DNA from: Planctomycetota bacterium
GTDB taxonomy: Bacteria > Planctomycetota > UBA1135 > UBA2386
Assembly (NCBI GenBank): GCA_965228735.1
Contig: OZ245838.1
Span: forward strand, 2,048,001 to 2,112,000
Direction of reading: 5' to 3'
Length of the DNA: 64,000 nt
The position numbers and the translations under genes are program-made. The stretch's first letter is position 1. Each line of letters begins with the position of its first letter. The notes under the pieces were generated by a model. It searched no databases and was not told where the DNA came from. It saw only the letters and a list, made by a program, of their open reading frames with translations. Positions 1 to 64,000 of the stretch are shown piece by piece.

Positions 1-2787
1 GCGCTCGACAGCCTCGGCGACGAGGACACGTGGCTGCGCCGCGCCGGTTCGACCGCCAACGTCGCCGGCAGCTGGGCCGTCCAGGACACGGGCAAGACCG
101 TGGTCTTCCGGCCGAGCACGCCGCTCGCGATTGAATCGGACTACGTCTTCCAGGTCTCCGGCCTGACGTGTGACAACACGGGCCGCCTGCTCGACGAGAC
201 CATCCAGTTCTCGTTCCGCACGCTCGACGAAACGCCGCCGACGTTCGAGTCGGTCAACGTCACGCCGAACGCCACGGGTCATTCGCGTACGGACGCGTTC
301 ACGTTCACGTTCTCCGAAGCGATCGACCCGGGCACGCTGTCCGTCGACACGCTCGAGTTGCGCGATGTGTTCGGCGCCGTCTACGCCGGCGCCCGCACCA
401 CAGCGGCCAACACCGTCGTCTTCGACCCGCACGCCGACCTGCCCGGCAATCGACAGTTCACGCTCACGCTCACGGGCGCCGTGACCGATCGCGCCGGGAA
501 CGCAATCGCCACGCCCGTGTCCCGCGCGTTCACGACCGAGGGTGACGCCACGAAGCCGTCCGTCGTCACGTTCTGGCCGCCGCAGAGCAGCACGGGGATC
601 TCCCCGGAGGTCGAACCCACGTACACGTTCTCCGAGTCGATGGACCCCGGCACGGTCGAACCGTCGTCATTGTCGTTCCAGGATGAGTTCGGCAGCATCA
701 TCCCGTTCGCGATCCACGCGACCGATGATCAGCGCAGCCTGCGCGTCGAACCGCGCGTGCAGCTGCAACCCAACCGCACGTACACCCTCGCGTTCCTGCT
801 CGGCAGCTCCGCCGCGACGGACGTGAGCGGCAACGTGCTCGAGGCGACCGCCGCACTGCAGTTCACGACGGGAACCGACGCGGCGGCTCCCGTCGTCGTC
901 GCGAGCACGCCGACGCCCGGCGAGACGCGGGTCTCGCTCAACGCGATCCTCGAGATCACGATGGACGGCGGGCTCGACCCGGCCTGGGTCAACGACCAGA
1001 CCGTGCAGCTCACGGCCGGCGGCCAGTCCGCGGTCGTCATTGTCGAGCAGCCAACCGCCGACGTGATCCGCGTCACGCCCGTGCTCGAACTGCCGACGGA
1101 CACGACCTGCACGCTGACGCTCCGCGGCGGCCACGACGGTCTGCACGACGTCGCCGGCAACGTCATGCCGACGGACCACGAGCTGACGTTCACCACGTCC
1201 GCTGACAGCGATCTGCCGCGGGCGTTGATGATGCCGCCCGACGGCGCCACGGGCGTCCCGGTCTCCGTGCACATGAGCGTCGTGTTCGATGCGGCGATGG
1301 ATCCGTCGACGATGAACTCGTCCACGATCCTCGTCACCGACGATTCGCTCAACCCGGTGGCGGGCACGCTCGAGGTCCTCGCGCAGAACCGCGTCGCGCG
1401 CTTCACGCCGACGACGCAGCTCGCGCCGAGCGCGTACTACCGCATGCGGGTGGTCGGCGGCAGCAACGGCGTCCGGCGACTCTCGGGCAACTGGTTCTCG
1501 ACGGACCGTGAAGCCCGCTTCCGCACCGGCACGAGCAGCGATCAGACGCCGCCGTTCGTCGACGTGTCGGTGAACGGCATCGACGAATCGCGGACCGAAG
1601 GCCTCGTGTTGCCGCCGTTCGGCTTCACGATCGATGTCTCGATCACGGATCCGATCGACCAGTCGATCGACATGAGCTCGGTCGAGATCCTGCTGCAGGG
1701 CACCGGCGTCGGTCCTGGGAGCAGCGAGCTCTACGCCGTCGCGGACGTGCAGTACAACACCCTGCAGGTCCAGGTGCCCGAGTCAGCGGCTCTGCCCGCC
1801 GGTGACTGGGTGCTCACGGTGCGAGCCAACGACCTGAGCGGCAACTCGTCGAGTTCGCCCCAGCTCGCGTTCACCGTCGAGGACTTCTCGCCCAACCTGC
1901 AACCGTTCGAACGCATCCAGGTCGTCTGGGTCCGCCACGACCTCGACCGCGACGGGACCGGGGCGGACGACTTCAGCGAAGACCTGCTTCGCCTCGGCCT
2001 CACGACCGCGGGCGACCCGATCGGCACGAACGCGCGCATGCGCTCGATCGTCCTCGACGGCATCATCGGCAAGGCGAACGAGCTCTACGGGCGCGGCAGC
2101 CGGGGCGAACCGCTCGACAGTGGGTCCGTGTGGCTGCGCTTCACGAAGCGCGCGCCGATCGCGATCCCGCACATGCAAATCGCCATGGGCGGCTTCGATC
2201 CCGAAGGCCCGAGCAACCGCAGCTACGGCGACGAGAGCTCCGGCGTGCTCGGGCGGGCCTACTACGACTACCGCAACGGCAACTTCACCGAGCGCAACAC
2301 CGGCCAGAGCCCGGGCCTCGGGGTCTTCCCGAGTGAGATGTGGCTCTATCAGACCAACATCCACGAGCAGGTGTGGCCGTCGTATCAGACGACCTTCGCG
2401 CAGCGTTTCCGGCCTCTCGCACCGGACATGGGTGGCGTGCCGGCCGGCAGTGGCCCGCTCGATGCGGTCGTCCTCGCCGAGGGTTTCGACTACGCGAGCG
2501 CGAACTCGTCCGAACAGGCCCGCTACCTGTCGATCATGTCGGCCGCGGACGACTGGGCGACCGTGATGGGCATCATTCTCGCGCACGAGGTCGGCCACTC
2601 GGTCGGACTCGTCGCGCCGGGCCCGGCTCCGGGTGGTCTGTTCGGTGACGAGTCGCTGCACAACTCGTTCGCCAGCGCGGCCGAAGTCATGGCCCCGGCC
2701 GTCGGCTACGAGGCGATGCTGACGCTCGACTACGCCTTCCGGGATCTCGACCTCGCCTACCTCCGCCAACGGGTGCTGCTGCGATGA
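1..2787 (+). CDS. Ig-like (Big_5-type) repeat protein with C-terminal zinc metallopeptidase domain; 5' end outside window
   Basis: Frame is open from base 1. At least five ~100-aa repeats (DxxxPxV...FSExxDP...DxAGN...FTT). C-terminal ILAHEVGHSVGL (HExxH at ~2584) followed by a Met-turn-like VMAP. Confidence 0.8.
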   Translation, partial: ALDSLGDEDTWLRRAGSTANVAGSWAVQDTGKTVVFRPSTPLAIESDYVFQVSGLTCDNTGRLLDETIQFSFRTLDETPPTFESVNVTPNATGHSRTDAFTFTFSEAIDPGTLSVDTLELRDVFGAVYAGARTTAANTVVFDPHADLPGNRQFTLTLTGAVTDRAGNAIATPVSRAFTTEGDATKPSVVTFWPPQSSTGISPEVEPTYTFSESMDPGTVEPSSLSFQDEFGSIIPFAIHATDDQRSLRVEPRVQLQPNRTYTLAFLLGSSAATDVSGNVLEATAALQFTTGTDAAAPVVVASTPTPGETRVSLNAILEITMDGGLDPAWVNDQTVQLTAGGQSAVVIVEQPTADVIRVTPVLELPTDTTCTLTLRGGHDGLHDVAGNVMPTDHELTFTTSADSDLPRALMMPPDGATGVPVSVHMSVVFDAAMDPSTMNSSTILVTDDSLNPVAGTLEVLAQNRVARFTPTTQLAPSAYYRMRVVGGSNGVRRLSGNWFSTDREARFRTGTSSDQTPPFVDVSVNGIDESRTEGLVLPPFGFTIDVSITDPIDQSIDMSSVEILLQGTGVGPGSSELYAVADVQYNTLQVQVPESAALPAGDWVLTVRANDLSGNSSSSPQLAFTVEDFSPNLQPFERIQVVWVRHDLDRDGTGADDFSEDLLRLGLTTAGDPIGTNARMRSIVLDGIIGKANELYGRGSRGEPLDSGSVWLRFTKRAPIAIPHMQIAMGGFDPEGPSNRSYGDESSGVLGRAYYDYRNGNFTERNTGQSPGLGVFPSEMWLYQTNIHEQVWPSYQTTFAQRFRPLAPDMGGVPAGSGPLDAVVLAEGFDYASANSSEQARYLSIMSAADDWATVMGIILAHEVGHSVGLVAPGPAPGGLFGDESLHNSFASAAEVMAPAVGYEAMLTLDYAFRDLDLAYLRQRVLLR

Positions 2788-3785
2788 ACCGCTTCTTCTT
2801 CGACCTGGTCTCACGCGGCGCGCTCGCCGGCGCGCTCGTCGCCATCGTCCCCGCCCAACAGCAGGCGACGACGCTCGCGCGCGCCGTCGACCGCGCACCG
2901 GTGGTCGTCGTCGCGACGGTCACGGCAGCGACCGACCCGTCGCCGATGTGGCATCGCCTCGAGTGGCGCACGGATCGGGTGCTCAAGGGTCAGGTCGCAC
3001 CGACGTTCGCGTTGCTCGAGCCCGCGGGAGCCTGCTGCGGCCGCAGCCTCTTCGCGTTGCGAACCGGCGAACAGCGGCTGCTGTTCCTCGACCGCCGGGG
3101 CCCCCGGCTCCATCCGTTCGGCGGCAATCGCGGCGTCCTCTCGGTCGACGCCAGCCTGCTCGCCCACGTGCAGGCGCTGCTGCTGAACGACACCCCCGCC
3201 ACGCGTGGGCGCCTGCTCGCTCGCAGCCTCGACCATCCGAGCGCAAGGGTCGCGATGGACGCGGCCCTGGCGCTCACGGAACTGCCGAGCCTCGACCTCG
3301 ACGCGTCGTCGCGCGGCCACGTCGGACGCGCACTCCGACTCGCCGTGCAGCGGTGCCAGACCTCGTCCCCGGCGCTGCTCGACGTCGCCCTGCGAACCAC
3401 GGACCCAGGCCTGCTCGACACCGCACTCGGTCTCTACGTCACCACCAAGGACCGTGGCCAGGCCCGCCAGCTGCGCCGCGGCCTGCTGCGCGCGAACGCG
3501 GGCCAGATCGCCACTCGCCTGCCGGTCGTGCTGACACAGGAGGCGGCCGTCGAGATGCGCGCGGCCGAACTCTTGCGGGCGCTGCCCACCCACCAAGGAG
3601 GCCCGGCGCTGCAGAGCCTGCTGGCCCGCACGTCGTGCCCGCGGGTGAAGCTCTGCGCGACGGAAGGTCTGCTCGCAGCCGGCCACCCACCGCGCTCCCT
3701 GACCGGCAGCGTGCCGGCCGCGATCCTCGAACTCGCAAAGCGTCGGGTCTCCGCGCTCCGCTTCCGCACCATCGGCCGCGACTGA
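2784..3785 (+). CDS. Secreted hypothetical protein (OB-fold/TIMP-like N-domain plus helical HEAT-like repeats)
   Basis: ATGA overlap with upstream stop. Signal peptide ending VPA|QQQ. VVVVATV...VLKG...CCG...GEQRLLFL pattern, then Leu/Ala-rich helical repeats. Confidence 0.65.
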   Translation: MNRFFFDLVSRGALAGALVAIVPAQQQATTLARAVDRAPVVVVATVTAATDPSPMWHRLEWRTDRVLKGQVAPTFALLEPAGACCGRSLFALRTGEQRLLFLDRRGPRLHPFGGNRGVLSVDASLLAHVQALLLNDTPATRGRLLARSLDHPSARVAMDAALALTELPSLDLDASSRGHVGRALRLAVQRCQTSSPALLDVALRTTDPGLLDTALGLYVTTKDRGQARQLRRGLLRANAGQIATRLPVVLTQEAAVEMRAAELLRALPTHQGGPALQSLLARTSCPRVKLCATEGLLAAGHPPRSLTGSVPAAILELAKRRVSALRFRTIGRD

Positions 3786-3787
3786 GG

Positions 3788-5638
3788 ATGACCGACGGCT
3801 CCGACTACCCGGCGAACGCCGCGCTGCGCCTGCTGCCCGAGCGACTGCTCCGGCTGCCGCTCACCGATCTCGGCCTCACCTCGGCCGCGGTCGCGCTCGC
3901 GCACGAGCACGGGGCCGAGATCGTCGGCGACCTGCTGCCGGCAGACCCGACGAAGGAACACGACTGGCTCAACGAGACCACGATCGACGCGATCCGGCGC
4001 GGCCTCGACAACCTCCTCGTGCGAGGTCTCCCCGAACCGTCGGCGACCCGGCCGTTCGACCCGCTCGATTGGCCGTCGCTGCAGGGCCACCTGCTGCTGC
4101 CGCTCGATGACGATCAGCGGGCGCTGCTGCGTGCGGTGACGGGCCTCGACGAACCGCCGGTCTCACTCGTGCACTATGCCCGCGTGGCAACCATGGACCT
4201 GCGCGCCGCGACCGAGCTCGCGGAACGCACCCGCGCTCAGCTGCACGAACGGTCACGCGAGCTGCTGCCGCGGCTGCGCGACGAGATCATGCGCGAGATC
4301 GAGACGTTCGACGGTGTCGTCGACCCGCTGAAGATCGCGTGCGGCTCGATGCTCGCCACGATGGCGGAGGCCAACGGCGACCCGGCGTTCCCGATGCGGC
4401 TCGCGGCGTTCTGCCTGCCGACCGAGGTCCACCTCCGCCAGGGCTACCTCGTCGGCATGTCGCCGAGCGGGCTCAACCGGCTCATCGATCAACTGCGCGC
4501 GGCGATCGCGCGCCGTCAGCTGCCGGTCCCGCTCACGGAGATCGCGGCCGAGGTGCAGGGCGGGCGGGACGTGCCGACGGGGCTCCTGACGCACCTGCTG
4601 CGGAAGGAGCTGCGCCTGTCGTTCGAGATCCGGGAGGAGGGCGAGGTCATCGTCCCCGATCCGCGTTCGCCCGCGACCCGTCTCGCCGAGATCCTCGACG
4701 AGGACCGCGCCGCGATGCGGCTCAACGACCTCGTGTTCGCCTATCGCGACCGCTACCGCCGCGCCAACCCGCGCCACCTCGAACAGATCCTGCGCAGCAA
4801 CGATACGTTCGTCGTGGTCGGCCCCGACCTCTTCGCGCTGCGCCAGTGGCACGAGGACGAGTTCGAGGCCGCGGAGGCGGTCGCCGACCGCGCCGCCCGC
4901 TGGATCGTCGCCGAAGACGGCAAGCAGGACGTGTTGAAGTGGCTACGGGACGACGGCTGCACCGACACGGCCGCCTGGCTCGTGATGGACGTGCTGCGCC
5001 GCGACGAACGCGTGCGCCTGCTCGGTCGCGGCGAAGCCTGTCCGGCGACCGAACGCCGCTCACAGGTCATGGTCAAGTTGCTCGCCGACTTCCGCCGCGC
5101 ATCGGGCGATGTCGTCGAGAGCCTGTTCGTCGAGAACCAGCCCGACGATCGCCGCCGCCTCGTGCAGCGCCTGCTCGACGAGAACCGGCTCTTCGTCCGA
5201 CCCGAACCCGACCGCGTCGATACGCTCACGAACTACCCGTTCAACGAGGAGCGGCTGCGGCGGACGCAGACGCTCGTGCAGAAGGTGCTCGACGACCGAG
5301 GTGGCTATGCGCCGACCGACGTCGTGAAGAAGGGGGTCGACCAGACCGACCTCGGCGGCACCTGGCTCACGCCGATGTTGCTCGAGGACCTGATCCGGCG
5401 ACACGGCTGGTTCGACGTGCTGCCCGGCGGCGTGATCGCGCTGCGCGACCGCAAACTCGCGGCCCGCCTGACCTGGCTCGCGCGGCAGGAGCTCCGCGAC
5501 GCGGGCGTCCAGCTCACGGTCGACGAGATCCTGCGCCAGCGCACGGACCTCGCGGAGTTCGCCGACTGCCTCGCCGGCCTGCTGCACGCGGACCCGCTCG
5601 TGCACTCGCAGGACGGCAAGCGGTTCTGCCTCGTCTGA
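3788..5638 (+). CDS. Multi-HTH protein: degenerate RNAP alpha-CTD-like + sigma70 region-4-like + winged-helix repeats
   Basis: ATG 3788 lies 2 nt after the previous stop; the ORF-track start at 2948 overlaps another gene. LLRLPLTDLGLT...IVGDLL resembles alpha-CTD. LDDDQRALLRAVTGLD..VSL resembles sigma4. FVVVGPDLFALRQW resembles a delta/HARE-HTH wing. Confidence 0.65.
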   Translation: MTDGSDYPANAALRLLPERLLRLPLTDLGLTSAAVALAHEHGAEIVGDLLPADPTKEHDWLNETTIDAIRRGLDNLLVRGLPEPSATRPFDPLDWPSLQGHLLLPLDDDQRALLRAVTGLDEPPVSLVHYARVATMDLRAATELAERTRAQLHERSRELLPRLRDEIMREIETFDGVVDPLKIACGSMLATMAEANGDPAFPMRLAAFCLPTEVHLRQGYLVGMSPSGLNRLIDQLRAAIARRQLPVPLTEIAAEVQGGRDVPTGLLTHLLRKELRLSFEIREEGEVIVPDPRSPATRLAEILDEDRAAMRLNDLVFAYRDRYRRANPRHLEQILRSNDTFVVVGPDLFALRQWHEDEFEAAEAVADRAARWIVAEDGKQDVLKWLRDDGCTDTAAWLVMDVLRRDERVRLLGRGEACPATERRSQVMVKLLADFRRASGDVVESLFVENQPDDRRRLVQRLLDENRLFVRPEPDRVDTLTNYPFNEERLRRTQTLVQKVLDDRGGYAPTDVVKKGVDQTDLGGTWLTPMLLEDLIRRHGWFDVLPGGVIALRDRKLAARLTWLARQELRDAGVQLTVDEILRQRTDLAEFADCLAGLLHADPLVHSQDGKRFCLV

Positions 5639-5654
5639 GGGTCAGCGCGTCGAT

Positions 5655-8108
5655 TCAGAAGACGCCGATCGTCAGCTCGAGCGCGTTGGAGGCGCTCAGC
5701 GTGAGCAGCGTGTTGCCGGCACCGACCTCGAACTGCAGAAACTGGTGGTACAGGGCAAGACCGGCGAACGCCGTCGTGTCGGGCACGTCGAACGCGAACG
5801 TCCCCACCCCGGTCGGCGGCTGCGTGAGCAGGATCGCCTCCTGACTCGCGAGCTGATTGCAGTGCGGCAGCGTGTTGGGCCACAGCCAGGTCAACGGCAC
5901 GTTGGGCGAACTCAGGCCGATCAGGGCGACGGCGAGGCTGCCGCTCGCGAACCCGGTCGCGGTCGACGTGAACGATCGCCCGGCCCAGGGCCGCTCCTGA
6001 GCGGTCAGGGTCAAGGGCCCCGCCGGCCCGATACAGGAGGTCGGCAGGTCGACCCGATCGGCCGCACACGGCGTCGAGAGGCGGGCGAAATAGGCCGCGA
6101 ACTCGTCGCCCACCTCGAAGAACGTGCCGGCAAACGCGAGTTCACCGTGATCGCCCCACGCCACGTCCAGGACCTCCACACCCGACGTGCCGCCGAGCGC
6201 GAGTTCCGTCCAGGTCGTGCCGTCCCACCGGGCCGGCTGGATCCGCGGCGCGGGGTACGGCTGCCCGAGCCAGCCGGCGGCCACCAGATCACCGTCGGGC
6301 AACACGGCCAGGTCGCGGACCGGCTGCGGCATCCCGGCGCCGAGCGGTGACCACACAGCGCCGTCCCAGCGCGCGACGAAGCGGGCCGGCGCGCCGCCGG
6401 CGTTCACGAAGTTGCCGCCCGCAACCAGGTCGCCGTCACGCAGCACGGCGAGCGCCAGCACGTTGTCCTCGATGCCGCTGCCGAGCGGCGACCAGGTCGC
6501 GCCGTCCCAACGCGCGATGTTCCGACAACCGACGCCGCCGGCCGACATGAACCGCCCCCCGGCGACGACGTCGCCGTTCGGCATGACGGCGAGGGCATAC
6601 ACGTACCAACTCGGCCACGCCCCGAGACTCGACCACGCGGTCCCGTTCCATCGCGCCACGAACGGAGCCCACGCGCCACCGGCATGGAGGAACTCACCGC
6701 CGGCGAGCACGTCACCACCCGGCAGCTCGAGGAGCGCGTGCACGGTGCCGTCGAGGCCGGCTCCGAGCGGCAGCCACTGGGCGCCGTCCCAACGCGCGAT
6801 GCGGTTCGCCGGCGCGTTGCCCGCGGTGAGGAACGCACCCGCGACGATCAGGCTGCCATCGGAGTGCCGCAGCATGGCGTTGGGAGCCCCGCCGAGGCCG
6901 GCCCCGAGCGGCGACCACGAGCCCCCGACGAGACGCGCGATGTGCGACAGCGGCTGGCCACGGATCGACTCGAAGTCACCGCCGACGATCCAGCCGCCGT
7001 CCGGCGTCGCGACCGCCGCCGTGGTCCGCCGATCGAGCCCCGTGCCGCGCGCGAACGGCGTCCACTGCGTCCCGTCGAACCGCCCCACCCCGTAGAAGTC
7101 CTCCGATTGGGACGACGTGTTGCCGCCCGCGAACAGGTCACCGTTCGGCAGCTCCGCCACCGCGTAGATCCACCAGCGGACGTCGGGGACGCTGGTCCAA
7201 CCGTTCCCGTCCCAGATGCCCGACCGGATCTTCCCGGCGGCGTAGAGGTTGCCGTTCTGCAACAACGTGAACGCGAGCGGCTGCGTCCCCATCCCGCCGA
7301 TCCCGACCCAGCCCTGACCGTCCCACGACACGATGCCGGGCGCCGGAACCGTACCTGCCATCGAGAAGGATCCGCCGACGACCAGGTCGCCGTTCGGCAT
7401 CATGATCATGTCCGAGACGCCGCCGTTGAGGCCGCCGCCCATCGTCTGCCACAGTGCGCCGTCGAACCGCCGGATCGCGAACGACGGCGTGATGTACGTC
7501 TCGAAGTGGCCGCCGGCCACGATGTCGCCGTTGTTGAGGCGCGCGAGCGCGTTCACCGTCGGCGAGAACCCGGTGATCCCGCCGCCGAACTCCGACCACG
7601 ACGTGCCGTTCCAGCGCGCGATCGCGCGCGCCGGCACGCCACCGATGTCGGTGAACGATCCGCCCGCGAGCAGATCCCCGCCCGGCAGCGGCAGCAGCGC
7701 GTTCACCCCGCCGCTGACGGCGGGCGCGGCGCCGAGCAGGTGCCACGCCGTCCCGTCGAACCGCCAGACCCCGCCGGCGCTTGCCACGAGCTCGCCGTTG
7801 CCGAGCACCGCGAGCGCCGTGCCGCGGGCCGGCAGGCCGTCGCCGAGGCTCGCCCACAACCCCGTCGCCGGGTCGTAGGCCGCCACGTGATTGGCGACGA
7901 GCCCGAACGCGACGACGAAGGAGCCGGTGATCACGAGCCGACGCGGCACGGGTCCGGCGCCGTCCGGGTCCCACCACGTCGCGGCCGCGACCGCGCCGAC
8001 GACGCCCGGGAAGTCCTCGCCGGGCTCTCCCTGCAGGGTGCACTGACCACGCGCGGACGCGGCGAAGGACAGTAGAACGACGAGGACGGCTGCTTGGGTC
8101 GTGCGCAT
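5655..8108 (-). CDS. Secreted beta-propeller repeat protein with conserved C-terminal tail domain
   Basis: Signal peptide ARG|Q. More than 10 repeats of V.AL...P.GDL.AGG.F..AGG.....IARWDG..W..LG.G. Ends ...SASNALELTIGVF. Confidence 0.8.
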   Translation of the reverse strand: MRTTQAAVLVVLLSFAASARGQCTLQGEPGEDFPGVVGAVAAATWWDPDGAGPVPRRLVITGSFVVAFGLVANHVAAYDPATGLWASLGDGLPARGTALAVLGNGELVASAGGVWRFDGTAWHLLGAAPAVSGGVNALLPLPGGDLLAGGSFTDIGGVPARAIARWNGTSWSEFGGGITGFSPTVNALARLNNGDIVAGGHFETYITPSFAIRRFDGALWQTMGGGLNGGVSDMIMMPNGDLVVGGSFSMAGTVPAPGIVSWDGQGWVGIGGMGTQPLAFTLLQNGNLYAAGKIRSGIWDGNGWTSVPDVRWWIYAVAELPNGDLFAGGNTSSQSEDFYGVGRFDGTQWTPFARGTGLDRRTTAAVATPDGGWIVGGDFESIRGQPLSHIARLVGGSWSPLGAGLGGAPNAMLRHSDGSLIVAGAFLTAGNAPANRIARWDGAQWLPLGAGLDGTVHALLELPGGDVLAGGEFLHAGGAWAPFVARWNGTAWSSLGAWPSWYVYALAVMPNGDVVAGGRFMSAGGVGCRNIARWDGATWSPLGSGIEDNVLALAVLRDGDLVAGGNFVNAGGAPARFVARWDGAVWSPLGAGMPQPVRDLAVLPDGDLVAAGWLGQPYPAPRIQPARWDGTTWTELALGGTSGVEVLDVAWGDHGELAFAGTFFEVGDEFAAYFARLSTPCAADRVDLPTSCIGPAGPLTLTAQERPWAGRSFTSTATGFASGSLAVALIGLSSPNVPLTWLWPNTLPHCNQLASQEAILLTQPPTGVGTFAFDVPDTTAFAGLALYHQFLQFEVGAGNTLLTLSASNALELTIGVF

Positions 8109-8160
8109 GGAGATCCTTCGCCGGGGTGGTGACCTGGCGCCCCCATCCTACCGCGGTTCG

Positions 8161-8185
8161 CGCTGGCACGCGGCCGCTGCCAGCG
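8161..8185. terminator. GC-rich hairpin downstream of spoVR, possible terminator
   Basis: CGCTGGCA-N9-TGCCAGCG inverted repeat in the intergenic gap; no U-tract. Confidence 0.3.
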
Positions 8186-8222
8186 TCGGGCGGGGTGCCC
8201 GGTCCGGGCCCCTCTGCACCAT

Positions 8223-9785
8223 CTAGCCCTCTTCGGACTCCGCTTCGGCCGCGGCCTCGCTGCCGACGCCGACGCGCCCCGTCACCGGGTGCGAGCTCGT
8301 GACCTCGCTCGTCGTCGCCTCCTCGCCATCGAAGCTCAGCAGCCGCCCCTTGCCGTCCTGCACGGTCTCGATGTGCACCGGCCGCTTCCACATCTGGAAC
8401 AACCCCTGCAACGTGAGCATCGCCTCGTCGAGCTGCAGGTCGCCCTTCACCCACTGGTGCACGAGGTAGAGCTCGCCGCGGTTCTTGTGGTTGGCGTCGA
8501 CCACCTTGATGATCGGGTTGCCGTGGTTCGTCAGAGCCTCGAGCAGCTGCGTCTTCACCTTGGTGTAGTCGCGGTCGAGGATCACGACCTCGCCGGTCTG
8601 CGGGTCCTGCCCGTAGACGAACATCTTCTGCGCCTCGGCGAACTCCGGCGTCACGAACTCGTCGACGAACGTGATGTCGTTGTAGATCCGCCGCACCTCG
8701 AAGACCTTGGCGCGCCCCTCGTTGGTCGGGCGGTGCCAGTTCTTGCGCACGTCCGGATCGTCGCAGCTCTGGTACTCGACCCCGAACTTGCCCGTGTTCC
8801 AGCGTTCCTCGATGTCGCGGAAGAGCTCGACACCGAGCTTGTACGGGTTGATCTGACCCGGCGCCGTGCCGAGCGTGCCGCTGTGCGTGTCGCAGTAGTT
8901 GATGATCTCGGTCGCGTCGCACAGGTGGCGGGTCATCAGGTGGCTGTGCCAGAACACGGCCCAGCCCTCGTTCATGATCTTCGTCATGCCCTGCGGCGCG
9001 AAGTAGTAGGCCTCCTCGCGCAACATCGCGAGCACGTCCTGCTCCCACGTCTCGAGCGGCGCGTAGTCGAGCAAGAACTTGAGGACGTCGCGCTCCGGCC
9101 TGGCCGGGAACTGACGGGCCGCCTGGTCCTCCTCGTCGAGCCGCTCGCGCTCCCGCTCGAGGAACTCGGGCGGGTTGATGTAGCGGTCCATGTAGTCCTT
9201 GGCCGCGATCTTCTGCACCTCGCGCTGCGGCGCATCGTCCTTCTTCGGCGGCGCCGACCGCCGGTTCGTGCCGCGGTCGAAGTACGGCGAGTACGGGTCG
9301 ATCAGGTTGTCGAGCGACTGCACGAGGTCGATGAAGTTCTCGACGCGCTCCTGACCGTGGCGGTCCATGTAGCGCCGGATGCGCGAACCGTGGTTCGCCA
9401 TCACGTCCATCATCTTGCGCGACGTGTGACCGAACCACGCGTTGTTCTTGAAGAAGTCGCAGTGGCCGTAGACGTGCGCCATCACGAGCTTCTGCTCCGT
9501 GATCGCGTTGCTGCGCATCAGGTACGCGTAGCACGGGTCGTTGTTGATCACGAGCTCGTAGATCTTCGACAACCCGTATGCGTAGCTCTTGCTGAGCTGC
9601 TCGTACTCCATGCCGAAGCGCCAGTGCGGGTATCGCGTCGGGAAGCCGCCGTAGCTCGCGATCATGTTGAGCTCGTCGTAGTCGACGAGCTCGAAGATGA
9701 CCTCGTAGAAGTCGAGCCCGTAGCTCTTCGCGAGATCGCGGGTCTCGTCACGGAGCGCGGCGAGTTCGGGGGTGAGGTTGCCCAT
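8223..9785 (-). CDS. spoVR: SpoVR/YcgB family protein
   Basis: GFPTRYPHWRFG, KIYELVINNDPCYAYL, HVYGHCDFFKNN, TKIMNEGWA and NPYKLG motifs. Start re-assigned to ATG 9785. Confidence 0.92.
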   Translation of the reverse strand: MGNLTPELAALRDETRDLAKSYGLDFYEVIFELVDYDELNMIASYGGFPTRYPHWRFGMEYEQLSKSYAYGLSKIYELVINNDPCYAYLMRSNAITEQKLVMAHVYGHCDFFKNNAWFGHTSRKMMDVMANHGSRIRRYMDRHGQERVENFIDLVQSLDNLIDPYSPYFDRGTNRRSAPPKKDDAPQREVQKIAAKDYMDRYINPPEFLERERERLDEEDQAARQFPARPERDVLKFLLDYAPLETWEQDVLAMLREEAYYFAPQGMTKIMNEGWAVFWHSHLMTRHLCDATEIINYCDTHSGTLGTAPGQINPYKLGVELFRDIEERWNTGKFGVEYQSCDDPDVRKNWHRPTNEGRAKVFEVRRIYNDITFVDEFVTPEFAEAQKMFVYGQDPQTGEVVILDRDYTKVKTQLLEALTNHGNPIIKVVDANHKNRGELYLVHQWVKGDLQLDEAMLTLQGLFQMWKRPVHIETVQDGKGRLLSFDGEEATTSEVTSSHPVTGRVGVGSEAAAEAESEEG

Positions 9786-9799
9786 GGTTCTGTCCTGGC

Positions 9800-10903
9800 T
9801 CAGCGCCCCTTCTTCAGGAACTCCTTGATGCTCGGCAGGATGCCCTCGCGATCGAGGATGTCGGTCGTCACGACCTTCTCCTCGCCGCGGAACGCGCTGT
9901 CGAGGTCCTTCTTGAACTGACCGCTGCCGTAGGCGCTCTTGACCTGGCCGTAGCAGAACTGATTGCACACCGGCAGGACCGAGTCCTTGAGCAGCGACAT
10001 GCAGTGCTCGGTGTCGCGCGCGCTCCAGTTGTCGCCGTCGCTGAAGTGGAACGGATACACGTTCCATTCCTGCGCCGGATACTTGTCGCGCATGATCTGC
10101 ATGCAGAGCTCGTAGGCCGAGCTGATCTTCGTGCCGCCGCTCTCGCGCAGGTGGAAGAACGTGTGCTGGTCGACCTCGTGCGCGACCGCGTCGTGCACGA
10201 TGTAGTGCACTTCGAGGTTCTTGTATTGGTGCCGGAGCCAGGTATCGATCCAGAACGCCTCGATGCGGACGATCTCCTTCTGCTCGCGCCCCATCGAGCC
10301 CGACACGTCCATCATGTAGATGATCGCGGCGCTCGCCTGCGGCATCTCGCGGGTCTCGAGCGAGCGGAAGCGCATGTCCTCGCGGATCGGCACGACGACC
10401 GGATGCTCCGGGTCGTAGGTGCCGGACGCGATCTGCCGCTTGAGCGCCTCGCGGAACGTGCGCTTGAAGTGCCGCAGCGAGTTGGGCCCCGACCGCGAGA
10501 TGCCGGTGTAGCGCCCGCCCAGCGTGCGGACGTTCTTCTTGCCCTTCGGCTCGATGTTGGGGAGCTCGAGCTCTTCGCCGAGGATCTTCGCGAGGTCTTC
10601 GAGCGAGACCTCGACCTCGAGCATGTGCTGGCCCTCGTTCTCGCCCGCTTCGCCGGCACCCTCGCCGTCCTGCCCCGGCACGCCCTGGCCGTCCTCGCCC
10701 TCACCCTGGCCGACGCCGCCCTTGTTCTCGCCGTGGCGGAACCGCGGCAGCTGGATCTGCGGCAACGGGATCGTGACGTACTTCTGCCCCTGCTTGCCGA
10801 TGAGCTCGCCAGAGCTGACGAAGCGCTTGAGGTTGCGCTTCACGCGACCCCGAACGATGTTGCGGAACCGCGTGTGGTCCTGGTCGATGCGTCGAACGGA
10901 CAC
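9800..10903 (-). CDS. yeaH: YeaH/YhbH (DUF444) vWA-like protein
   Basis: [19 protein letters not shown] and FHFSDGDNW motifs; lies between prkA and spoVR. Confidence 0.92.
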
Positions 10904-10910
10904 GCCGGCC

Positions 10911-12938
<2,028 letters not shown>

Positions 12939-13085
12939 GACTTCGGATCCCTGTGGGTCACCGCGCGGCTGACCCCGCGGCAGTTGCCTGTTCTGCCCAT
13001 GGTATCGGAGCCCGCCTACCACGGCATGAGCCAATCTTGACCCGAACGGAAGGGGAAAAGCGCCGATGCGCACCGGCGGTTGCGC

Positions 13086-13091
13086 TACGTT
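13086..13091 (+). promoter_or_regulatory. Putative -10 element (TACGTT) 6 nt upstream of ATG 13098; likely leaderless transcript
   Basis: TANNNT match with no Shine-Dalgarno; the same geometry recurs at other genes in the window. Confidence 0.45.
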
Positions 13092-13097
13092 GCCCGG

Positions 13098-14231
13098 ATG
13101 TCCGGTCGCACCCCGACTCCCTCATCCTCCGTGGCGCGCCCCTCGAGGCGCGCAGCGGCGCGCGCGCGCGGGCTCGCGCTGGCGTTTCCGCTGCTCCTGC
13201 CGTTGTCCGCCTGCGGCGGCAGCGCTGGCCCGATCGACGGCAGCAAGACCCTCACGCACGTGCAGAAGTTCGTCGAGATCGGACCCCGCCCGTTCGGCTC
13301 CGACGCGCTCGGCAAGACGGCGGACTACATCACGAGCCAGCTCACGGCCATGGGGCTCGAGCCGAAGCGCCACGAGGTGATGCACGAGCAGGAGAAGAAG
13401 CTGATCCGGAACCTCTACGTCGAGATTCCGGGTGGATCGGATCTCGCGGCTGGCAAGCCCGAGGAGCGCGACGGCCCGATCCTGATGATCGGCGGGCACT
13501 ACGACACCAAGGTCGCCACCGGTCACAGCGACGCCGCGCACAACTTCCCGTTCGTCGGCGCGATCGACGGCGGCGGCGCGCCGGCCGTGCTCATCGAGCT
13601 CGCGCGCCATCTCGCCGACCCGAAGAACCGACCGGACTGCACGGTCTGGCTCTACTGGATCGATGCCGAGGAGTCGATCGACTGGAACTGGAACGACGAC
13701 CGCGCGCTGCTCGGCAGCAAGGCGTTCTGCAAGTGGCTCAGCGAGACGAAGGTGCTCAAGCGGGTCAAGGCGTTCGTGCTGCTCGACCTGATCGGGAGCA
13801 AGAACTTCAAGATCGACAAGGACGGCAACTCGGTGCCGGATCTGCAGGACATCTTCGCGCGGGCCGCGGACGCGCTCGGCGAGCGCCACCGGCTCTACGA
13901 GTTTCCGACCGACCGGGACATCGCGGCGTACTCGGCGCGCAACCTCAAGTGGGGCACCAAGGACGACCACGAGATCTTCACGAACTACGGCGTCTCGTCG
14001 GTGCTGCTGATCGACTTCGCGCGCCGCATTCCGCCGGCCCTGCAGAACCTCGGCGAGGGCCAGGAGCCGCTCGTCGATCCCGACTACGAGCAATGGTGGC
14101 ACACGCCGGACGACAACCTCGACGCCGTCGATCCGGCCGCGCTCGCGTTCGCCGGCAACCTCGTCGTCAAGGCGCTGCCCGAGCTGGCGAAGTTCGTGCA
14201 GAGCAAGGTACGACGCCGGAAGTCGAAGTAG
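13098..14231 (+). CDS. M28 family glutaminyl-cyclase-like zinc enzyme, lipoprotein (paralog 1)
   Basis: Lipobox LSA|C. GHYDTK, FVGAIDG, DAEE, LLGS, LLDLIG, DDH and WWHTPDDN motifs. Confidence 0.8.
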
Positions 14232-14282
14232 CCTGGAGACCGCAGGACTCGCGACCATAGGCCACAGAGCGGGAGGTCAGAC

Positions 14283-15359
14283 ATGCAAAGGAGCCTCGTG
14301 ATCGGAGCGGTGATCATCGTCGCGCTCGCGGCGTGCTTCGGCGCGGCCGCAGCCGGCGGCGCCGCCGAGGGTCGCGGCATCGACGCCAGCGCCGGGAACC
14401 GCGCCGGCACGCCGCAGGACGACCGCGGCGTGCGCGTGCTGCCGGCGATCGTGAAGTCCGAGCCGGTGCCGCTGACCGCGGTGCGCGCGCCGAAGGGCTT
14501 CGGCGAACGTGCATTCATGCGGGTCAAGGAGATCGTGAGTTTCGGGCCGCGCTACTCCGCCAAAGAGGCGGGCCTGCCCGGCTGGACCCGGCAGCTCGGC
14601 TACATCGAAGAAGCCCTCGAGTCCCACGGGCTGAAGGTGCTGCGTGACACGTGGACGGATCGCAAAGAGCTGATCACGTTCACCAACCTGTCGGCGCGGA
14701 TCCCCGGCACGCGCGAGGAGCGCATCCTCATCGCGTGCCACCACGACACGAAGTGCACGATCGACCACCCCGACAAGCGCCACAACTTCGACTTCGTCGG
14801 CGCCAACGACGGCGCCAGCGCCGTCGCCGTGCTGCTCGAGCTCGTCCCCGTGCTGCTCCGCAGCAAGCGCGAGGCGACGATCGAGCTCGTGTTCTTCGAC
14901 GGCGAGGAGAGTCTCGACTGGAACTGGAACGACGCCAAACGCGCGCTGTTCGGCAGCAAACGCTACGTGAAGCGGCACCGCGAGGCCGAGCTGCTCGGTG
15001 AATCGAGTCGCATCGCTGCCGTGATCCTGCTCGACATGGTCGGCCGCAAGTACCTGCACATCCAGGACGAGCTCTACTCGACGCCGCGCCTGCGCAAACT
15101 GCTGTGGAGCGCGGCGGTCGCGACCGGCCACGAAGAGCACGTCTTCCAGCGCGCCGAGAGCGCGGCCGACGACCACGTGCCGTTCCTCGAGGTCGGCATC
15201 CCGGCCGTGGACCTGATCGATCTCAACGGCAACGTGTTCTGGCACACGCCGATGGACACGGTGGAGAACATGAGCGCGGAGAGCCTGCAGACCACCGCGG
15301 ACCTCGTGCTCACGATGCTGCCTGCGGTCGAGAAGGAATACGTGCTCGAGCGCGACTGA
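14283..15359 (+). CDS. M28 family glutaminyl-cyclase-like zinc enzyme, probable lipoprotein (paralog 2)
   Basis: SD GGAGG; lipobox-like LAA|C. CHHDTK, FVGANDGAS, FFDGEE, LFGS, LLDMVG, DDHVPF and WHTPMD motifs. Confidence 0.82.
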   Translation: MQRSLVIGAVIIVALAACFGAAAAGGAAEGRGIDASAGNRAGTPQDDRGVRVLPAIVKSEPVPLTAVRAPKGFGERAFMRVKEIVSFGPRYSAKEAGLPGWTRQLGYIEEALESHGLKVLRDTWTDRKELITFTNLSARIPGTREERILIACHHDTKCTIDHPDKRHNFDFVGANDGASAVAVLLELVPVLLRSKREATIELVFFDGEESLDWNWNDAKRALFGSKRYVKRHREAELLGESSRIAAVILLDMVGRKYLHIQDELYSTPRLRKLLWSAAVATGHEEHVFQRAESAADDHVPFLEVGIPAVDLIDLNGNVFWHTPMDTVENMSAESLQTTADLVLTMLPAVEKEYVLERD

Positions 15360-15376
15360 GCCCTGGGCAAGAGAAC

Positions 15377-16195
15377 ATGCCATCCTTGGAACGCGCGGGC
15401 CGCACGGTCCACTTCACTCGCGAGGGCGACGGCCCCGGGGTCGTTCTCGTCCCCGGACTCGGCTCCAACTCGCGATTGTTCGGCACGCTGCCGCGGCGCT
15501 TCGCCCGCAGCGGGTTCACGTGCGCAGCGATCGACCCGGTCGGGCTGGAGCCCTCGAGCGCGCTGCCGGAGAACGAGTTCGACTTCGAGCAGGCCGCGCT
15601 CGACGTGCTCGCCGTGGCGGCAGAGCTGCCAGCGCCGGTCGCGCTCGTCGGCACATCGCTGGGCGGCAAGGTCGCGTTGCAGGCAGCGGCGCTCGCCGCC
15701 GACGGCCCCTCCGACAGTGCCGCCGATCGCCTCGTGATGCTGTGCAGCGCCGCGCAGCAGACCCCGCGCAGTCAGCGCATCTACCGCTGGTTCGAACTGC
15801 TGTGCACCGAGGTGCCCGGCCACTTGCTCGGCGAACTCACGGCCCCGTTCCTGTTCGGCGCCACGTTCCTGAATCAGAAACAGACCGTGGTCGACAACAT
15901 CATCCGCAGCACGAAGCCGACTCCCGAGTCCCGCGCGTTCATGCAGGCGCAGTGCCGCGCGCTGCTCGACTTCGACGGTTCGGACCTGTGCCGGAGGGTC
16001 ACCTGGCCGACCCTCTGCCTCGCCGGCGCCGAGGACGGCCTGACCCTGCCAACCGAAGTCGAAACCACTGCAAACGGCATCCCGGGATCCGTTTACGAGT
16101 GCGTCCCGAACGCGGGCCACAGCCTGCTGCTCGAATCTGCCGGCGCGTTCGACCGCGTGACCCGCTTCCTGGAGAACCCACGGTCGGAGCGGTAG
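15377..16195 (+). CDS. Alpha/beta fold hydrolase
   Basis: VVLVPGLG, nucleophile elbow GTSLGG, GAEDGL and AGHSL motifs. Start re-assigned to ATG 15377. Confidence 0.85.
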   Translation: MPSLERAGRTVHFTREGDGPGVVLVPGLGSNSRLFGTLPRRFARSGFTCAAIDPVGLEPSSALPENEFDFEQAALDVLAVAAELPAPVALVGTSLGGKVALQAAALAADGPSDSAADRLVMLCSAAQQTPRSQRIYRWFELLCTEVPGHLLGELTAPFLFGATFLNQKQTVVDNIIRSTKPTPESRAFMQAQCRALLDFDGSDLCRRVTWPTLCLAGAEDGLTLPTEVETTANGIPGSVYECVPNAGHSLLLESAGAFDRVTRFLENPRSER

Positions 16196-16263
16196 GGTGG
16201 CCGGCCGAACGGCCTGATCGCGCGAATTGAGTCAGCGGGGGTCGCTTCCCGATAGGCCACGGC

Positions 16264-18240
16264 ATGAACGATTCGCGGCAGAGCAACGGCGACGATCCGG
16301 GCCCAGCACCCGGGGCCGCGAATGCCGCATTCGGCCCCGGCACCGCTGACGAAGAGCAGTCGCTCTATCGCGATTTCCTCGAGGCCGCGCCCGACCCGGT
16401 CTTCATCCTCGGCATCGACGGCGAGCAGCGCGGCCGGATCCTCGACCTCAACGCGATCGCCGCGAGAACGCACGGCTACGAGGTCGACGAGCTGATCGGG
16501 GAGCCGATCGCCACGCTCGACGTGCCGGACGACGCCAAGCTCGCCGCGCCGCGCATCGACAACCTGTTGCGCACCGGGCACACGACGTTCGAAGTGACGC
16601 ACCTGCGCAAGGACGGCACGCAGTTCCCGGTCGAGGTCACGGCCCGGCTCGCCACGATCGGTGGCCAGCGCTGCATCGTCTCGTTCAACCGCGACATCAC
16701 GGATCGCAAGCGGATCACGGCGGAGCTGCGGGAGTCGCAGCTGCAGCTCGAGGTCGCCGCGCGCTCGAGCCAGGTCGGCTTCTGGAACTGGGAGATCGCG
16801 ACCAACAAGGTCTACTTCAGCCCCGAATGGAAGCTGCAGATCGGCTACCAGCCGGACGAGCTCGAAGACTCGTTCGAGACCTGGCACGATCGCGTGCATC
16901 CGGACGACCTCGACCGGGCGCTGGAGATCGTGCGCGACCAAATGGACCGGCCCGAGTCGCACTACGAGAACGAGTTCCGGCTGCGCCACAAGGACGGCAG
17001 CTACCGCTGGATCCTCGCCCACGGCGCCGCGGTCCGGAGCGCCGACGGCAATCCGTTGCGGCTCGTTGGCTGCCACCTCGACATCACCTCGCGCAAGCAG
17101 GCGGAGAACGAACGCACCGAGATGTCCGAGCGCTTGAGTCAGATGCAGCGGCTCGAGGCGATCGGCACGCTGGCCGGCGGCATCGCGCACGACTTCAACA
17201 ACATCCTCTCGATCATCGGCGGCAACGTCGAGCTCGCGCTGGACGAGCTGCCCATGGCTTCCCCGGAACGCGAACCCGTCGAGGAGATCGGTCGCGCCGC
17301 CGAACGTGCCCGCTCGCTCGTGCGGCAGATCCTGGCCTTCAGCCGGAACGAGCCGTCCCAGCTGCGCCACGTCCTCGTGCGGCCCGTCGTCGAGGAGGCG
17401 GTGCGACTGCTGCGATCCTCGATCCCGAAGAACGTCGACCTCGCGGTCGAGTTGCCGTCCGAGGAGCTCGCGGTCCAGGCCGATCAGCACCAGCTGCATC
17501 AGATCTTCGTCAACCTCGCCACCAACGCGTGGCATGCGATCGGCGACCGCAGTGGCACGATCACGATCCGGGCGATGCGGACGGGCTCCGAGCGCATCGC
17601 CGTCGAGGTATCGGACGACGGTCCGGGCATGACCGAGTCCGTGGCTCGCCGCATCTTCGAACCGTTCTTCACGACCAAGCCGCCGGGGAAGGGCTCGGGT
17701 CTCGGCCTGTCCGTCGTGCACGGCATCGTCGAGAATCATCAGGGCACGATCGAAGTCGCGAGCACCCCTGGCGAGGGCACGACGTTCCGCATCGACCTGC
17801 CCGCGGCCGCCGAAGCCGACCCCACGGCTGCGGCCGACGACGGTCCGCAACGAGTCCGGGCCCGCCTGTTGCTGGTCGACGACGACAGCAACCTGCTTCG
17901 CACGTTGACCCGCGGGCTGCGACGCCGCGAATTCGCGGTCACCGAGTTCACCGATCCCGAGGAAGCCCTCGCCGCGGTCGAGGCCGGCGGCTCGTTCGAC
18001 GTGCTGATCACCGATCAGAGCATGCCGAAGCTCTCGGGCGTCGAACTCGCGCGGGCGATCCGGCGCTCGAACCCGACGCTGCCGATCGTGCTCTGCTCGG
18101 GCTTCCTCCGCAACAGCGCCGCGGACGACGCGGCGGCGATGGGTGTCGACCTCGTCGTCGAGAAGCCCGCGATGCCGAGCGAGATCGCGACTGCCATCGC
18201 GAAGCTCTTGCCGGGCCTCGACGGTGACCCGGTCGACTGA
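16264..18240 (+). CDS. Hybrid sensor histidine kinase (PAS-PAS-HisKA-HATPase-REC)
   Basis: Two PAS/PAC domains, H-box GIAHDFNN, N/G boxes (NLATNA, DDGPG, FFTTK, GSGLGL) and a receiver domain (LLVDDD, ITDQSMP, KP). Confidence 0.92.
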   Translation: MNDSRQSNGDDPGPAPGAANAAFGPGTADEEQSLYRDFLEAAPDPVFILGIDGEQRGRILDLNAIAARTHGYEVDELIGEPIATLDVPDDAKLAAPRIDNLLRTGHTTFEVTHLRKDGTQFPVEVTARLATIGGQRCIVSFNRDITDRKRITAELRESQLQLEVAARSSQVGFWNWEIATNKVYFSPEWKLQIGYQPDELEDSFETWHDRVHPDDLDRALEIVRDQMDRPESHYENEFRLRHKDGSYRWILAHGAAVRSADGNPLRLVGCHLDITSRKQAENERTEMSERLSQMQRLEAIGTLAGGIAHDFNNILSIIGGNVELALDELPMASPEREPVEEIGRAAERARSLVRQILAFSRNEPSQLRHVLVRPVVEEAVRLLRSSIPKNVDLAVELPSEELAVQADQHQLHQIFVNLATNAWHAIGDRSGTITIRAMRTGSERIAVEVSDDGPGMTESVARRIFEPFFTTKPPGKGSGLGLSVVHGIVENHQGTIEVASTPGEGTTFRIDLPAAAEADPTAAADDGPQRVRARLLLVDDDSNLLRTLTRGLRRREFAVTEFTDPEEALAAVEAGGSFDVLITDQSMPKLSGVELARAIRRSNPTLPIVLCSGFLRNSAADDAAAMGVDLVVEKPAMPSEIATAIAKLLPGLDGDPVD

Positions 18241-18284
18241 GGAGCGCTGGCCGCGACCACACCGCTATGGTCGCGACTCTCGGA

Positions 18285-19829
18285 TCAAGGGCGAACGGTC
18301 GCCGTGCCCTCCCAGTAGGCCTGGCACCGCGGCCATAGCCAGTCCGCGATCTCGCGCCCGATGCGCAGCCCGACGTCGTTGTCGATCGGGATGTGGTAGC
18401 CGCCGAGCGCACGCGATCGGGCCGCCATCGCGGACGTGCCCGAGAACGTCTCGAGATCGAGCCGCGCGATGTCCGCGGTGCCGAGCTCGGTCAAGGCGCA
18501 GCACGGCCGGACCTCCACCGCGCCATACTCGTCACTGCCGGTGAAGTGCTCGAGCACCCTGGCGCACGCCCCGCTCACCGTGGCGTGCCCGCTCGTGTAG
18601 CCGGGGAACGGCGGCGTGACGAATGCGTACGGCGAGTACGGGTGCCAAACCTCTGCCGGCATCTCCACGACACCGCCCTTTGGCCCGGCCCATCCGCGAA
18701 CGGTCCGGCCGCGATAGTAATGCCGTACGAGTGTCCAGGGCCGGGAGCTGTCGTAGTGCATCTTGGTGTCCCAGCACGCGATGAACGCGTCGAATGCCGC
18801 GACGGCGACCGCGAAGTAGAGGCGCACGTCGGTGTCGAGATCGTTGCCGTCGCGGCGCGACACGTCCTGGGCGAACCGCAGCCAGTGCCCGCTCTGGCCC
18901 GTCGACCGCGGGCCGTCGCGCATGAACTCGACGAGCGCCTTCTCGTCCTGCGTGAGCTCCTGGTTGAACTGGAGCACGAGGTCCGTCTGCCGCCGCAGGA
19001 GCGCGTCGTCCGTGCGGGTCGTCGGCGGCGGTTCGGCCCGGAACTGATCGCCCGACTCGAGCGCGAACGGGCGAACCCGACCCCAGTGCGGCGTGAGACA
19101 ACCCGGCGCGAACTTCGAACCGTCGGCCCGGGTGAACGCGATCGGCTGCCAGCGGTCCGGATCGACGATGCGATCGACGGTGTTCACCGGCCGATAACCC
19201 GTGTAGTCCGACCACGGCGTGCCGTCACTGCCGGGCTCGTCGCCCCGCCAGTTGGAGCCGTCGCGAGCGCGATACTCGAGCACGGCGCGCGCCGCGAGGT
19301 TGCCGATGCCGACGGGAGTCTCGGGGTCCTCGGACGCGTCCTCGGGGTCGTAGCCGAGCCGTCGCATCTCGTGGTGCAGCAGGTCGCGGTCGGCCGGGAA
19401 CACCGCCTCGAGCGCCCGCAGGCTCGCGAAGCTGATCGCCGTTCGCTTGTGCGCCAGGGTCCGCTCGGCAGCGGGTCGCCGCAACGCCGACCCGAGCCGC
19501 GTTCCGACCGCCCGCGCGTCGTAGGCCGCCCACGCGTCGAACATCGCGACCGCCCACACCATCATCTGATGCGACAGCACGGTCGGCTGCGCCCCGACGC
19601 GCTCCACTTCGCGCGCGGCGACCTCCTGCATGATGTCGAGCCAGCGGAACGCGTAGTTCTGCAGCTCGTACGGCACGGGCTCGGCGGTCGTCCGCGCGTA
19701 CTGCGGGCCACTTCCCATGCCGCCGACGACCCGATCGGGGTCGGGCGCTCCGCCGCCGATCAGGCCGCAGCCGGCAGTGCTGGCCAGGAGGAGAAGAGCG
19801 GAAACGCCGCCCCGCACGGTCAATTGCAT
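18285..19829 (-). CDS. Vanadium-dependent haloperoxidase / PAP2-superfamily lipoprotein
   Basis: Vanadate-binding motifs WDTKMHYDSSRP, PPFPGYTSGHA and SRALGGYH; lipobox TAG|C. Confidence 0.82.
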   Translation of the reverse strand: MQLTVRGGVSALLLLASTAGCGLIGGGAPDPDRVVGGMGSGPQYARTTAEPVPYELQNYAFRWLDIMQEVAAREVERVGAQPTVLSHQMMVWAVAMFDAWAAYDARAVGTRLGSALRRPAAERTLAHKRTAISFASLRALEAVFPADRDLLHHEMRRLGYDPEDASEDPETPVGIGNLAARAVLEYRARDGSNWRGDEPGSDGTPWSDYTGYRPVNTVDRIVDPDRWQPIAFTRADGSKFAPGCLTPHWGRVRPFALESGDQFRAEPPPTTRTDDALLRRQTDLVLQFNQELTQDEKALVEFMRDGPRSTGQSGHWLRFAQDVSRRDGNDLDTDVRLYFAVAVAAFDAFIACWDTKMHYDSSRPWTLVRHYYRGRTVRGWAGPKGGVVEMPAEVWHPYSPYAFVTPPFPGYTSGHATVSGACARVLEHFTGSDEYGAVEVRPCCALTELGTADIARLDLETFSGTSAMAARSRALGGYHIPIDNDVGLRIGREIADWLWPRCQAYWEGTATVRP

Positions 19830-19896
19830 GCCCGCGATTAGACCGCTCGCAGCGCGCCGTAACAGCCCCACGGCGGCGGCAGCTCCCGCGCGCGCG

Positions 19897-21906
19897 TCAG
19901 CGCAACGGCGCGATCCACGTGGTTGCCAGCCACGGATCGCCGCGATCGGCGATGGTGCGACAGAGCGTGCGCAACGCCGGCGCCGGCGTCAGCGAGTAGG
20001 GCTCGCCATCCGCGGGGACGAAGGTCACGGGCCGCGTCAGATCGACGAGCCGGACATCGAGCCACGCTTCGGCCGCGGCGATCTCCGTCAGCTCGTACTC
20101 GACGGCCTGGTCGGCACACCGCACCGCGGCGTGCTGCCCGCTGCGCGGGTCCGCCACGCGCAGCCAGTAGTGCTGACGCACGACGCCGTCGCTGGGCCGC
20201 CAGGTCAGGTGCCGCGGCAGTTCGGATCTCTGCAACGGCACGAGCTCGGCCAGCAGGTCGCGGTCCGGCAAGCCGCCGTGACCGTTGCCCTCGACGAGCG
20301 TGAACCTCGTCGGGTAGCGCCCCGAGGATTCGGCCTGCAGCTTCGCGAGTGCTGCGGCGAACCGTTCGCAGCGCTCGCGCCGTCCGTACGCGGTGTCCTT
20401 GCCGCCCACCATGAACGAGAACCGCAGCGAGTGCAGTCCGTCCGGCAGGCTCTGTCCGTCGGTCGGCGCGGCCGCGCTGCTGTGCACCGCCGCGAAGCGG
20501 TGTGGCAGCTTGGGGCCGAGCGCGAACGCGCCATAACCGCCGTGGCTGTAGCCGATCGCGACGACGCGGTTCGGATCGACGCCGTCACAGGCGACGAACT
20601 GCCGGATGAGCTTCTCGAGCACCGGGTAGAAGTAGTCGGTGTAGAAGCCGTTCCACTCGTCGGTCGGCGCCCGCAACGCGCAGTAGAGGTAACCGCCGGC
20701 CTCGGGATGGTCGTGGTAGTAGACCTGCATGTGGCGCCACTGCGAGTCGTTGAACCTCTTCGGGACGCCACCGCCGCCGTGCATCGCGATCACGAGCCCC
20801 CAGCCGTCGTCCGGCCGGTCGCCGACCTGCTCGACCGTGAACGGGCTCGTCTTGCCCCCCGCCGTGACGCGCCGGGCTTCGTGATCCTCGATCAGTCGCG
20901 GTCGCTCACTGCGCCGCCACGCCGCGAACGCCAGCCGCCGCAACCGCGCGTCGCCTTCGACGGTCAGAAGCTCGGCATCGAGGTTGCGATCGAACTCGAA
21001 CGTCGCGCGGCGGTCCGCGTCGGCCGCGAAGTAACGGTCGAGCTGCGCGTTCAAGGCATCGTCCGCCGAACCGGTAGCCGCCGCCGGGCCCGGAGCCGCG
21101 GCGGCAGTCCCGGGATCCTGCGGCGCGTAGCGCGCCGTCACGTCGATCCCCCAGAGCTCGATCCCGCGACCCCAGCCCGCGCGGAACCGCTGCCCGGTCG
21201 GCGCGAACGACACCGCCCAGATGCGATGCTCCGGGTCGGCGTCGGCGCACTTGCTCGCGTCCCCGACGAACCACGCGCGGTCGAGACCCTGCGGGTCGGG
21301 CTCGTCCGCCCCGCAGAAGCGCCAGCGTTCGCCGTCCCAGACCTCGACCCAGGTGTGGTTGCCGCGCTTGTGCGGCCATCGCACGGAGACGAGCCGGGCC
21401 GGCACGCAGCACGCCCGACACGCGTCGGCCAACAGGATCGACAAGCCGGTGCAGCTCGCCTTGCCCTGCGCGATCGACTCGCTCGGCGCCTGATCGGCGC
21501 GCCGGCGCGCGGTCGAGTAGTGCACGTTCAACTCGTCGAAGACGATCTCGTTGAGCCGGCGCGCGGCCGCGCCCGGCGTCTGGCAGTCGAGCACGCGCGG
21601 CAGGAACCGACGCTGCAGATCCGAGCGCCAGTCCTCGCGCTTCTCGTTGGCCTGGGCGTAGGGCACGACGTAGTTGAGAAACAGCTGCTCGCCGAGCGCC
21701 GCGCCCCACGGGACCTGCTGCCGCGCCTCGAACGCGAGCCGGACCTCGCGGGCGAGCGCGGCGTCGTCGACCCGTTCGCGGTCCGCGGTCGACTGATGGC
21801 GCCGCAGGAACGCGACCGCCGCGGCCTCCGCCGACTCGTCGGTCTGCGCCACGGCGGGAACCGCGACGGAGAACACCAGGATGGACAGCGCGAGGGTGGT
21901 CCGCAT
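19897..21906 (-). CDS. Secreted transglutaminase-like domain + alpha/beta hydrolase (esterase) fusion
   Basis: Signal AVA|Q. ASCTGLSILL and GNHTWVEVW (transglutaminase-like Cys/His). Later MHGGG, GYSHGG, GGKD and GHGG (Ser hydrolase). Confidence 0.78.
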   Translation of the reverse strand: MRTTLALSILVFSVAVPAVAQTDESAEAAAVAFLRRHQSTADRERVDDAALAREVRLAFEARQQVPWGAALGEQLFLNYVVPYAQANEKREDWRSDLQRRFLPRVLDCQTPGAAARRLNEIVFDELNVHYSTARRRADQAPSESIAQGKASCTGLSILLADACRACCVPARLVSVRWPHKRGNHTWVEVWDGERWRFCGADEPDPQGLDRAWFVGDASKCADADPEHRIWAVSFAPTGQRFRAGWGRGIELWGIDVTARYAPQDPGTAAAAPGPAAATGSADDALNAQLDRYFAADADRRATFEFDRNLDAELLTVEGDARLRRLAFAAWRRSERPRLIEDHEARRVTAGGKTSPFTVEQVGDRPDDGWGLVIAMHGGGGVPKRFNDSQWRHMQVYYHDHPEAGGYLYCALRAPTDEWNGFYTDYFYPVLEKLIRQFVACDGVDPNRVVAIGYSHGGYGAFALGPKLPHRFAAVHSSAAAPTDGQSLPDGLHSLRFSFMVGGKDTAYGRRERCERFAAALAKLQAESSGRYPTRFTLVEGNGHGGLPDRDLLAELVPLQRSELPRHLTWRPSDGVVRQHYWLRVADPRSGQHAAVRCADQAVEYELTEIAAAEAWLDVRLVDLTRPVTFVPADGEPYSLTPAPALRTLCRTIADRGDPWLATTWIAPLR

Positions 21907-22090
21907 GCCGTGGTCATACCGCACGGTCGAACACCGCGGAATCATCCCCCATCGCCGGGTCGCAATACGCTCGCCCGTCGCCCACCGGTCGAGAGGCGTG
22001 AGCCGATCGGTCACACCGCGAGTCGCGACCGTTTACAGTGCGAGAGGCTCGACCGCCGGTCTCGCCCTACCGATCCGACCACGCCTTCGC

Positions 22091-23323
22091 ATGCGCCACC
22101 ACCTCATCGCCGCCGTCCTGTCCTGCTCCACGACCGTCGTCGCCCAGACCATCGACCCGACGTTCGCTGGCGTCTACACCGCGACGGATCTCGGTTTCGT
22201 GCCGGGCGTCCCCACGCCGTACGGCGGCATCGTGTTCAAGGCGAACGCGCCGAACACTCTGTTGATCGGGGGCTTCGCCAACCAGACGAGCGCCGCGATC
22301 TACGAGATCGACGTGACCCGCGACAGCCAGGGGTTCATCACCGGCTTCGTCGGCACGGCTACCCAGTTCGCGACGGCCCCGCAGATCGACGGGGGCCTGT
22401 GCTACGGCCCGAATGGCGTGCTGTTCTTCACGACGTACAACAACAATACCCTCGGCCAGATCAAGCCGGGCAGCACGTCGCCCGACAAGACCATCGCGCT
22501 CACTGCGCTCGGGGTCGCGTCATCGACCGGCACGTGCAACTTCGCGCCCGCCAACTTCCCCGGCGCCGGCGAACTCAAGGTCGCGTCGTTCAGCAGCTGG
22601 GGCTTTTACAGCTTCCAGGTCACGCCCGATGGCACCGGCACGTTCGACATCACGCCGACCACGGGCCCGGTCAGCGTGAACGGCGGCCCCGAAGGCATCC
22701 TCTACGTCCCGCCCGGCTCGGCACTGATCCCGGACTACCAGTACGTGCTCATCAGCGAATGGGGCGCGGGTGCGGTCGGGCTCTACCGGATCGACGGCAA
22801 CGGCGATCCGATCCTGGCCTCACGAATCCCGTTCATCACGGGGCTGACCGGCGCCGAAGGCGCGTGCACGGACCCGATCACGGGCGACCTCGTGTTCTCG
22901 ACGTTCGGCGGCGGTGATCGGGTGCTCCGGATCACCGGTTTCGGCGTCTGCGGCAGTCACACGAACTACGGCACCGGCATCGCGGGCCAGAACGGCGCTC
23001 CCGCGATCGCCGGCGGCGGCTGCGCCGGCCGCGGTCAGATCACGACGATCGACGTGACCAACGGCCCGCCCGGCGCGACTGGTTTGCTGGCCGTCGGCTT
23101 CACGCAGGCCAACATCCCCGTGCTCGGCGGCGCGCTGCTCGTGAACCCGGTGAACAACTTCTTCCACTTCCTCGACGGCGCGGGCCAGTGGAGCCTCACG
23201 GTGTTGCTGCCGGTCGACCCCAGCTGGAACGGGCTCAACATCTACTCGCAGAGCTTCTACCTCGACCCGGGCGCGAGCCAGGGCATCGCAGCCACGAACG
23301 GGCTGCACACGCTCGTGCGTTGA
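22091..23323 (+). CDS. Secreted beta-propeller-like protein with conserved C-terminal tail domain
   Basis: Signal VVA|Q. GGIVF, DGGLCYGP, PEGILY and AEGACTDP blade motifs. Ends ...YSQSFYLDPG..AATNGLHTLVR. Confidence 0.78.
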   Translation: MRHHLIAAVLSCSTTVVAQTIDPTFAGVYTATDLGFVPGVPTPYGGIVFKANAPNTLLIGGFANQTSAAIYEIDVTRDSQGFITGFVGTATQFATAPQIDGGLCYGPNGVLFFTTYNNNTLGQIKPGSTSPDKTIALTALGVASSTGTCNFAPANFPGAGELKVASFSSWGFYSFQVTPDGTGTFDITPTTGPVSVNGGPEGILYVPPGSALIPDYQYVLISEWGAGAVGLYRIDGNGDPILASRIPFITGLTGAEGACTDPITGDLVFSTFGGGDRVLRITGFGVCGSHTNYGTGIAGQNGAPAIAGGGCAGRGQITTIDVTNGPPGATGLLAVGFTQANIPVLGGALLVNPVNNFFHFLDGAGQWSLTVLLPVDPSWNGLNIYSQSFYLDPGASQGIAATNGLHTLVR

Positions 23324-23355
23324 CGGCCGGTTCCGCGGTCGACCTGCACCCCCGC

Positions 23356-23769
23356 TCAGGCGGGGCGCAGGACGCCGGTCGAGAACATCCAGAACCCGGT
23401 GCCCGTCGCGACCAGGGTCGCCACGAGCCAGATCACGACCGTCGCGAGATGCCAACGCCGCACGCGCGGGTTGCGCCAGAGCCAGATGCCCGACCCGATC
23501 ACGGGCAGCGCGAGGAACGCGGCAGTCTTGGCGAACACCAGGTGGAACGCCAGGTTGTCGGGCGGGAACTCGTACTGTTGCGCGAGCTGCTCGGTGAAGA
23601 CGATGGCGAACGTCAGCGCGACCATGGCCGCCGGCCCGAGCACGAGGTGCAGGCGGCGGCCCTTGCGAAAGCCGGAGATCAACGCGCCGACGATGCAGAC
23701 GAGGGTCGCCACGAACGCGATCCAGAACGGCAGGGACGAAGGAGGAGCAGCGTCGTTCTGGGCCAGCAT
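23356..23769 (-). CDS. Small four-TM membrane protein with three membrane-proximal His residues (DUF420-like)
   Basis: C-terminal part of ORF 23356..24750. Four hydrophobic segments; RRLH, AFH and RRWH. Confidence 0.6.
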   Translation of the reverse strand: MLAQNDAAPPSSLPFWIAFVATLVCIVGALISGFRKGRRLHLVLGPAAMVALTFAIVFTEQLAQQYEFPPDNLAFHLVFAKTAAFLALPVIGSGIWLWRNPRVRRWHLATVVIWLVATLVATGTGFWMFSTGVLRPA

Positions 23770-23810
23770 GCGGTTGGAGGCAACGAATTGGAGCCGGGCG
23801 GATTTCACGC

Positions 23811-23816
23811 TACGTT
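23811..23816 (+). promoter_or_regulatory. Putative -10 element (TACGTT) 7 nt upstream of the ribH ATG
   Basis: TANNNT match with no SD. Confidence 0.45.
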
Positions 23817-23823
23817 CGACACC

Positions 23824-24297
23824 ATGGCCAACGAAAACCCCGGATCCATCGACGGCAACGGCAAGCGCGTCGGCATCGCGGTCGCACGCTTCAACGAGAT
23901 GGTTACCGGCGAGCTGCTGCGCGGCGCGCGCTCGGCGCTCACCGAGGCCGGAGTCGCGCCGGCGGCGATCGAAGTCGTGTGGGTTCCCGGCGCGTTCGAG
24001 TTGCCCGCGGCCGGGCGCCTGCTCTGGGACACCGGGCGGCTCGACGCCATCGTCCTGCTCGGGGCCGTCGTGCGCGGCGAGACCGACCACTACGACTTCG
24101 TCTGCGCGGCCGTATCCGACGGCGCGATGCGACTGGGGGAAGCCGGCATCCCGACGGGCTTCGGCGTGCTGACCTGCGGCACGATGGAGCTCGCGCTGGA
24201 CCGCGCCGGCGGCGCCGCCGGCAACAAGGGCGTCGACGCCGCCCAGGCCGCCCTCGCCATGGCCAACCTGCGCGCCGATCTCGCCCCGGTTGCGTGA
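23824..24297 (+). CDS. ribH: 6,7-dimethyl-8-ribityllumazine synthase
   Basis: ARFN, VPGAFELP, LGAVVRGETDHYD, FGVLT and GNKG motifs. Confidence 0.96.
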   Translation: MANENPGSIDGNGKRVGIAVARFNEMVTGELLRGARSALTEAGVAPAAIEVVWVPGAFELPAAGRLLWDTGRLDAIVLLGAVVRGETDHYDFVCAAVSDGAMRLGEAGIPTGFGVLTCGTMELALDRAGGAAGNKGVDAAQAALAMANLRADLAPVA

Positions 24298-24375
24298 GGG
24301 TCGGTTGCGTGATCTTCGGGCCGTGTTACCCTTCGCTCCCGACGCGCCGGACCGGCGCGCCCCCTGCTCCTTGCC

Positions 24376-24966
24376 ATGACCGCCCCATCCCGTAACGGCC
24401 GCGGCGCGCCGCCGCGCCGCCGCACCCGCGCTCGCGAGATCGCGATGCAGCTGCTCTTCCAAGTCGACCTGCGTGGCGGTAGCCGGCGTATCGCTGAGCG
24501 GCGCGGCGGGGACCAGGAAGGCGGGGACTACTTCGAGCAGATCGGGCGCACGATCGCCGAGGCCTGCGCCGATGCGAGTCCGGACGAAGCCGAGGTGGCG
24601 CGCTTCGCCCAGGGGCTGATCGAAGGCACGCTCGAGCACCAGGCGCAGATCGATCAACGGCTGCAGGCCGTGACCCGCAACTGGGACCTGCGGCGCATGG
24701 CGGCGATCGATCGCAACGTGCTCCGGATGGCGATCTACGAGCTCATGCACGTGGCGGACGTCCCGCCCAAGGTCGCGATCAACGAGGCGATCGAGCTCGC
24801 CAAGAAGTTCTCGACCAAGAACTCGGGCGGCTTCGTGAACGGCATCCTCGATCGCGTCCGCATCGACCTCGAACGCGAGCGCGCGCAGCCGAAGGACGGC
24901 ACCGAAGCGGCGCCGGCCGCGGACGCCAGCGCCCCGAGCGTGGATTCCGACGGCGCCAGCGCGTAG
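24376..24966 (+). CDS. nusB: Transcription antitermination factor NusB
   Basis: RRTRAREIAMQLLFQ, IDRNVLR, VAINEAIELAKKF and FVNGILD motifs. Confidence 0.96.
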   Translation: MTAPSRNGRGAPPRRRTRAREIAMQLLFQVDLRGGSRRIAERRGGDQEGGDYFEQIGRTIAEACADASPDEAEVARFAQGLIEGTLEHQAQIDQRLQAVTRNWDLRRMAAIDRNVLRMAIYELMHVADVPPKVAINEAIELAKKFSTKNSGGFVNGILDRVRIDLERERAQPKDGTEAAPAADASAPSVDSDGASA

Positions 24967-24980
24967 ACCTCTGGCCGTTC

Positions 24981-25898
24981 ATGGTGTTCGGCAAGCTCCT
25001 CGGCGCGCTCAAGAAGACGCGCGAAGTCCTCACGAAGGGCCTCAATCGCCTCTTCAAGGGTCGCCAGCTCGACGAGGACCTGCTCGACGAGCTCGAAGAG
25101 GTGCTCTACCAGAGTGACCTCGGCCCGCTCGGCACCCGCATCGTCGACGACCTCAAGGCGGCGTATCGCAAGAAGGAGATCAAGACGACCGAGGAGGTCC
25201 CCGCCTTCTTGCGGGAACGCCTGCTCACGATCCTCGACGGCGCCGCGGCGCCGCTCGCGACCGCGCCGAAGAAGCCGACCGTGCTGCTCATCGTCGGCGT
25301 GAACGGCTCGGGCAAGACGACGTCGATCGCCAAGCTCGCGTGCCACCTCAAGCGGCAGGGCAACTCCGTGCTGCTGGGTGCCGGCGACACGTTCCGCGCC
25401 GCCGCGGTCGAACAGCTCACGATGTGGGCCGAGCGGCTCGAGATCCCGATCATCAAGCAGGCGACGGGCGCCGACCCGGCCGCGGTGGCGTTCGACGCCG
25501 TCGCCGCCGCCGTCGCGCGCAACGTCGACTACCTCGTGCTCGACACCGCCGGCCGTCTGCACACGCAGAAGAACCTCATGACGGAGCTCGAGAAGATCGT
25601 GCGCGTCGTGCAGAAGCAGCTGCCGGACGCGCCGCACGAGACCCTGCTCGTGATCGACGCGACGACCGGGCAGAACGCGATCCGCCAGGCCAGCGAGTTC
25701 GCGAAGGCGGCGCCGGTCTCCGGCCTCATCCTGTCCAAGATGGACGGCACGGCCAAGGGCGGCGCGGTGTTCGGCATCCGCGACGTGCTGCCGGTCCCGG
25801 TCAAGTTCCTCGGCGTCGGCGAAGGCATGGAAGACCTCGAACCGTTCGCCGTCGAAAGCTACGTCGACGCCATCCTGCAGTTCGACGAACCGTCATGA
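24981..25898 (+). CDS. ftsY: Signal recognition particle receptor FtsY (NG domain only)
   Basis: GVNGSGKTT, DTFRAAA, DTAGR, DATTGQN and KMDGTAKGG motifs. Confidence 0.96.
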   Translation: MVFGKLLGALKKTREVLTKGLNRLFKGRQLDEDLLDELEEVLYQSDLGPLGTRIVDDLKAAYRKKEIKTTEEVPAFLRERLLTILDGAAAPLATAPKKPTVLLIVGVNGSGKTTSIAKLACHLKRQGNSVLLGAGDTFRAAAVEQLTMWAERLEIPIIKQATGADPAAVAFDAVAAAVARNVDYLVLDTAGRLHTQKNLMTELEKIVRVVQKQLPDAPHETLLVIDATTGQNAIRQASEFAKAAPVSGLILSKMDGTAKGGAVFGIRDVLPVPVKFLGVGEGMEDLEPFAVESYVDAILQFDEPS

Positions 25899-27946
25899 CC
25901 GAGCGCCCGGCCGAGCCCGCCACCCCACCCGGTTGGCTGCTGTGGCTGTTCCTCGGCCTGCTCGTGCTGCCCTTCTGGCCCTACTGGGTCGACTTCGAAC
26001 AGGTCCGCCGCGGCTTGCTCCTCGCGCTCTGCGGCGCGACCCTGCTGCTGCTGCCGCGGCTGCCGCGCGCGCGCGGCGAGAACGCGTTCCTCGTGTTCCT
26101 CGCATTCTCGGGCGTCGCGGCGCTCATCAGCTACCGCTCGCTGCAGCCGTTCGAAGCGCTGTATCGCGTCGCGCACTTCGCCAGTCTGCTCGTCGTCCTG
26201 CGCCTCGGCGCGGCGTTCGGCAACCGACTCGGCACACCGCTCGCGACCGCGGTGCTCTCGACCTCGGTGTTCGGCGTGCTGCAGCGCCTCGGCCTCTGCG
26301 GCATCGGCTGGTACGGGATCGCGGCCGAACCCGTGTCCGTGTTCGGCAATCTCAACGTCGCGTCCGAGTGGACCGCGGTCGCCGCGATGGCCGTCGCTGT
26401 CCTGCCCGTGCGCAATCGCGCGCTGCAACTCGCGGCCCTCGCGTTCGCCGGCTGCTACCTCGTCGGCAACGGCTCGCGGTCCGGCATGATCGCGTTCGCG
26501 ATCGGCCTCACCGTCCTGCTGCTGCGGCATCGCCAGCTCGATCAGGTCGTGCGCTCCGCCGCCGCGCTCGGGGGGGCCGGCATCGGCCTGCTGCTCGCGC
26601 TCGCGGTCGCGCAACCGCCTCCCGCCGACCAGGACGCCGCGGACGCGATCGCCCAGCGCTCGTCGCGCACTCTCGAGGTGCGATTCGAGATCGCGCGCGG
26701 CTGCACCGATCTGCTCCGCGAGCGCCCCGTGTTCGGCTTCGGCCCCGGCCAGTTCGCCGTCCAGTACCCGCGCGTCCGCACCCAGCGCGAGATCGAACTC
26801 TCGACGCAGGAACGGCGGTTCGCCGCGGAGGTCCGCACGGCCCACGACGACTGGCTCGAGCTGCTCGTCGAAGGCGGCCTGCCACTCGCGCTGGCGTTCG
26901 CCTGCGCGCTGTTCGCGCTGCAGCGCGGCACGACGCGGAAGGAACGACTGCTGCCGCTCCTCGTGCTGTTGCTCATCATGTTCGCCCGGTCGCCGCTCGC
27001 GAACGCGCCGGCCATCGTCGCCGCGTTGCTGCCGATCGCGACGACCGCGACCGCCGCGCGGCCGCTGCCGAACTGGCTGCCGTGGCTCCGCCGCGCGTTC
27101 GGCGTTCTGCTCCTGTATCTGGGCGTGCTGCCGATCGTCGCCCACCAGGCGTTCGCCCCGTACGTGCGGGCCATCGCACTCGGCCGTCAGCCGGACGTGC
27201 GGTGCGCCCAGACGGCGCACGCGTGGATGTGGTGGGAGCCGCGCTGGCTGCAGGTGCTCGCGCAGGAATACGAGACCGCCGGCGAACCACGCGCGGCGCA
27301 GAAGGCCGCCGCGATGGCCGCCGAGCTGCGCCCCCACGATCCGCAGCTGCTCGCGCTGCTCGGCCGCCTGCTGTCGAACGAGGGCCGGTACGAAGAAGCG
27401 GCGAAGGTCGCGCGCCACGGCCTGAGCATCGACCCGATGCATCCGGAGCTGCGGGTCCTGCTGAGCATCGCGCTGCTGCTCGACGGCCAGCACGACGCCG
27501 CGATCCGGGTGGTGATGAGCAACCCCCACCCGTCACTGCGTGCGCAACTGCGATCGCACTTCGCTGACCTCGCGCGCGTCGCCGAGTCCCGCGGCGACGA
27601 CCAGGGTGCCGCGCGGTGCCGCATGGAGCACGCGTTCTTGTCGACGCTCGACGCGCTCGGCGGCGCCGGGGTGAACGCATGGCTCACGGCGAAGGAGCAA
27701 CTGCGCGAGTTCTTCGCGACATCGCAGGCAGCGGGCCAGCTCCGGCACGACGTGCGCCCGTTCCTGCTCGCGGCTTTGCAGCTGCTGGCGCTTGACGACG
27801 TCGAGGAAGCGGGCACCTACGGTGAGACGGCGAAAAAGCGCGGCCTGTGGCTGCGCGACTGGCAGCGCGAGATGCTCGGCGACCGCATCGAACCGCTGCT
27901 CGCGATGGAGTCCTGGTTCGAGGTCCTGCGGCGACGCGGCCGCTGA
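25895..27946 (+). CDS. O-antigen ligase / O-oligosaccharyltransferase family protein with C-terminal TPR
   Basis: ATGA overlap with ftsY. Many TM segments; FGNLN, SRSG, GFGPGQF and AHDDWLE motifs; TPR-like helices. Confidence 0.78.
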   Translation: MTERPAEPATPPGWLLWLFLGLLVLPFWPYWVDFEQVRRGLLLALCGATLLLLPRLPRARGENAFLVFLAFSGVAALISYRSLQPFEALYRVAHFASLLVVLRLGAAFGNRLGTPLATAVLSTSVFGVLQRLGLCGIGWYGIAAEPVSVFGNLNVASEWTAVAAMAVAVLPVRNRALQLAALAFAGCYLVGNGSRSGMIAFAIGLTVLLLRHRQLDQVVRSAAALGGAGIGLLLALAVAQPPPADQDAADAIAQRSSRTLEVRFEIARGCTDLLRERPVFGFGPGQFAVQYPRVRTQREIELSTQERRFAAEVRTAHDDWLELLVEGGLPLALAFACALFALQRGTTRKERLLPLLVLLLIMFARSPLANAPAIVAALLPIATTATAARPLPNWLPWLRRAFGVLLLYLGVLPIVAHQAFAPYVRAIALGRQPDVRCAQTAHAWMWWEPRWLQVLAQEYETAGEPRAAQKAAAMAAELRPHDPQLLALLGRLLSNEGRYEEAAKVARHGLSIDPMHPELRVLLSIALLLDGQHDAAIRVVMSNPHPSLRAQLRSHFADLARVAESRGDDQGAARCRMEHAFLSTLDALGGAGVNAWLTAKEQLREFFATSQAAGQLRHDVRPFLLAALQLLALDDVEEAGTYGETAKKRGLWLRDWQREMLGDRIEPLLAMESWFEVLRRRGR

Positions 27947-27966
27947 CCCGCGATCGCGCGCCGGCG

Positions 27967-28884
27967 CTACTTGCCGCTGCCAGCGCCCTGCCGCTGGCCC
28001 GCGCCTCGCTCCGACGATCGGGCCCGTTCCTCGATGACCTCCAGTTCGCCATCGGCTCCCGCCGCCGTGATGAACTCGTCGAGACTCCAGGCCCGCTGCC
28101 GCAACGGGTGATCCTCGGGGAACAGTTCCTGCAGCTGCGGCTGAATCGTGTAGCCGAGCAGCGCCATACCGAGTCGGGTCGGGTGCAGTCGATCTTCCTG
28201 CAACAGCGCGAATCGCGGCACGGGCACCTTGCGGTCCGTCAGCTCCAGCTCGAGCTCGGCCCCGCGCATCCGACGGACGGTGTCACCGAGCCCCACGAGA
28301 TGAACGTTCGGCCGCGCAGCCACCCACGCCGCGAGGTCCGCGTTCAACGCCTTCAGCGTCGTTGGTTCCGGGATCTGCGCCTCACTCAGTCGACTCTTCC
28401 TCGCGCCGGTCATGTCCGGCAGATCGCCGAGCAGAATCTGGGCGTCGATGTCCTGCAGCAGTGCGAGTCCGGCCGCGAGCCGCCGGCGTCGCAGCTCCAG
28501 TTCGTCGCCCGGGCCGATGTAGCCGTAGGCGAACCAGAACGGGAAGTCGATCGCAACCACGACGGCCGGCCGCTTGCGCTCGAGTTGCGCGATCTGCCGC
28601 TTGCCGATCGCCATCGGTCGCGTGAACATCACCGTCATCTCAACGGTGTTGTGCGTCGAGATCCGCGCCTCCCCGTCGGCCCACCGTCGAAGCAGGCGGT
28701 GCAGCGTGATCGTGTCACCAGCGCGCCTGGCGCCGAACGCCGGCCCATCCGCGAAGCCGCCACTCACGCTCGCGCCGACGATGTGGACCTTCAGGTCCTC
28801 CGACTGCGCGACAGCGGGCCGACCGAGGACGGCGGCGGTCGCGAAGGTGAACACGACCAGGCTCGCGATCGCCGCGGCATCCAT
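27967..28884 (-). CDS. Secreted SGNH/GDSL-like hydrolase
   Basis: Signal AVA|Q. Block I IVGASVS and block V DRLHP. Start uncertain (28884, 28896 or 28905). Confidence 0.6.
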   Translation of the reverse strand: MDAAAIASLVVFTFATAAVLGRPAVAQSEDLKVHIVGASVSGGFADGPAFGARRAGDTITLHRLLRRWADGEARISTHNTVEMTVMFTRPMAIGKRQIAQLERKRPAVVVAIDFPFWFAYGYIGPGDELELRRRRLAAGLALLQDIDAQILLGDLPDMTGARKSRLSEAQIPEPTTLKALNADLAAWVAARPNVHLVGLGDTVRRMRGAELELELTDRKVPVPRFALLQEDRLHPTRLGMALLGYTIQPQLQELFPEDHPLRQRAWSLDEFITAAGADGELEVIEERARSSERGAGQRQGAGSGK

Positions 28885-28999
28885 CCGTGAATTCATGGCT
28901 GTCATCTATACCGCAGGCATCGTGATCACACCGGCCTCCGGGCGCGGGATCGCGAGCAACCCCGCGACCTACACGCACGGCTGACGTTGCCAGCCGGCC

Positions 29000-31837
29000 T
29001 CACCGCATCGCGCCGCGCACGAGGTCGTGCACGGCGCGGCGCACCGCGGTGATCTTGCGATTCTTGCGCGTCGGGTGCACCCGGTTGGTCAACAGCACGA
29101 CGCAGTAGTCGAGTTCGGGATCGCAGACGAGCGACGTCCCCGTGAACCCCGTGTGCCCGAACGCACCCGGGGAAACCTCGGTGCCGGCCCACGAGCCGGC
29201 GCGCAACATCCCGAGCCCGATCGCGCGCGAGTCGTCGCCCGGCACGATGCCGACCGGCCGCGTCGCGAGCGCCGCGACCGCGGGCGGCAGGCTCTCGCGG
29301 CCGCCGCCGAGGTAGTCGAGACCGACCGTGAGCACGTCGCGCGCCGTCGCGAACAGGCCCGCGTGCCCCGAGATGCCGCCCATCGCGAACGCGTTCTCGT
29401 CGTGGACGTAGCCCTCGACGAGCCGACCACGCCACGCGCATTCCTCGGTCGGCGCGGCGCCGGCCGACCAGCCGCCCGTCGGCACGAAGCGCGCGCGGTG
29501 GCCCGGCCGCCAGAACGACGCCTCGCGAACGTTGTCCTCGAAGGACTGCCCGCTCGCCGCCTCGACGATGGCCATGAGCAGGATGAAGCCGATGTCGGAG
29601 TACACGGTCTCGGTCCCCGGCGCGTGCCGCAACGGCGTCGCAGCCGCAGCCTCGACGATCTCGGCCTTGCCCTCGAAGTCCTTGTAGTACTGCAGGAACG
29701 GCGGCAAACCGCTGCAGTGCGCGAGCAGGTGACGCACCTGCACGTCGTCCTTGCCGTCCCCGCGGAACGCGGGCACCCACTTGCTGACCGGGTCCTCGAG
29801 CTGGAGACGGCTCGCCGCGACGAGCCGGAGAACCGCGGGCGTGGTCGCGCAGACCTTGGTCAGCGACGCGAGGTCATAGAGCGTGTCGGGGCGCACGGGG
29901 CGCGCGTCCGCACCGTAGCTCGTGCTGCCGACCGCGACCTCGGCCACGACTTCGCCGTGCCGCGCGACGAGACAGACCGCGCCGGGGAACGCGCCGTCCG
30001 CGACCGCGGCAGTGAGTCGTTCGCGCAGCGCCGCACCGAGGCCGGGATCGACGTCGTAGCCCGCGTGCTTCGCCGCCGGCGCGCGTTCGTCCCCGAGCAA
30101 CCGATAGCGCACGAGCCCGGTGCCGGCCTCCGCGACTCCGGGGATCGAGACCGGCAATCGCCCGCTCACGGGCTGCAGACCGCGCAGGACATCGACCGCC
30201 GCGCGCTGCGAATACGCGGTGTCGACGTAGGTGCAGAGATAGGTGTCGATCGCGGGCAGATCGGAGATCAGGTACGGGTTCCCGAACGACACGCCGACGA
30301 TCTGTTGGTCGTCCCGCAGCGCCGCGAGCACGGGCTGCACGCTCGGCGGCAGGGCGACACCGCCGCTGTAGGCCCGCACCTTGACGTGCAGCGACAGGAT
30401 CACGCGTTCGGCACCGGCGACCGCGGCTCGCGCCGCCTCGATCGCCTCGTTCGCACTCTTCGCCGCCACGCGATGCACGCTCGCAACGCAACAGCGCATC
30501 GCGGCCTCGAACTCGTGCTCCTCGCCGTCGTCGCGATCGAACACCATGACGAGCGCCGCCTTGCTGGCCTGCCCCTCGTCCCACGACAGCCACGGCCACT
30601 CCCCGCCGCGATCGCGCACGAGCGTCACACCGCGCGCCGCGAGGTCGCGCGCGAGCTGCTGCCCGGCCGGTGTGTTCACCCGCGCCCGCCAGTCCGCCGC
30701 CACGCGGCCACGGTCGCCAGCACTCAGCAGGCCGACCCGTTCCTTGGCCCGCAGGATCCGCAACACGGCGTCGTCGAGCCGGGCGAGCGGCACCCGGCCG
30801 CTCGCCACCGCCTCGACGACGGCCGCCCGCGCGGCGATCGGATCCGGCGGCATGAGCAGGACGTCGGCGCCGGCGAGCAGGGCGCGCACCGCGACCTCGC
30901 CGGGTGCGAACGCGTTCTTCACCCCGCCCATCTCGAGCGCATCCGTGACCACGAGACCGGTGAACCCGAGTTCGTCGCGCAGCACGTCGCCGAGGATCAA
31001 CTTGCTCAGGGTCGCTGGCAGCTTCGGGTCCTCGCCGAGGCCCGGCACCGCGAGGTGTCCCGTCATCACGGAGCCGAGGCCCGCCTTCGCCGCCGCGCCG
31101 AACGGGCGCAACTCGACGCGCCGCAGTCGGTCGCCGTCACCGGGCACCGTCGGCAGCTCGAGGTGACTGTCCGACGACACGTCGCCGTGACCCGGGAAGT
31201 GCTTGCCGCACGCGATCTGCCCCGCGCCCTGCACGCCGCGCACGAACGCCGCGCCGAGCCGCGCGACGAGCTCCGGATCCTCGCCGAAGCTGCGCACGTT
31301 GATGATCGGGTTGTCCGGGTTGCTGTTGACGTCGAGCACGGGCGCGAAGACCCAGTGGAACCCGAGTGCCGCGGCCTCTTCGCCCGTGACGCGGCCGGCC
31401 TGTTCCGTGAGCCACTCCGAGCGCCCGGCCCCCATCAGCATGTTGTTCCCGAGCTCGGTCGCGCCGTCGAGCCGGAACCAGACGCCGCCCTCGAAGTCGC
31501 CGGCCATGAGCAACGGCACCCTGGACGCCTGCTGCAGTTCGGGCACGAGCTTCGCCGCCTGTTCGACGTCGCCGAGACTCAGGATGATCCCGCCGAGCTC
31601 CGCTTCGCGGATCCACTGCAGCAGCTGCTCGTGATTCGCCCCGTCGGCCGTCGGTCGCGTGAGACTCCACGACATGAAGAGCTGCCCGGCCTTCTGCGGC
31701 AGCGTCAGTTCGGCGAGCAGTTCCTCGGCGGAACGCGAAGTGACGCCGTCGTCCTGGGCGGATGCGACGGGCAGGAGAACCGCTGCGGTGGCGAGGATCG
31801 CAACGCAGCGAGAACGGGCGGCGAGGGGAGCGTTCAC
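29000..31837 (-). CDS. nagZ: GH3 beta-N-acetylglucosaminidase fused to a beta-lactamase-like serine hydrolase (NagZ-AmiE-type)
   Basis: Signal ASA|Q. DFEGG, APVLD, KHFPGHG and DSH in the GH3 part. ASLTK (SxxK), YSD, VHDEN and GHTGFTG in the C-terminal part. Confidence 0.88.
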   Translation of the reverse strand: MNAPLAARSRCVAILATAAVLLPVASAQDDGVTSRSAEELLAELTLPQKAGQLFMSWSLTRPTADGANHEQLLQWIREAELGGIILSLGDVEQAAKLVPELQQASRVPLLMAGDFEGGVWFRLDGATELGNNMLMGAGRSEWLTEQAGRVTGEEAAALGFHWVFAPVLDVNSNPDNPIINVRSFGEDPELVARLGAAFVRGVQGAGQIACGKHFPGHGDVSSDSHLELPTVPGDGDRLRRVELRPFGAAAKAGLGSVMTGHLAVPGLGEDPKLPATLSKLILGDVLRDELGFTGLVVTDALEMGGVKNAFAPGEVAVRALLAGADVLLMPPDPIAARAAVVEAVASGRVPLARLDDAVLRILRAKERVGLLSAGDRGRVAADWRARVNTPAGQQLARDLAARGVTLVRDRGGEWPWLSWDEGQASKAALVMVFDRDDGEEHEFEAAMRCCVASVHRVAAKSANEAIEAARAAVAGAERVILSLHVKVRAYSGGVALPPSVQPVLAALRDDQQIVGVSFGNPYLISDLPAIDTYLCTYVDTAYSQRAAVDVLRGLQPVSGRLPVSIPGVAEAGTGLVRYRLLGDERAPAAKHAGYDVDPGLGAALRERLTAAVADGAFPGAVCLVARHGEVVAEVAVGSTSYGADARPVRPDTLYDLASLTKVCATTPAVLRLVAASRLQLEDPVSKWVPAFRGDGKDDVQVRHLLAHCSGLPPFLQYYKDFEGKAEIVEAAAATPLRHAPGTETVYSDIGFILLMAIVEAASGQSFEDNVREASFWRPGHRARFVPTGGWSAGAAPTEECAWRGRLVEGYVHDENAFAMGGISGHAGLFATARDVLTVGLDYLGGGRESLPPAVAALATRPVGIVPGDDSRAIGLGMLRAGSWAGTEVSPGAFGHTGFTGTSLVCDPELDYCVVLLTNRVHPTRKNRKITAVRRAVHDLVRGAMR

Positions 31838-31873
31838 GCGCCCCAGGCTACCGTGCGGTGCGCGCGGCAGCGA

Positions 31874-32617
31874 CTACGCGCCGAGCTCGTCCGTCAGGCC
31901 GTTCGCCGCGGCCTCGTCGAGCAGGACGAGCACGTCGTTGTGCTGCCGGATCGCGGACGCCGGGCACGCCGGGCCGATGTCCCCGTGCAGCATCGCGCGC
32001 ACGGCGTCGGCCTTGGCCGCCCCGAACGCGCAGAGCACGAGCCGTCTCGCCGCGAGGATCGTCCCGACGCCGGAGGTGATCGCGCGGCGCGGCGGTTCGT
32101 TCGGCGCGAACCGCGCGAGCGCGTCGCGCCGGGTCGCCTCGGCCAGATCGGTCGCGTGGAAACCGCTGTCCAGCGGCGTGCCCGGCTCGTTGAACGCGAT
32201 GTGGCCGTTACGCCCGATCCCGAGCAGCTGCAGCTCCACGCCGCCGTGCTGCGCGAGCGTCGCCGCGTGCGCGTCGAGCGCGGCCTGGTCCTCGACGTGC
32301 GGGACGGGAACGAACGAACCCGCCGCCAGCATGTCCGCGAGCGGCGGGCAATGCGACACGAGCTCGTGCACCATGCCACCCGCGCGCTCCGGCCCGAAGC
32401 CGACGTACTCGTCGAGGTGCGTCGCGACGAACTCGCCGCCGAGGCCGGCCCCGGCGAGCTCGCGCGCCAGCGCCTGCAGCATCGCGCTGAACGTGCCGCC
32501 CGTCGCGAACGAGATCAACGGCCGCGGCCCGCGCGCCACTGCACGGCGCAACTCGTCGAGCAGCAGCGGCACGGCATCGCTTGCCGAAGCGAGGATCCGG
32601 GTCTGGGGCTTGGTCAC
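31874..32617 (-). CDS. nagB: Glucosamine-6-phosphate deaminase
   Basis: ATGGT, LDEYVG, LLGIGRNGHIAFNEPG and AITSGVGTIL motifs. GTG start inferred. Confidence 0.88.
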   Translation of the reverse strand: MTKPQTRILASASDAVPLLLDELRRAVARGPRPLISFATGGTFSAMLQALARELAGAGLGGEFVATHLDEYVGFGPERAGGMVHELVSHCPPLADMLAAGSFVPVPHVEDQAALDAHAATLAQHGGVELQLLGIGRNGHIAFNEPGTPLDSGFHATDLAEATRRDALARFAPNEPPRRAITSGVGTILAARRLVLCAFGAAKADAVRAMLHGDIGPACPASAIRQHNDVLVLLDEAAANGLTDELGA

Positions 32618-32788
32618 GGCCGGCAGACTGTGCAACAACCGCGGTTCGGCGGCAAGCCTCGAGGGTGGCGGTACCGAACCCGCTTCGAATCCGCCACGCG
32701 CCACGATCGAGCCTCCGCCCCGTGCCACGGCCGATTACGTGTCGTCTGCGATTCGCGCAACCGCGATCCGAACATCACGCAGCCGCGC

Positions 32789-34018
32789 TCAGACCTTCCA
32801 CACGATCCGGAACCGGAAGAGCACGAGCAGGACGACGAACCAGCCGAGCACCCAGGTCAGCGCGAACGCGAGCGACGCGTCCTGCGGTTCGAACTGCGGC
32901 ACGAAGACGCTCTCGTAGACCCAGTTCTTGAGCGTCATCGTCTTTGTCAGCGCCGGTGCTCCGACTTCGACCTCGACCGTGATCAGCCGCCCAACGATCT
33001 GCCCGAGCAAGCTGCTGCCGACGAACACGAGCAACGCGTTGACGCCGTAGACCTGCAGCGGCACGAGCAGCGGCCGGCCGATTCGGAACGCGGCGACGAA
33101 CTGGAACACCGCGAGCGCGACCATCGCGATCCCGGCCGTCCAGACCGCGTAGCTGCTCGTCCAGAGCGGCTTGTTGAACGGCAGCCCGAACGACCACGCG
33201 TAGCCGACGACGAGCAACACGGCACCGATGCCGAGCAGCCGCTTCGTCGCCGCCGCCGGGTCGGCCTTCAGGATGCGACCGGCCTCGAGTCCGAACAGGC
33301 AGGTGGCGAGCGCGGGGATCGTGCTCAGCAAGCCCTCGGGGTCGTAGGTCGTCTTCCAGATGTGCGTGCCGAACACCGCGCGGTCGACGTAGCCCTGCAG
33401 TGTCGACGCGGGACCGTCGATGTCGGGCGGGCCGACGCCCGGCACCGGTACGAGCGTGATGAGCGGCCAGTAGAGCAGCAGGCAACCGACGAGGACGGCG
33501 CGATGGGTCCGCACCCCGGTGTAGAGGAACAGCAGCGCCGCGATGCCGTAACACACGCCGATCCGCTGCAGCACGCCAGGGAAGCGCGTCGTGAGGAGCG
33601 GCTCGAACCATTCCGCCACGCCGGCATTCTCCGGGACGCTGAACGTCACGAACGGAAAAGCCGACAGCATCATCCCGAGCAGGACGAGCACGACGACACG
33701 ACGCACGATCTTCCACGCGAGCTGCGACCGTGGCACATCGCGCCCGAGCTGCTTGCCGAGCGCGGGCGCGATGGCGACCCCGGCGACGAACAGAAACGTC
33801 GGGAAGACGAGATCAGTGAACGTGCAGCCGTGCCAGTCCGCGTGGCGCAACGGTCCGTACTGGGTCTCAGGTCCCCACCGCCCCGGGTTGTTCACGAGGA
33901 TCATCGCGGCGATCGTCAGACCGCGCAGCGCGTCGAGTCCGAGCCAGCGCCCCGGCCGTCCAGCGGCCTGCGGGCCAGCTGCCGGCGAATCCGCGGCCGG
34001 CGATGCATCCGAACTCAC
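32789..34018 (-). CDS. HGSNAT/NagX-like multi-TM acyltransferase
   Basis: LDALRGLTI, MILVNNPG, LRHADWHG, DLVFPTFLF, GVLQRI, DPEGLL and NKPLWTSSY motifs. GTGA overlap with the murQ stop. Confidence 0.85.
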   Translation of the reverse strand: MSSDASPAADSPAAGPQAAGRPGRWLGLDALRGLTIAAMILVNNPGRWGPETQYGPLRHADWHGCTFTDLVFPTFLFVAGVAIAPALGKQLGRDVPRSQLAWKIVRRVVVLVLLGMMLSAFPFVTFSVPENAGVAEWFEPLLTTRFPGVLQRIGVCYGIAALLFLYTGVRTHRAVLVGCLLLYWPLITLVPVPGVGPPDIDGPASTLQGYVDRAVFGTHIWKTTYDPEGLLSTIPALATCLFGLEAGRILKADPAAATKRLLGIGAVLLVVGYAWSFGLPFNKPLWTSSYAVWTAGIAMVALAVFQFVAAFRIGRPLLVPLQVYGVNALLVFVGSSLLGQIVGRLITVEVEVGAPALTKTMTLKNWVYESVFVPQFEPQDASLAFALTWVLGWFVVLLVLFRFRIVWKV

Positions 34019-34917
34019 GATTCGAGCGCTTCCCGAACGCTGCCGGTGCAGTGGAACAGCCGCGTGCGAGCCTCGGCCGGCGCGACGCCGCGCACGAGCG
34101 CGACGATCGCCGTCTTGACCTCGCCATCGCAGTCCGCGAGGGCGCTCTCGGCCTCGGCGCGCTCGCGCCCCGTCGCGGTCATCACGATGCGGATGCTGCG
34201 TTCGACGAGCTTCTCGTTGCTCGCCTGCAGATCGACCATGAGGTTGCCATACGTCTTGTTGAGCCGGACGAACGCGCCCGTGCTCAGCATGTTCAGCACC
34301 ATCTTCGTCGCCGTGCCCGCCTTCAGGCGCGTGCTGCCGGTGATGACCTCCGGACCCGTCACCACCTCGATCGGGATCCGGGCCGCCGCGCTCGCCGGAC
34401 TGCCGGCGTTGCACGTGAGTGAGATCGTCGGCGTGCCCTGCTTCTCGGCGTAACGCAGCGCTCCGAGCACGTACGGCGTGCGGCCGCTCGCGGCGATCCC
34501 GACGACGACGTCCTTCTCGCGCAGATCGAGTTTCTCGAGGTCCGCCGCCGCGAGCGCCGGATCGTCCTCCGCGCCTTCGACGGCCGCGAGGAACGCGCTC
34601 GGCCCGCCCGCGATGAGCCCGAGGACGTCGCGTGGCGAGGCCGAGAACGTCGGCGGGCACTCGGCCGCGTCGAGCACTCCGAGGCGCCCGGACGTGCCGG
34701 CCCCGACGTAGATCAGCCGCCCACCCTTCCGCATCTGGGTCGCGATCAGGTCGACGGCCTCGGCGATCCGCGGGACGGCCGCGGCGACCGCATCAGTGAC
34801 GCCGCGGTCCTCGTCGTTCATCGCGCGCACCAGATCAACGGTCGTCATCGCGTCGAGCTCGGCCGTCCGCGGATTGCGGGTCTCGGTGGTCAGCGAACTC
34901 AGATCCGGTCGATCCAT
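34015..34917 (-). CDS. murQ: N-acetylmuramic acid 6-phosphate etherase
   Basis: GAGTSGRLGVLDAAECPPTF, EGAED, ASGRTPY, GSTRLKAGTATK and NLMVD motifs. Confidence 0.95.
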   Translation of the reverse strand: MDRPDLSSLTTETRNPRTAELDAMTTVDLVRAMNDEDRGVTDAVAAAVPRIAEAVDLIATQMRKGGRLIYVGAGTSGRLGVLDAAECPPTFSASPRDVLGLIAGGPSAFLAAVEGAEDDPALAAADLEKLDLREKDVVVGIAASGRTPYVLGALRYAEKQGTPTISLTCNAGSPASAAARIPIEVVTGPEVITGSTRLKAGTATKMVLNMLSTGAFVRLNKTYGNLMVDLQASNEKLVERSIRIVMTATGRERAEAESALADCDGEVKTAIVALVRGVAPAEARTRLFHCTGSVREALES

Positions 34918-34933
34918 GACGTTGCGACGATGC

Positions 34934-34939
34934 AGTATA
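34934..34939 (-). promoter_or_regulatory. Putative -10 element (TATACT) for the murQ operon
   Basis: Near-consensus hexamer 16 nt upstream of the murQ ATG in a divergent intergenic region. Confidence 0.5.
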
Positions 34940-35082
34940 GCGCCGCGGCCCGCCGCATCACGGCTGCGGATTCGGGCTTCGGACAAGTTCACGGTAACGG
35001 GCGGATCACCCGGGGATAGTCCCTTGTACGCCCGGACGCGCACATCGCCGCCGGACATCGACGTTCATTCGAGGACCCCCGA

Positions 35083-36063
35083 ATGCTGCCCAGACACCCG
35101 CTCGCTCCCGTTCTTCTCGGTCTCGCCACCGTTCTCCTCGGCAATGACTGCGCCGCGCAGACCGCGCCGTGTCTCGCGGCGAACGCGGCGACGACCAGCG
35201 TCGGCACCGCGACCTCGGCGTTCAGCTTCAGCGGCCAGAACTACTTCGCCTGGCGCTTCACGCCGCCGAGCGCGACCACGATCCACGCCGCGCGGGTCTA
35301 CACGGAGAACGTCGGCTACCCGGGTGACGTCTTCTGTGCCGTCGAGATCTGGGACGAGCAGAACGGCGGCCCCGGCGCGCGCCTCGGCGGCGGCGCGTGG
35401 AAGATCGACAACAACCGCCCGCTCGGCTGGCACGGCGCCAACTTCGACACCCCGGTCGCGCTGCAGCCGGCGACACCGACGTGGTTCGTCTTCGTCGACC
35501 CGGCCTACAGCGTGGTGCCGATCGATCCGAACGGGTCGCTCGTGCTGCAGCACGTGAGTCGCAGCGGCCCCGGCGCCTGGCTCTCCCAGGGCACGAACGC
35601 GCCGAAGTTCCAGCTCTTCTGCAGCCTGCTCGACGACGTCAACGTCGCTCCCAACGGCCAGGGCTGTCCGCTGTCGACGGGCGAGACGCCGACGCTCTAC
35701 TGCAACGAGGCCCCGACGCTCGGCAACTCGGCGTTCCGCTGGGAGAGCTGCGGCCTGCCGTCCGGCGGCGCGGTGTTCGCCGTGATCGGCAACGACCCGT
35801 CGTTCGCGCCGATCCCCGTGCCGGGCCTGCCGGCCGGTTGCCTGCAGAACACCAACGCGCTCGCGTCGGTGCTGCTGTTCGCCGGCACGGGCGACACGCG
35901 CGGCCCGAGCTTCGACGGCTACACGAGCATCGGTTTCGCGATCCCGAATAACCCGAGCCTCGGCGGTGCCCGCCTGTCGATGCAGATGGTGCCGATCGAC
36001 ACCGGCGCGACGTCGCAACTGCCGTTCTCGACGAGCAACGCGCTCGGGATCACGCTCTACTGA
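35083..36063 (+). CDS. Secreted beta-rich protein with conserved C-terminal tail domain
   Basis: SD GAGGA; signal CAA|Q. Ends ...SMQMVPID...STSNALGITLY. Confidence 0.78.
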   Translation: MLPRHPLAPVLLGLATVLLGNDCAAQTAPCLAANAATTSVGTATSAFSFSGQNYFAWRFTPPSATTIHAARVYTENVGYPGDVFCAVEIWDEQNGGPGARLGGGAWKIDNNRPLGWHGANFDTPVALQPATPTWFVFVDPAYSVVPIDPNGSLVLQHVSRSGPGAWLSQGTNAPKFQLFCSLLDDVNVAPNGQGCPLSTGETPTLYCNEAPTLGNSAFRWESCGLPSGGAVFAVIGNDPSFAPIPVPGLPAGCLQNTNALASVLLFAGTGDTRGPSFDGYTSIGFAIPNNPSLGGARLSMQMVPIDTGATSQLPFSTSNALGITLY

Positions 36064-36095
36064 ATCGCGGGATCGCGCTCCAGGGGGCCGCGGAC

Positions 36096-37274
36096 TCAGC
36101 GCTGCCGCAGTTGGGCGATGAGTCGCTGCAGCTCGAAGCGCGCGTTCTCGTCGAGCCCGGGCCGGGCCGCGTAACCCTCGAGTCCGGGCACGTGCGCGGC
36201 GGTGCCGTACTGGCCGAGTCGGCGCAGGCAGCGCTCCCGCCACTGCGCGCCGCTGCGGGTCTCGAGCAACCGCAGGTAGGCGTCGGCGACGACCGCACGA
36301 TCCGCGGCGTCGACGCCGTAGCCGAGTCCCCAGTCCGCCCGACCGGCGACCTCGAAGTTCGGGTCCGTGAGTGCTGAGACGAGCGCGGCGACGACCGCGC
36401 TCGACTTCTGTTGAAACGTGCTGAGGCCGAAGTAGATCGCGTCGTGGCGCCGCTCCCGGTCGGCCGTCATCGCGATCAGGCGCTCGACGATGCGTTCGTC
36501 GGGCCTGGCGCCCCACAGCCCGTTCAGCGTCATGCGTCGAACGTCCTCGTCCGCATCGCCGAGCAGACGCAGGACGGCGTCGGCCGCCGCGCCCTCGAGC
36601 CGGTTGTCGCTGAGTCGCATCAGCTGATGCGTTAGCCCGGAGCGCACCTCGGGACTGTCGTCCGCTACGAACCCCAACACGAGTTCGAGGTCCCCCGGCA
36701 GGGTCCCGGTCACACCGAGCGCCGTGAGCGCCCGCGCCCGCACGGCCGCGTCCTCCGAGCGCAGCGCGTCGAGCACGTAGCCGCGGAAGCGGGCCTTGTC
36801 GAAGTCGAGCTCGCGCAGCCGGGCGAACGCCGCAAGCGCTGCGGCGACCATCGTCGGATCGCCGGAACGGAGCGCGGCCTCGAGGCTGTTGAGCGCGGCG
36901 GCTCGCAGCCCCGGGTCCGCCGTCTGCAGCGCGTCCTGCACCCAACCGTCGTAGAGCTTTCTCATCCGCTGCATCCGAGCCCGTTGCTCGGCCGCGGCCG
37001 CGCGTTGCGCCGCCTCGACAGCAGCAGCATCATCGCCGCCGGCAAGTGTGGCAGTGTCGGCCGACCGACGCTGCCGCGCCGCCGCGACCGCGCTCTCGTG
37101 CTCGGCGATCGCGGCCCGCGCCACGCACAGTTCGTCTTCGAGCTCGGCGATGCGCATCGCCAGGGCGTCATCGATGTCCGGCGCGGGAACCGCCGTCGTC
37201 CCGCTGCCGAGCAGCCAGGCGAGGTTGCTGCCGACGAGCGCGACGATCAGCACGAGTACCCATACGCTCCGCAT
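36096..37274 (-). CDS. Membrane-anchored coiled-coil + HEAT-repeat protein
   Basis: N-terminal hydrophobic segment, coiled coil, then D...VR..A..AL repeats. TACGAT lies 7 nt before the ATG. Confidence 0.75.
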   Translation of the reverse strand: MRSVWVLVLIVALVGSNLAWLLGSGTTAVPAPDIDDALAMRIAELEDELCVARAAIAEHESAVAAARQRRSADTATLAGGDDAAAVEAAQRAAAAEQRARMQRMRKLYDGWVQDALQTADPGLRAAALNSLEAALRSGDPTMVAAALAAFARLRELDFDKARFRGYVLDALRSEDAAVRARALTALGVTGTLPGDLELVLGFVADDSPEVRSGLTHQLMRLSDNRLEGAAADAVLRLLGDADEDVRRMTLNGLWGARPDERIVERLIAMTADRERRHDAIYFGLSTFQQKSSAVVAALVSALTDPNFEVAGRADWGLGYGVDAADRAVVADAYLRLLETRSGAQWRERCLRRLGQYGTAAHVPGLEGYAARPGLDENARFELQRLIAQLRQR

Positions 37275-37347
37275 GGCCGGCATCGTAGCGGATCCCGCTT
37301 CCCGCTGTTCCACGCGCCGCGCCGACCTTACCGTCCCGGGCCGCGCC

Positions 37348-38823
37348 ATGACCATCGGCCCCATCGACCTCGCGATCCTCGTCGTCTACGTCCTGCTGAC
37401 GATCGCGTTCGGGATCTGGATCAGCCGGGGCCAGAAGAACGCGGCCGATTACCTGCTCGGCGGCCGGTCGTTGCCGTGGTGGGCGCTGCTGATCTCGATC
37501 GTCGCGACGGAGACGAGCACGGCGACGTTCCTCAGCGTGCCGGGCGTCGCCTTCAACAGCGGCAACATGCTCTTCCTGCAGCTGCCGCTCGGCTACATCA
37601 TCGGCCGGGCGATCGCGACGAGCCTGCTGCTGCCGCTCTACTTCAAGGGCGAGCTGTTCACGGCATACGAGGTGCTGCGGGTGCGCAGCGGTCCGGCCGT
37701 GCGGACGATCGCGAGCGCGCTGTTCCTGGTCACCCGCACGCTCGCCGACGGTCTGCGCCTGTTCCTCGCGGCGCTCGTGCTCGAGATCATGCTCGGCTGC
37801 GAGACCTGGGTCGCGGTCACCGCGGTCGGCACCGCGACCGTCGTCTACACGGTGCTCGGCGGCATCAAGGCGGTCGTGTGGACGGACGTGATCCAGTTCA
37901 TCGTCTACATGCTCGGCGCGGTTGCGGCGCTGGTCGTGCTCGCGGGCCGGATCGAGGGTGGCCTCGGCGCGCCGCTCGCCGAACTCGAGATCGCTGACTT
38001 CGTCGATCTCGGGTTCGACCTGAGCTCGACCTACACGCTGTGGGCCGGCCTCATCGGCGGCGCGGTGCTGTCGATCGGCAGCCACGGCGTCGACCAGCTC
38101 ATCGTGCAGCGCTACCTGTCGGCCAAGAGCCTCGGTGACGCGCAGAAGGCGCTGTTCTGGAGCGGCCCCGTCGTGCTGCTCCAGTTCCTCGTCTTCCTCG
38201 TCCTCGGTCTCGGCTTCGCGAGGTTCTACGCCGCCAACCCGCCCGCCGAGGCGTTCGGCTCGAACGACGCGGTGTTCGCGCACTTCATCATCAACCACCT
38301 GCCGATCGGCCTCGTCGGCATCGTGCTCGGCGCCGTGTTCTCGGCGGCGATGTCGACCCTGTCGAGTTCGCTCGCCGCGTCGGCCTCCGCGCTGGTGAAC
38401 GACTTCGTCCTGCCGATCACCAAGCACAAGCCCGACGCGCCGTTCGCGCTGCGGGCCTCGCGCATCGCCACCGTGCTCTTCGCGATCCTGCAGATGGCGG
38501 TCGGCATGAGCGACATCGACCCGAAGGCGCCGATCGTCGGCCAGGTTCTCGGCATCGCGACGATCACCACCGGCATCATCCTGGGCCTCTTCGTCCTCGC
38601 GCTGCTGCCGCGGCGATCCCCCGGCGGTTCGCTCGTCGGCCTCGTCGCCGGCATCGGCTCGATCGTCTTCGTGCTGTTCGTCGTCCCCGGGCTAGAACTG
38701 CTCGGCAGCAACGACGCCGGCGCGCCGCGCGGTCTCGCGTGGCCGTGGTTCGGCGTCGTCAGCTGCGGCAGTACCTGTCTCGCCGGCATGCTCGGCAACC
38801 TCGTCTTCCGCCCCCGCTCATGA
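37348..38823 (+). CDS. Sodium:solute symporter (amino-sugar/muropeptide uptake candidate)
   Basis: DYLLGGR, SIVATETS, GGIKAVVWTD, HGVDQLIVQRYL and SAAMSTLSS motifs. Confidence 0.9.
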   Translation: MTIGPIDLAILVVYVLLTIAFGIWISRGQKNAADYLLGGRSLPWWALLISIVATETSTATFLSVPGVAFNSGNMLFLQLPLGYIIGRAIATSLLLPLYFKGELFTAYEVLRVRSGPAVRTIASALFLVTRTLADGLRLFLAALVLEIMLGCETWVAVTAVGTATVVYTVLGGIKAVVWTDVIQFIVYMLGAVAALVVLAGRIEGGLGAPLAELEIADFVDLGFDLSSTYTLWAGLIGGAVLSIGSHGVDQLIVQRYLSAKSLGDAQKALFWSGPVVLLQFLVFLVLGLGFARFYAANPPAEAFGSNDAVFAHFIINHLPIGLVGIVLGAVFSAAMSTLSSSLAASASALVNDFVLPITKHKPDAPFALRASRIATVLFAILQMAVGMSDIDPKAPIVGQVLGIATITTGIILGLFVLALLPRRSPGGSLVGLVAGIGSIVFVLFVVPGLELLGSNDAGAPRGLAWPWFGVVSCGSTCLAGMLGNLVFRPRS

Positions 38824-40001
38824 GACCCGCGCTCGCCATCCTCTTCGCCATCCTCTCCGGCACCGCGACCGCCCAGGTCCGAACGGGCGTCGACGTGCTC
38901 GCCGAAAGCGGCTGCAAAGCCCTGGCCGGCCGCAAGGTCGGACTGATCACCAACCACACGGGCCGCACCGCGGACGGCCGCCGCACGGTCGACGTCCTCG
39001 CCGCCGCGAAGAACGTCGAGCTCGTCGCGCTGTTCTCGCCCGAGCACGGCTGGGACGGCGTCCTCGACGAGAAGGTCGACGACACCCGCGACAGCAAGAC
39101 CGGGCTGCGCGTGTTCTCGCTCTACGGCAAGACCCGGCGCCCGACGGCGGCGATGCTCGCGGGCGTCGACACGATCGTGTTCGACATCCAGGACATCGGC
39201 TGCCGCTTCTACACCTACGTGTCGACGATGCGGAACGCGATGACGGCCGCGGCCGAGCACGGCCTGCGCTTCGTCGTCCTCGATCGCCCCAACCCGATCG
39301 GCGGCCGCGCCACCGCTGGCCCGATCGTCAGCGGCGACCGCCTCGACTTCGTCGCGGCCCACCGCGTGCCGTTGCGCCACGGCATGACCGCGGGGGAACT
39401 CGCGCGCATGATGGCCGGCGAGGACGGCATCGATGTCGATCTGCACGTCGTGAAGTGCGAGGGCTGGCAGCGCGCGGATCTCTACGACCGCACGGGGCTG
39501 CTGTGGATCAACCCGTCGCCCAACATGCGCTGCCTCGCGCAGGCGCTGCTCTATCCCGGCATCGGGCTCATCGAGTTCACCAACGTCTCCGTCGGCCGCG
39601 GCACCGACACGCCGTTCGAGGTCGTCGGCGCGCCGTGGCTCGACGGCAAGAAGCTCGCCGCGACGTTGCGGGACCAGAAGCTGCCGGGCGTGACCTTCGT
39701 CCCCGTGCAGTTCACGCCGACGAGCAGCAAGCACAAGGGTGAGACGTGCTCCGGCATCAACATCGCGATCACCGACTGGCGCACGTTCGAACCCGTGCGC
39801 ACCGGCATCCACCTCGCGTGCGCGCTGCGGCGGGTCAGCCCCGACGACTGGGACACCAAGCGCCTCGATCGCCTGCTGCTGCACGCGGCGAGCACGGCCG
39901 CGATCCGCGCCGGCACGCCCGCCGACGAGATCATCGCCGCGTGGCAGAAGGACCTGAAGCTGTTCAACATCCGCCGCCAGGCGTTCCTGCTCTATGAGTG
40001 A
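38820..40001 (+). CDS. namZ: Exo-beta-N-acetylmuramidase NamZ (DUF1343), secreted
   Basis: Signal ATA|Q. GLITNHTG, SPEHG, DIQDIGCRFYTY, LDRPNP, PSPN and SVGRGT motifs. Confidence 0.9.
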   Translation: MRPALAILFAILSGTATAQVRTGVDVLAESGCKALAGRKVGLITNHTGRTADGRRTVDVLAAAKNVELVALFSPEHGWDGVLDEKVDDTRDSKTGLRVFSLYGKTRRPTAAMLAGVDTIVFDIQDIGCRFYTYVSTMRNAMTAAAEHGLRFVVLDRPNPIGGRATAGPIVSGDRLDFVAAHRVPLRHGMTAGELARMMAGEDGIDVDLHVVKCEGWQRADLYDRTGLLWINPSPNMRCLAQALLYPGIGLIEFTNVSVGRGTDTPFEVVGAPWLDGKKLAATLRDQKLPGVTFVPVQFTPTSSKHKGETCSGINIAITDWRTFEPVRTGIHLACALRRVSPDDWDTKRLDRLLLHAASTAAIRAGTPADEIIAAWQKDLKLFNIRRQAFLLYE

Positions 40002-41163
40002 CGCATCCATCGGGCTCGAGGTCGCGTGTGACTCGCCGCCCGCGATCCTCGCCGGCTGCCGCGCGGCCGGGCTCGTCTGCAACCAGGCCTCCGTCGACCG
40101 CGACTTCCGCCACGCGGCCGATCGCCTCGCGGAACTGCTCGGCGACCGGCTCGCGGCGCTGTTCGGCCCGCAGCACGGGTTGTGGTCGACCGAGCAGGAC
40201 AACATGGTCGAGACGCCGCACGCCCGGCACCCGCGGCTCGGCATCCCCGTGCACAGCCTGTACTCGGAGACCCGGCGGCCGACCGCCGCGATGCTCGACG
40301 GCCTCGATCTGCTCATCGTCGATCTGCAGGACGTCGGCACGCGGGTCTACACCTACGCGTGGACGCTGACGAACTGCATGGCCGCGGCCGCCGAACGTGG
40401 CTTGCCCGTGCTCGTCCTCGATCGCCCCAACCCGCTCGGCTGCGCGATCACCGAGGGCCGCGAGCTCGACATGGCGTTCCGGAGCTTCGTCGGCGGCGCG
40501 CCGATCCCGCTGCGCCACGGCCTGACGCTCGGCGAGCTCGGGCTGCTCGCCAACGACCGGCTCGGCATCGGCGCCGACCTCCACGTCGTCCGGATGGCGG
40601 GCGTGCCGCGCACCGCGTTGTGGCCTGCCACGGGCCGCGCCTGGGTGCCGCCATCGCCCAACCTGCCGCGCTTCGAGGGCGCGCTCGTCTACCCGGGCCA
40701 GGTGCTGCTCGAAGGCACCCGCCTCAGCGAGGGCCGCGGCACGACGACGCCGTTCGAACAGTTCGGAGCGCCGTTCATCGACCCGTTCCGCCTCGTCGAC
40801 GCGCTGCGCGAGCACGACCTGCCGGGCGTCGCGCTGCGCCCGCTGCACTTCGAACCGACGTTCCAGAAGCACAGCGGCCAGCCGTGCGGCGGCCTGTTCC
40901 TGCACGTCACCGATCGCGCGACGTTCCGCTCGGTCCGCACGACCGCGATCGTTCTGCGCTGCATCCGCGAGCTGTGGCCGAACGAGTTCGAGTGGCTGCC
41001 GCCGCCGTACGAGTACGAGACCGAGAAGATGCCGATCGACATCCTCAGCGGCGATTCGGCGCTGCGCGAGTTCGTCGACGGTGCCGGTGGCATGAGTGAT
41101 GTCGACGCCGTGATCGCCGCCCCGGCCGAGGGGCGGACGAGCCCGTCACCGCTCTACGACTGA
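39994..41163 (+). CDS. namZ: NamZ-family (DUF1343) paralog without signal peptide
   Basis: GPQHG, DLQDVGTRVYTY, LDRPNP, PSPN, SEGRGT and PPYEYE motifs. Confidence 0.88.
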   Translation: MSDASIGLEVACDSPPAILAGCRAAGLVCNQASVDRDFRHAADRLAELLGDRLAALFGPQHGLWSTEQDNMVETPHARHPRLGIPVHSLYSETRRPTAAMLDGLDLLIVDLQDVGTRVYTYAWTLTNCMAAAAERGLPVLVLDRPNPLGCAITEGRELDMAFRSFVGGAPIPLRHGLTLGELGLLANDRLGIGADLHVVRMAGVPRTALWPATGRAWVPPSPNLPRFEGALVYPGQVLLEGTRLSEGRGTTTPFEQFGAPFIDPFRLVDALREHDLPGVALRPLHFEPTFQKHSGQPCGGLFLHVTDRATFRSVRTTAIVLRCIRELWPNEFEWLPPPYEYETEKMPIDILSGDSALREFVDGAGGMSDVDAVIAAPAEGRTSPSPLYD

Positions 41164-41188
41164 GCCGCGCCGGTCGACCTGCGGCCGA

Positions 41189-41243
41189 TTCAGCGGCCGC
41201 TCCGTTCAGCGGCCGGCCCGTTCCGCGGCCGACCGGTTCAGCG
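41189..41243. repeat. Imperfect 16-bp tandem repeat (about 3.5 copies) at a convergent gene junction
   Basis: TTCAGCGGCCGCTCCG / TTCAGCGGCCGGCCCG / TTCCGCGGCCGACCGG / TTCAGCG. Confidence 0.55.
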
Positions 41244-42554
41244 AACGGTGACGGCGACGCGGATCGTGCGATCCGCGACGAACGTGCGCACCACGACGTC
41301 ACCCGGGATCTCCTTGGCGCCCGGACCGAGCTTGGGGATCGCCTGCCCCATCGCCCCGATCATCCGCCGCAGATCCATGCGAAACGAGGCGATCGCGCCG
41401 TCCTCGAGCGGCTTGCGCCGACCCTGACCCGCCGCGACGCGCTCGACGAGGTCACACGCGATCGCCTTGCTGCCGCCGACCACGAGCAGATCCCCCGTGC
41501 CGCCGATGAACTGGTGCATCTCGTCGTTCGGCATCATCGGATTCGGCGGCCCCTCGTTGTAGAGGCTCATCCGGGTGAACTTGACGCCCGCGTGTTCCAT
41601 GGCGTCGCGCTCGACCTCGATCTCGACGTTGCGGCCGAGGTCCTGCGCGGCGATCATCCGCTGATAGTCCTCCGACGCGATGAGTTCGGCGGGCGACTGG
41701 CCGGCGCGGAAGCCGTAGAGCGCCGCCATTCGCATGTTCTGGTCGAAGCCCACGACCAGCCCGCCGTCGTACATCGCCATCATCGCGCGCGACATTTTCG
41801 CGGCCTCGGCGCGCGCCTCGGCGTCGGGGAACCCGAACGCCAGGCCGAACTCGAGGAACGGCCCGAGCAATGCGTCGAGCGATTCGGGCGCGACCGCGAT
41901 GCGGCACTCCATGACCCGCCCGGGGTCGGCCGACAACTGCGGCGCCCCGAGGGCGCTCGGCTTGATCTTCGTCAGCAAGCCGCCGAACGCCGACCCGGCC
42001 TTGGCCGTGATCGAGCACTCGAGTTCGAAACCGTTGTCCTCGTAGTCCTGCGGATCGGACAGCACCGCGACGCGCGCGCTCTCGAGCGTGTACGGGAACT
42101 CGAACACGGATTTGAAGAGCTTGACCGCGTCCGGCGCCTTCATGCCGTACTGGGTCATGGCGAGCACGCCGAAGCCCTGCACGAGGCCGCGCACCTCGCC
42201 GATCTCGTCGGCGAAGAGCTCCATCGTCGCGCCGGGGTCGACCTCGAGGACGAGGTGCCCGACCTGCCCGCTCGCGGCCCGCACCGTCACCCGCCGGTCC
42301 GAGTCGACCGCGGCGACCCAGTGTTGACCCGGCTCGAGCTCCGGCAACCCACCGACGAGATCGAACGCGTGGCCGAACCCGAGCACCGGTCCGCGTTCCG
42401 CGGTGCGCAGCACGAGAGCCGGCTGCGAGGCCCGCGTCGCGCCAGCCGCATCCGAGGCCGCTCCGCTGCCCTGCGATTGCGCTGCAACCGAATCCGGGAT
42501 GGTCAGCGCGAGCGCGGCCGCGCAGGCGTTCAGGATCGTGAGGGGTCGGCCCAT
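41238..42554 (-). CDS. Secreted hypothetical protein
   Basis: Signal VAA|Q; normal codon usage; no family recognised. Confidence 0.7.
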   Translation of the reverse strand: MGRPLTILNACAAALALTIPDSVAAQSQGSGAASDAAGATRASQPALVLRTAERGPVLGFGHAFDLVGGLPELEPGQHWVAAVDSDRRVTVRAASGQVGHLVLEVDPGATMELFADEIGEVRGLVQGFGVLAMTQYGMKAPDAVKLFKSVFEFPYTLESARVAVLSDPQDYEDNGFELECSITAKAGSAFGGLLTKIKPSALGAPQLSADPGRVMECRIAVAPESLDALLGPFLEFGLAFGFPDAEARAEAAKMSRAMMAMYDGGLVVGFDQNMRMAALYGFRAGQSPAELIASEDYQRMIAAQDLGRNVEIEVERDAMEHAGVKFTRMSLYNEGPPNPMMPNDEMHQFIGGTGDLLVVGGSKAIACDLVERVAAGQGRRKPLEDGAIASFRMDLRRMIGAMGQAIPKLGPGAKEIPGDVVVRTFVADRTIRVAVTVR

Positions 42555-42737
42555 CGGCAAGGAGGTTGGGGTCGTGGGGCTACGGCAACCCGGCGGGCAT
42601 GGCCCACGTGGGTGTCCATCCGGGAAGTGGCCAGTTCCGCCGCGGAACCGTCACGAACTTTCGTCCGGGCGAGAGCTTACCGCCGGGCCGCCGCAATCTC
42701 CGGTGGTGTCGGCAGAAGCGCCGGCTACGGTGCCCGC

Positions 42738-44423
42738 GTGCCGGCCCATGACCTCAACGAGCACCTGCAGCGCCTCTACGGCTACGGCACGTTCCGCGGC
42801 CGGCAGCGCGAGGTCATCGAGCACCACCTGGCCGGCGGCTCGGGACTCGTTCTGATGGCCACCGGCGAGGGCAAGTCGCTGTGCTATCAGCTGCCCGCAT
42901 TCGTCGGCGACGGCCTCACCGTCGTGGTGTCACCGCTGATCGCCCTCATGGACGACCAGGTCGCCGCGCTGGCTCGGCGCGGCCTGCCGGCGACGTGCAT
43001 CCACAGCATGATCGAGCGGCACGAGCGCGAGTCCCGCCTGGCCGCGGTCGAGAGCGGCGAGGTGCGGCTGCTCTACGTGACCCCCGAGCGGTTCCGGGTC
43101 GCTGGGTTCCTGGAACGGCTCACGGCGGTCGGGGTGACGCGGTTCGCGGTCGACGAGGCCCACTGCGTGAGTCAGTGGGGCCACGACTTCCGCCCCGAGT
43201 ACCGGCGGCTCGGCGAAGTGCGCGAGCAGCTCGGCGACCCGCCGTGCCTCGCGCTCACCGCGACCGCGACGCCGCCCGTGCAGGCCGACATTCGCAGCGC
43301 GCTCCGCCTGGGCGAGGCGCCGCGCTTCTGCACCGGCATCGCGCGCGACAATCTCTTCCTGTCCGTCGCCCAATGTCACACCGATGACGACAAGCGTGAC
43401 CGGCTGAAGGCGGTGCTCGACCGCACCGGCGGACCGGCGATCGTCTACTGCGCGCTGATCAAGGACCTGCTGCAGCTCGAGAACGAGCTGCTGCGCGACG
43501 GCGTGCGGCCGCTCGTCTACCACGGCAACATGTCGGCGCACGAACGCCGCACCCAGCAGCGCGCGTTCCAGGCCAGCGACGACGCGCTCGTGCTCGCGAC
43601 GAACGCGTTCGGCATGGGCGTCGACAAGGCCGACATCCGCGCCATCGTCCACTGGCAGATTCCGCGCACGCTCGAGGCCTACTATCAGGAGGTCGGACGC
43701 GCGGGCCGCGACGGCGACGGCGCGTTCTGCGAGCTACTCTACCGCGAAGAGGACCTCGTCATCCAACGCAACTTCACCGAGTGGGCCAACCCGACGGCCG
43801 AGCTCGCCGAACAGATCGCGCTGCACCTGCAGGGCCTCGGCGATCGGCTGCACGCCCTCGACCTCGACACGTTGCGCGACACGTTCCTGACCAAGCAGCG
43901 CCACGACGGCCGCGTCGAGACCGTGGTTCGACTGCTGCGGAGCGGCGGCTGCCTCGAGGGTGACATCCAGCAGGGCGGCCTGCGCTTCGTGCGGCTGCCG
44001 ACCGCGGCCGAGCTCGACGAGTGGTTGCCCGAGGACAAGCGCCAACGCGACCTCATGGGGCTGCTGCACATGGTGCGTTACGCAACGGACGCGGAGTGCC
44101 GGAAGCGGACGATCCACGCGCACTTCGGCTTCGACGACCTCGATGGGCCGTGCGGCACGTGCGATCTCTGCGCCGAGACGGTCGGGTGGCAGGACGCCCA
44201 TCTGCCGGCGAGCAAGCCCGTGCGGAACGCCGCTTCGAGCTCCGCGGACGCGCCGGTCGCCCGCGGGGACTGGATCGAGTCACAGCGGTTCGGCCTGTGC
44301 CATATCACGCGCGTGCACCGCCGCGGCCGGCGCTGGCGCGTCGACGTCGAACTCGCACGCGATCTCTCGGAGCGTTCGTTCGACCTGCGCGACGGCCAAT
44401 GGCGCCGCGTCGAGCGGGAATGA
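42738..44423 (+). CDS. recQ: RecQ family DNA helicase with C-terminal Tudor/SH3-like domain
   Basis: ATGEGKS, SPLIALM, DEAHCVSQWGHDFRP, TATA, AFGMGVDK and QEVGRAGRDG motifs; Zn site CR...CGTCDLC. GTG start 6 nt after TACGGT. Confidence 0.9.
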   Translation: MPAHDLNEHLQRLYGYGTFRGRQREVIEHHLAGGSGLVLMATGEGKSLCYQLPAFVGDGLTVVVSPLIALMDDQVAALARRGLPATCIHSMIERHERESRLAAVESGEVRLLYVTPERFRVAGFLERLTAVGVTRFAVDEAHCVSQWGHDFRPEYRRLGEVREQLGDPPCLALTATATPPVQADIRSALRLGEAPRFCTGIARDNLFLSVAQCHTDDDKRDRLKAVLDRTGGPAIVYCALIKDLLQLENELLRDGVRPLVYHGNMSAHERRTQQRAFQASDDALVLATNAFGMGVDKADIRAIVHWQIPRTLEAYYQEVGRAGRDGDGAFCELLYREEDLVIQRNFTEWANPTAELAEQIALHLQGLGDRLHALDLDTLRDTFLTKQRHDGRVETVVRLLRSGGCLEGDIQQGGLRFVRLPTAAELDEWLPEDKRQRDLMGLLHMVRYATDAECRKRTIHAHFGFDDLDGPCGTCDLCAETVGWQDAHLPASKPVRNAASSSADAPVARGDWIESQRFGLCHITRVHRRGRRWRVDVELARDLSERSFDLRDGQWRRVERE

Positions 44424-44519
44424 CGTTGGGGCAGCTGCCCCGTCGATCCGATACCCGAATAGGCTCCCCTTCACCGCGTCCTTGGAGCCGCGCACAACGG
44501 GCCGAACCACAGATCACCA

Positions 44520-46040
44520 ATGGGACTCTACACCCGCATCACCCGTGACTGGCTCGAGCACCGGTTCCGGCAACACTCGACGGCGGGAGTGTTCCAGGCG
44601 CACATGCCGATCTACGGGGTCGGTGCGGGCGACTGCGAGGGCAACCACGCGGGCCGCCTCGCGCGCATCCTGCGGATCCTGCGGCGGCTCGACGAGCTCG
44701 AGTACGCGACGCTGCTCGATGTCGGCGGCGCCGAGGGCTACCTGCCGCATCTCGCGGCCACGATCCACGGCGCCGACGGCACGAGCGTCGACCTGTCGCA
44801 CGAGGCCTGCCGGCGCGCGAACGAGCTCTTCGGGCTACCGAGCGTGGCGGTGGACAGCCACCTGCTGCCGTTCGACGCCGGCGCGTTCGACGTGGTGGTC
44901 TGCAGCGAGGTCATCGAGCACCTCGAACACCCCATCGAGACGATCCGGGAACTGCGTCGGGTCGCGCGCGTCGCCGTGATCCTCACGACGGAGGAAGTGC
45001 ACTTCGACCGGGCGCACATCGACGGCTATCTGTTTCGTCGGCCGGGCTGGCCGCACATGGACCGCAACCTGTTCCACCCGGACGACCTCGCGCTGTGCTT
45101 TCCCGGCGGCGTGCTGGAACCGCAGTGCGACGAGAGCCCGCCGACGAAGACCGAGGACACGACCGCCGATCCGGTCGCGGTGCGGACGTGGCTCGAGTCC
45201 CACACCTCGGAGCCGGAGCTGAGCCCGCGCCACCGTGGCGTCGTGGTGACGGAGTGCTTCGAACCGGCGGCGAAGCGGCCGCGACGGCACACCGACCACG
45301 AGCTGCTCGACCGGCTGTTCGCGACCACGGTCGCGAAGGGACCGCGGCAGGCGCGACCCGAGGCGCTCGAACGGCTCGTGTCCCGGCTGCGCGACCCCGT
45401 GACCAAGACCCCGCTCCGTCTCGCCGACGACGAGCTCGTCTCGACGGACGGGCAGAGCTACCCGGTGCAGCACGGCGTACCCGATCTCGTTCGGTTGCAA
45501 AACCCGCCGCCGTCGCGCGTCGAGCTCGCCGAGCAGCTCCGGCGCGAGTACGCCGACCGCGCCGACGCGATCCTCGCGCTGCGCGACCGACTCTTCCTCC
45601 CCGAGCGCTGGACCAACGAGTTCTTCGACCTGCGGCGCGAGGAAGACCGCCGCGGCTTCTGGCCGAACGACCATCTGCGGGCACGCCCGAACCAGGCACC
45701 CGACGCGGGGTTCTCGTGGCACGCGGTCGGTCCCGACCCGTGGGTCGTGACTCCGTGCCTGCAGCGGCCGATTCGCGAGATCGAGATCGAGATGCGGGTT
45801 CATGCCCCGGACGTCGACGTTCTGCAGGGCACGGGTCAGGTGTTCTGGAAGGGGCCGGGCGACGCGACGTTCGTCGAGGCCAACAGTGTCAAGTTCGATG
45901 TTCCGAACGACGGGAACGTGCACACCCATCGCGTGTCGCTCGCGGCGCACCCGGACCTGCCGGACGAGATCCAGTGGCTGCGCCTCGACCTGATCGACGG
46001 TCAGTGCGAGGTCGACTTCCTGTCCCTACGGCTCATCTGA
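44520..46040 (+). CDS. Class I SAM-dependent methyltransferase with Trm112-like and C-terminal beta-sandwich domains
   Basis: LLDVGGAEG, LPFDAGAFDVVVCSEVIEHL; LRDPVTKTPL...YPVQHGVPDL; C-terminal beta-rich region ending LRLDL. Confidence 0.78.
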   Translation: MGLYTRITRDWLEHRFRQHSTAGVFQAHMPIYGVGAGDCEGNHAGRLARILRILRRLDELEYATLLDVGGAEGYLPHLAATIHGADGTSVDLSHEACRRANELFGLPSVAVDSHLLPFDAGAFDVVVCSEVIEHLEHPIETIRELRRVARVAVILTTEEVHFDRAHIDGYLFRRPGWPHMDRNLFHPDDLALCFPGGVLEPQCDESPPTKTEDTTADPVAVRTWLESHTSEPELSPRHRGVVVTECFEPAAKRPRRHTDHELLDRLFATTVAKGPRQARPEALERLVSRLRDPVTKTPLRLADDELVSTDGQSYPVQHGVPDLVRLQNPPPSRVELAEQLRREYADRADAILALRDRLFLPERWTNEFFDLRREEDRRGFWPNDHLRARPNQAPDAGFSWHAVGPDPWVVTPCLQRPIREIEIEMRVHAPDVDVLQGTGQVFWKGPGDATFVEANSVKFDVPNDGNVHTHRVSLAAHPDLPDEIQWLRLDLIDGQCEVDFLSLRLI

Positions 46041-46433
46041 GGGCGGCCGATCTGAGGACGGCTGATCTGGGGATCGGCGCGGTCCGATGCCGGGGCAACG
46101 CCGGCGCATCGCGGCGAGCAGTTCCGGATCCGTCAACGCCTCGGGCCAGAACGGCCAGTCCCGACACTTCTGCGGGCGAACGGGGTAGATCCCGCAGCCC
46201 GCCTGCCCGGGCGGGCCATCGTCGAGAAACACGCAGCGCGAACCGAAGCCATCGCGCAGGCGATCGCCGCGAACGTCCAGGTACCGCCCGCGGACGGCGG
46301 TCTCCGACATGCCGAGGTGACCCGCGATCGCCGCGATGTCGGCCGCCCCCACCCGCACGACCCCGCCGGGAATCGCGCAACAGTTGCCGGACCGCTGGCA
46401 GGCGAACTCGAAGGGATACTGCGATCGCGTCAT
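46026..46433 (-). CDS. YkgJ family cysteine-cluster protein
   Basis: FACQRSGNCC, CVFL, CGIYPVRPQKCRDWPFW and CPG motifs. Confidence 0.88.
   Translation of the reverse strand: MTRSQYPFEFACQRSGNCCAIPGGVVRVGAADIAAIAGHLGMSETAVRGRYLDVRGDRLRDGFGSRCVFLDDGPPGQAGCGIYPVRPQKCRDWPFWPEALTDPELLAAMRRRCPGIGPRRSPDQPSSDRPPSDEP
46035..46079. repeat. Imperfect 15-bp tandem repeat (3 copies) at overlapping convergent gene ends
   Basis: ATCTGAGGGCGGCCG / ATCTGAGGACGGCTG / ATCTGGGGATCGGCG. Confidence 0.5.
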
Positions 46434-47542
46434 CGCCGCCGCCGCCGACGCCCGCCCAGCCCCGTGCCCCGGGTGCGCTGACCCGTTCCCCTGGCGCGCT
46501 GCCGACTGCGATCGCCGAGCCGCGGCCGGCCGCTCGCCGAGCGCTCCTCGAGCTCGCGCTGCCGCTGACGTTGGTCGAGGAAGGCCTGGATCTCGCGCTG
46601 CAGCTGCTGCGGATCCTGGAACCGCATCTCCGGCTCCTTCGCCATCATCTTCTCGAGGAAGTAGTGCAGCTGCGGCGACAGCTGCAGCGCACGGATGCGT
46701 TCCCCGGACAGCGACTCGAGCACCTGCTTGGCCAGCACCTCCTCGCTGGTCTTGCCGTCGAACGGCAGCGAACCGGTCGTGAGGTGATAGAGCGTCGCAC
46801 CGAGCGCGTAGATGTCAGCGCGCACGTCGAGGCCGCCGCCTCGCGCCTGCTCGGGCGCGATGTAGTGCACGGTGCCGGCAGTCGTCGCTTCCTCGCCACC
46901 GCTGCTGCCCTGCTGCACCGCGAACCCCAGATCGATCAGCACGGCGCCGCGCTCCTCGCTCCACAGGATGTTGCCGGGCTTGACGTCACGGTGCACGAGG
47001 CCGCGCGCATGCAACGAGTCCAACGCGCCCGCGACCTCGACGACGATGCGCAGCGCATCCTCCTCGTCGAGGCGTTCGCGATCGTTGAGCACGTCCTGCA
47101 GGCACTCGCCGTCGACGAGCTCCATCGCGAAGAAGATCGTCTGGCCCTCGCGCGCAACGCGGTAGCCACGCACGAGGTGGTCGTGCTCGAGCTCCATGAG
47201 CAGCCGCGCCTCCTGCACGAACCGCTCCGCCTCGCGCTTGTCCGAGGCCCGCTCCGGGCGCAGCACCTTGAGCGCGACCTGCTGCTGATCCGTCTTGTCG
47301 ACCGCTGCAAACACCCGGCCAACGCCGCCCTCGCCGATGAGTTCGCCGAGATCGTAGCGCGACAGCTCGGGACGGGTGTCGCCCTCCGTGCGCTGCCACC
47401 GCTCCCACTCCTCGGCAGTGCAGATATTTTGGGCAATCAGGTGCTTGCCCACGTCACCCGAAGCCAATGCGTCACGCGCGACATCTGGCGGCACACGTCC
47501 ACCGTGCACCAACATCGCGAGGAGCTTGGTCTCGGGGGTCAT
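46430..47542 (-). CDS. Hanks-type Ser/Thr protein kinase, cytoplasmic
   Basis: IGEGGVGRV, VALK, HRDVKPGN, DLG, APE and DIYALG motifs; Arg-rich tail. Confidence 0.92.
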   Translation of the reverse strand: MTPETKLLAMLVHGGRVPPDVARDALASGDVGKHLIAQNICTAEEWERWQRTEGDTRPELSRYDLGELIGEGGVGRVFAAVDKTDQQQVALKVLRPERASDKREAERFVQEARLLMELEHDHLVRGYRVAREGQTIFFAMELVDGECLQDVLNDRERLDEEDALRIVVEVAGALDSLHARGLVHRDVKPGNILWSEERGAVLIDLGFAVQQGSSGGEEATTAGTVHYIAPEQARGGGLDVRADIYALGATLYHLTTGSLPFDGKTSEEVLAKQVLESLSGERIRALQLSPQLHYFLEKMMAKEPEMRFQDPQQLQREIQAFLDQRQRQRELEERSASGRPRLGDRSRQRARGTGQRTRGTGLGGRRRRRR

Positions 47543-47645
47543 GACTTGAGCGAAAAAGCGACGTCAGAAAGGCTGCCCGCGGCTCCAGTCGTCAGCCGCA
47601 TCGACCCGAAGAGAGTAGCGCCTACGCGACCACCGAGGGAACTGA

Positions 47646-49001
47646 ATGAAACAACCAGGAGCGGCATTCGTGATCAAGTACTTCGACTTGATCGACGAGT
47701 TCATCAAGGTCCGGTGTTGCTCGGACGACCTCCTGACGGGGCTCCAGACAACGACCCTCACCAACAAGTCCGCCTACCGCAGCCGTATCGTCGAGACCTG
47801 CGTCCCGACGTTCGAGAACGAGATCCTCGCGGTCGTTCAGCGCATGGACGAGGGCTACGACCTCGAGATCGTCGAGGAGCTGCTCTACCAGATCTGCATC
47901 GACGTCAACCCGTCGCTCGAGATCCACCAAGTCAGCATCCCGTCCGAGAACGGCGAGGCCGGCAGCGACGAGAACGAGGACCCGTTCCTGCCGCGCCCCG
48001 GGAACGACGCCGCGCGCCACGCGCTGTTCCGCCGCGTCAACTCCCTCGACCGCTCGCTGCGCCAACAGATCATCGGCCAGGACGAAGCGATCAGCACGCT
48101 CGTCCGCGCCGTCAAGAAGGCCGCCGTCGGCCTCAAGCGTCCGAGCAACCCGGTCGGCACGTTCCTGCTCGTGGGCCGAACGGGCACGGGCAAGACCGAG
48201 CTCGCGAAAGCCGTCGCGCGCAACCTGTTCGACGACCCGTCGGCGATGATCCGCGTCGACTGCAGCGAGTATGCGCTGCCGCACGAATACGCCAAGCTCA
48301 TCGGTTCGCCGCCAGGCTACATCGGCCACAACGAAGGCGGCTTCCTGACCGAGGCGATCAAGAAGAAGCCCAACAGCGTCGTCCTGTTCGACGAGGTCGA
48401 GAAGGCGCACTACAAGGTCCACAACCTGCTGCTGCAGCTGCTCGACGAGGGCATCATCACGGACAGCAAGGGCCACACGGTGTCGTTCCACCAGGCGCTG
48501 ATCCTGATGACGAGCAACCTCGGCATCGAGAAGATCGACGCCGTTCGCACGCGCATGGGCTTCAGCTCCGCGCACGTGCGCCAGAGCCTGCAGGACCTCG
48601 ACGTCCGCACGCTGACGCTCGAGGCGCTGCGCGAGTCGTTCCGCCCCGAGTTCGTCAACCGCATCGACGAGGTCGTGGTGTTCAACGCCCTCGACGAGAA
48701 GGTCTGCCAGCGCATCGCGCACAACATGCTCAAGGAAGTGGCGGAACTGCTCATGCGCCGCGGCATCGAGCTGACCTGGTCGCAGGGCGTCAAGGCCCGC
48801 CTGGCCCGCGAGGGTTACTCCGAGGAGTTCGGCGCCCGCGAGCTGCGCCGCCTGATCAAGCGCGAGATCGAGGACCCGCTGACCGAGATGATCCTCGACA
48901 ACGAGCTCGGCGCCGGCTCGAGCGTCAGCATCCGCGTGCAGCGCGGCGCCTACGCGCTGTCGTGCGAAGCAGCCAGGGACGACGCCCTCGCGACGGTCTG
49001 A
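47646..49001 (+). CDS. Clp/Hsp100-type ATPase with only the D2 AAA+ module and an unrecognised N-terminal domain
   Basis: IIGQDEA, GRTGTGKT, DCSEY, LIGSPPGYIG, LFDEVEKAH, MTSNLG, MGF loop, FRPEFVNRID and GARELRR motifs. Confidence 0.88.
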   Translation: MKQPGAAFVIKYFDLIDEFIKVRCCSDDLLTGLQTTTLTNKSAYRSRIVETCVPTFENEILAVVQRMDEGYDLEIVEELLYQICIDVNPSLEIHQVSIPSENGEAGSDENEDPFLPRPGNDAARHALFRRVNSLDRSLRQQIIGQDEAISTLVRAVKKAAVGLKRPSNPVGTFLLVGRTGTGKTELAKAVARNLFDDPSAMIRVDCSEYALPHEYAKLIGSPPGYIGHNEGGFLTEAIKKKPNSVVLFDEVEKAHYKVHNLLLQLLDEGIITDSKGHTVSFHQALILMTSNLGIEKIDAVRTRMGFSSAHVRQSLQDLDVRTLTLEALRESFRPEFVNRIDEVVVFNALDEKVCQRIAHNMLKEVAELLMRRGIELTWSQGVKARLAREGYSEEFGARELRRLIKREIEDPLTEMILDNELGAGSSVSIRVQRGAYALSCEAARDDALATV

Positions 49002-49018
49002 CGACCGTCCCCCGACGC

Positions 49019-49039
49019 GTGCCGTTCAGTACACGGCAC
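49019..49039 (+). terminator. Hairpin after the Clp ATPase gene, possible terminator
   Basis: GTGCCGT-N7-ACGGCAC; no U-tract. Confidence 0.3.
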
Positions 49040-49098
49040 CAGCGTAGAACTTCGCCGGCCCTTGGCCTAACGTGCGCGGCGCTCCGCGCCCGTCGCTC

Positions 49099-50358
49099 AT
49101 GCTGTTGTTCTTCCTGGCCGTCGGCTTCTCGCTGCTGTCCTCGTTCCTCTGCTCGCTCGCGGAGGCAACCCTCCTCAGCGTGAGCTCGGCGCGCATCGCG
49201 ACGCTCGCGCGCTCCGGCAGCCGCGCCGGCCTCCTGCTCGAGCACTGGAAGACCGAGCCCGACCGGCCGATCTCCGCGATCCTGGTGCTCAACACGGTCG
49301 CCAACTCGGGCGGCGCGGCGATCGCGAGCGTGCAGTTCGGAATCGCGTTCCCGGGAGTCAACGACCTGTGGTTCGTCATCGCGTTCGTCGTCTCGGTGCT
49401 GACGTTCACGGAGATCGTGCCGAAGACGATCGGCGTCGTGCACGCCAACCGGCTCGCAGGCCCGATCGCCCATTTCGTCGCCGTCACGATCATCCTGATG
49501 CTGCCCGCGCTGCTGCTCACCCGGATGCTGTCGCGCGCGATCAGCAAGCACGCGAACGCCGCCTCGATCTCGCTCGAAGAGATCCGGGTGCTCACCGCGG
49601 TCGGCGAGAAGGAAGGCGCGTTCGGTTCGATCACGGCATCGCTGATCGACGGCGCCACCCGCCTGCGCGACACCAAGGCGCGCGACGTCATGGTGCCGCG
49701 CAACCGCGTGACCTACGTCTCCGGCACCGACGATACGGCCACCAACCTCGATCGCATCCGGCGATCGGGCCACAGTCGATTCCCGTTCACGCCAACGGGC
49801 GAGCTCGACGACTGCAGCGGTGTGATCCTGACGAAGGAACTGCTGTTCACGCTGCGCGAGGACACGGAGCCGGACTGGGAGAACCTGCGCATTCCCGTGC
49901 TCGTCGTGCCCGAGAGCGCGCTGCTCAATCACCTGTTGCGGCGCTTCCAGGTCGAGAAGCGCCACATGGCGATCGTGGTCGACGAGTACGGCTCGACGGT
50001 CGGCCTGCTGACGCTCGAGGACGTGCTCGAGGAGATCGTCGGCGAGATCGAGGACGAGCTCGACACGGTCGAGATGCAGTATCTGCAGCGTTCGGACGGC
50101 TCGCTGCTGTGCCGGGGCAGCGCCGAAGCACGCAAGGTCTTCCAGAAGCTCGAGATCGCGGAGGACATCGAGACGTCGAGTCAGACGCTCGCGGGCTTCG
50201 TCACCGAGCTGCACGGCGGCCTGCCCGTCGCCGGCACGCACGTCGACGCGGCGGGCTACCGCTTCCTCGTGACGAAGGCGAACAACCGCCGGGTCGAGCG
50301 GGTACGCGTCACCGCGGTCCCGGCCGAGACCGAGACGAACGGCGGCCAATCCGGGTAG
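49099..50358 (+). CDS. CNNM/hemolysin-family protein (DUF21 + CBS pair + CorC)
   Basis: SLAEATLLS, EIVPK, ARDVMVPR, GHSRFP and VVDEYG...TLEDVLEEIVGEIEDE motifs. Confidence 0.9.
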   Translation: MLLFFLAVGFSLLSSFLCSLAEATLLSVSSARIATLARSGSRAGLLLEHWKTEPDRPISAILVLNTVANSGGAAIASVQFGIAFPGVNDLWFVIAFVVSVLTFTEIVPKTIGVVHANRLAGPIAHFVAVTIILMLPALLLTRMLSRAISKHANAASISLEEIRVLTAVGEKEGAFGSITASLIDGATRLRDTKARDVMVPRNRVTYVSGTDDTATNLDRIRRSGHSRFPFTPTGELDDCSGVILTKELLFTLREDTEPDWENLRIPVLVVPESALLNHLLRRFQVEKRHMAIVVDEYGSTVGLLTLEDVLEEIVGEIEDELDTVEMQYLQRSDGSLLCRGSAEARKVFQKLEIAEDIETSSQTLAGFVTELHGGLPVAGTHVDAAGYRFLVTKANNRRVERVRVTAVPAETETNGGQSG

Positions 50359-50428
50359 CGGGACAACCCGTAGCCCCCCACCCGGGCCCAGCTGCGAAGC
50401 CCGACGAGCTCGCCCGCGCCGGATCCCC

Positions 50429-53400
50429 ATGACAGCGCGGGTTCAGGGCCCTCACAGGTCCACCTTGTCGAATGCCGATACAGTCGGCGTGGCGACCCGC
50501 GGGAACAGGGCCCCCAAACCGGCGTCATCGCCCAGCCGGGACGAGGCGGAGAACGTCGCGCGCGCGTTTGCGCTCGCGCTCCGCAACGTCAGCGTGTACC
50601 CAGCGGACCATCCGCGCTCGACCTCCGCTGCCAGCGACTGCCTCGAGCTGATCCGGGCCCGCGGCGGCGTCATCCTCACGACGCACGATCGCCAGCTCGG
50701 ATGCAACGGTCTGCGCCTCGGGGACGACACCCAGTTCGCGTGGGTCGTCGAACGACTCCGCGCCGGCGGCCTGCGCGGCGTGGTCGCGAGTCCGAAGTGT
50801 ACGGGCGAAGACCTGCTCGCGCTCGCGCGCGAACTCGTGCAGACCAAGGGGGTGAAGGCCGGCGAGACCCTCGACTGGCCGGACGACCACGCGCGGCTGC
50901 AGATCATTCCGCTGCTGTTCACTGGCACGTTCGTGCGCGATGGCCGCACTGCGAAGAGCGCGGGCGGCGACGGCACCGGTACCGCGAGCGGCGGCGGCAC
51001 CACGGGCACGGGCGCCAACGACACCAACGCGCAGCAGGGAACCGACCGCCCAGGGATCGGCACCGGACGCAACACCGGCGGCACGAGCACGGGCCACGGC
51101 ACCGCGGGTTCTGGCAGCGGCGGCGGGACGGGTGCGGGGATCGGGCGGGGTATCGGTGGCGGTGCTGGCGCCGGCACCGGCTCGGGTGTCGGGCGCGGCC
51201 GTGGCGGCAACGCCGGGACCGGCCAGGCGACGGGCGACGCTGCGTCGGGCACCGGCACGGGCAGCGGTCCGGGCAGCGAGCTCGGCGCCGGCCCGGGAAC
51301 GGGCGCCGGCAGCGGTAGCGGCGACGGCAGCGGCAGCGGCGCCGGTAGCGGCAACCCTAGCGGTAGCGGTAGCGGCAGTGGCAACGGCGGCGGCAGCGAC
51401 AGTGGCAGCGGCAGTGGCAACGGCGGCGGTAGCGGCAGCGGTAACGGCGACGGCAGCGGCAGCGTCAACGGCAACGGGGAAGGCAGCGGCGACGGCAGCG
51501 GCGCCGGCCCGGGAACGGGCGCCGGCAGCGGTAGCGGCGACGGCAGCGGCAGCGGCGCCGGTAGCGGCAACCCTAGCGGTAGCGGTAGCGGCAGTGGCAA
51601 CGGCGGCGGCAGCGGCAGTGGCAACGGCAGTGGCAACGGCGGCGGTAGCGGCAGCGGTAACGGCGACGGCAGCGGCAGCGTCAACGGCGACGGGGAAGGC
51701 AGCGGCGACGGCAGCGGCGGCGGTGGCGGGGAAGGCAGCGGCGCCGGCTCCGGCATGGGCAACGGCGCCAGCGACACCTCGAAGCCCGCCACCGGCAACG
51801 GCCATGGCACTGCGCACTGCGACGACGACACCGGCCGCGCTCTGACACCTGGCGGTGGCGGCAGCGCGGGAATCGCCTCTGGCTTCGACAGCGGGACGAG
51901 CGACGCCGCCAGCGTCGGCGGCGTCGGTGGCGGGGTCGGCGGTGGCTTCGGCGTCGGGGTGGGAACCGGACTGGGCAGCGGGGTCGGCAGCGGCAGCGGC
52001 ACCGGCGTCGGCGACGAAGCCGGCGGCATGGCGATTCCACCCGAGGAACCCGGGGACGCCGACGACGACAGCGGAGCGGCCACCGAATTGGGCGCGGACC
52101 CTGCGGACACCTCGGCGGCGAGCCCGGCCTTCGGCCTCGGACGCGCCGGGATGGAACTGATGTTCCAGGGCACGATCGGCACGCCCGATGTCCTGTTCTC
52201 GGACTCGACGTCGTCCGCGGAGCCGACCGACCTGGTCGACGCCACCGCGATCCAAGAACCCGGATCTCCCCGCGCGAACCCCGCGCTTTCCGGACTGCTC
52301 GCCGACATGCTCGGCGACGTCATCGACGGCTCCGCGCATCGCGCACTCGCGGACGCGCTCTCGGGTGAAGCCGACACCGCGCCCGAATCCGTCGACCGCG
52401 AGACCGACGAACCCGGCGCGGCGCCAGCGATGGATTACGACGTGGCTGGCGGGACGTCGCTCGACGATCGCACCCTCGATACCGCGCGGCGGAGCGCCGA
52501 GATCGCGCAGCGCTACTTCGGCCGGCCCGAGCCAGAACAGGACACGACCCTCGAGAAGCCGAGCGGCCGCCCCGAGGACGCGGCGATCGTGGGCGACATC
52601 GACTCGCTCCTCGAGGAGATCGCCGCACTCCCGGACACTGCCAACCCCGCGCTGCAGCCGCCGGGCGAAACCCGCACGGACCTGGCCGGAATCGCGGAGC
52701 AACTGCTCGGCGTCTACCTCTACCTCTGGGTCACCTACCCCGAGCCGGACGCCCGGCAGCGACTCGAGCAGCCTCTGATTCGCGCGCTGGCTTCGTGCCG
52801 CGACGACATCACCGTGCTCGATCCGTACCTCGGCGACGGCGACTTCGCGGAGATCTCGAGCCCGGCCGAGCGCCGCGCGATCCTCGACCTCGCCGCTCAG
52901 GCCGGCCGCGGTCGCCTGCTCGCGGAGCGCGACTACTTCAGCGCCGCGCTCGTCACCGAGGAGTTCCCGCAGTCGTTGCCCGCCGCGGTGCGCGTGCTCG
53001 GCGGCTCGGACAAGGGCATCGTCGTGCTGCGCGAGGCGGTCGACAAGCTGCTGCAGGAACACGGCCGCCAGGCGTTCATCGATCTGCTGCGATCCGAAGA
53101 ACTGCAGGACGCCGCGATGATCCGCGGACTCGTTGCCCTGGGCGGCGAGATCGCGTCCGTGGCCCTGACCGCGGCGACCTGGTCCGGGCGGCTCGAGCTC
53201 TACGACGAAGTGCTCGAGCAGGTGCGCTCGATGGACGTCCCGGGTCCCGAACGGCGGGCGCTCAAGCTGCTGCGCTCGCAGGACCGCGGTTCGACGTCGT
53301 ACCTGCAGCAACTCGTGCGCGACCTCTCGGACGGCAGCGTCTCGCAGGAGCTGCGCCGCCGGACCGCCGAGATGCTCCGCGCGCAGGTTCACCGCGCGCG

Positions 53401-53590
53401 CGAGAACGACGACATCGACCGCATGCGATCCGCCATCGAAGACCTGGCGCTCGTGCCGGACACCCAGACCCGATCGCTGCTGCGCGAGATCGGCAGCAGC
53501 GACCGCTGGCTCCGCGTGTTCGACCCACTCGGTCCCGCCCGTGCCGCGGCCCGCGACGTTCTGCGCAAGATCGAGAGTGCGACGCCATGA
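50429..53590 (+). CDS. Large protein with HD-GYP-associated-type N-domain, long Gly/Ser low-complexity linker and helical C-domain
   Basis: LALRNVSVYPADHP N-domain, ~350-aa G/S-rich tract, acidic linker, HEAT-like C-terminus. ATGA-coupled to the HD-GYP gene. Start uncertain. Confidence 0.7.
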   Translation: MTARVQGPHRSTLSNADTVGVATRGNRAPKPASSPSRDEAENVARAFALALRNVSVYPADHPRSTSAASDCLELIRARGGVILTTHDRQLGCNGLRLGDDTQFAWVVERLRAGGLRGVVASPKCTGEDLLALARELVQTKGVKAGETLDWPDDHARLQIIPLLFTGTFVRDGRTAKSAGGDGTGTASGGGTTGTGANDTNAQQGTDRPGIGTGRNTGGTSTGHGTAGSGSGGGTGAGIGRGIGGGAGAGTGSGVGRGRGGNAGTGQATGDAASGTGTGSGPGSELGAGPGTGAGSGSGDGSGSGAGSGNPSGSGSGSGNGGGSDSGSGSGNGGGSGSGNGDGSGSVNGNGEGSGDGSGAGPGTGAGSGSGDGSGSGAGSGNPSGSGSGSGNGGGSGSGNGSGNGGGSGSGNGDGSGSVNGDGEGSGDGSGGGGGEGSGAGSGMGNGASDTSKPATGNGHGTAHCDDDTGRALTPGGGGSAGIASGFDSGTSDAASVGGVGGGVGGGFGVGVGTGLGSGVGSGSGTGVGDEAGGMAIPPEEPGDADDDSGAATELGADPADTSAASPAFGLGRAGMELMFQGTIGTPDVLFSDSTSSAEPTDLVDATAIQEPGSPRANPALSGLLADMLGDVIDGSAHRALADALSGEADTAPESVDRETDEPGAAPAMDYDVAGGTSLDDRTLDTARRSAEIAQRYFGRPEPEQDTTLEKPSGRPEDAAIVGDIDSLLEEIAALPDTANPALQPPGETRTDLAGIAEQLLGVYLYLWVTYPEPDARQRLEQPLIRALASCRDDITVLDPYLGDGDFAEISSPAERRAILDLAAQAGRGRLLAERDYFSAALVTEEFPQSLPAAVRVLGGSDKGIVVLREAVDKLLQEHGRQAFIDLLRSEELQDAAMIRGLVALGGEIASVALTAATWSGRLELYDEVLEQVRSMDVPGPERRALKLLRSQDRGSTSYLQQLVRDLSDGSVSQELRRRTAEMLRAQVHRARENDDIDRMRSAIEDLALVPDTQTRSLLREIGSSDRWLRVFDPLGPARAAARDVLRKIESATP
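51283..51714 (+). repeat. 216-bp (72-codon) near-perfect tandem duplication inside the Gly/Ser tract
   Basis: Copies start at 51283 and 51499 (CGGCGCCGGCCCGGGAAC...). The translations differ at 3 residues. Confidence 0.85.
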
Positions 53591-55263
53591 CCGCGAACGA
53601 CGACCCGAAGAGTCAGATTCTCACGAAGGCCACCGAGCTCGTCGACGAGTTCGTCACGGCGCTCGTCAACTCGCGCATCTACGAGCTTTCGCATCCGCGC
53701 CTGCAGACATCGCTGACCCGAGTGGTCGATCACGTGCGCGCGCTGGCGCGCGAGACGCGCAGCGACCGGGTCCGCATCGTCTGCAGTGAAGGGATGGTGT
53801 TCTTCTCGGGTCAGCCGCTGCTCGGCGCGAGCCTCGCCGCGCCCCGGCTGTTGCGGCTCGTCGACGGCTGGAATGCCGGTGGCGTCGAACTCGCCCGCCA
53901 GATCGACGCCACGGAGCTCGCGACGTTCTTCGCGTGCATCGTCGCGAGCAAGGAACGGCCGGAACACGACTACCGCCACGTCAATCGCCAGACCAGCTCG
54001 CGCCGCTGCCTGCACGCGCAGCTGCTCCCGCCGGCGGGTGACCGGCGCGGCTCGCGCGGCGCCGGCGGCGGTAGCAGCGGCGGCGGCGGTGGTAGCGGCG
54101 GCGGCGTCGGTAGCGGCGGCGGCGGCAGCGGTTCGGGCCCCGGCGGCGGTGGTTGCGGCGGCGGCAGCGGTGGCGGCGGCGGCGGCGGCGGCAGTGGAGG
54201 CGGCGGCGGCGGCAATGGCGGCGGCGCGGACGGCTTCGACCTGGCTGCGTTCGACGATGCCGGACCGGGCGGCGGCGGCGGCGGCCGGAGCGGCCGCCAG
54301 AGCTACGAAGAGGAACAGATGCGCATCGGGATGCGCAGCTACCAGGGCGTGATGGACATGTTGCAGTCCGTGACCGTCTCGGTGTGTCGCGGCGGCACGA
54401 TCGACTTCTCGCCGGTGTTCGAACAGGCGGAGCTCGTGCTCGAACACCTCGAGATGAACGGCACCGCGCTGCTCGGTCTCGCCCGCCAGGAGCAGTACGA
54501 CGCGTTCACGTTCGGCCACTCGATCCGCGTCGCGATCCTCGCGATGAACTTCGCGCGCGCGCTGACCGCCGATCGCGAACTGCAGATCCGCATCGGCGCA
54601 GCGGCCCTGCTGCACGACGTCGGCAAGTCGCTCGTGCCGTTCGAGATCCTGCACAGCAACAAGCGCCTGAGCGAGGACGAGCGCCGCGAGATGGGACGCC
54701 ACGCCGAGCTCGGCGCGAAGTGCCTGCTCGACCACCACGACTCCGACCCGCTCGCGATCGTCGCCGCGTTCGGTCACCATCTCTCGCCCGACGGCACCGG
54801 CTACCCGCGCACGGTGCACGAGCACCCGATCACGTGGATCACGAGCATCGTCAAGATCTGCGACATCTTCGAGGCCCTGACCGCAGCGCGCCCCTACAAG
54901 AGCGCGATGGCGCCGATCCGGGCGTATCGCATCATGCTCGCCATGGGCGAGAAGCTCGATCGCGGCCTGCTCAAGCGCTTCATCGAGATCAACGGCATCT
55001 ACCCGGTCGGCCAGCGCGTCGAGCTCGAGGACGGCGTCATCGCGGTCGTGGACCGGCAGACCGACGACCCGCTGCACCCGGTCGTCGTGATCGTGCAGCA
55101 TGGTGACGGCTCGGAGCCCGACCCGGAGGACAACGAACCGTTCGACCTCCGCGAGATCGCGTGTCCGAACGTGCGGATGATCGTGCGCGAGGTGCTCGGC
55201 GAGACCGCGCCGACGCCCGACGTGGATCACGCCGAGGATCCGAACCCGGCGAACCGCGACTGA
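53587..55263 (+). CDS. HD-GYP domain phosphodiesterase with poly-Gly insert
   Basis: HSIRV, LLHDVGK, HAELG, HHLSPDGTGYP and CDIFEALTAARPYK motifs. Start ATG 53587. Confidence 0.85.
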   Translation: MTANDDPKSQILTKATELVDEFVTALVNSRIYELSHPRLQTSLTRVVDHVRALARETRSDRVRIVCSEGMVFFSGQPLLGASLAAPRLLRLVDGWNAGGVELARQIDATELATFFACIVASKERPEHDYRHVNRQTSSRRCLHAQLLPPAGDRRGSRGAGGGSSGGGGGSGGGVGSGGGGSGSGPGGGGCGGGSGGGGGGGGSGGGGGGNGGGADGFDLAAFDDAGPGGGGGGRSGRQSYEEEQMRIGMRSYQGVMDMLQSVTVSVCRGGTIDFSPVFEQAELVLEHLEMNGTALLGLARQEQYDAFTFGHSIRVAILAMNFARALTADRELQIRIGAAALLHDVGKSLVPFEILHSNKRLSEDERREMGRHAELGAKCLLDHHDSDPLAIVAAFGHHLSPDGTGYPRTVHEHPITWITSIVKICDIFEALTAARPYKSAMAPIRAYRIMLAMGEKLDRGLLKRFIEINGIYPVGQRVELEDGVIAVVDRQTDDPLHPVVVIVQHGDGSEPDPEDNEPFDLREIACPNVRMIVREVLGETAPTPDVDHAEDPNPANRD

Positions 55264-55281
55264 GCGCCCCGGCCGCGCCGG

Positions 55282-57165
55282 TCAGTCGTCGCGGCCCGGC
55301 TCACCATCGACCCGTTCGGACGGTGACTCCGCGACCGCGGGACCGTGCAGCGCCTCCCACACGGCGCGCGCGACGTTCGCCGGCACGCCCGGGCTCTGCT
55401 CGAGCTCCTGCCGCGTCGCGTTCTTGAGCGCCGTGAGCGACCCGAAGTGCCGCAGCAGCGCGCGGCGTCGCGCCGGCCCGACGCCCGCGATGCCGTCGAG
55501 TTCGCTGCCGAGCCGACCGCGCTGCTGGCGGTGATAGGTGATCGCGAAGCGGTGCGCCTCGTCGCGCAACGCCGCGATGAGCAGCGTCTCCGGAGCCTGC
55601 TCCTCGAGCCCGACCGAGGTCTCGGCGGTCGGCAGGAAGACCCGTTCGCCGCTCTCGCGCCGCTCGTCCCCCACGCCGCGCAACCGGCTCTTCGCGAGGC
55701 CGCAGATCTGCAGGTCCCCGTGCAGGCCGAGGTCCTCGAGGGCGCGCATCGCCGCCGTGAGCTGTCCGCGACCGCCGTCGACGACGAGCAGATCCGGCAG
55801 TTCCTCCGTGTCGCGCTCCAGGCAAAGGCGCAGGCTGCGCCGCACCGCCTCGGTCATCGCGGCGAAGTCGTCGCCCGCGTTCTCCGCCGAGATCTTGAAG
55901 CGCCGGTACTGACCCTTCGCCGGCGTGCCGTCGACGAAACAGACCCGCGACGCGACGGTGCTCGTGCCCTGGATCGTCGAGACATCGAGGCAGTGCAGGC
56001 GCTCGGGCACGTCCGGCAGATCCAGCAGCGCCGCGAGCCGCACCGCACCCGCACGCCGGCGCGACGCCGCATCGGTCGCCATCTCATCGGCGAGTCGCGC
56101 GTTCTCCTGCGCGAGGTCGAGATGCCGGCGCTTGCTGCCGCGCTGCGGGACGACCACCTCGACCTTGGCGCCGCGCTTGCCGCGCAACCACTCGGCAACG
56201 ATCAGGGGCTCGGACGGCAGCTGCGGCACGAGCACGGTGCCAGGCACGTAGCGATCACCCTCGTAGAACCGCCCGAGCAGGTCGTCGAGCAGCAGCTCGT
56301 CGGACAGCTCCGTCTGCAGCGCGAAGCGCCGCGTGTTCTCGAGCGCGCCGCCGCGGAACGCGAGCAACGCGACGGTCACCTCGTCCCCCGCGCGATGGAT
56401 GCCGATGGCGTCCTCGTCGCCACCCGCCGTCACGACGGCCTGCGGCTGCGCGACCGACTGCAGCGCGCGAATCTGCTCCTTGATCGCCTGCGCGCGCTCG
56501 AACTCGAGCTCGTCCGCGGCGTCCTGCATGCGGTCGCGCAGGTCCGCGAGCACGGGACCGACCTCGCCCTTGAGGATGCGGACGGAGCGATCGAGCAGCT
56601 CATCGTAGGCCGAGCGGTCGATCAGGTCGACGCACGGCGCCGGACAGCGGCCGATCTGATGCTTGATGCACGGCCGCGACCGGTTGTCGAACACCGCGTC
56701 CTTGCAGTCCCGCAGCGGCACGATCTTGTGCAGCAACCGCAGCGTGCGCCGCACGGACTTCGCCGACGCGTAGGGCCCGAAATACTGTGCCCCGTCGTTC
56801 TGGCGCTTGCGCACGAGGCGATACCACGGCCACGCCTCGCGGCGATCGAGCCGCAGCAACAGGAACGCCTTGTCGTCCTTGAGCTTGACGTTGTAGCGCG
56901 GCTTCTTCTTCTTGATGACCGTGTTCTCGAGCAGCAGCGCCTCGGTCTCGCTCGCGGTCGCGATGAACTCGACGTCCGCGGCCTCGGCCGCGAGGAACCG
57001 CAGCTGATAGCGCCCGTCGCCCCCCGGCGTGAGGTAGCTCCGCACCCGCGCCCGCAGGTTGGCCGCCTTGCCGACGTAGAGCGTCTTGCCCTCCGCGTTG
57101 GAGAACACGTACACCCCGGGCCCGGTCGGAAAGCGCGCGACCTTGGCCGTGATGTCGGGGTGCAT
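55282..57165 (-). CDS. uvrC: Excinuclease ABC subunit C
   Basis: GIY-YIG (PGVY...YVGKA), PRYNV, CLDVS, DGGRGQ, LRDEAHRFAI and HhH (GVGP..R..LL.HFGS) motifs. Confidence 0.96.
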   Translation of the reverse strand: MHPDITAKVARFPTGPGVYVFSNAEGKTLYVGKAANLRARVRSYLTPGGDGRYQLRFLAAEAADVEFIATASETEALLLENTVIKKKKPRYNVKLKDDKAFLLLRLDRREAWPWYRLVRKRQNDGAQYFGPYASAKSVRRTLRLLHKIVPLRDCKDAVFDNRSRPCIKHQIGRCPAPCVDLIDRSAYDELLDRSVRILKGEVGPVLADLRDRMQDAADELEFERAQAIKEQIRALQSVAQPQAVVTAGGDEDAIGIHRAGDEVTVALLAFRGGALENTRRFALQTELSDELLLDDLLGRFYEGDRYVPGTVLVPQLPSEPLIVAEWLRGKRGAKVEVVVPQRGSKRRHLDLAQENARLADEMATDAASRRRAGAVRLAALLDLPDVPERLHCLDVSTIQGTSTVASRVCFVDGTPAKGQYRRFKISAENAGDDFAAMTEAVRRSLRLCLERDTEELPDLLVVDGGRGQLTAAMRALEDLGLHGDLQICGLAKSRLRGVGDERRESGERVFLPTAETSVGLEEQAPETLLIAALRDEAHRFAITYHRQQRGRLGSELDGIAGVGPARRRALLRHFGSLTALKNATRQELEQSPGVPANVARAVWEALHGPAVAESPSERVDGEPGRDD

Positions 57166-57224
57166 GCGTGCAGTCGTATCGCGATGCCGACACCCGGTCC
57201 ACGGCGCCGGGCCACGCGAACGGG

Positions 57225-57253
57225 TTGACGCCTCACCCGGGACGGTCGAGGAT
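57225..57253 (+). promoter_or_regulatory. Putative sigma70-type promoter (TTGACG-N17-GAGGAT)
   Basis: Strong -35 match with a 17-nt spacer, upstream of the gene at 57297; weak -10. Confidence 0.35.
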
Positions 57254-57296
57254 GCTACGCGACCCCACTGCTCGCGAGCCGAGCGAAGGAGATGCC

Positions 57297-58898
57297 GTGA
57301 CTGCACGATGGACGCTGCTGTGCGTCGTCGAAGCGATCGTCGTCGCGCTGCTGTGCTGGCAGGTGTTCGGCGGTGCGCCGGCGCAGGGCGCCGCGTCGCC
57401 CGAGCCGGCGACCCGACTGACGCTCGACGGCGCGACGCCGGACGCCGGAGGCGGAACCACGGTGTCGGGAACGACGCCGGACGAGGCGCTATCCGCGATC
57501 GCGCCGCCGACCCGCGAAGCCGTCGCGTCGAACTGGGATCCCGACAGCCCGTTCGGCGTGATCCTTACTGGCGAACTGCGGCTGAGCGACGGCAGCCCCG
57601 TCGAGGCGCATCTCACCGCCGCCCAGGAGGGCGAGTACGCCGGGCAACGCTCCGGCGCACCAGGCACCTACGTGTTCTCGGGGCTGCGACCCGGCGACTG
57701 GACGATCAAGGTGCGCGGCGACCGCATCGCCGCACACGAGGAGACGATCACGCTCACGACGACGGCGATCCAGCGGCACGACCTCGTCCTCGAGCCGTCG
57801 TTCCCTGTCCGGGTCACCATTGTCACGCCCGACGGCGCTGACGCACGAATGGCGGCGATGCGGGCGCTCGGCGACATGACGCCGTTCTCGATCGTCGGCC
57901 AGCGGGAACGGTTTGCCGAACGCTACGCCGCGAACGACTACGGCGCCGTACGGATCGGCGACGCGCGCTGGGACCGGGCGCGCACGCAGCAGGATGGGCT
58001 CCTCGGCACGCTCACGTTCCGTTCGCTGCCGGCGCACATCGCGGTGATGATGCGTCATCTCGTGCTGCAGCAGCAGGTCGTCTCGCCGGGCCAGGAAGAG
58101 GTCCGGTTCGTCGTCGACGTCGAGGAACTCCAGACCCAGATGGCAAGCGCGACGATCCGGGTGCTCCACGAGCCGGCAGGACTCCCGCTCGCGGGCGCAC
58201 GCGTGAGGCTCAAGTCGTCGGGCGGCGGCGGCATCGGCGGCCAGGCAACCACGGACGACAGCGGCCGAGCCATCGTGGAGCGGGCGATGCCCGGCTTGCT
58301 GAGACTCTCCGTGTCAGCGTCGAACTGCGAGACCCTGTGCCGGACCGTCGAGCTTCAGCCCGGCCAGCAGCTCGACCTCGGCGAGATGCGACTCGGGCGC
58401 CGAGCCGAGTTCCGCGGCGTCGTTCTCGGCCCCGACGGTCAACCCGCCGGAGCGCGCGTGCAGTGGCAACCGCTCAAGGGCTTGGATGGGCCCACCCCGT
58501 TCCGCCACAACTACTCGACGACGCCAGACTCCGAGGGCGCGTTCGAACTGCCCGACGTCGGGCCAGGCCTCGTCGCGGTCCAGGCGTACGGCGATGGCGA
58601 TCTGAGGGCGCTCGGAGTGTTCGACTGCCCGACGACCGATCCGATCACCCTGCAGCTCGCCCCAACGGGCAAGTGTCGCTTCACGCGAGAACCGGACCCG
58701 ACCCGGGCCTTCGTCGTGACCATCTACGACGCACAACGCCGCCCACTCAACGGCTACGCGATCGCCCCGAGCGCCGACGACTATCCGGTTCGTCTGCCGC
58801 ACGGCACGTATTCGTTCGAGATCCACGAGGGGCGTAAACTGCGTCGCAGCGGCACGCTGCAGATCGGCTCAGAACCCATCGAGGTGGTGATCCAATGA
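57297..58898 (+). CDS. Membrane-anchored carboxypeptidase-regulatory-like (beta-sandwich) repeat protein
   Basis: SD GAAGGAG before GTG; N-terminal TM; G.Y.FSGL.PG.W, TTDDSGR and GVVLGPDGQP repeats. Confidence 0.75.
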   Translation: MTARWTLLCVVEAIVVALLCWQVFGGAPAQGAASPEPATRLTLDGATPDAGGGTTVSGTTPDEALSAIAPPTREAVASNWDPDSPFGVILTGELRLSDGSPVEAHLTAAQEGEYAGQRSGAPGTYVFSGLRPGDWTIKVRGDRIAAHEETITLTTTAIQRHDLVLEPSFPVRVTIVTPDGADARMAAMRALGDMTPFSIVGQRERFAERYAANDYGAVRIGDARWDRARTQQDGLLGTLTFRSLPAHIAVMMRHLVLQQQVVSPGQEEVRFVVDVEELQTQMASATIRVLHEPAGLPLAGARVRLKSSGGGGIGGQATTDDSGRAIVERAMPGLLRLSVSASNCETLCRTVELQPGQQLDLGEMRLGRRAEFRGVVLGPDGQPAGARVQWQPLKGLDGPTPFRHNYSTTPDSEGAFELPDVGPGLVAVQAYGDGDLRALGVFDCPTTDPITLQLAPTGKCRFTREPDPTRAFVVTIYDAQRRPLNGYAIAPSADDYPVRLPHGTYSFEIHEGRKLRRSGTLQIGSEPIEVVIQ

Positions 58899-60511
58899 CC
58901 AGTCCAACGCGCTCCGCGTGGGCGCTGCGCATGCTCGCCGCCCTGCTCGCCGTCGCGATCCTCGGGTTGTTCGCGGCGTGGGTCGCTGCGGAGGACGCGA
59001 TCGCGCCGCGGCCCGCCGCCGCAGCGACAAACCGCGAAGCCCCCACCTCGCCACCGACGGCTTCGGCCGCCACCACCCCTCATCCCGCCACCCCGCGGCC
59101 GAACGAGTCTCGAGAATCGGCAGCCGAACCCGAGGCGATGCCAGCGGCCACAGCATCGACGGCCCTGCTCTACGGCATCGTGCGCGACAGCGCCGGCAAC
59201 GCCCCGATCAGCGGCTCCGTCGAGCTGTCTCGCGCCGACGAGCGCATTGCCTTCTGCCGGCTGACCGACGGCACGTTCGCGTTCTCGGGTCTGGTGCCGG
59301 GAACCTATCGCGCCCTGTGCCGAGCCGAGAACGAGTTGCCGCTGGAGCGCGAGATCACGGTGGCCGCGCCGGCGACGCGAGTGGATCTCGAACTCGACGA
59401 GCGCTGGGTGCTCACGGTCGAAGCCGTGACTCCCGCCGGCAAGCCGCTCCGCGACGAGTTCGAGGGCATGGCCAACTTCCGGCTCACGCGCGCGCTCGCC
59501 GCGGCCGCGTTCCCCGAACCGCTGGCCGGCACCCTGCCGCTCTCGGATCGCCAGTACGCCTCCGCCGGTCTCGGGACGTTCGCAGGCAACCGAATCTTCC
59601 GGATGCGAGCTGGCGAGAAGGCCAAACCGACCCAGGTCGTTGGCACGCTGACGTTGCCCCCGCACGAGCCCGTTCACGTCGTGCTACTGCTGCGCAGCAC
59701 CGTGCTCGCGCAGGCGCAGGCGACACCCGGCCAGGAGCAATTGACGTTCGCCATCGATGCCGAGGCCGTGACCGCGGCCCTCGGTTCGGTGCAACTGCGC
59801 GTGGTCGACCCGAGCGGTGCGGGCATCCACGGCGTCAAGCTCGCGCTGAACGGCGGCTGGCTCGCCCCCGAGAACGCGGCGTCCGATCACCTCGGGCGCA
59901 TCCGCGCGGACGGTGTCATTCCGGGCGTGCATCGACTCTCGCTCCGTCACGCTGACGTCGTGGGCCCGGCCCTCGAAGTGCCGGTGGAGAGCGGCTCTGC
60001 CATCGACCTCGGAGACATCGTGATGCGCCCGGGGTTCCTCTTGCGGATTGACATGCGCAACTTCGAAGGCGAAGGGAGGGTGCGCTACACCTGGCTCGAT
60101 CCTGGTCCGGCGGGAACGATCCCTGAGGACTCGTTCCTCTCCAACAACAGCATGGACGAGTATCCGCTGATGCTGCTGCCCGGACGCTACGGCTTCCTCG
60201 CAACCGCGGAGAACGGCGCCGCAGTCGTCGAATTCGACCTCGCCGAAGCCCCGACCGAGCCGGTCCGATTCGACCTTCGCCCAGCGGGTCCGCTACGCAT
60301 CACGTACGACCTCGGCCCCGCGTCCGCGAAGCTCGAGCTCTCGACGAAAAGCGGTCTCGTGATTCGTCGCTACGAACTCACCGGCACGAACACGACCAAA
60401 CTCCGCCTGCCGCCCGACACCTACATCGCGACGATCACCGACATGACCGGCAACGTCGAGCGCCGCAGCGTCGCGGTGAGTGCGGCCGGCGGCACGCTCG
60501 AAATCCCTTGA
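58895..60511 (+). CDS. Paralogous carboxypeptidase-regulatory-like repeat protein
   Basis: ATGA overlap; same architecture as the upstream gene (LYGIVRD..G.P, FSGLVPGTY, GTLTL...PGQEQLTF). Confidence 0.75.
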   Translation: MTSPTRSAWALRMLAALLAVAILGLFAAWVAAEDAIAPRPAAAATNREAPTSPPTASAATTPHPATPRPNESRESAAEPEAMPAATASTALLYGIVRDSAGNAPISGSVELSRADERIAFCRLTDGTFAFSGLVPGTYRALCRAENELPLEREITVAAPATRVDLELDERWVLTVEAVTPAGKPLRDEFEGMANFRLTRALAAAAFPEPLAGTLPLSDRQYASAGLGTFAGNRIFRMRAGEKAKPTQVVGTLTLPPHEPVHVVLLLRSTVLAQAQATPGQEQLTFAIDAEAVTAALGSVQLRVVDPSGAGIHGVKLALNGGWLAPENAASDHLGRIRADGVIPGVHRLSLRHADVVGPALEVPVESGSAIDLGDIVMRPGFLLRIDMRNFEGEGRVRYTWLDPGPAGTIPEDSFLSNNSMDEYPLMLLPGRYGFLATAENGAAVVEFDLAEAPTEPVRFDLRPAGPLRITYDLGPASAKLELSTKSGLVIRRYELTGTNTTKLRLPPDTYIATITDMTGNVERRSVAVSAAGGTLEIP

Positions 60512-60517
60512 TCCCGC

Positions 60518-60769
60518 CTACCCAGCCTCCGCGAGCTCCTCGAGCCGCGTGATGTGCATGATCGAGCAGTACTGCAGCTCGTCCACGAATCCAGCCTGGG
60601 TCGCAGACGGCACGCCGATGACCATGCGGTCCGACATGAGCATCGCGAGTTCCGGGTGGCGCACGTCGAGGCAGCTGCCGTCCGACATGTGGATGCGGAA
60701 GGGTTTGAACGGCCGGCGCTGGGTCAGCGCGGCGACATCTTGTGCTCGTATCACACCTTTGGGTGGCAT
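60518..60769 (-). CDS. Small conserved-looking hypothetical protein (RPFxPFRIxMSDG...VRHPE)
   Basis: 83 aa; fills the gap between genes; has its own promoter-like sequence. Confidence 0.65.
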   Translation of the reverse strand: MPPKGVIRAQDVAALTQRRPFKPFRIHMSDGSCLDVRHPELAMLMSDRMVIGVPSATQAGFVDELQYCSIMHITRLEELAEAG

Positions 60770-60775
60770 GACCCC

Positions 60776-60813
60776 ATTGTCTTTCGGCCCGAGAGTCCGT
60801 CAATCGGCCGAAA
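60776..60813 (-). promoter_or_regulatory. Putative sigma70 promoter (TTGACG-N16-GACAAT) with an inverted repeat straddling the -35
   Basis: -35 at 60803-60798 and -10 at 60781-60776, 6 nt before ATG 60769. TTTCGGCC (60782-89) / GGCCGAAA (60806-13). Confidence 0.5.
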
Positions 60814-60835
60814 AAAACACCGACTCCCACCGGGC

Positions 60836-62104
60836 TCAGTCCGACCGCAAGGCGCGCACCGGATCCATGAGGGCCGCGCGGCGGGCCGGATACAGCCCGA
60901 ACAGCACGCCCGTCAGGCACGAGATCGCCATCGCCAGCGACACCGCCCAGGCCGTGATGACCGGCTGCCACGCGGTGAACTGCTCGATGAGGAACGCACC
61001 GCCGATGCCGAGCGCCACGCCGAGCGCGCCGCCGATCAGGGTGAGCGTGATCGTCTCGACGAGGAACTGGAACGTGATGTCCCACTGCGACGCACCGATC
61101 GCGCGGCGGATGCCGATCTCGCGCGTTCGCTCCGTCACGCTCGCGAGCATGATGTTGAGGATGCCGATGCCGCCGACGAGCAGCGAGATGCCGGCGATCA
61201 CGGGCAGGACGAGGTCGAACGTGCGTTGGGTCTGCGCGCGCTGCTGCAGCAGCTCGATCGGCACCGTCACCGTGTAGTCCTTGCGGTCGTGGAACGTCTC
61301 GAGGATCGCGTGGATCGCGCGCGCCATCGCCGGCACGTTCTGCTCCTCGTCGACGCGGCAGACGATCTGGTGCAGCTCCACGCGCGACGCCTCGCGCGAG
61401 CCCTCGTCGTTCTTGTAGTTGGTGAAGCCGAGACGGTCCGTGACGGTCTCGAACGGCACGTAGACCTCGAGCGCGCGGTCGTCGATGCCGAGGATCTCGC
61501 GGTCGGGGTTCTTCGTCGTGAAGTCCGGCAGCACGCCGACGACGCGGTAGAACTCGGATCCGATCTTGAGGTCGAGCTCGAGCGGATCCCCGAGGTACTT
61601 GGCCTCGTGGATCACGCGCGCCCGCACGACGCAGACCCGCGCGCGCGACCGCGCGTCGACCTCCGTGAGAACCCGGCCGTGGATCGGCGTCATGTTGAGG
61701 TTCTCGAAGTAGTCCGTGGTGACGCCGTGGATCTTGGCCTCGACGCGCCGACCGCGGAACCAGATCCAGTCCTCGACGTCGTGCACGGGCAGCGCGGCGA
61801 CGACGGGACGGAGCGTCGCCTGGATCTGCTTCAGATCCTCGAACGTGAGCCCGTACTCGAGCACGTAGCTGCCCTTGGCCTTCGTCGCATCCTCCTCGGC
61901 CGGCGGCTTCTGCGCGTTGATGATGATGTTCGTCGTGCCGAGCTCCTCGATCTGCGCGAGGATCTGGCGCCGCGCGCCCTCGCCGGCCGACACCATCGAG
62001 ACGACCGATGCGATGCCGAAGATGATCCCGAGCGCGGTCAGCAAGGACCGCAGCTTGTGGCGGCGCAGGTTGCGCAGGGCTTCGACGATCAGTTCACCGA
62101 ACAT
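60836..62104 (-). CDS. MacB/FtsX-family ABC transporter permease
   Basis: RSLLTALGIIFGIASV, SLLVGGIGILNIMLASVTERTREIGIRRAIGA and YPARRAA motifs. Confidence 0.92.
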   Translation of the reverse strand: MFGELIVEALRNLRRHKLRSLLTALGIIFGIASVVSMVSAGEGARRQILAQIEELGTTNIIINAQKPPAEEDATKAKGSYVLEYGLTFEDLKQIQATLRPVVAALPVHDVEDWIWFRGRRVEAKIHGVTTDYFENLNMTPIHGRVLTEVDARSRARVCVVRARVIHEAKYLGDPLELDLKIGSEFYRVVGVLPDFTTKNPDREILGIDDRALEVYVPFETVTDRLGFTNYKNDEGSREASRVELHQIVCRVDEEQNVPAMARAIHAILETFHDRKDYTVTVPIELLQQRAQTQRTFDLVLPVIAGISLLVGGIGILNIMLASVTERTREIGIRRAIGASQWDITFQFLVETITLTLIGGALGVALGIGGAFLIEQFTAWQPVITAWAVSLAMAISCLTGVLFGLYPARRAALMDPVRALRSD

Positions 62105-62832
62105 GCACCCTCCTCGGCCGCGCCGGCCGACGCCGCGCTCACCCCGTCACCGTCGACGGCGGCGACCTGGCCGTCGCGCAGCGTGATCCGCCGCTGTGCG
62201 ACCGCCGCGACGCCCGGGTCGTGCGTGATCATCACGATCGTGCGGCCGCCGTCGTGCAACTCGACGAACAGCTCCATGATCGCCTTGCTCGTGCGACTGT
62301 CGAGGTTGCCCGTCGGCTCGTCGGCGAGGATCAGCGCCGGGTCGTTCACGAGCGCGCGCGCGACCGCCGTGCGCTGACACTCACCGCCCGAGAGCATCGT
62401 TGGCAGGTGGTCGAAGCGGTGGCCGAGGCCGACCCGTTCGATGAGCTCGCGCGACCGCGCGCGGCGCGCCTTGCGCGGCACGCGGGCATACAGCAGCGGC
62501 AGCTCGACGTTCTCCTGCACGGTCAGATGCGACACGAGCTGGAAGGACTGGAACACGAAGCCGATGCGCGTCTTGCGCACGCGCGAGAGCGCGAAGTCGT
62601 CGAGCGTCGCGACGTCCTCGCCCACGAGGTGATACGACCCGCCCGTCGGCCGATCGAGACAACCCAGGATGTTCAGCAGGGTCGACTTGCCCGAACCCGA
62701 CTGCCCGACGATCGCGACGTAATCGCCGTCGCCCACCGTCAGGTCGACGCCACGCAACACGGGGACGGGGTTCTCGGTCGTGCCGTAGTCCTTCTCGATG
62801 CCATCGAGCTGCAGAACGGGCGTCGCGGTCAC
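62089..62832 (-). CDS. MacB/LolD-type ABC transporter ATP-binding protein
   Basis: GQSGSGKST, GFVFQSF, LSGGECQR, ILADEPTGNLD and ITHD motifs. Confidence 0.93.
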   Translation of the reverse strand: MTATPVLQLDGIEKDYGTTENPVPVLRGVDLTVGDGDYVAIVGQSGSGKSTLLNILGCLDRPTGGSYHLVGEDVATLDDFALSRVRKTRIGFVFQSFQLVSHLTVQENVELPLLYARVPRKARRARSRELIERVGLGHRFDHLPTMLSGGECQRTAVARALVNDPALILADEPTGNLDSRTSKAIMELFVELHDGGRTIVMITHDPGVAAVAQRRITLRDGQVAAVDGDGVSAASAGAAEEGACSVN

Positions 62833-64000
62833 GACTTCTGGTCCCCGGCCGCGACCTTGTCCTTCTCGGGGCCGGCCTCGCCCGTCTCGTCGTCCGCCTT
62901 CCCGTCCCCCGACCTGCCGCCCGTCTCCGGCAGCACCGGGTTGTAGAGCAGCACGTCATCGCCGGCTTCGAGTCCCGCCGTGATCTCGACGAAGTTGTCG
63001 TTCGACGGGCCGATCTCCACCTCGCGGCGCACCGGCCCCTGCTCGCCCATGATGTGACAGAACTGCGCGCCGTCCTCGGCGAACACGCTCTGCAGCGGCA
63101 CGTAGAGGCTGTCCTCGCGCGTCTCGATCTCGATCTCCGCCTTCGCGCTGATGCCGGGTCGCATCTGCTTGCCGATCTCGGCGCTCGCGATGGTGATCTC
63201 GACGTCGAACTTCTTGACGTCGCTGTTGCCGCCGTAGCGGCCCTGGTTGCCCGCGACGCTCGCGATCTTGCTCACCTTGCCCTCGAGCACGAGACCCGCG
63301 TAGGTGTCCATCGTGATGCGCGCCGTCTGGTCCGGCTTGACCTTGTCGATGTCGGCCTCGTGGACCTGCACCTTGACCTGCATGACGCGCAGGTCGGGGA
63401 TCGTCATCACCGTGTGGCCACCCCAGATCTCGCCGCCGATCTTGATGTCCTCGCGATACCACGGCTGGTGCGGGTCGCCGTACAGCACGATCCCGGGGCA
63501 CGGCGCCTTGAGCGTCATGTTCTCCAGGTCCTCCTTGCGCTCCGTGAGCTGCTTTCTCTGCGCCTGCAGCCGCTTCTCGCTCTGCGTGACGCTGACGCGC
63601 TTCTGCGCGAGCTCCGACTCCCCGCGCTTCTCCGCCGTCGTGAGCTCGCGCCGGCTGTCCTCGACCTTGACCCGCAGGTCGACGAGCTTCATCGGGTGCG
63701 TGTACTTCTCGAAGATCCGCATGTCGAGCTCGGCGCCTTCCTTCTGCACCGTCGCCCGCTCGAACTGGATCTGGTGGTCCTCGAGCTCGGACTTCTTGAT
63801 GAAGTTCTCGGCCAGCAGCTTCTTGCTGTCCGCGAGGTTCTTCTGCTTGCGGTTGAACTCGGTCTCGGCGTCCTTGATCGCCACCTGCAGCTTCTTGCGT
63901 TCCTGTGGCGCCTCGCCGTCGCGGTACTTCTCGAGCTCCTTCTCCGCGCGGTCGACGGCGGCCTTCGCCTTCGCGATCGCGGCGACCGTCTCGACCTCCT
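62829..64000 (-). CDS. MacA/HlyD-family periplasmic adaptor; 5' end outside window
   Basis: Frame open to the window edge; coiled coils, LKAPCPG, VHEADIDKV, MRPGIS and VPLQSV motifs. Confidence 0.88.
   Translation of the reverse strand, partial: EVETVAAIAKAKAAVDRAEKELEKYRDGEAPQERKKLQVAIKDAETEFNRKQKNLADSKKLLAENFIKKSELEDHQIQFERATVQKEGAELDMRIFEKYTHPMKLVDLRVKVEDSRRELTTAEKRGESELAQKRVSVTQSEKRLQAQRKQLTERKEDLENMTLKAPCPGIVLYGDPHQPWYREDIKIGGEIWGGHTVMTIPDLRVMQVKVQVHEADIDKVKPDQTARITMDTYAGLVLEGKVSKIASVAGNQGRYGGNSDVKKFDVEITIASAEIGKQMRPGISAKAEIEIETREDSLYVPLQSVFAEDGAQFCHIMGEQGPVRREVEIGPSNDNFVEITAGLEAGDDVLLYNPVLPETGGRSGDGKADDETGEAGPEKDKVAAGDQKS

What the first reader, a model, noticed from the sequence alone, without database searches (positions are those of the whole stretch)
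2784..42554. Q-rule outside Bacteroidetes: every clear SPase I substrate starts with Gln
Seen: predicted cleavage sites are VPA|Q (2784), ARG|Q (8108-), AVA|Q (21906-), VVA|Q (22091), AVA|Q (28884-), ASA|Q (31837-), CAA|Q (35083), ATA|Q (38820) and VAA|Q (42554-). That is nine of nine by eye; the other exported proteins are lipoproteins or TM-anchored. Known: in Bacteroidetes most SPase I substrates expose Gln, which a periplasmic lipoprotein glutaminyl cyclase converts to pyroglutamate. Inference: this lineage, apparently not Bacteroidetes, caps its secretome with pyroglutamate.
Basis: partly seen in the sequence, partly recalled or inferred. Interest (0 to 1): 0.72.

Follow-up and report, generated by a model that had tools for sequence, protein, structure and literature searches.

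The report
Glutamine-first secreted proteins in a planctomycete
In this uncultured planctomycete most exported proteins are predicted to begin with glutamine once their signal peptide is cut off, and two adjacent genes encode predicted membrane-anchored glutaminyl cyclases, so it likely caps its exported proteins with pyroglutamate, a habit published as exclusive to Bacteroidetes.

Summary
The nine sites are real, but 'every' overstates it. Genome-wide, home-made predictors that never reward Gln at +1 put it there in 39-49% of candidates, against 3.3% background, 0-5% in E. coli and 6-17% in pSymB samples. Gln-favouring counts reach 82-87%. SignalP was not available. Gln is kept in 10 of 10 orthologue pairs while its flanks change. 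The genome is Planctomycetota. A profile built on them scores all solved type II cyclases above all aminopeptidases; the pair is adjacent in 22 of 24 family genomes. Against a simple rule: across 301 Planctomycetota the Gln bias is family-specific, some cyclase-bearing families lack it, and some Gln-rich ones show no cyclase. Pyroglutamate itself is untested. No paper on this turned up. This scan reported the same pattern before in other genomes, including two planctomycetes.

The parts
13131..14231 (+). QC-A: predicted lipoprotein (LSA|C28), type II glutaminyl-cyclase-like M28 enzyme. Start uncertain (13080 TTG to 13131). Motif residues H123, D146, E180, E181, D219, DDH 278-280, W323, H324
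14283..15359 (+). QC-B: predicted lipoprotein (LAA|C18), type II glutaminyl-cyclase-like M28 enzyme. Motif residues H153, D176, E208, E209, D251, DDH 296-298, W320, H321
2784..3785 (+). Exported protein of no Pfam family; VPA|Q25 (Gln codon 2856-2858); alternative later site
5655..8108 (-). Exported beta-propeller (DUF5122/Rax2-like) protein; ARG|Q22 (8043-8045)
19897..21906 (-). Exported transglutaminase-like protein; AVA|Q21 (21844-21846); Gln kept in 4 of 4 orthologues compared
22091..23323 (+). Exported protein of no family found; VVA|Q19 (22145-22147); weak lipobox-like Cys12
27967..28884 (-). Exported protein of no Pfam family; AVA|Q27 (28804-28806)
29000..31837 (-). GH3 glycosidase fused to a beta-lactamase-family domain; ASA|Q28 (31754-31756); Gln kept in 5 of 5 orthologues compared
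35083..36063 (+). Exported protein of no Pfam family; CAA|Q26 (35158-35160)
38820..40001 (+). NamZ exo-beta-N-acetylmuramidase; ATA|Q19 (38874-38876); Gln kept in the 1 orthologue compared
41238..42554 (-). Exported protein of no Pfam family; VAA|Q26 (42477-42479)
58895..60511 (+). Possible exception: long hydrophobic N-terminus ending VAA|E; signal peptide or membrane anchor undecided

Best explanation
Most proteins that this planctomycete exports are predicted to be cut by signal peptidase I just before a glutamine, and the two adjacent cyclase-like lipoproteins at 13131-15359 likely turn that glutamine into pyroglutamate, which would shield the new N-termini from aminopeptidases. Shown by sequence: the Gln bias, its conservation between orthologues, the two genes, their active-site motifs and lipoboxes, the phylum. 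Predicted: the cut sites, the lipid anchoring, the fold. Inferred from the Porphyromonas gingivalis system: cyclase activity, pyroglutamate on the mature proteins, the protective role.
For: (1) Predictors scoring only the signal-peptide side (apart from barring Pro at +1): Gln at +1 in 231 of 590, 347 of 846 with a matrix fitted on this genome (273 of 552 at the strictest cut) and 341 of 846 with a matrix fitted on other genomes; background 3.3%. Same matrices on 400-kb samples: E. coli 0-1 of 10-20, pSymB 2-5 of 17-32, same-family G013 21 of 42. (2) Reverse test: the first Gln after the hydrophobic stretch (760 of 937 proteins) has Ala at -1 in 66% and Ala/Leu/Val at -3 in 76%; the first Glu or Asp has Ala at -1 in 14-15%. 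(3) Gln is not just the -2 residue of 'AQA': with such cases set aside, 330 of 403 sites are Gln, against 0 of 3 in E. coli and 2 of 11 in pSymB. (4) Gln is kept in 10 of 10 orthologue pairs of three window genes while the flanks differ. (5) Both M28 genes have solved glutaminyl cyclases as best PDB matches. The QC-B model (pLDDT 95.5) matches Acidobacteriales, Fimbriiglobus and P. gingivalis cyclases first. The family profile scores 41 cyclase sequences at 104-225 bits and aminopeptidases at 88 or less. Metal and catalytic motif residues are invariant in 32 of 32 sequences. Of 13 M28 matches in the genome only these two have DDH; most others have SDH. (6) Lipobox found in 28 of 36 relatives' ORFs; pair adjacent in 22 of 24 family genomes (my count). 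(7) Among 301 Planctomycetota, a Gln index of 1.5 or more occurs in 14 of 70 genomes with a cyclase and 2 of 231 without. (8) The genome holds 11 other M28 matches, several with Gln-first signal peptides, so exported aminopeptidases are likely present.
Against: No measurement of pyroglutamate, cut sites or enzyme activity. The predictors are home-made, and the control samples are small. The 2018 paper warns that active-site conservation alone does not separate type II cyclases from aminopeptidases. Cyclase and Gln bias are only loosely linked in the phylum: family f13 has a cyclase in 16 of 16 genomes but an index of 0.28 (E. coli 0.29); f29 (0 of 11), f61 (0 of 13), f49 (0 of 5), f68 (0 of 8) have indices of 0.78-0.94 with no cyclase found; two same-order genomes with indices 2.2 and 1.5 show none either, though they are fragmented. 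Pro stands at -2 in 59 of 330 sites, which standard signal peptidase I disfavours (recalled). QC-A has Leu where QC-B and the bacterial cyclases shown have Asp in the second-shell position after the DDH motif.
Confidence: 0.75

Rival explanations
1. Gln at +1 is selected because it cyclises on its own after the cut. The two enzymes only speed this up or serve a few substrates.
For: Gln cyclises spontaneously. Several Gln-rich families and two same-order genomes show no cyclase of either type. Cyclase-bearing f13 has no bias.
Against: The strongest biases sit mostly in cyclase-bearing genomes (14 of 16 genomes with index 1.5 or more). The pair is kept in 22 of 24 family genomes. In P. gingivalis the activity is essential. 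The alignment search scored only 7 candidates per genome and the assemblies are incomplete.
Confidence: 0.1
2. Gln at +1 reflects a preference of this lineage's signal peptidase or export machinery, with no capping; the M28 pair has another job.
For: The -3/-2 pattern is unusual (Leu at -3 in 37%, Pro at -2 in 18%), hinting at a peptidase with altered subsites. Three signal peptidase I loci are present.
Against: Only Gln is enriched, not Glu or Asn. An exposed N-terminal Gln tends to cyclise anyway. The enzymes group with solved cyclases.
Confidence: 0.06
3. Trim and cap: the peptidase often cuts a few residues upstream, aminopeptidases trim until a Gln is exposed, and the cyclases then cap it.
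For: Many predicted cuts fall 2-6 residues before an A|Q. An upstream AxA-like site exists in 59% of Pro(-2) cases against 48% of the others.
Against: Pro(-2) and other sites have the same median length (22) and the same distance from the hydrophobic stretch (14); Leu peaks at -7 as expected for a direct cut.
Confidence: 0.06
4. Artefact of choosing sites by eye or of Ala-rich, high-GC sequence.
For: The nine were picked by eye. One possible exception (58895) was passed over. My tools are not SignalP.
Against: Gln-blind genome-wide counts, the internal-helix control, the 63%-GC pSymB control and orthologue conservation.
Confidence: 0.03

Closest known systems
Bacteroidetes Q-rule with lipoprotein type II glutaminyl cyclase PgQC (PG2157) of Porphyromonas gingivalis (PMC5837995, PMC10653852, PMC7948796)
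   Same: Gln after predicted signal peptidase I sites in a large share of exported proteins; M28-fold cyclase-like lipoprotein; Gly after the first zinc-binding Asp as in PgQC.
   Different: Different phylum (Planctomycetota). Two tandem enzymes instead of one. Glu rather than the bacteroidal Asp as second zinc ligand. Trait is family-specific rather than phylum-wide. Leu(-3)/Pro(-2) common. No pyroglutamate or activity data.
Bacterial type II cyclases 7D18 (Acidobacteriales bacterium) and 7D1B (Fimbriiglobus ruber, a planctomycete by my recall); PDB titles seen, the paper (PubMed 33774034) not held
   Same: Closest solved relatives of QC-B: 30% and 28% identity, TM 0.83-0.84; same DDH, EE and W/H-H-T motifs in the printed alignments.
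   Different: They show that such enzymes exist outside Bacteroidetes; I saw no text linking them to a genome-wide Gln bias.
High Q-values outside Bacteroidetes in the 2018 survey (Ignavibacterium album 77%, three Chlorobi 55-67%, four cyanobacterial assemblies 40-67%)
   Same: Computed Gln enrichment at +1 outside Bacteroidetes.
   Different: Those were FCB relatives or isolated outliers. Planctomycetes are not among the groups listed as analysed; Chlamydiae were typically below 20%.
M28 double-zinc aminopeptidases (Streptomyces griseus SGAP, Bacillus YwaD)
   Same: Same fold and shared metal ligands.
   Different: Score 88 bits or less on the family profile. The genome's other M28 proteins mostly have Asn or Asp after the first zinc Asp and SDH instead of DDH.

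Membership tests
Q-rule (Bochtler 2018) | Most signal peptidase I substrates have Gln at +1 (Bacteroidetes species 48% or more by SignalP 4.1/LipoP) | tested here: inconclusive
   39-49% by Gln-blind home-made predictors on a noisy candidate set; 82-87% by Gln-favouring counts. Strong enrichment is met; the 48% line needs SignalP.
Q-rule (Bochtler 2018) | A glutaminyl cyclase gene with intact active site | tested here: met
   Two type II genes; no type I gene found.
Q-rule (Bochtler 2018) | The cyclase is a lipoprotein | tested here: met
   Predicted by my lipobox rule in both window genes and 28 of 36 relatives' ORFs; not by LipoP.
Q-rule (Bochtler 2018) | Pyroglutamate detected on mature N-termini | not testable with these tools
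   No proteomics available.
Q-rule (Bochtler 2018) | Host belongs to Bacteroidetes | tested here: not met
   74 of the 80 best FtsY loci carry Planctomycetota names, 4 none, 2 gammaproteobacterial, 0 Bacteroidota; ftsZ not found in 13 of 13 genomes while 13 of 14 controls ring.
Type II (M28) glutaminyl cyclases | Zinc ligands and acid network equivalent to human D159, E202, H330, E201, D248, D305 | tested here: met
   Invariant in 32 of 32 sequences. Residue roles; mapping to human numbers is by motif and partly recalled, as the printed alignments were to bacterial cyclases.
Type II (M28) glutaminyl cyclases | Closer to solved cyclases than to aminopeptidases in sequence and fold | tested here: met
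   (fold tested for QC-B only)
Type II (M28) glutaminyl cyclases | Measured cyclase activity, one zinc ion, no aminopeptidase activity | not testable with these tools
   Needs purified protein.
Type I (plant-type, PF05096) glutaminyl cyclases | Five-bladed propeller PF05096 match | tested here: not met
   0 matches in the genome, 93% complete.

The most novel reading that the evidence does not exclude
Glutamine-first secretomes have been gained and lost family by family across Planctomycetota, independently of owning a cyclase. This family is the extreme case, with a split pair of specialised cyclases and a signal peptidase that accepts Leu-Pro-Ala before Gln, while Gln-rich families with neither known cyclase type hide a third, undescribed kind of glutaminyl cyclase.
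Probability: 0.15. Interest if true: 0.8.

Novelty: new variant of a known kind. Interest (0 to 1): 0.52.

Why it matters
The 2023 paper calls the Q-rule exclusive to Bacteroidetes, and the P. gingivalis cyclase is pursued as a selective drug target. A distant phylum with the same system would make pyroglutamate capping a recurring solution for aminopeptidase-rich periplasms, not a clade mark. Planctomycetota offer a natural gradient (index 0.03-3.1 over 95 families) with all four combinations of Gln bias and cyclase. That makes the open question of which came first, and what capping is for, testable by comparison. In practice, proteomics of these bacteria should search for a -17 Da N-terminal shift.

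Tried and rejected
Scan of genome contigs with QC-B alone found no relative. SprA (type IX secretion) search: 0 of 13, but no control rang, so it says nothing. No RNA holder listed. No PF01470 pyroglutamyl peptidase found in the genome. NCBIfam has no model naming the two enzymes. EM refinement of the cut-site matrix raised the Gln share only to 41-49%, as it still cuts early in Ala-rich peptides. The 'first polar residue' rule is not a Q-value: it ignores +1 Ala/Gly/Ser/Thr and gave 5 of 9 in E. coli until 'AQA' cases were set aside. Searches for a hidden type II cyclase among all M28 matches of seven genomes without a cyclase hit (G026, G029, G035, G083, G245, G256, G328) found no DDH protein; best score 67 bits. 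Type I searched in five of them at E up to 1: none. The paper on the acid network (PubMed 33774034) is not held. A search of the 2018 supplements found none of six taxon words, not even one used in the main text, so the held copy may be incomplete and I cannot exclude planctomycete rows there. One literature search was swamped by soil surveys. I did not build a tree, so gain, loss or transfer is not shown.
Full report
Observation. All nine coordinates are start codons, and each ORF has a hydrophobic stretch followed by the stated triplet and Gln at residues 19-28. Four of the nine match Pfam families (DUF5122 propeller, transglutaminase-like, GH3 plus beta-lactamase family, NamZ); five match none, one of these scanned in part. 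Going through the 44 genes my caller found in the window, the other N-terminally hydrophobic proteins are three predicted lipoproteins or look like membrane proteins. One, at 58895(+), ends its hydrophobic stretch in VAA|E and may be an exception. 22091 has a weak lipobox-like Cys, and 2784 has a second possible site.

Genome-wide test. SignalP was not available. I called 5363 genes on the 7.19-Mb genome and wrote predictors that score only the signal-peptide side and bar Pro at +1. A hand-set rule gave Gln at +1 in 231 of 590 candidates against 3.3% background. A matrix fitted on this genome gave 347 of 846, rising to 273 of 552 at the strictest cut; a matrix fitted on E. coli, pSymB and a Gln-poor planctomycete gave 341 of 846. 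On 400-kb samples the same matrices gave 0-1 of 10-20 for E. coli, 2-5 of 17-32 for pSymB, 1-7 of 18-36 for G085, 4-6 of 21-37 for G245 and 21 of 42 for same-family G013. These figures are likely low, since many misses cut a few residues before an A|Q and the set holds membrane anchors. Counts that favour Gln give the upper side: 547 of 911 candidates have a permissible site followed by Gln (59 for Glu, 102 for Asp), against 79 with only a strict non-Gln site, and 330 of 403 sites whose +1 is the first polar residue and cannot be read as 'AQA' are Gln. So the share is likely between about 45 and 85%: most, not every.

Is Gln really +1? The first Gln after the hydrophobic stretch has Ala before it in 66% and Ala, Leu or Val at -3 in 76%; first Glu or Asp do not; internal helices show nothing. 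The residue after Gln is Ala, Gly or Ser in only about 31%, so Gln is mostly not the -2 residue. In 25 orthologue pairs listed, the ten that involve three window genes all keep Gln while the flanks differ; of the other 15, eleven have Gln as first polar residue in both (some not at a clear site) and four do not. One oddity: Leu stands at -3 in 37% and Pro at -2 in 18% of the 330 sites; that Pro there is disfavoured elsewhere is recalled.

Taxonomy. Of the 80 best FtsY loci, 74 carry Planctomycetota names, the best at 78-88% identity, and none a Bacteroidota name. ftsZ was not found in the genome or 12 relatives. No call gave a class or order name.

The enzyme. The genome has no type I cyclase match and 13 M28 matches, two of them in the window. 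These two genes lie in tandem, 51 bases apart, each with a lipobox. Their best PDB matches are glutaminyl cyclases. The QC-B model matches the Acidobacteriales, Fimbriiglobus ruber and P. gingivalis cyclases first; the first aminopeptidase is rank 28. An alignment of 32 of the 36 ORFs I extracted keeps the metal and acid residues invariant. Its profile scores 41 solved cyclase sequences at 104-225 bits and aminopeptidases at 88 or less. Only these two M28 proteins of the genome have DDH. QC-B has a match in 24 of 24 family genomes and 14 of 16 others of the order; the pair is adjacent in 22 of 24.

Across the phylum. I counted a DNA pattern (start codon, hydrophobic codons, x-x-Ala) followed by Gln or by Asp/Glu/Asn/Lys. 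It is a rough index with off-frame noise. This genome gives 289/124 = 2.33, E. coli 43/146, pSymB 24/88. In 301 Planctomycetota the median is 0.34, the range 0.03-3.11, values are coherent within families, and this genome ranks fifth. The 18 genomes of its order in that sample have a median of 1.05. Seventy of 301 have a cyclase (type II at 115 bits or more plus one partial match, or type I). Medians are 0.61 with and 0.32 without; by family 0.54 (22) against 0.29 (73); kin are not independent, so the p-values overstate. The link is loose: f13 has a cyclase in 16 of 16 genomes and an index of 0.28, while f29, f61, f49 and f68 (37 genomes, 0.78-0.94) show none. The alignment search scored only 7 candidates per genome. 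A closer look at seven genomes found no DDH protein. In G245 the protein-level share was modest, so those families may have a weaker bias.

Mechanism. I commit to the Q-rule route: export, cut before Gln, cyclisation by the anchored cyclases, protection from aminopeptidases. The first is predicted, the rest inferred from P. gingivalis, where the activity is essential and stabilises substrates. Confidence 0.75. Rivals are spontaneous cyclisation, a peptidase preference without capping, trim-and-cap, and artefact.

Literature. PMC5837995: parts 1-7 of 8 of the text read; supplement search inconclusive. PMC10653852, PMC7948796, PMC10435661, PMC13424184: passages only. The 2018 paper reports high Q-values in a few non-Bacteroidetes species and does not list Planctomycetes among the groups analysed; the 2023 abstract says 'exclusively' Bacteroidetes. 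Searches for Q-rule plus Planctomycet and glutaminyl cyclase plus Fimbriiglobus gave 0 papers; two searches listed nothing on point. Subscription journals are mostly not held, including the 2021 paper behind 7D18 and 7D1B.

Earlier scan notes (read after my reading was set) report the same pattern in two other planctomycete genomes and in Acidobacteriota, Gemmatimonadota and OM182. They are unchecked notes, not support; if right, the trait is widespread and less special to this lineage.

Verdict. Real and well supported by sequence; a known system in a new phylum, with a doubled enzyme and a patchy spread; chemistry untested. Interest 0.52.

Noticed in passing
Planctomycetota family f13: All 16 genomes have a glutaminyl cyclase, 11 type II and 5 type I, none both, yet the Gln index is at E. 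coli level (0.28). This looks like one type replacing the other, for a role that needs few substrates.
   Followed up: partly
G026, G035 (same order, family f3): Strong Gln index (89/41, 87/60) but no cyclase of either type found; assemblies have 810-880 contigs, 85-93% complete.
   Followed up: partly
genome-wide: LAA|Q and LPA|Q are the commonest site triplets; Leu at -3 and Pro at -2 are frequent.
   Followed up: partly
G000:C1 255101, 4600674, 5533805 (L267-L271): Three signal peptidase I loci: one of about 234 aa and two in open frames of about 550 aa with a long insertion.
   Followed up: no
window 13131-14231: QC-A and most of its close orthologues have Leu, and a loop insertion, where QC-B and solved bacterial cyclases have Asp after the DDH motif; the two paralogues may differ in activity.
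   Followed up: partly
G013:C1:2691904-2692791: A third cyclase-like copy, 62% identical to QC-B, apart from the tandem pair.
   Followed up: no
window 29000-41163: GH3/beta-lactamase-family fusion and NamZ, with neighbours that look by eye like MurQ, a sodium symporter and a second NamZ-like gene: a likely peptidoglycan-recycling cluster (neighbour names recalled).
   Followed up: no
window 8223-12938 (-): Three genes that look by eye like the PrkA, YeaH and SpoVR trio (names recalled), divergent from the cyclase pair.
   Followed up: no
L021, L031, L035, L039, L070, L080: Several records near this lineage by FtsY carry titles of other groups (Kuenenia, Brocadiaceae, Luminiphilus, Pseudohongiellaceae); the depositors' labels look unreliable.
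   Followed up: no
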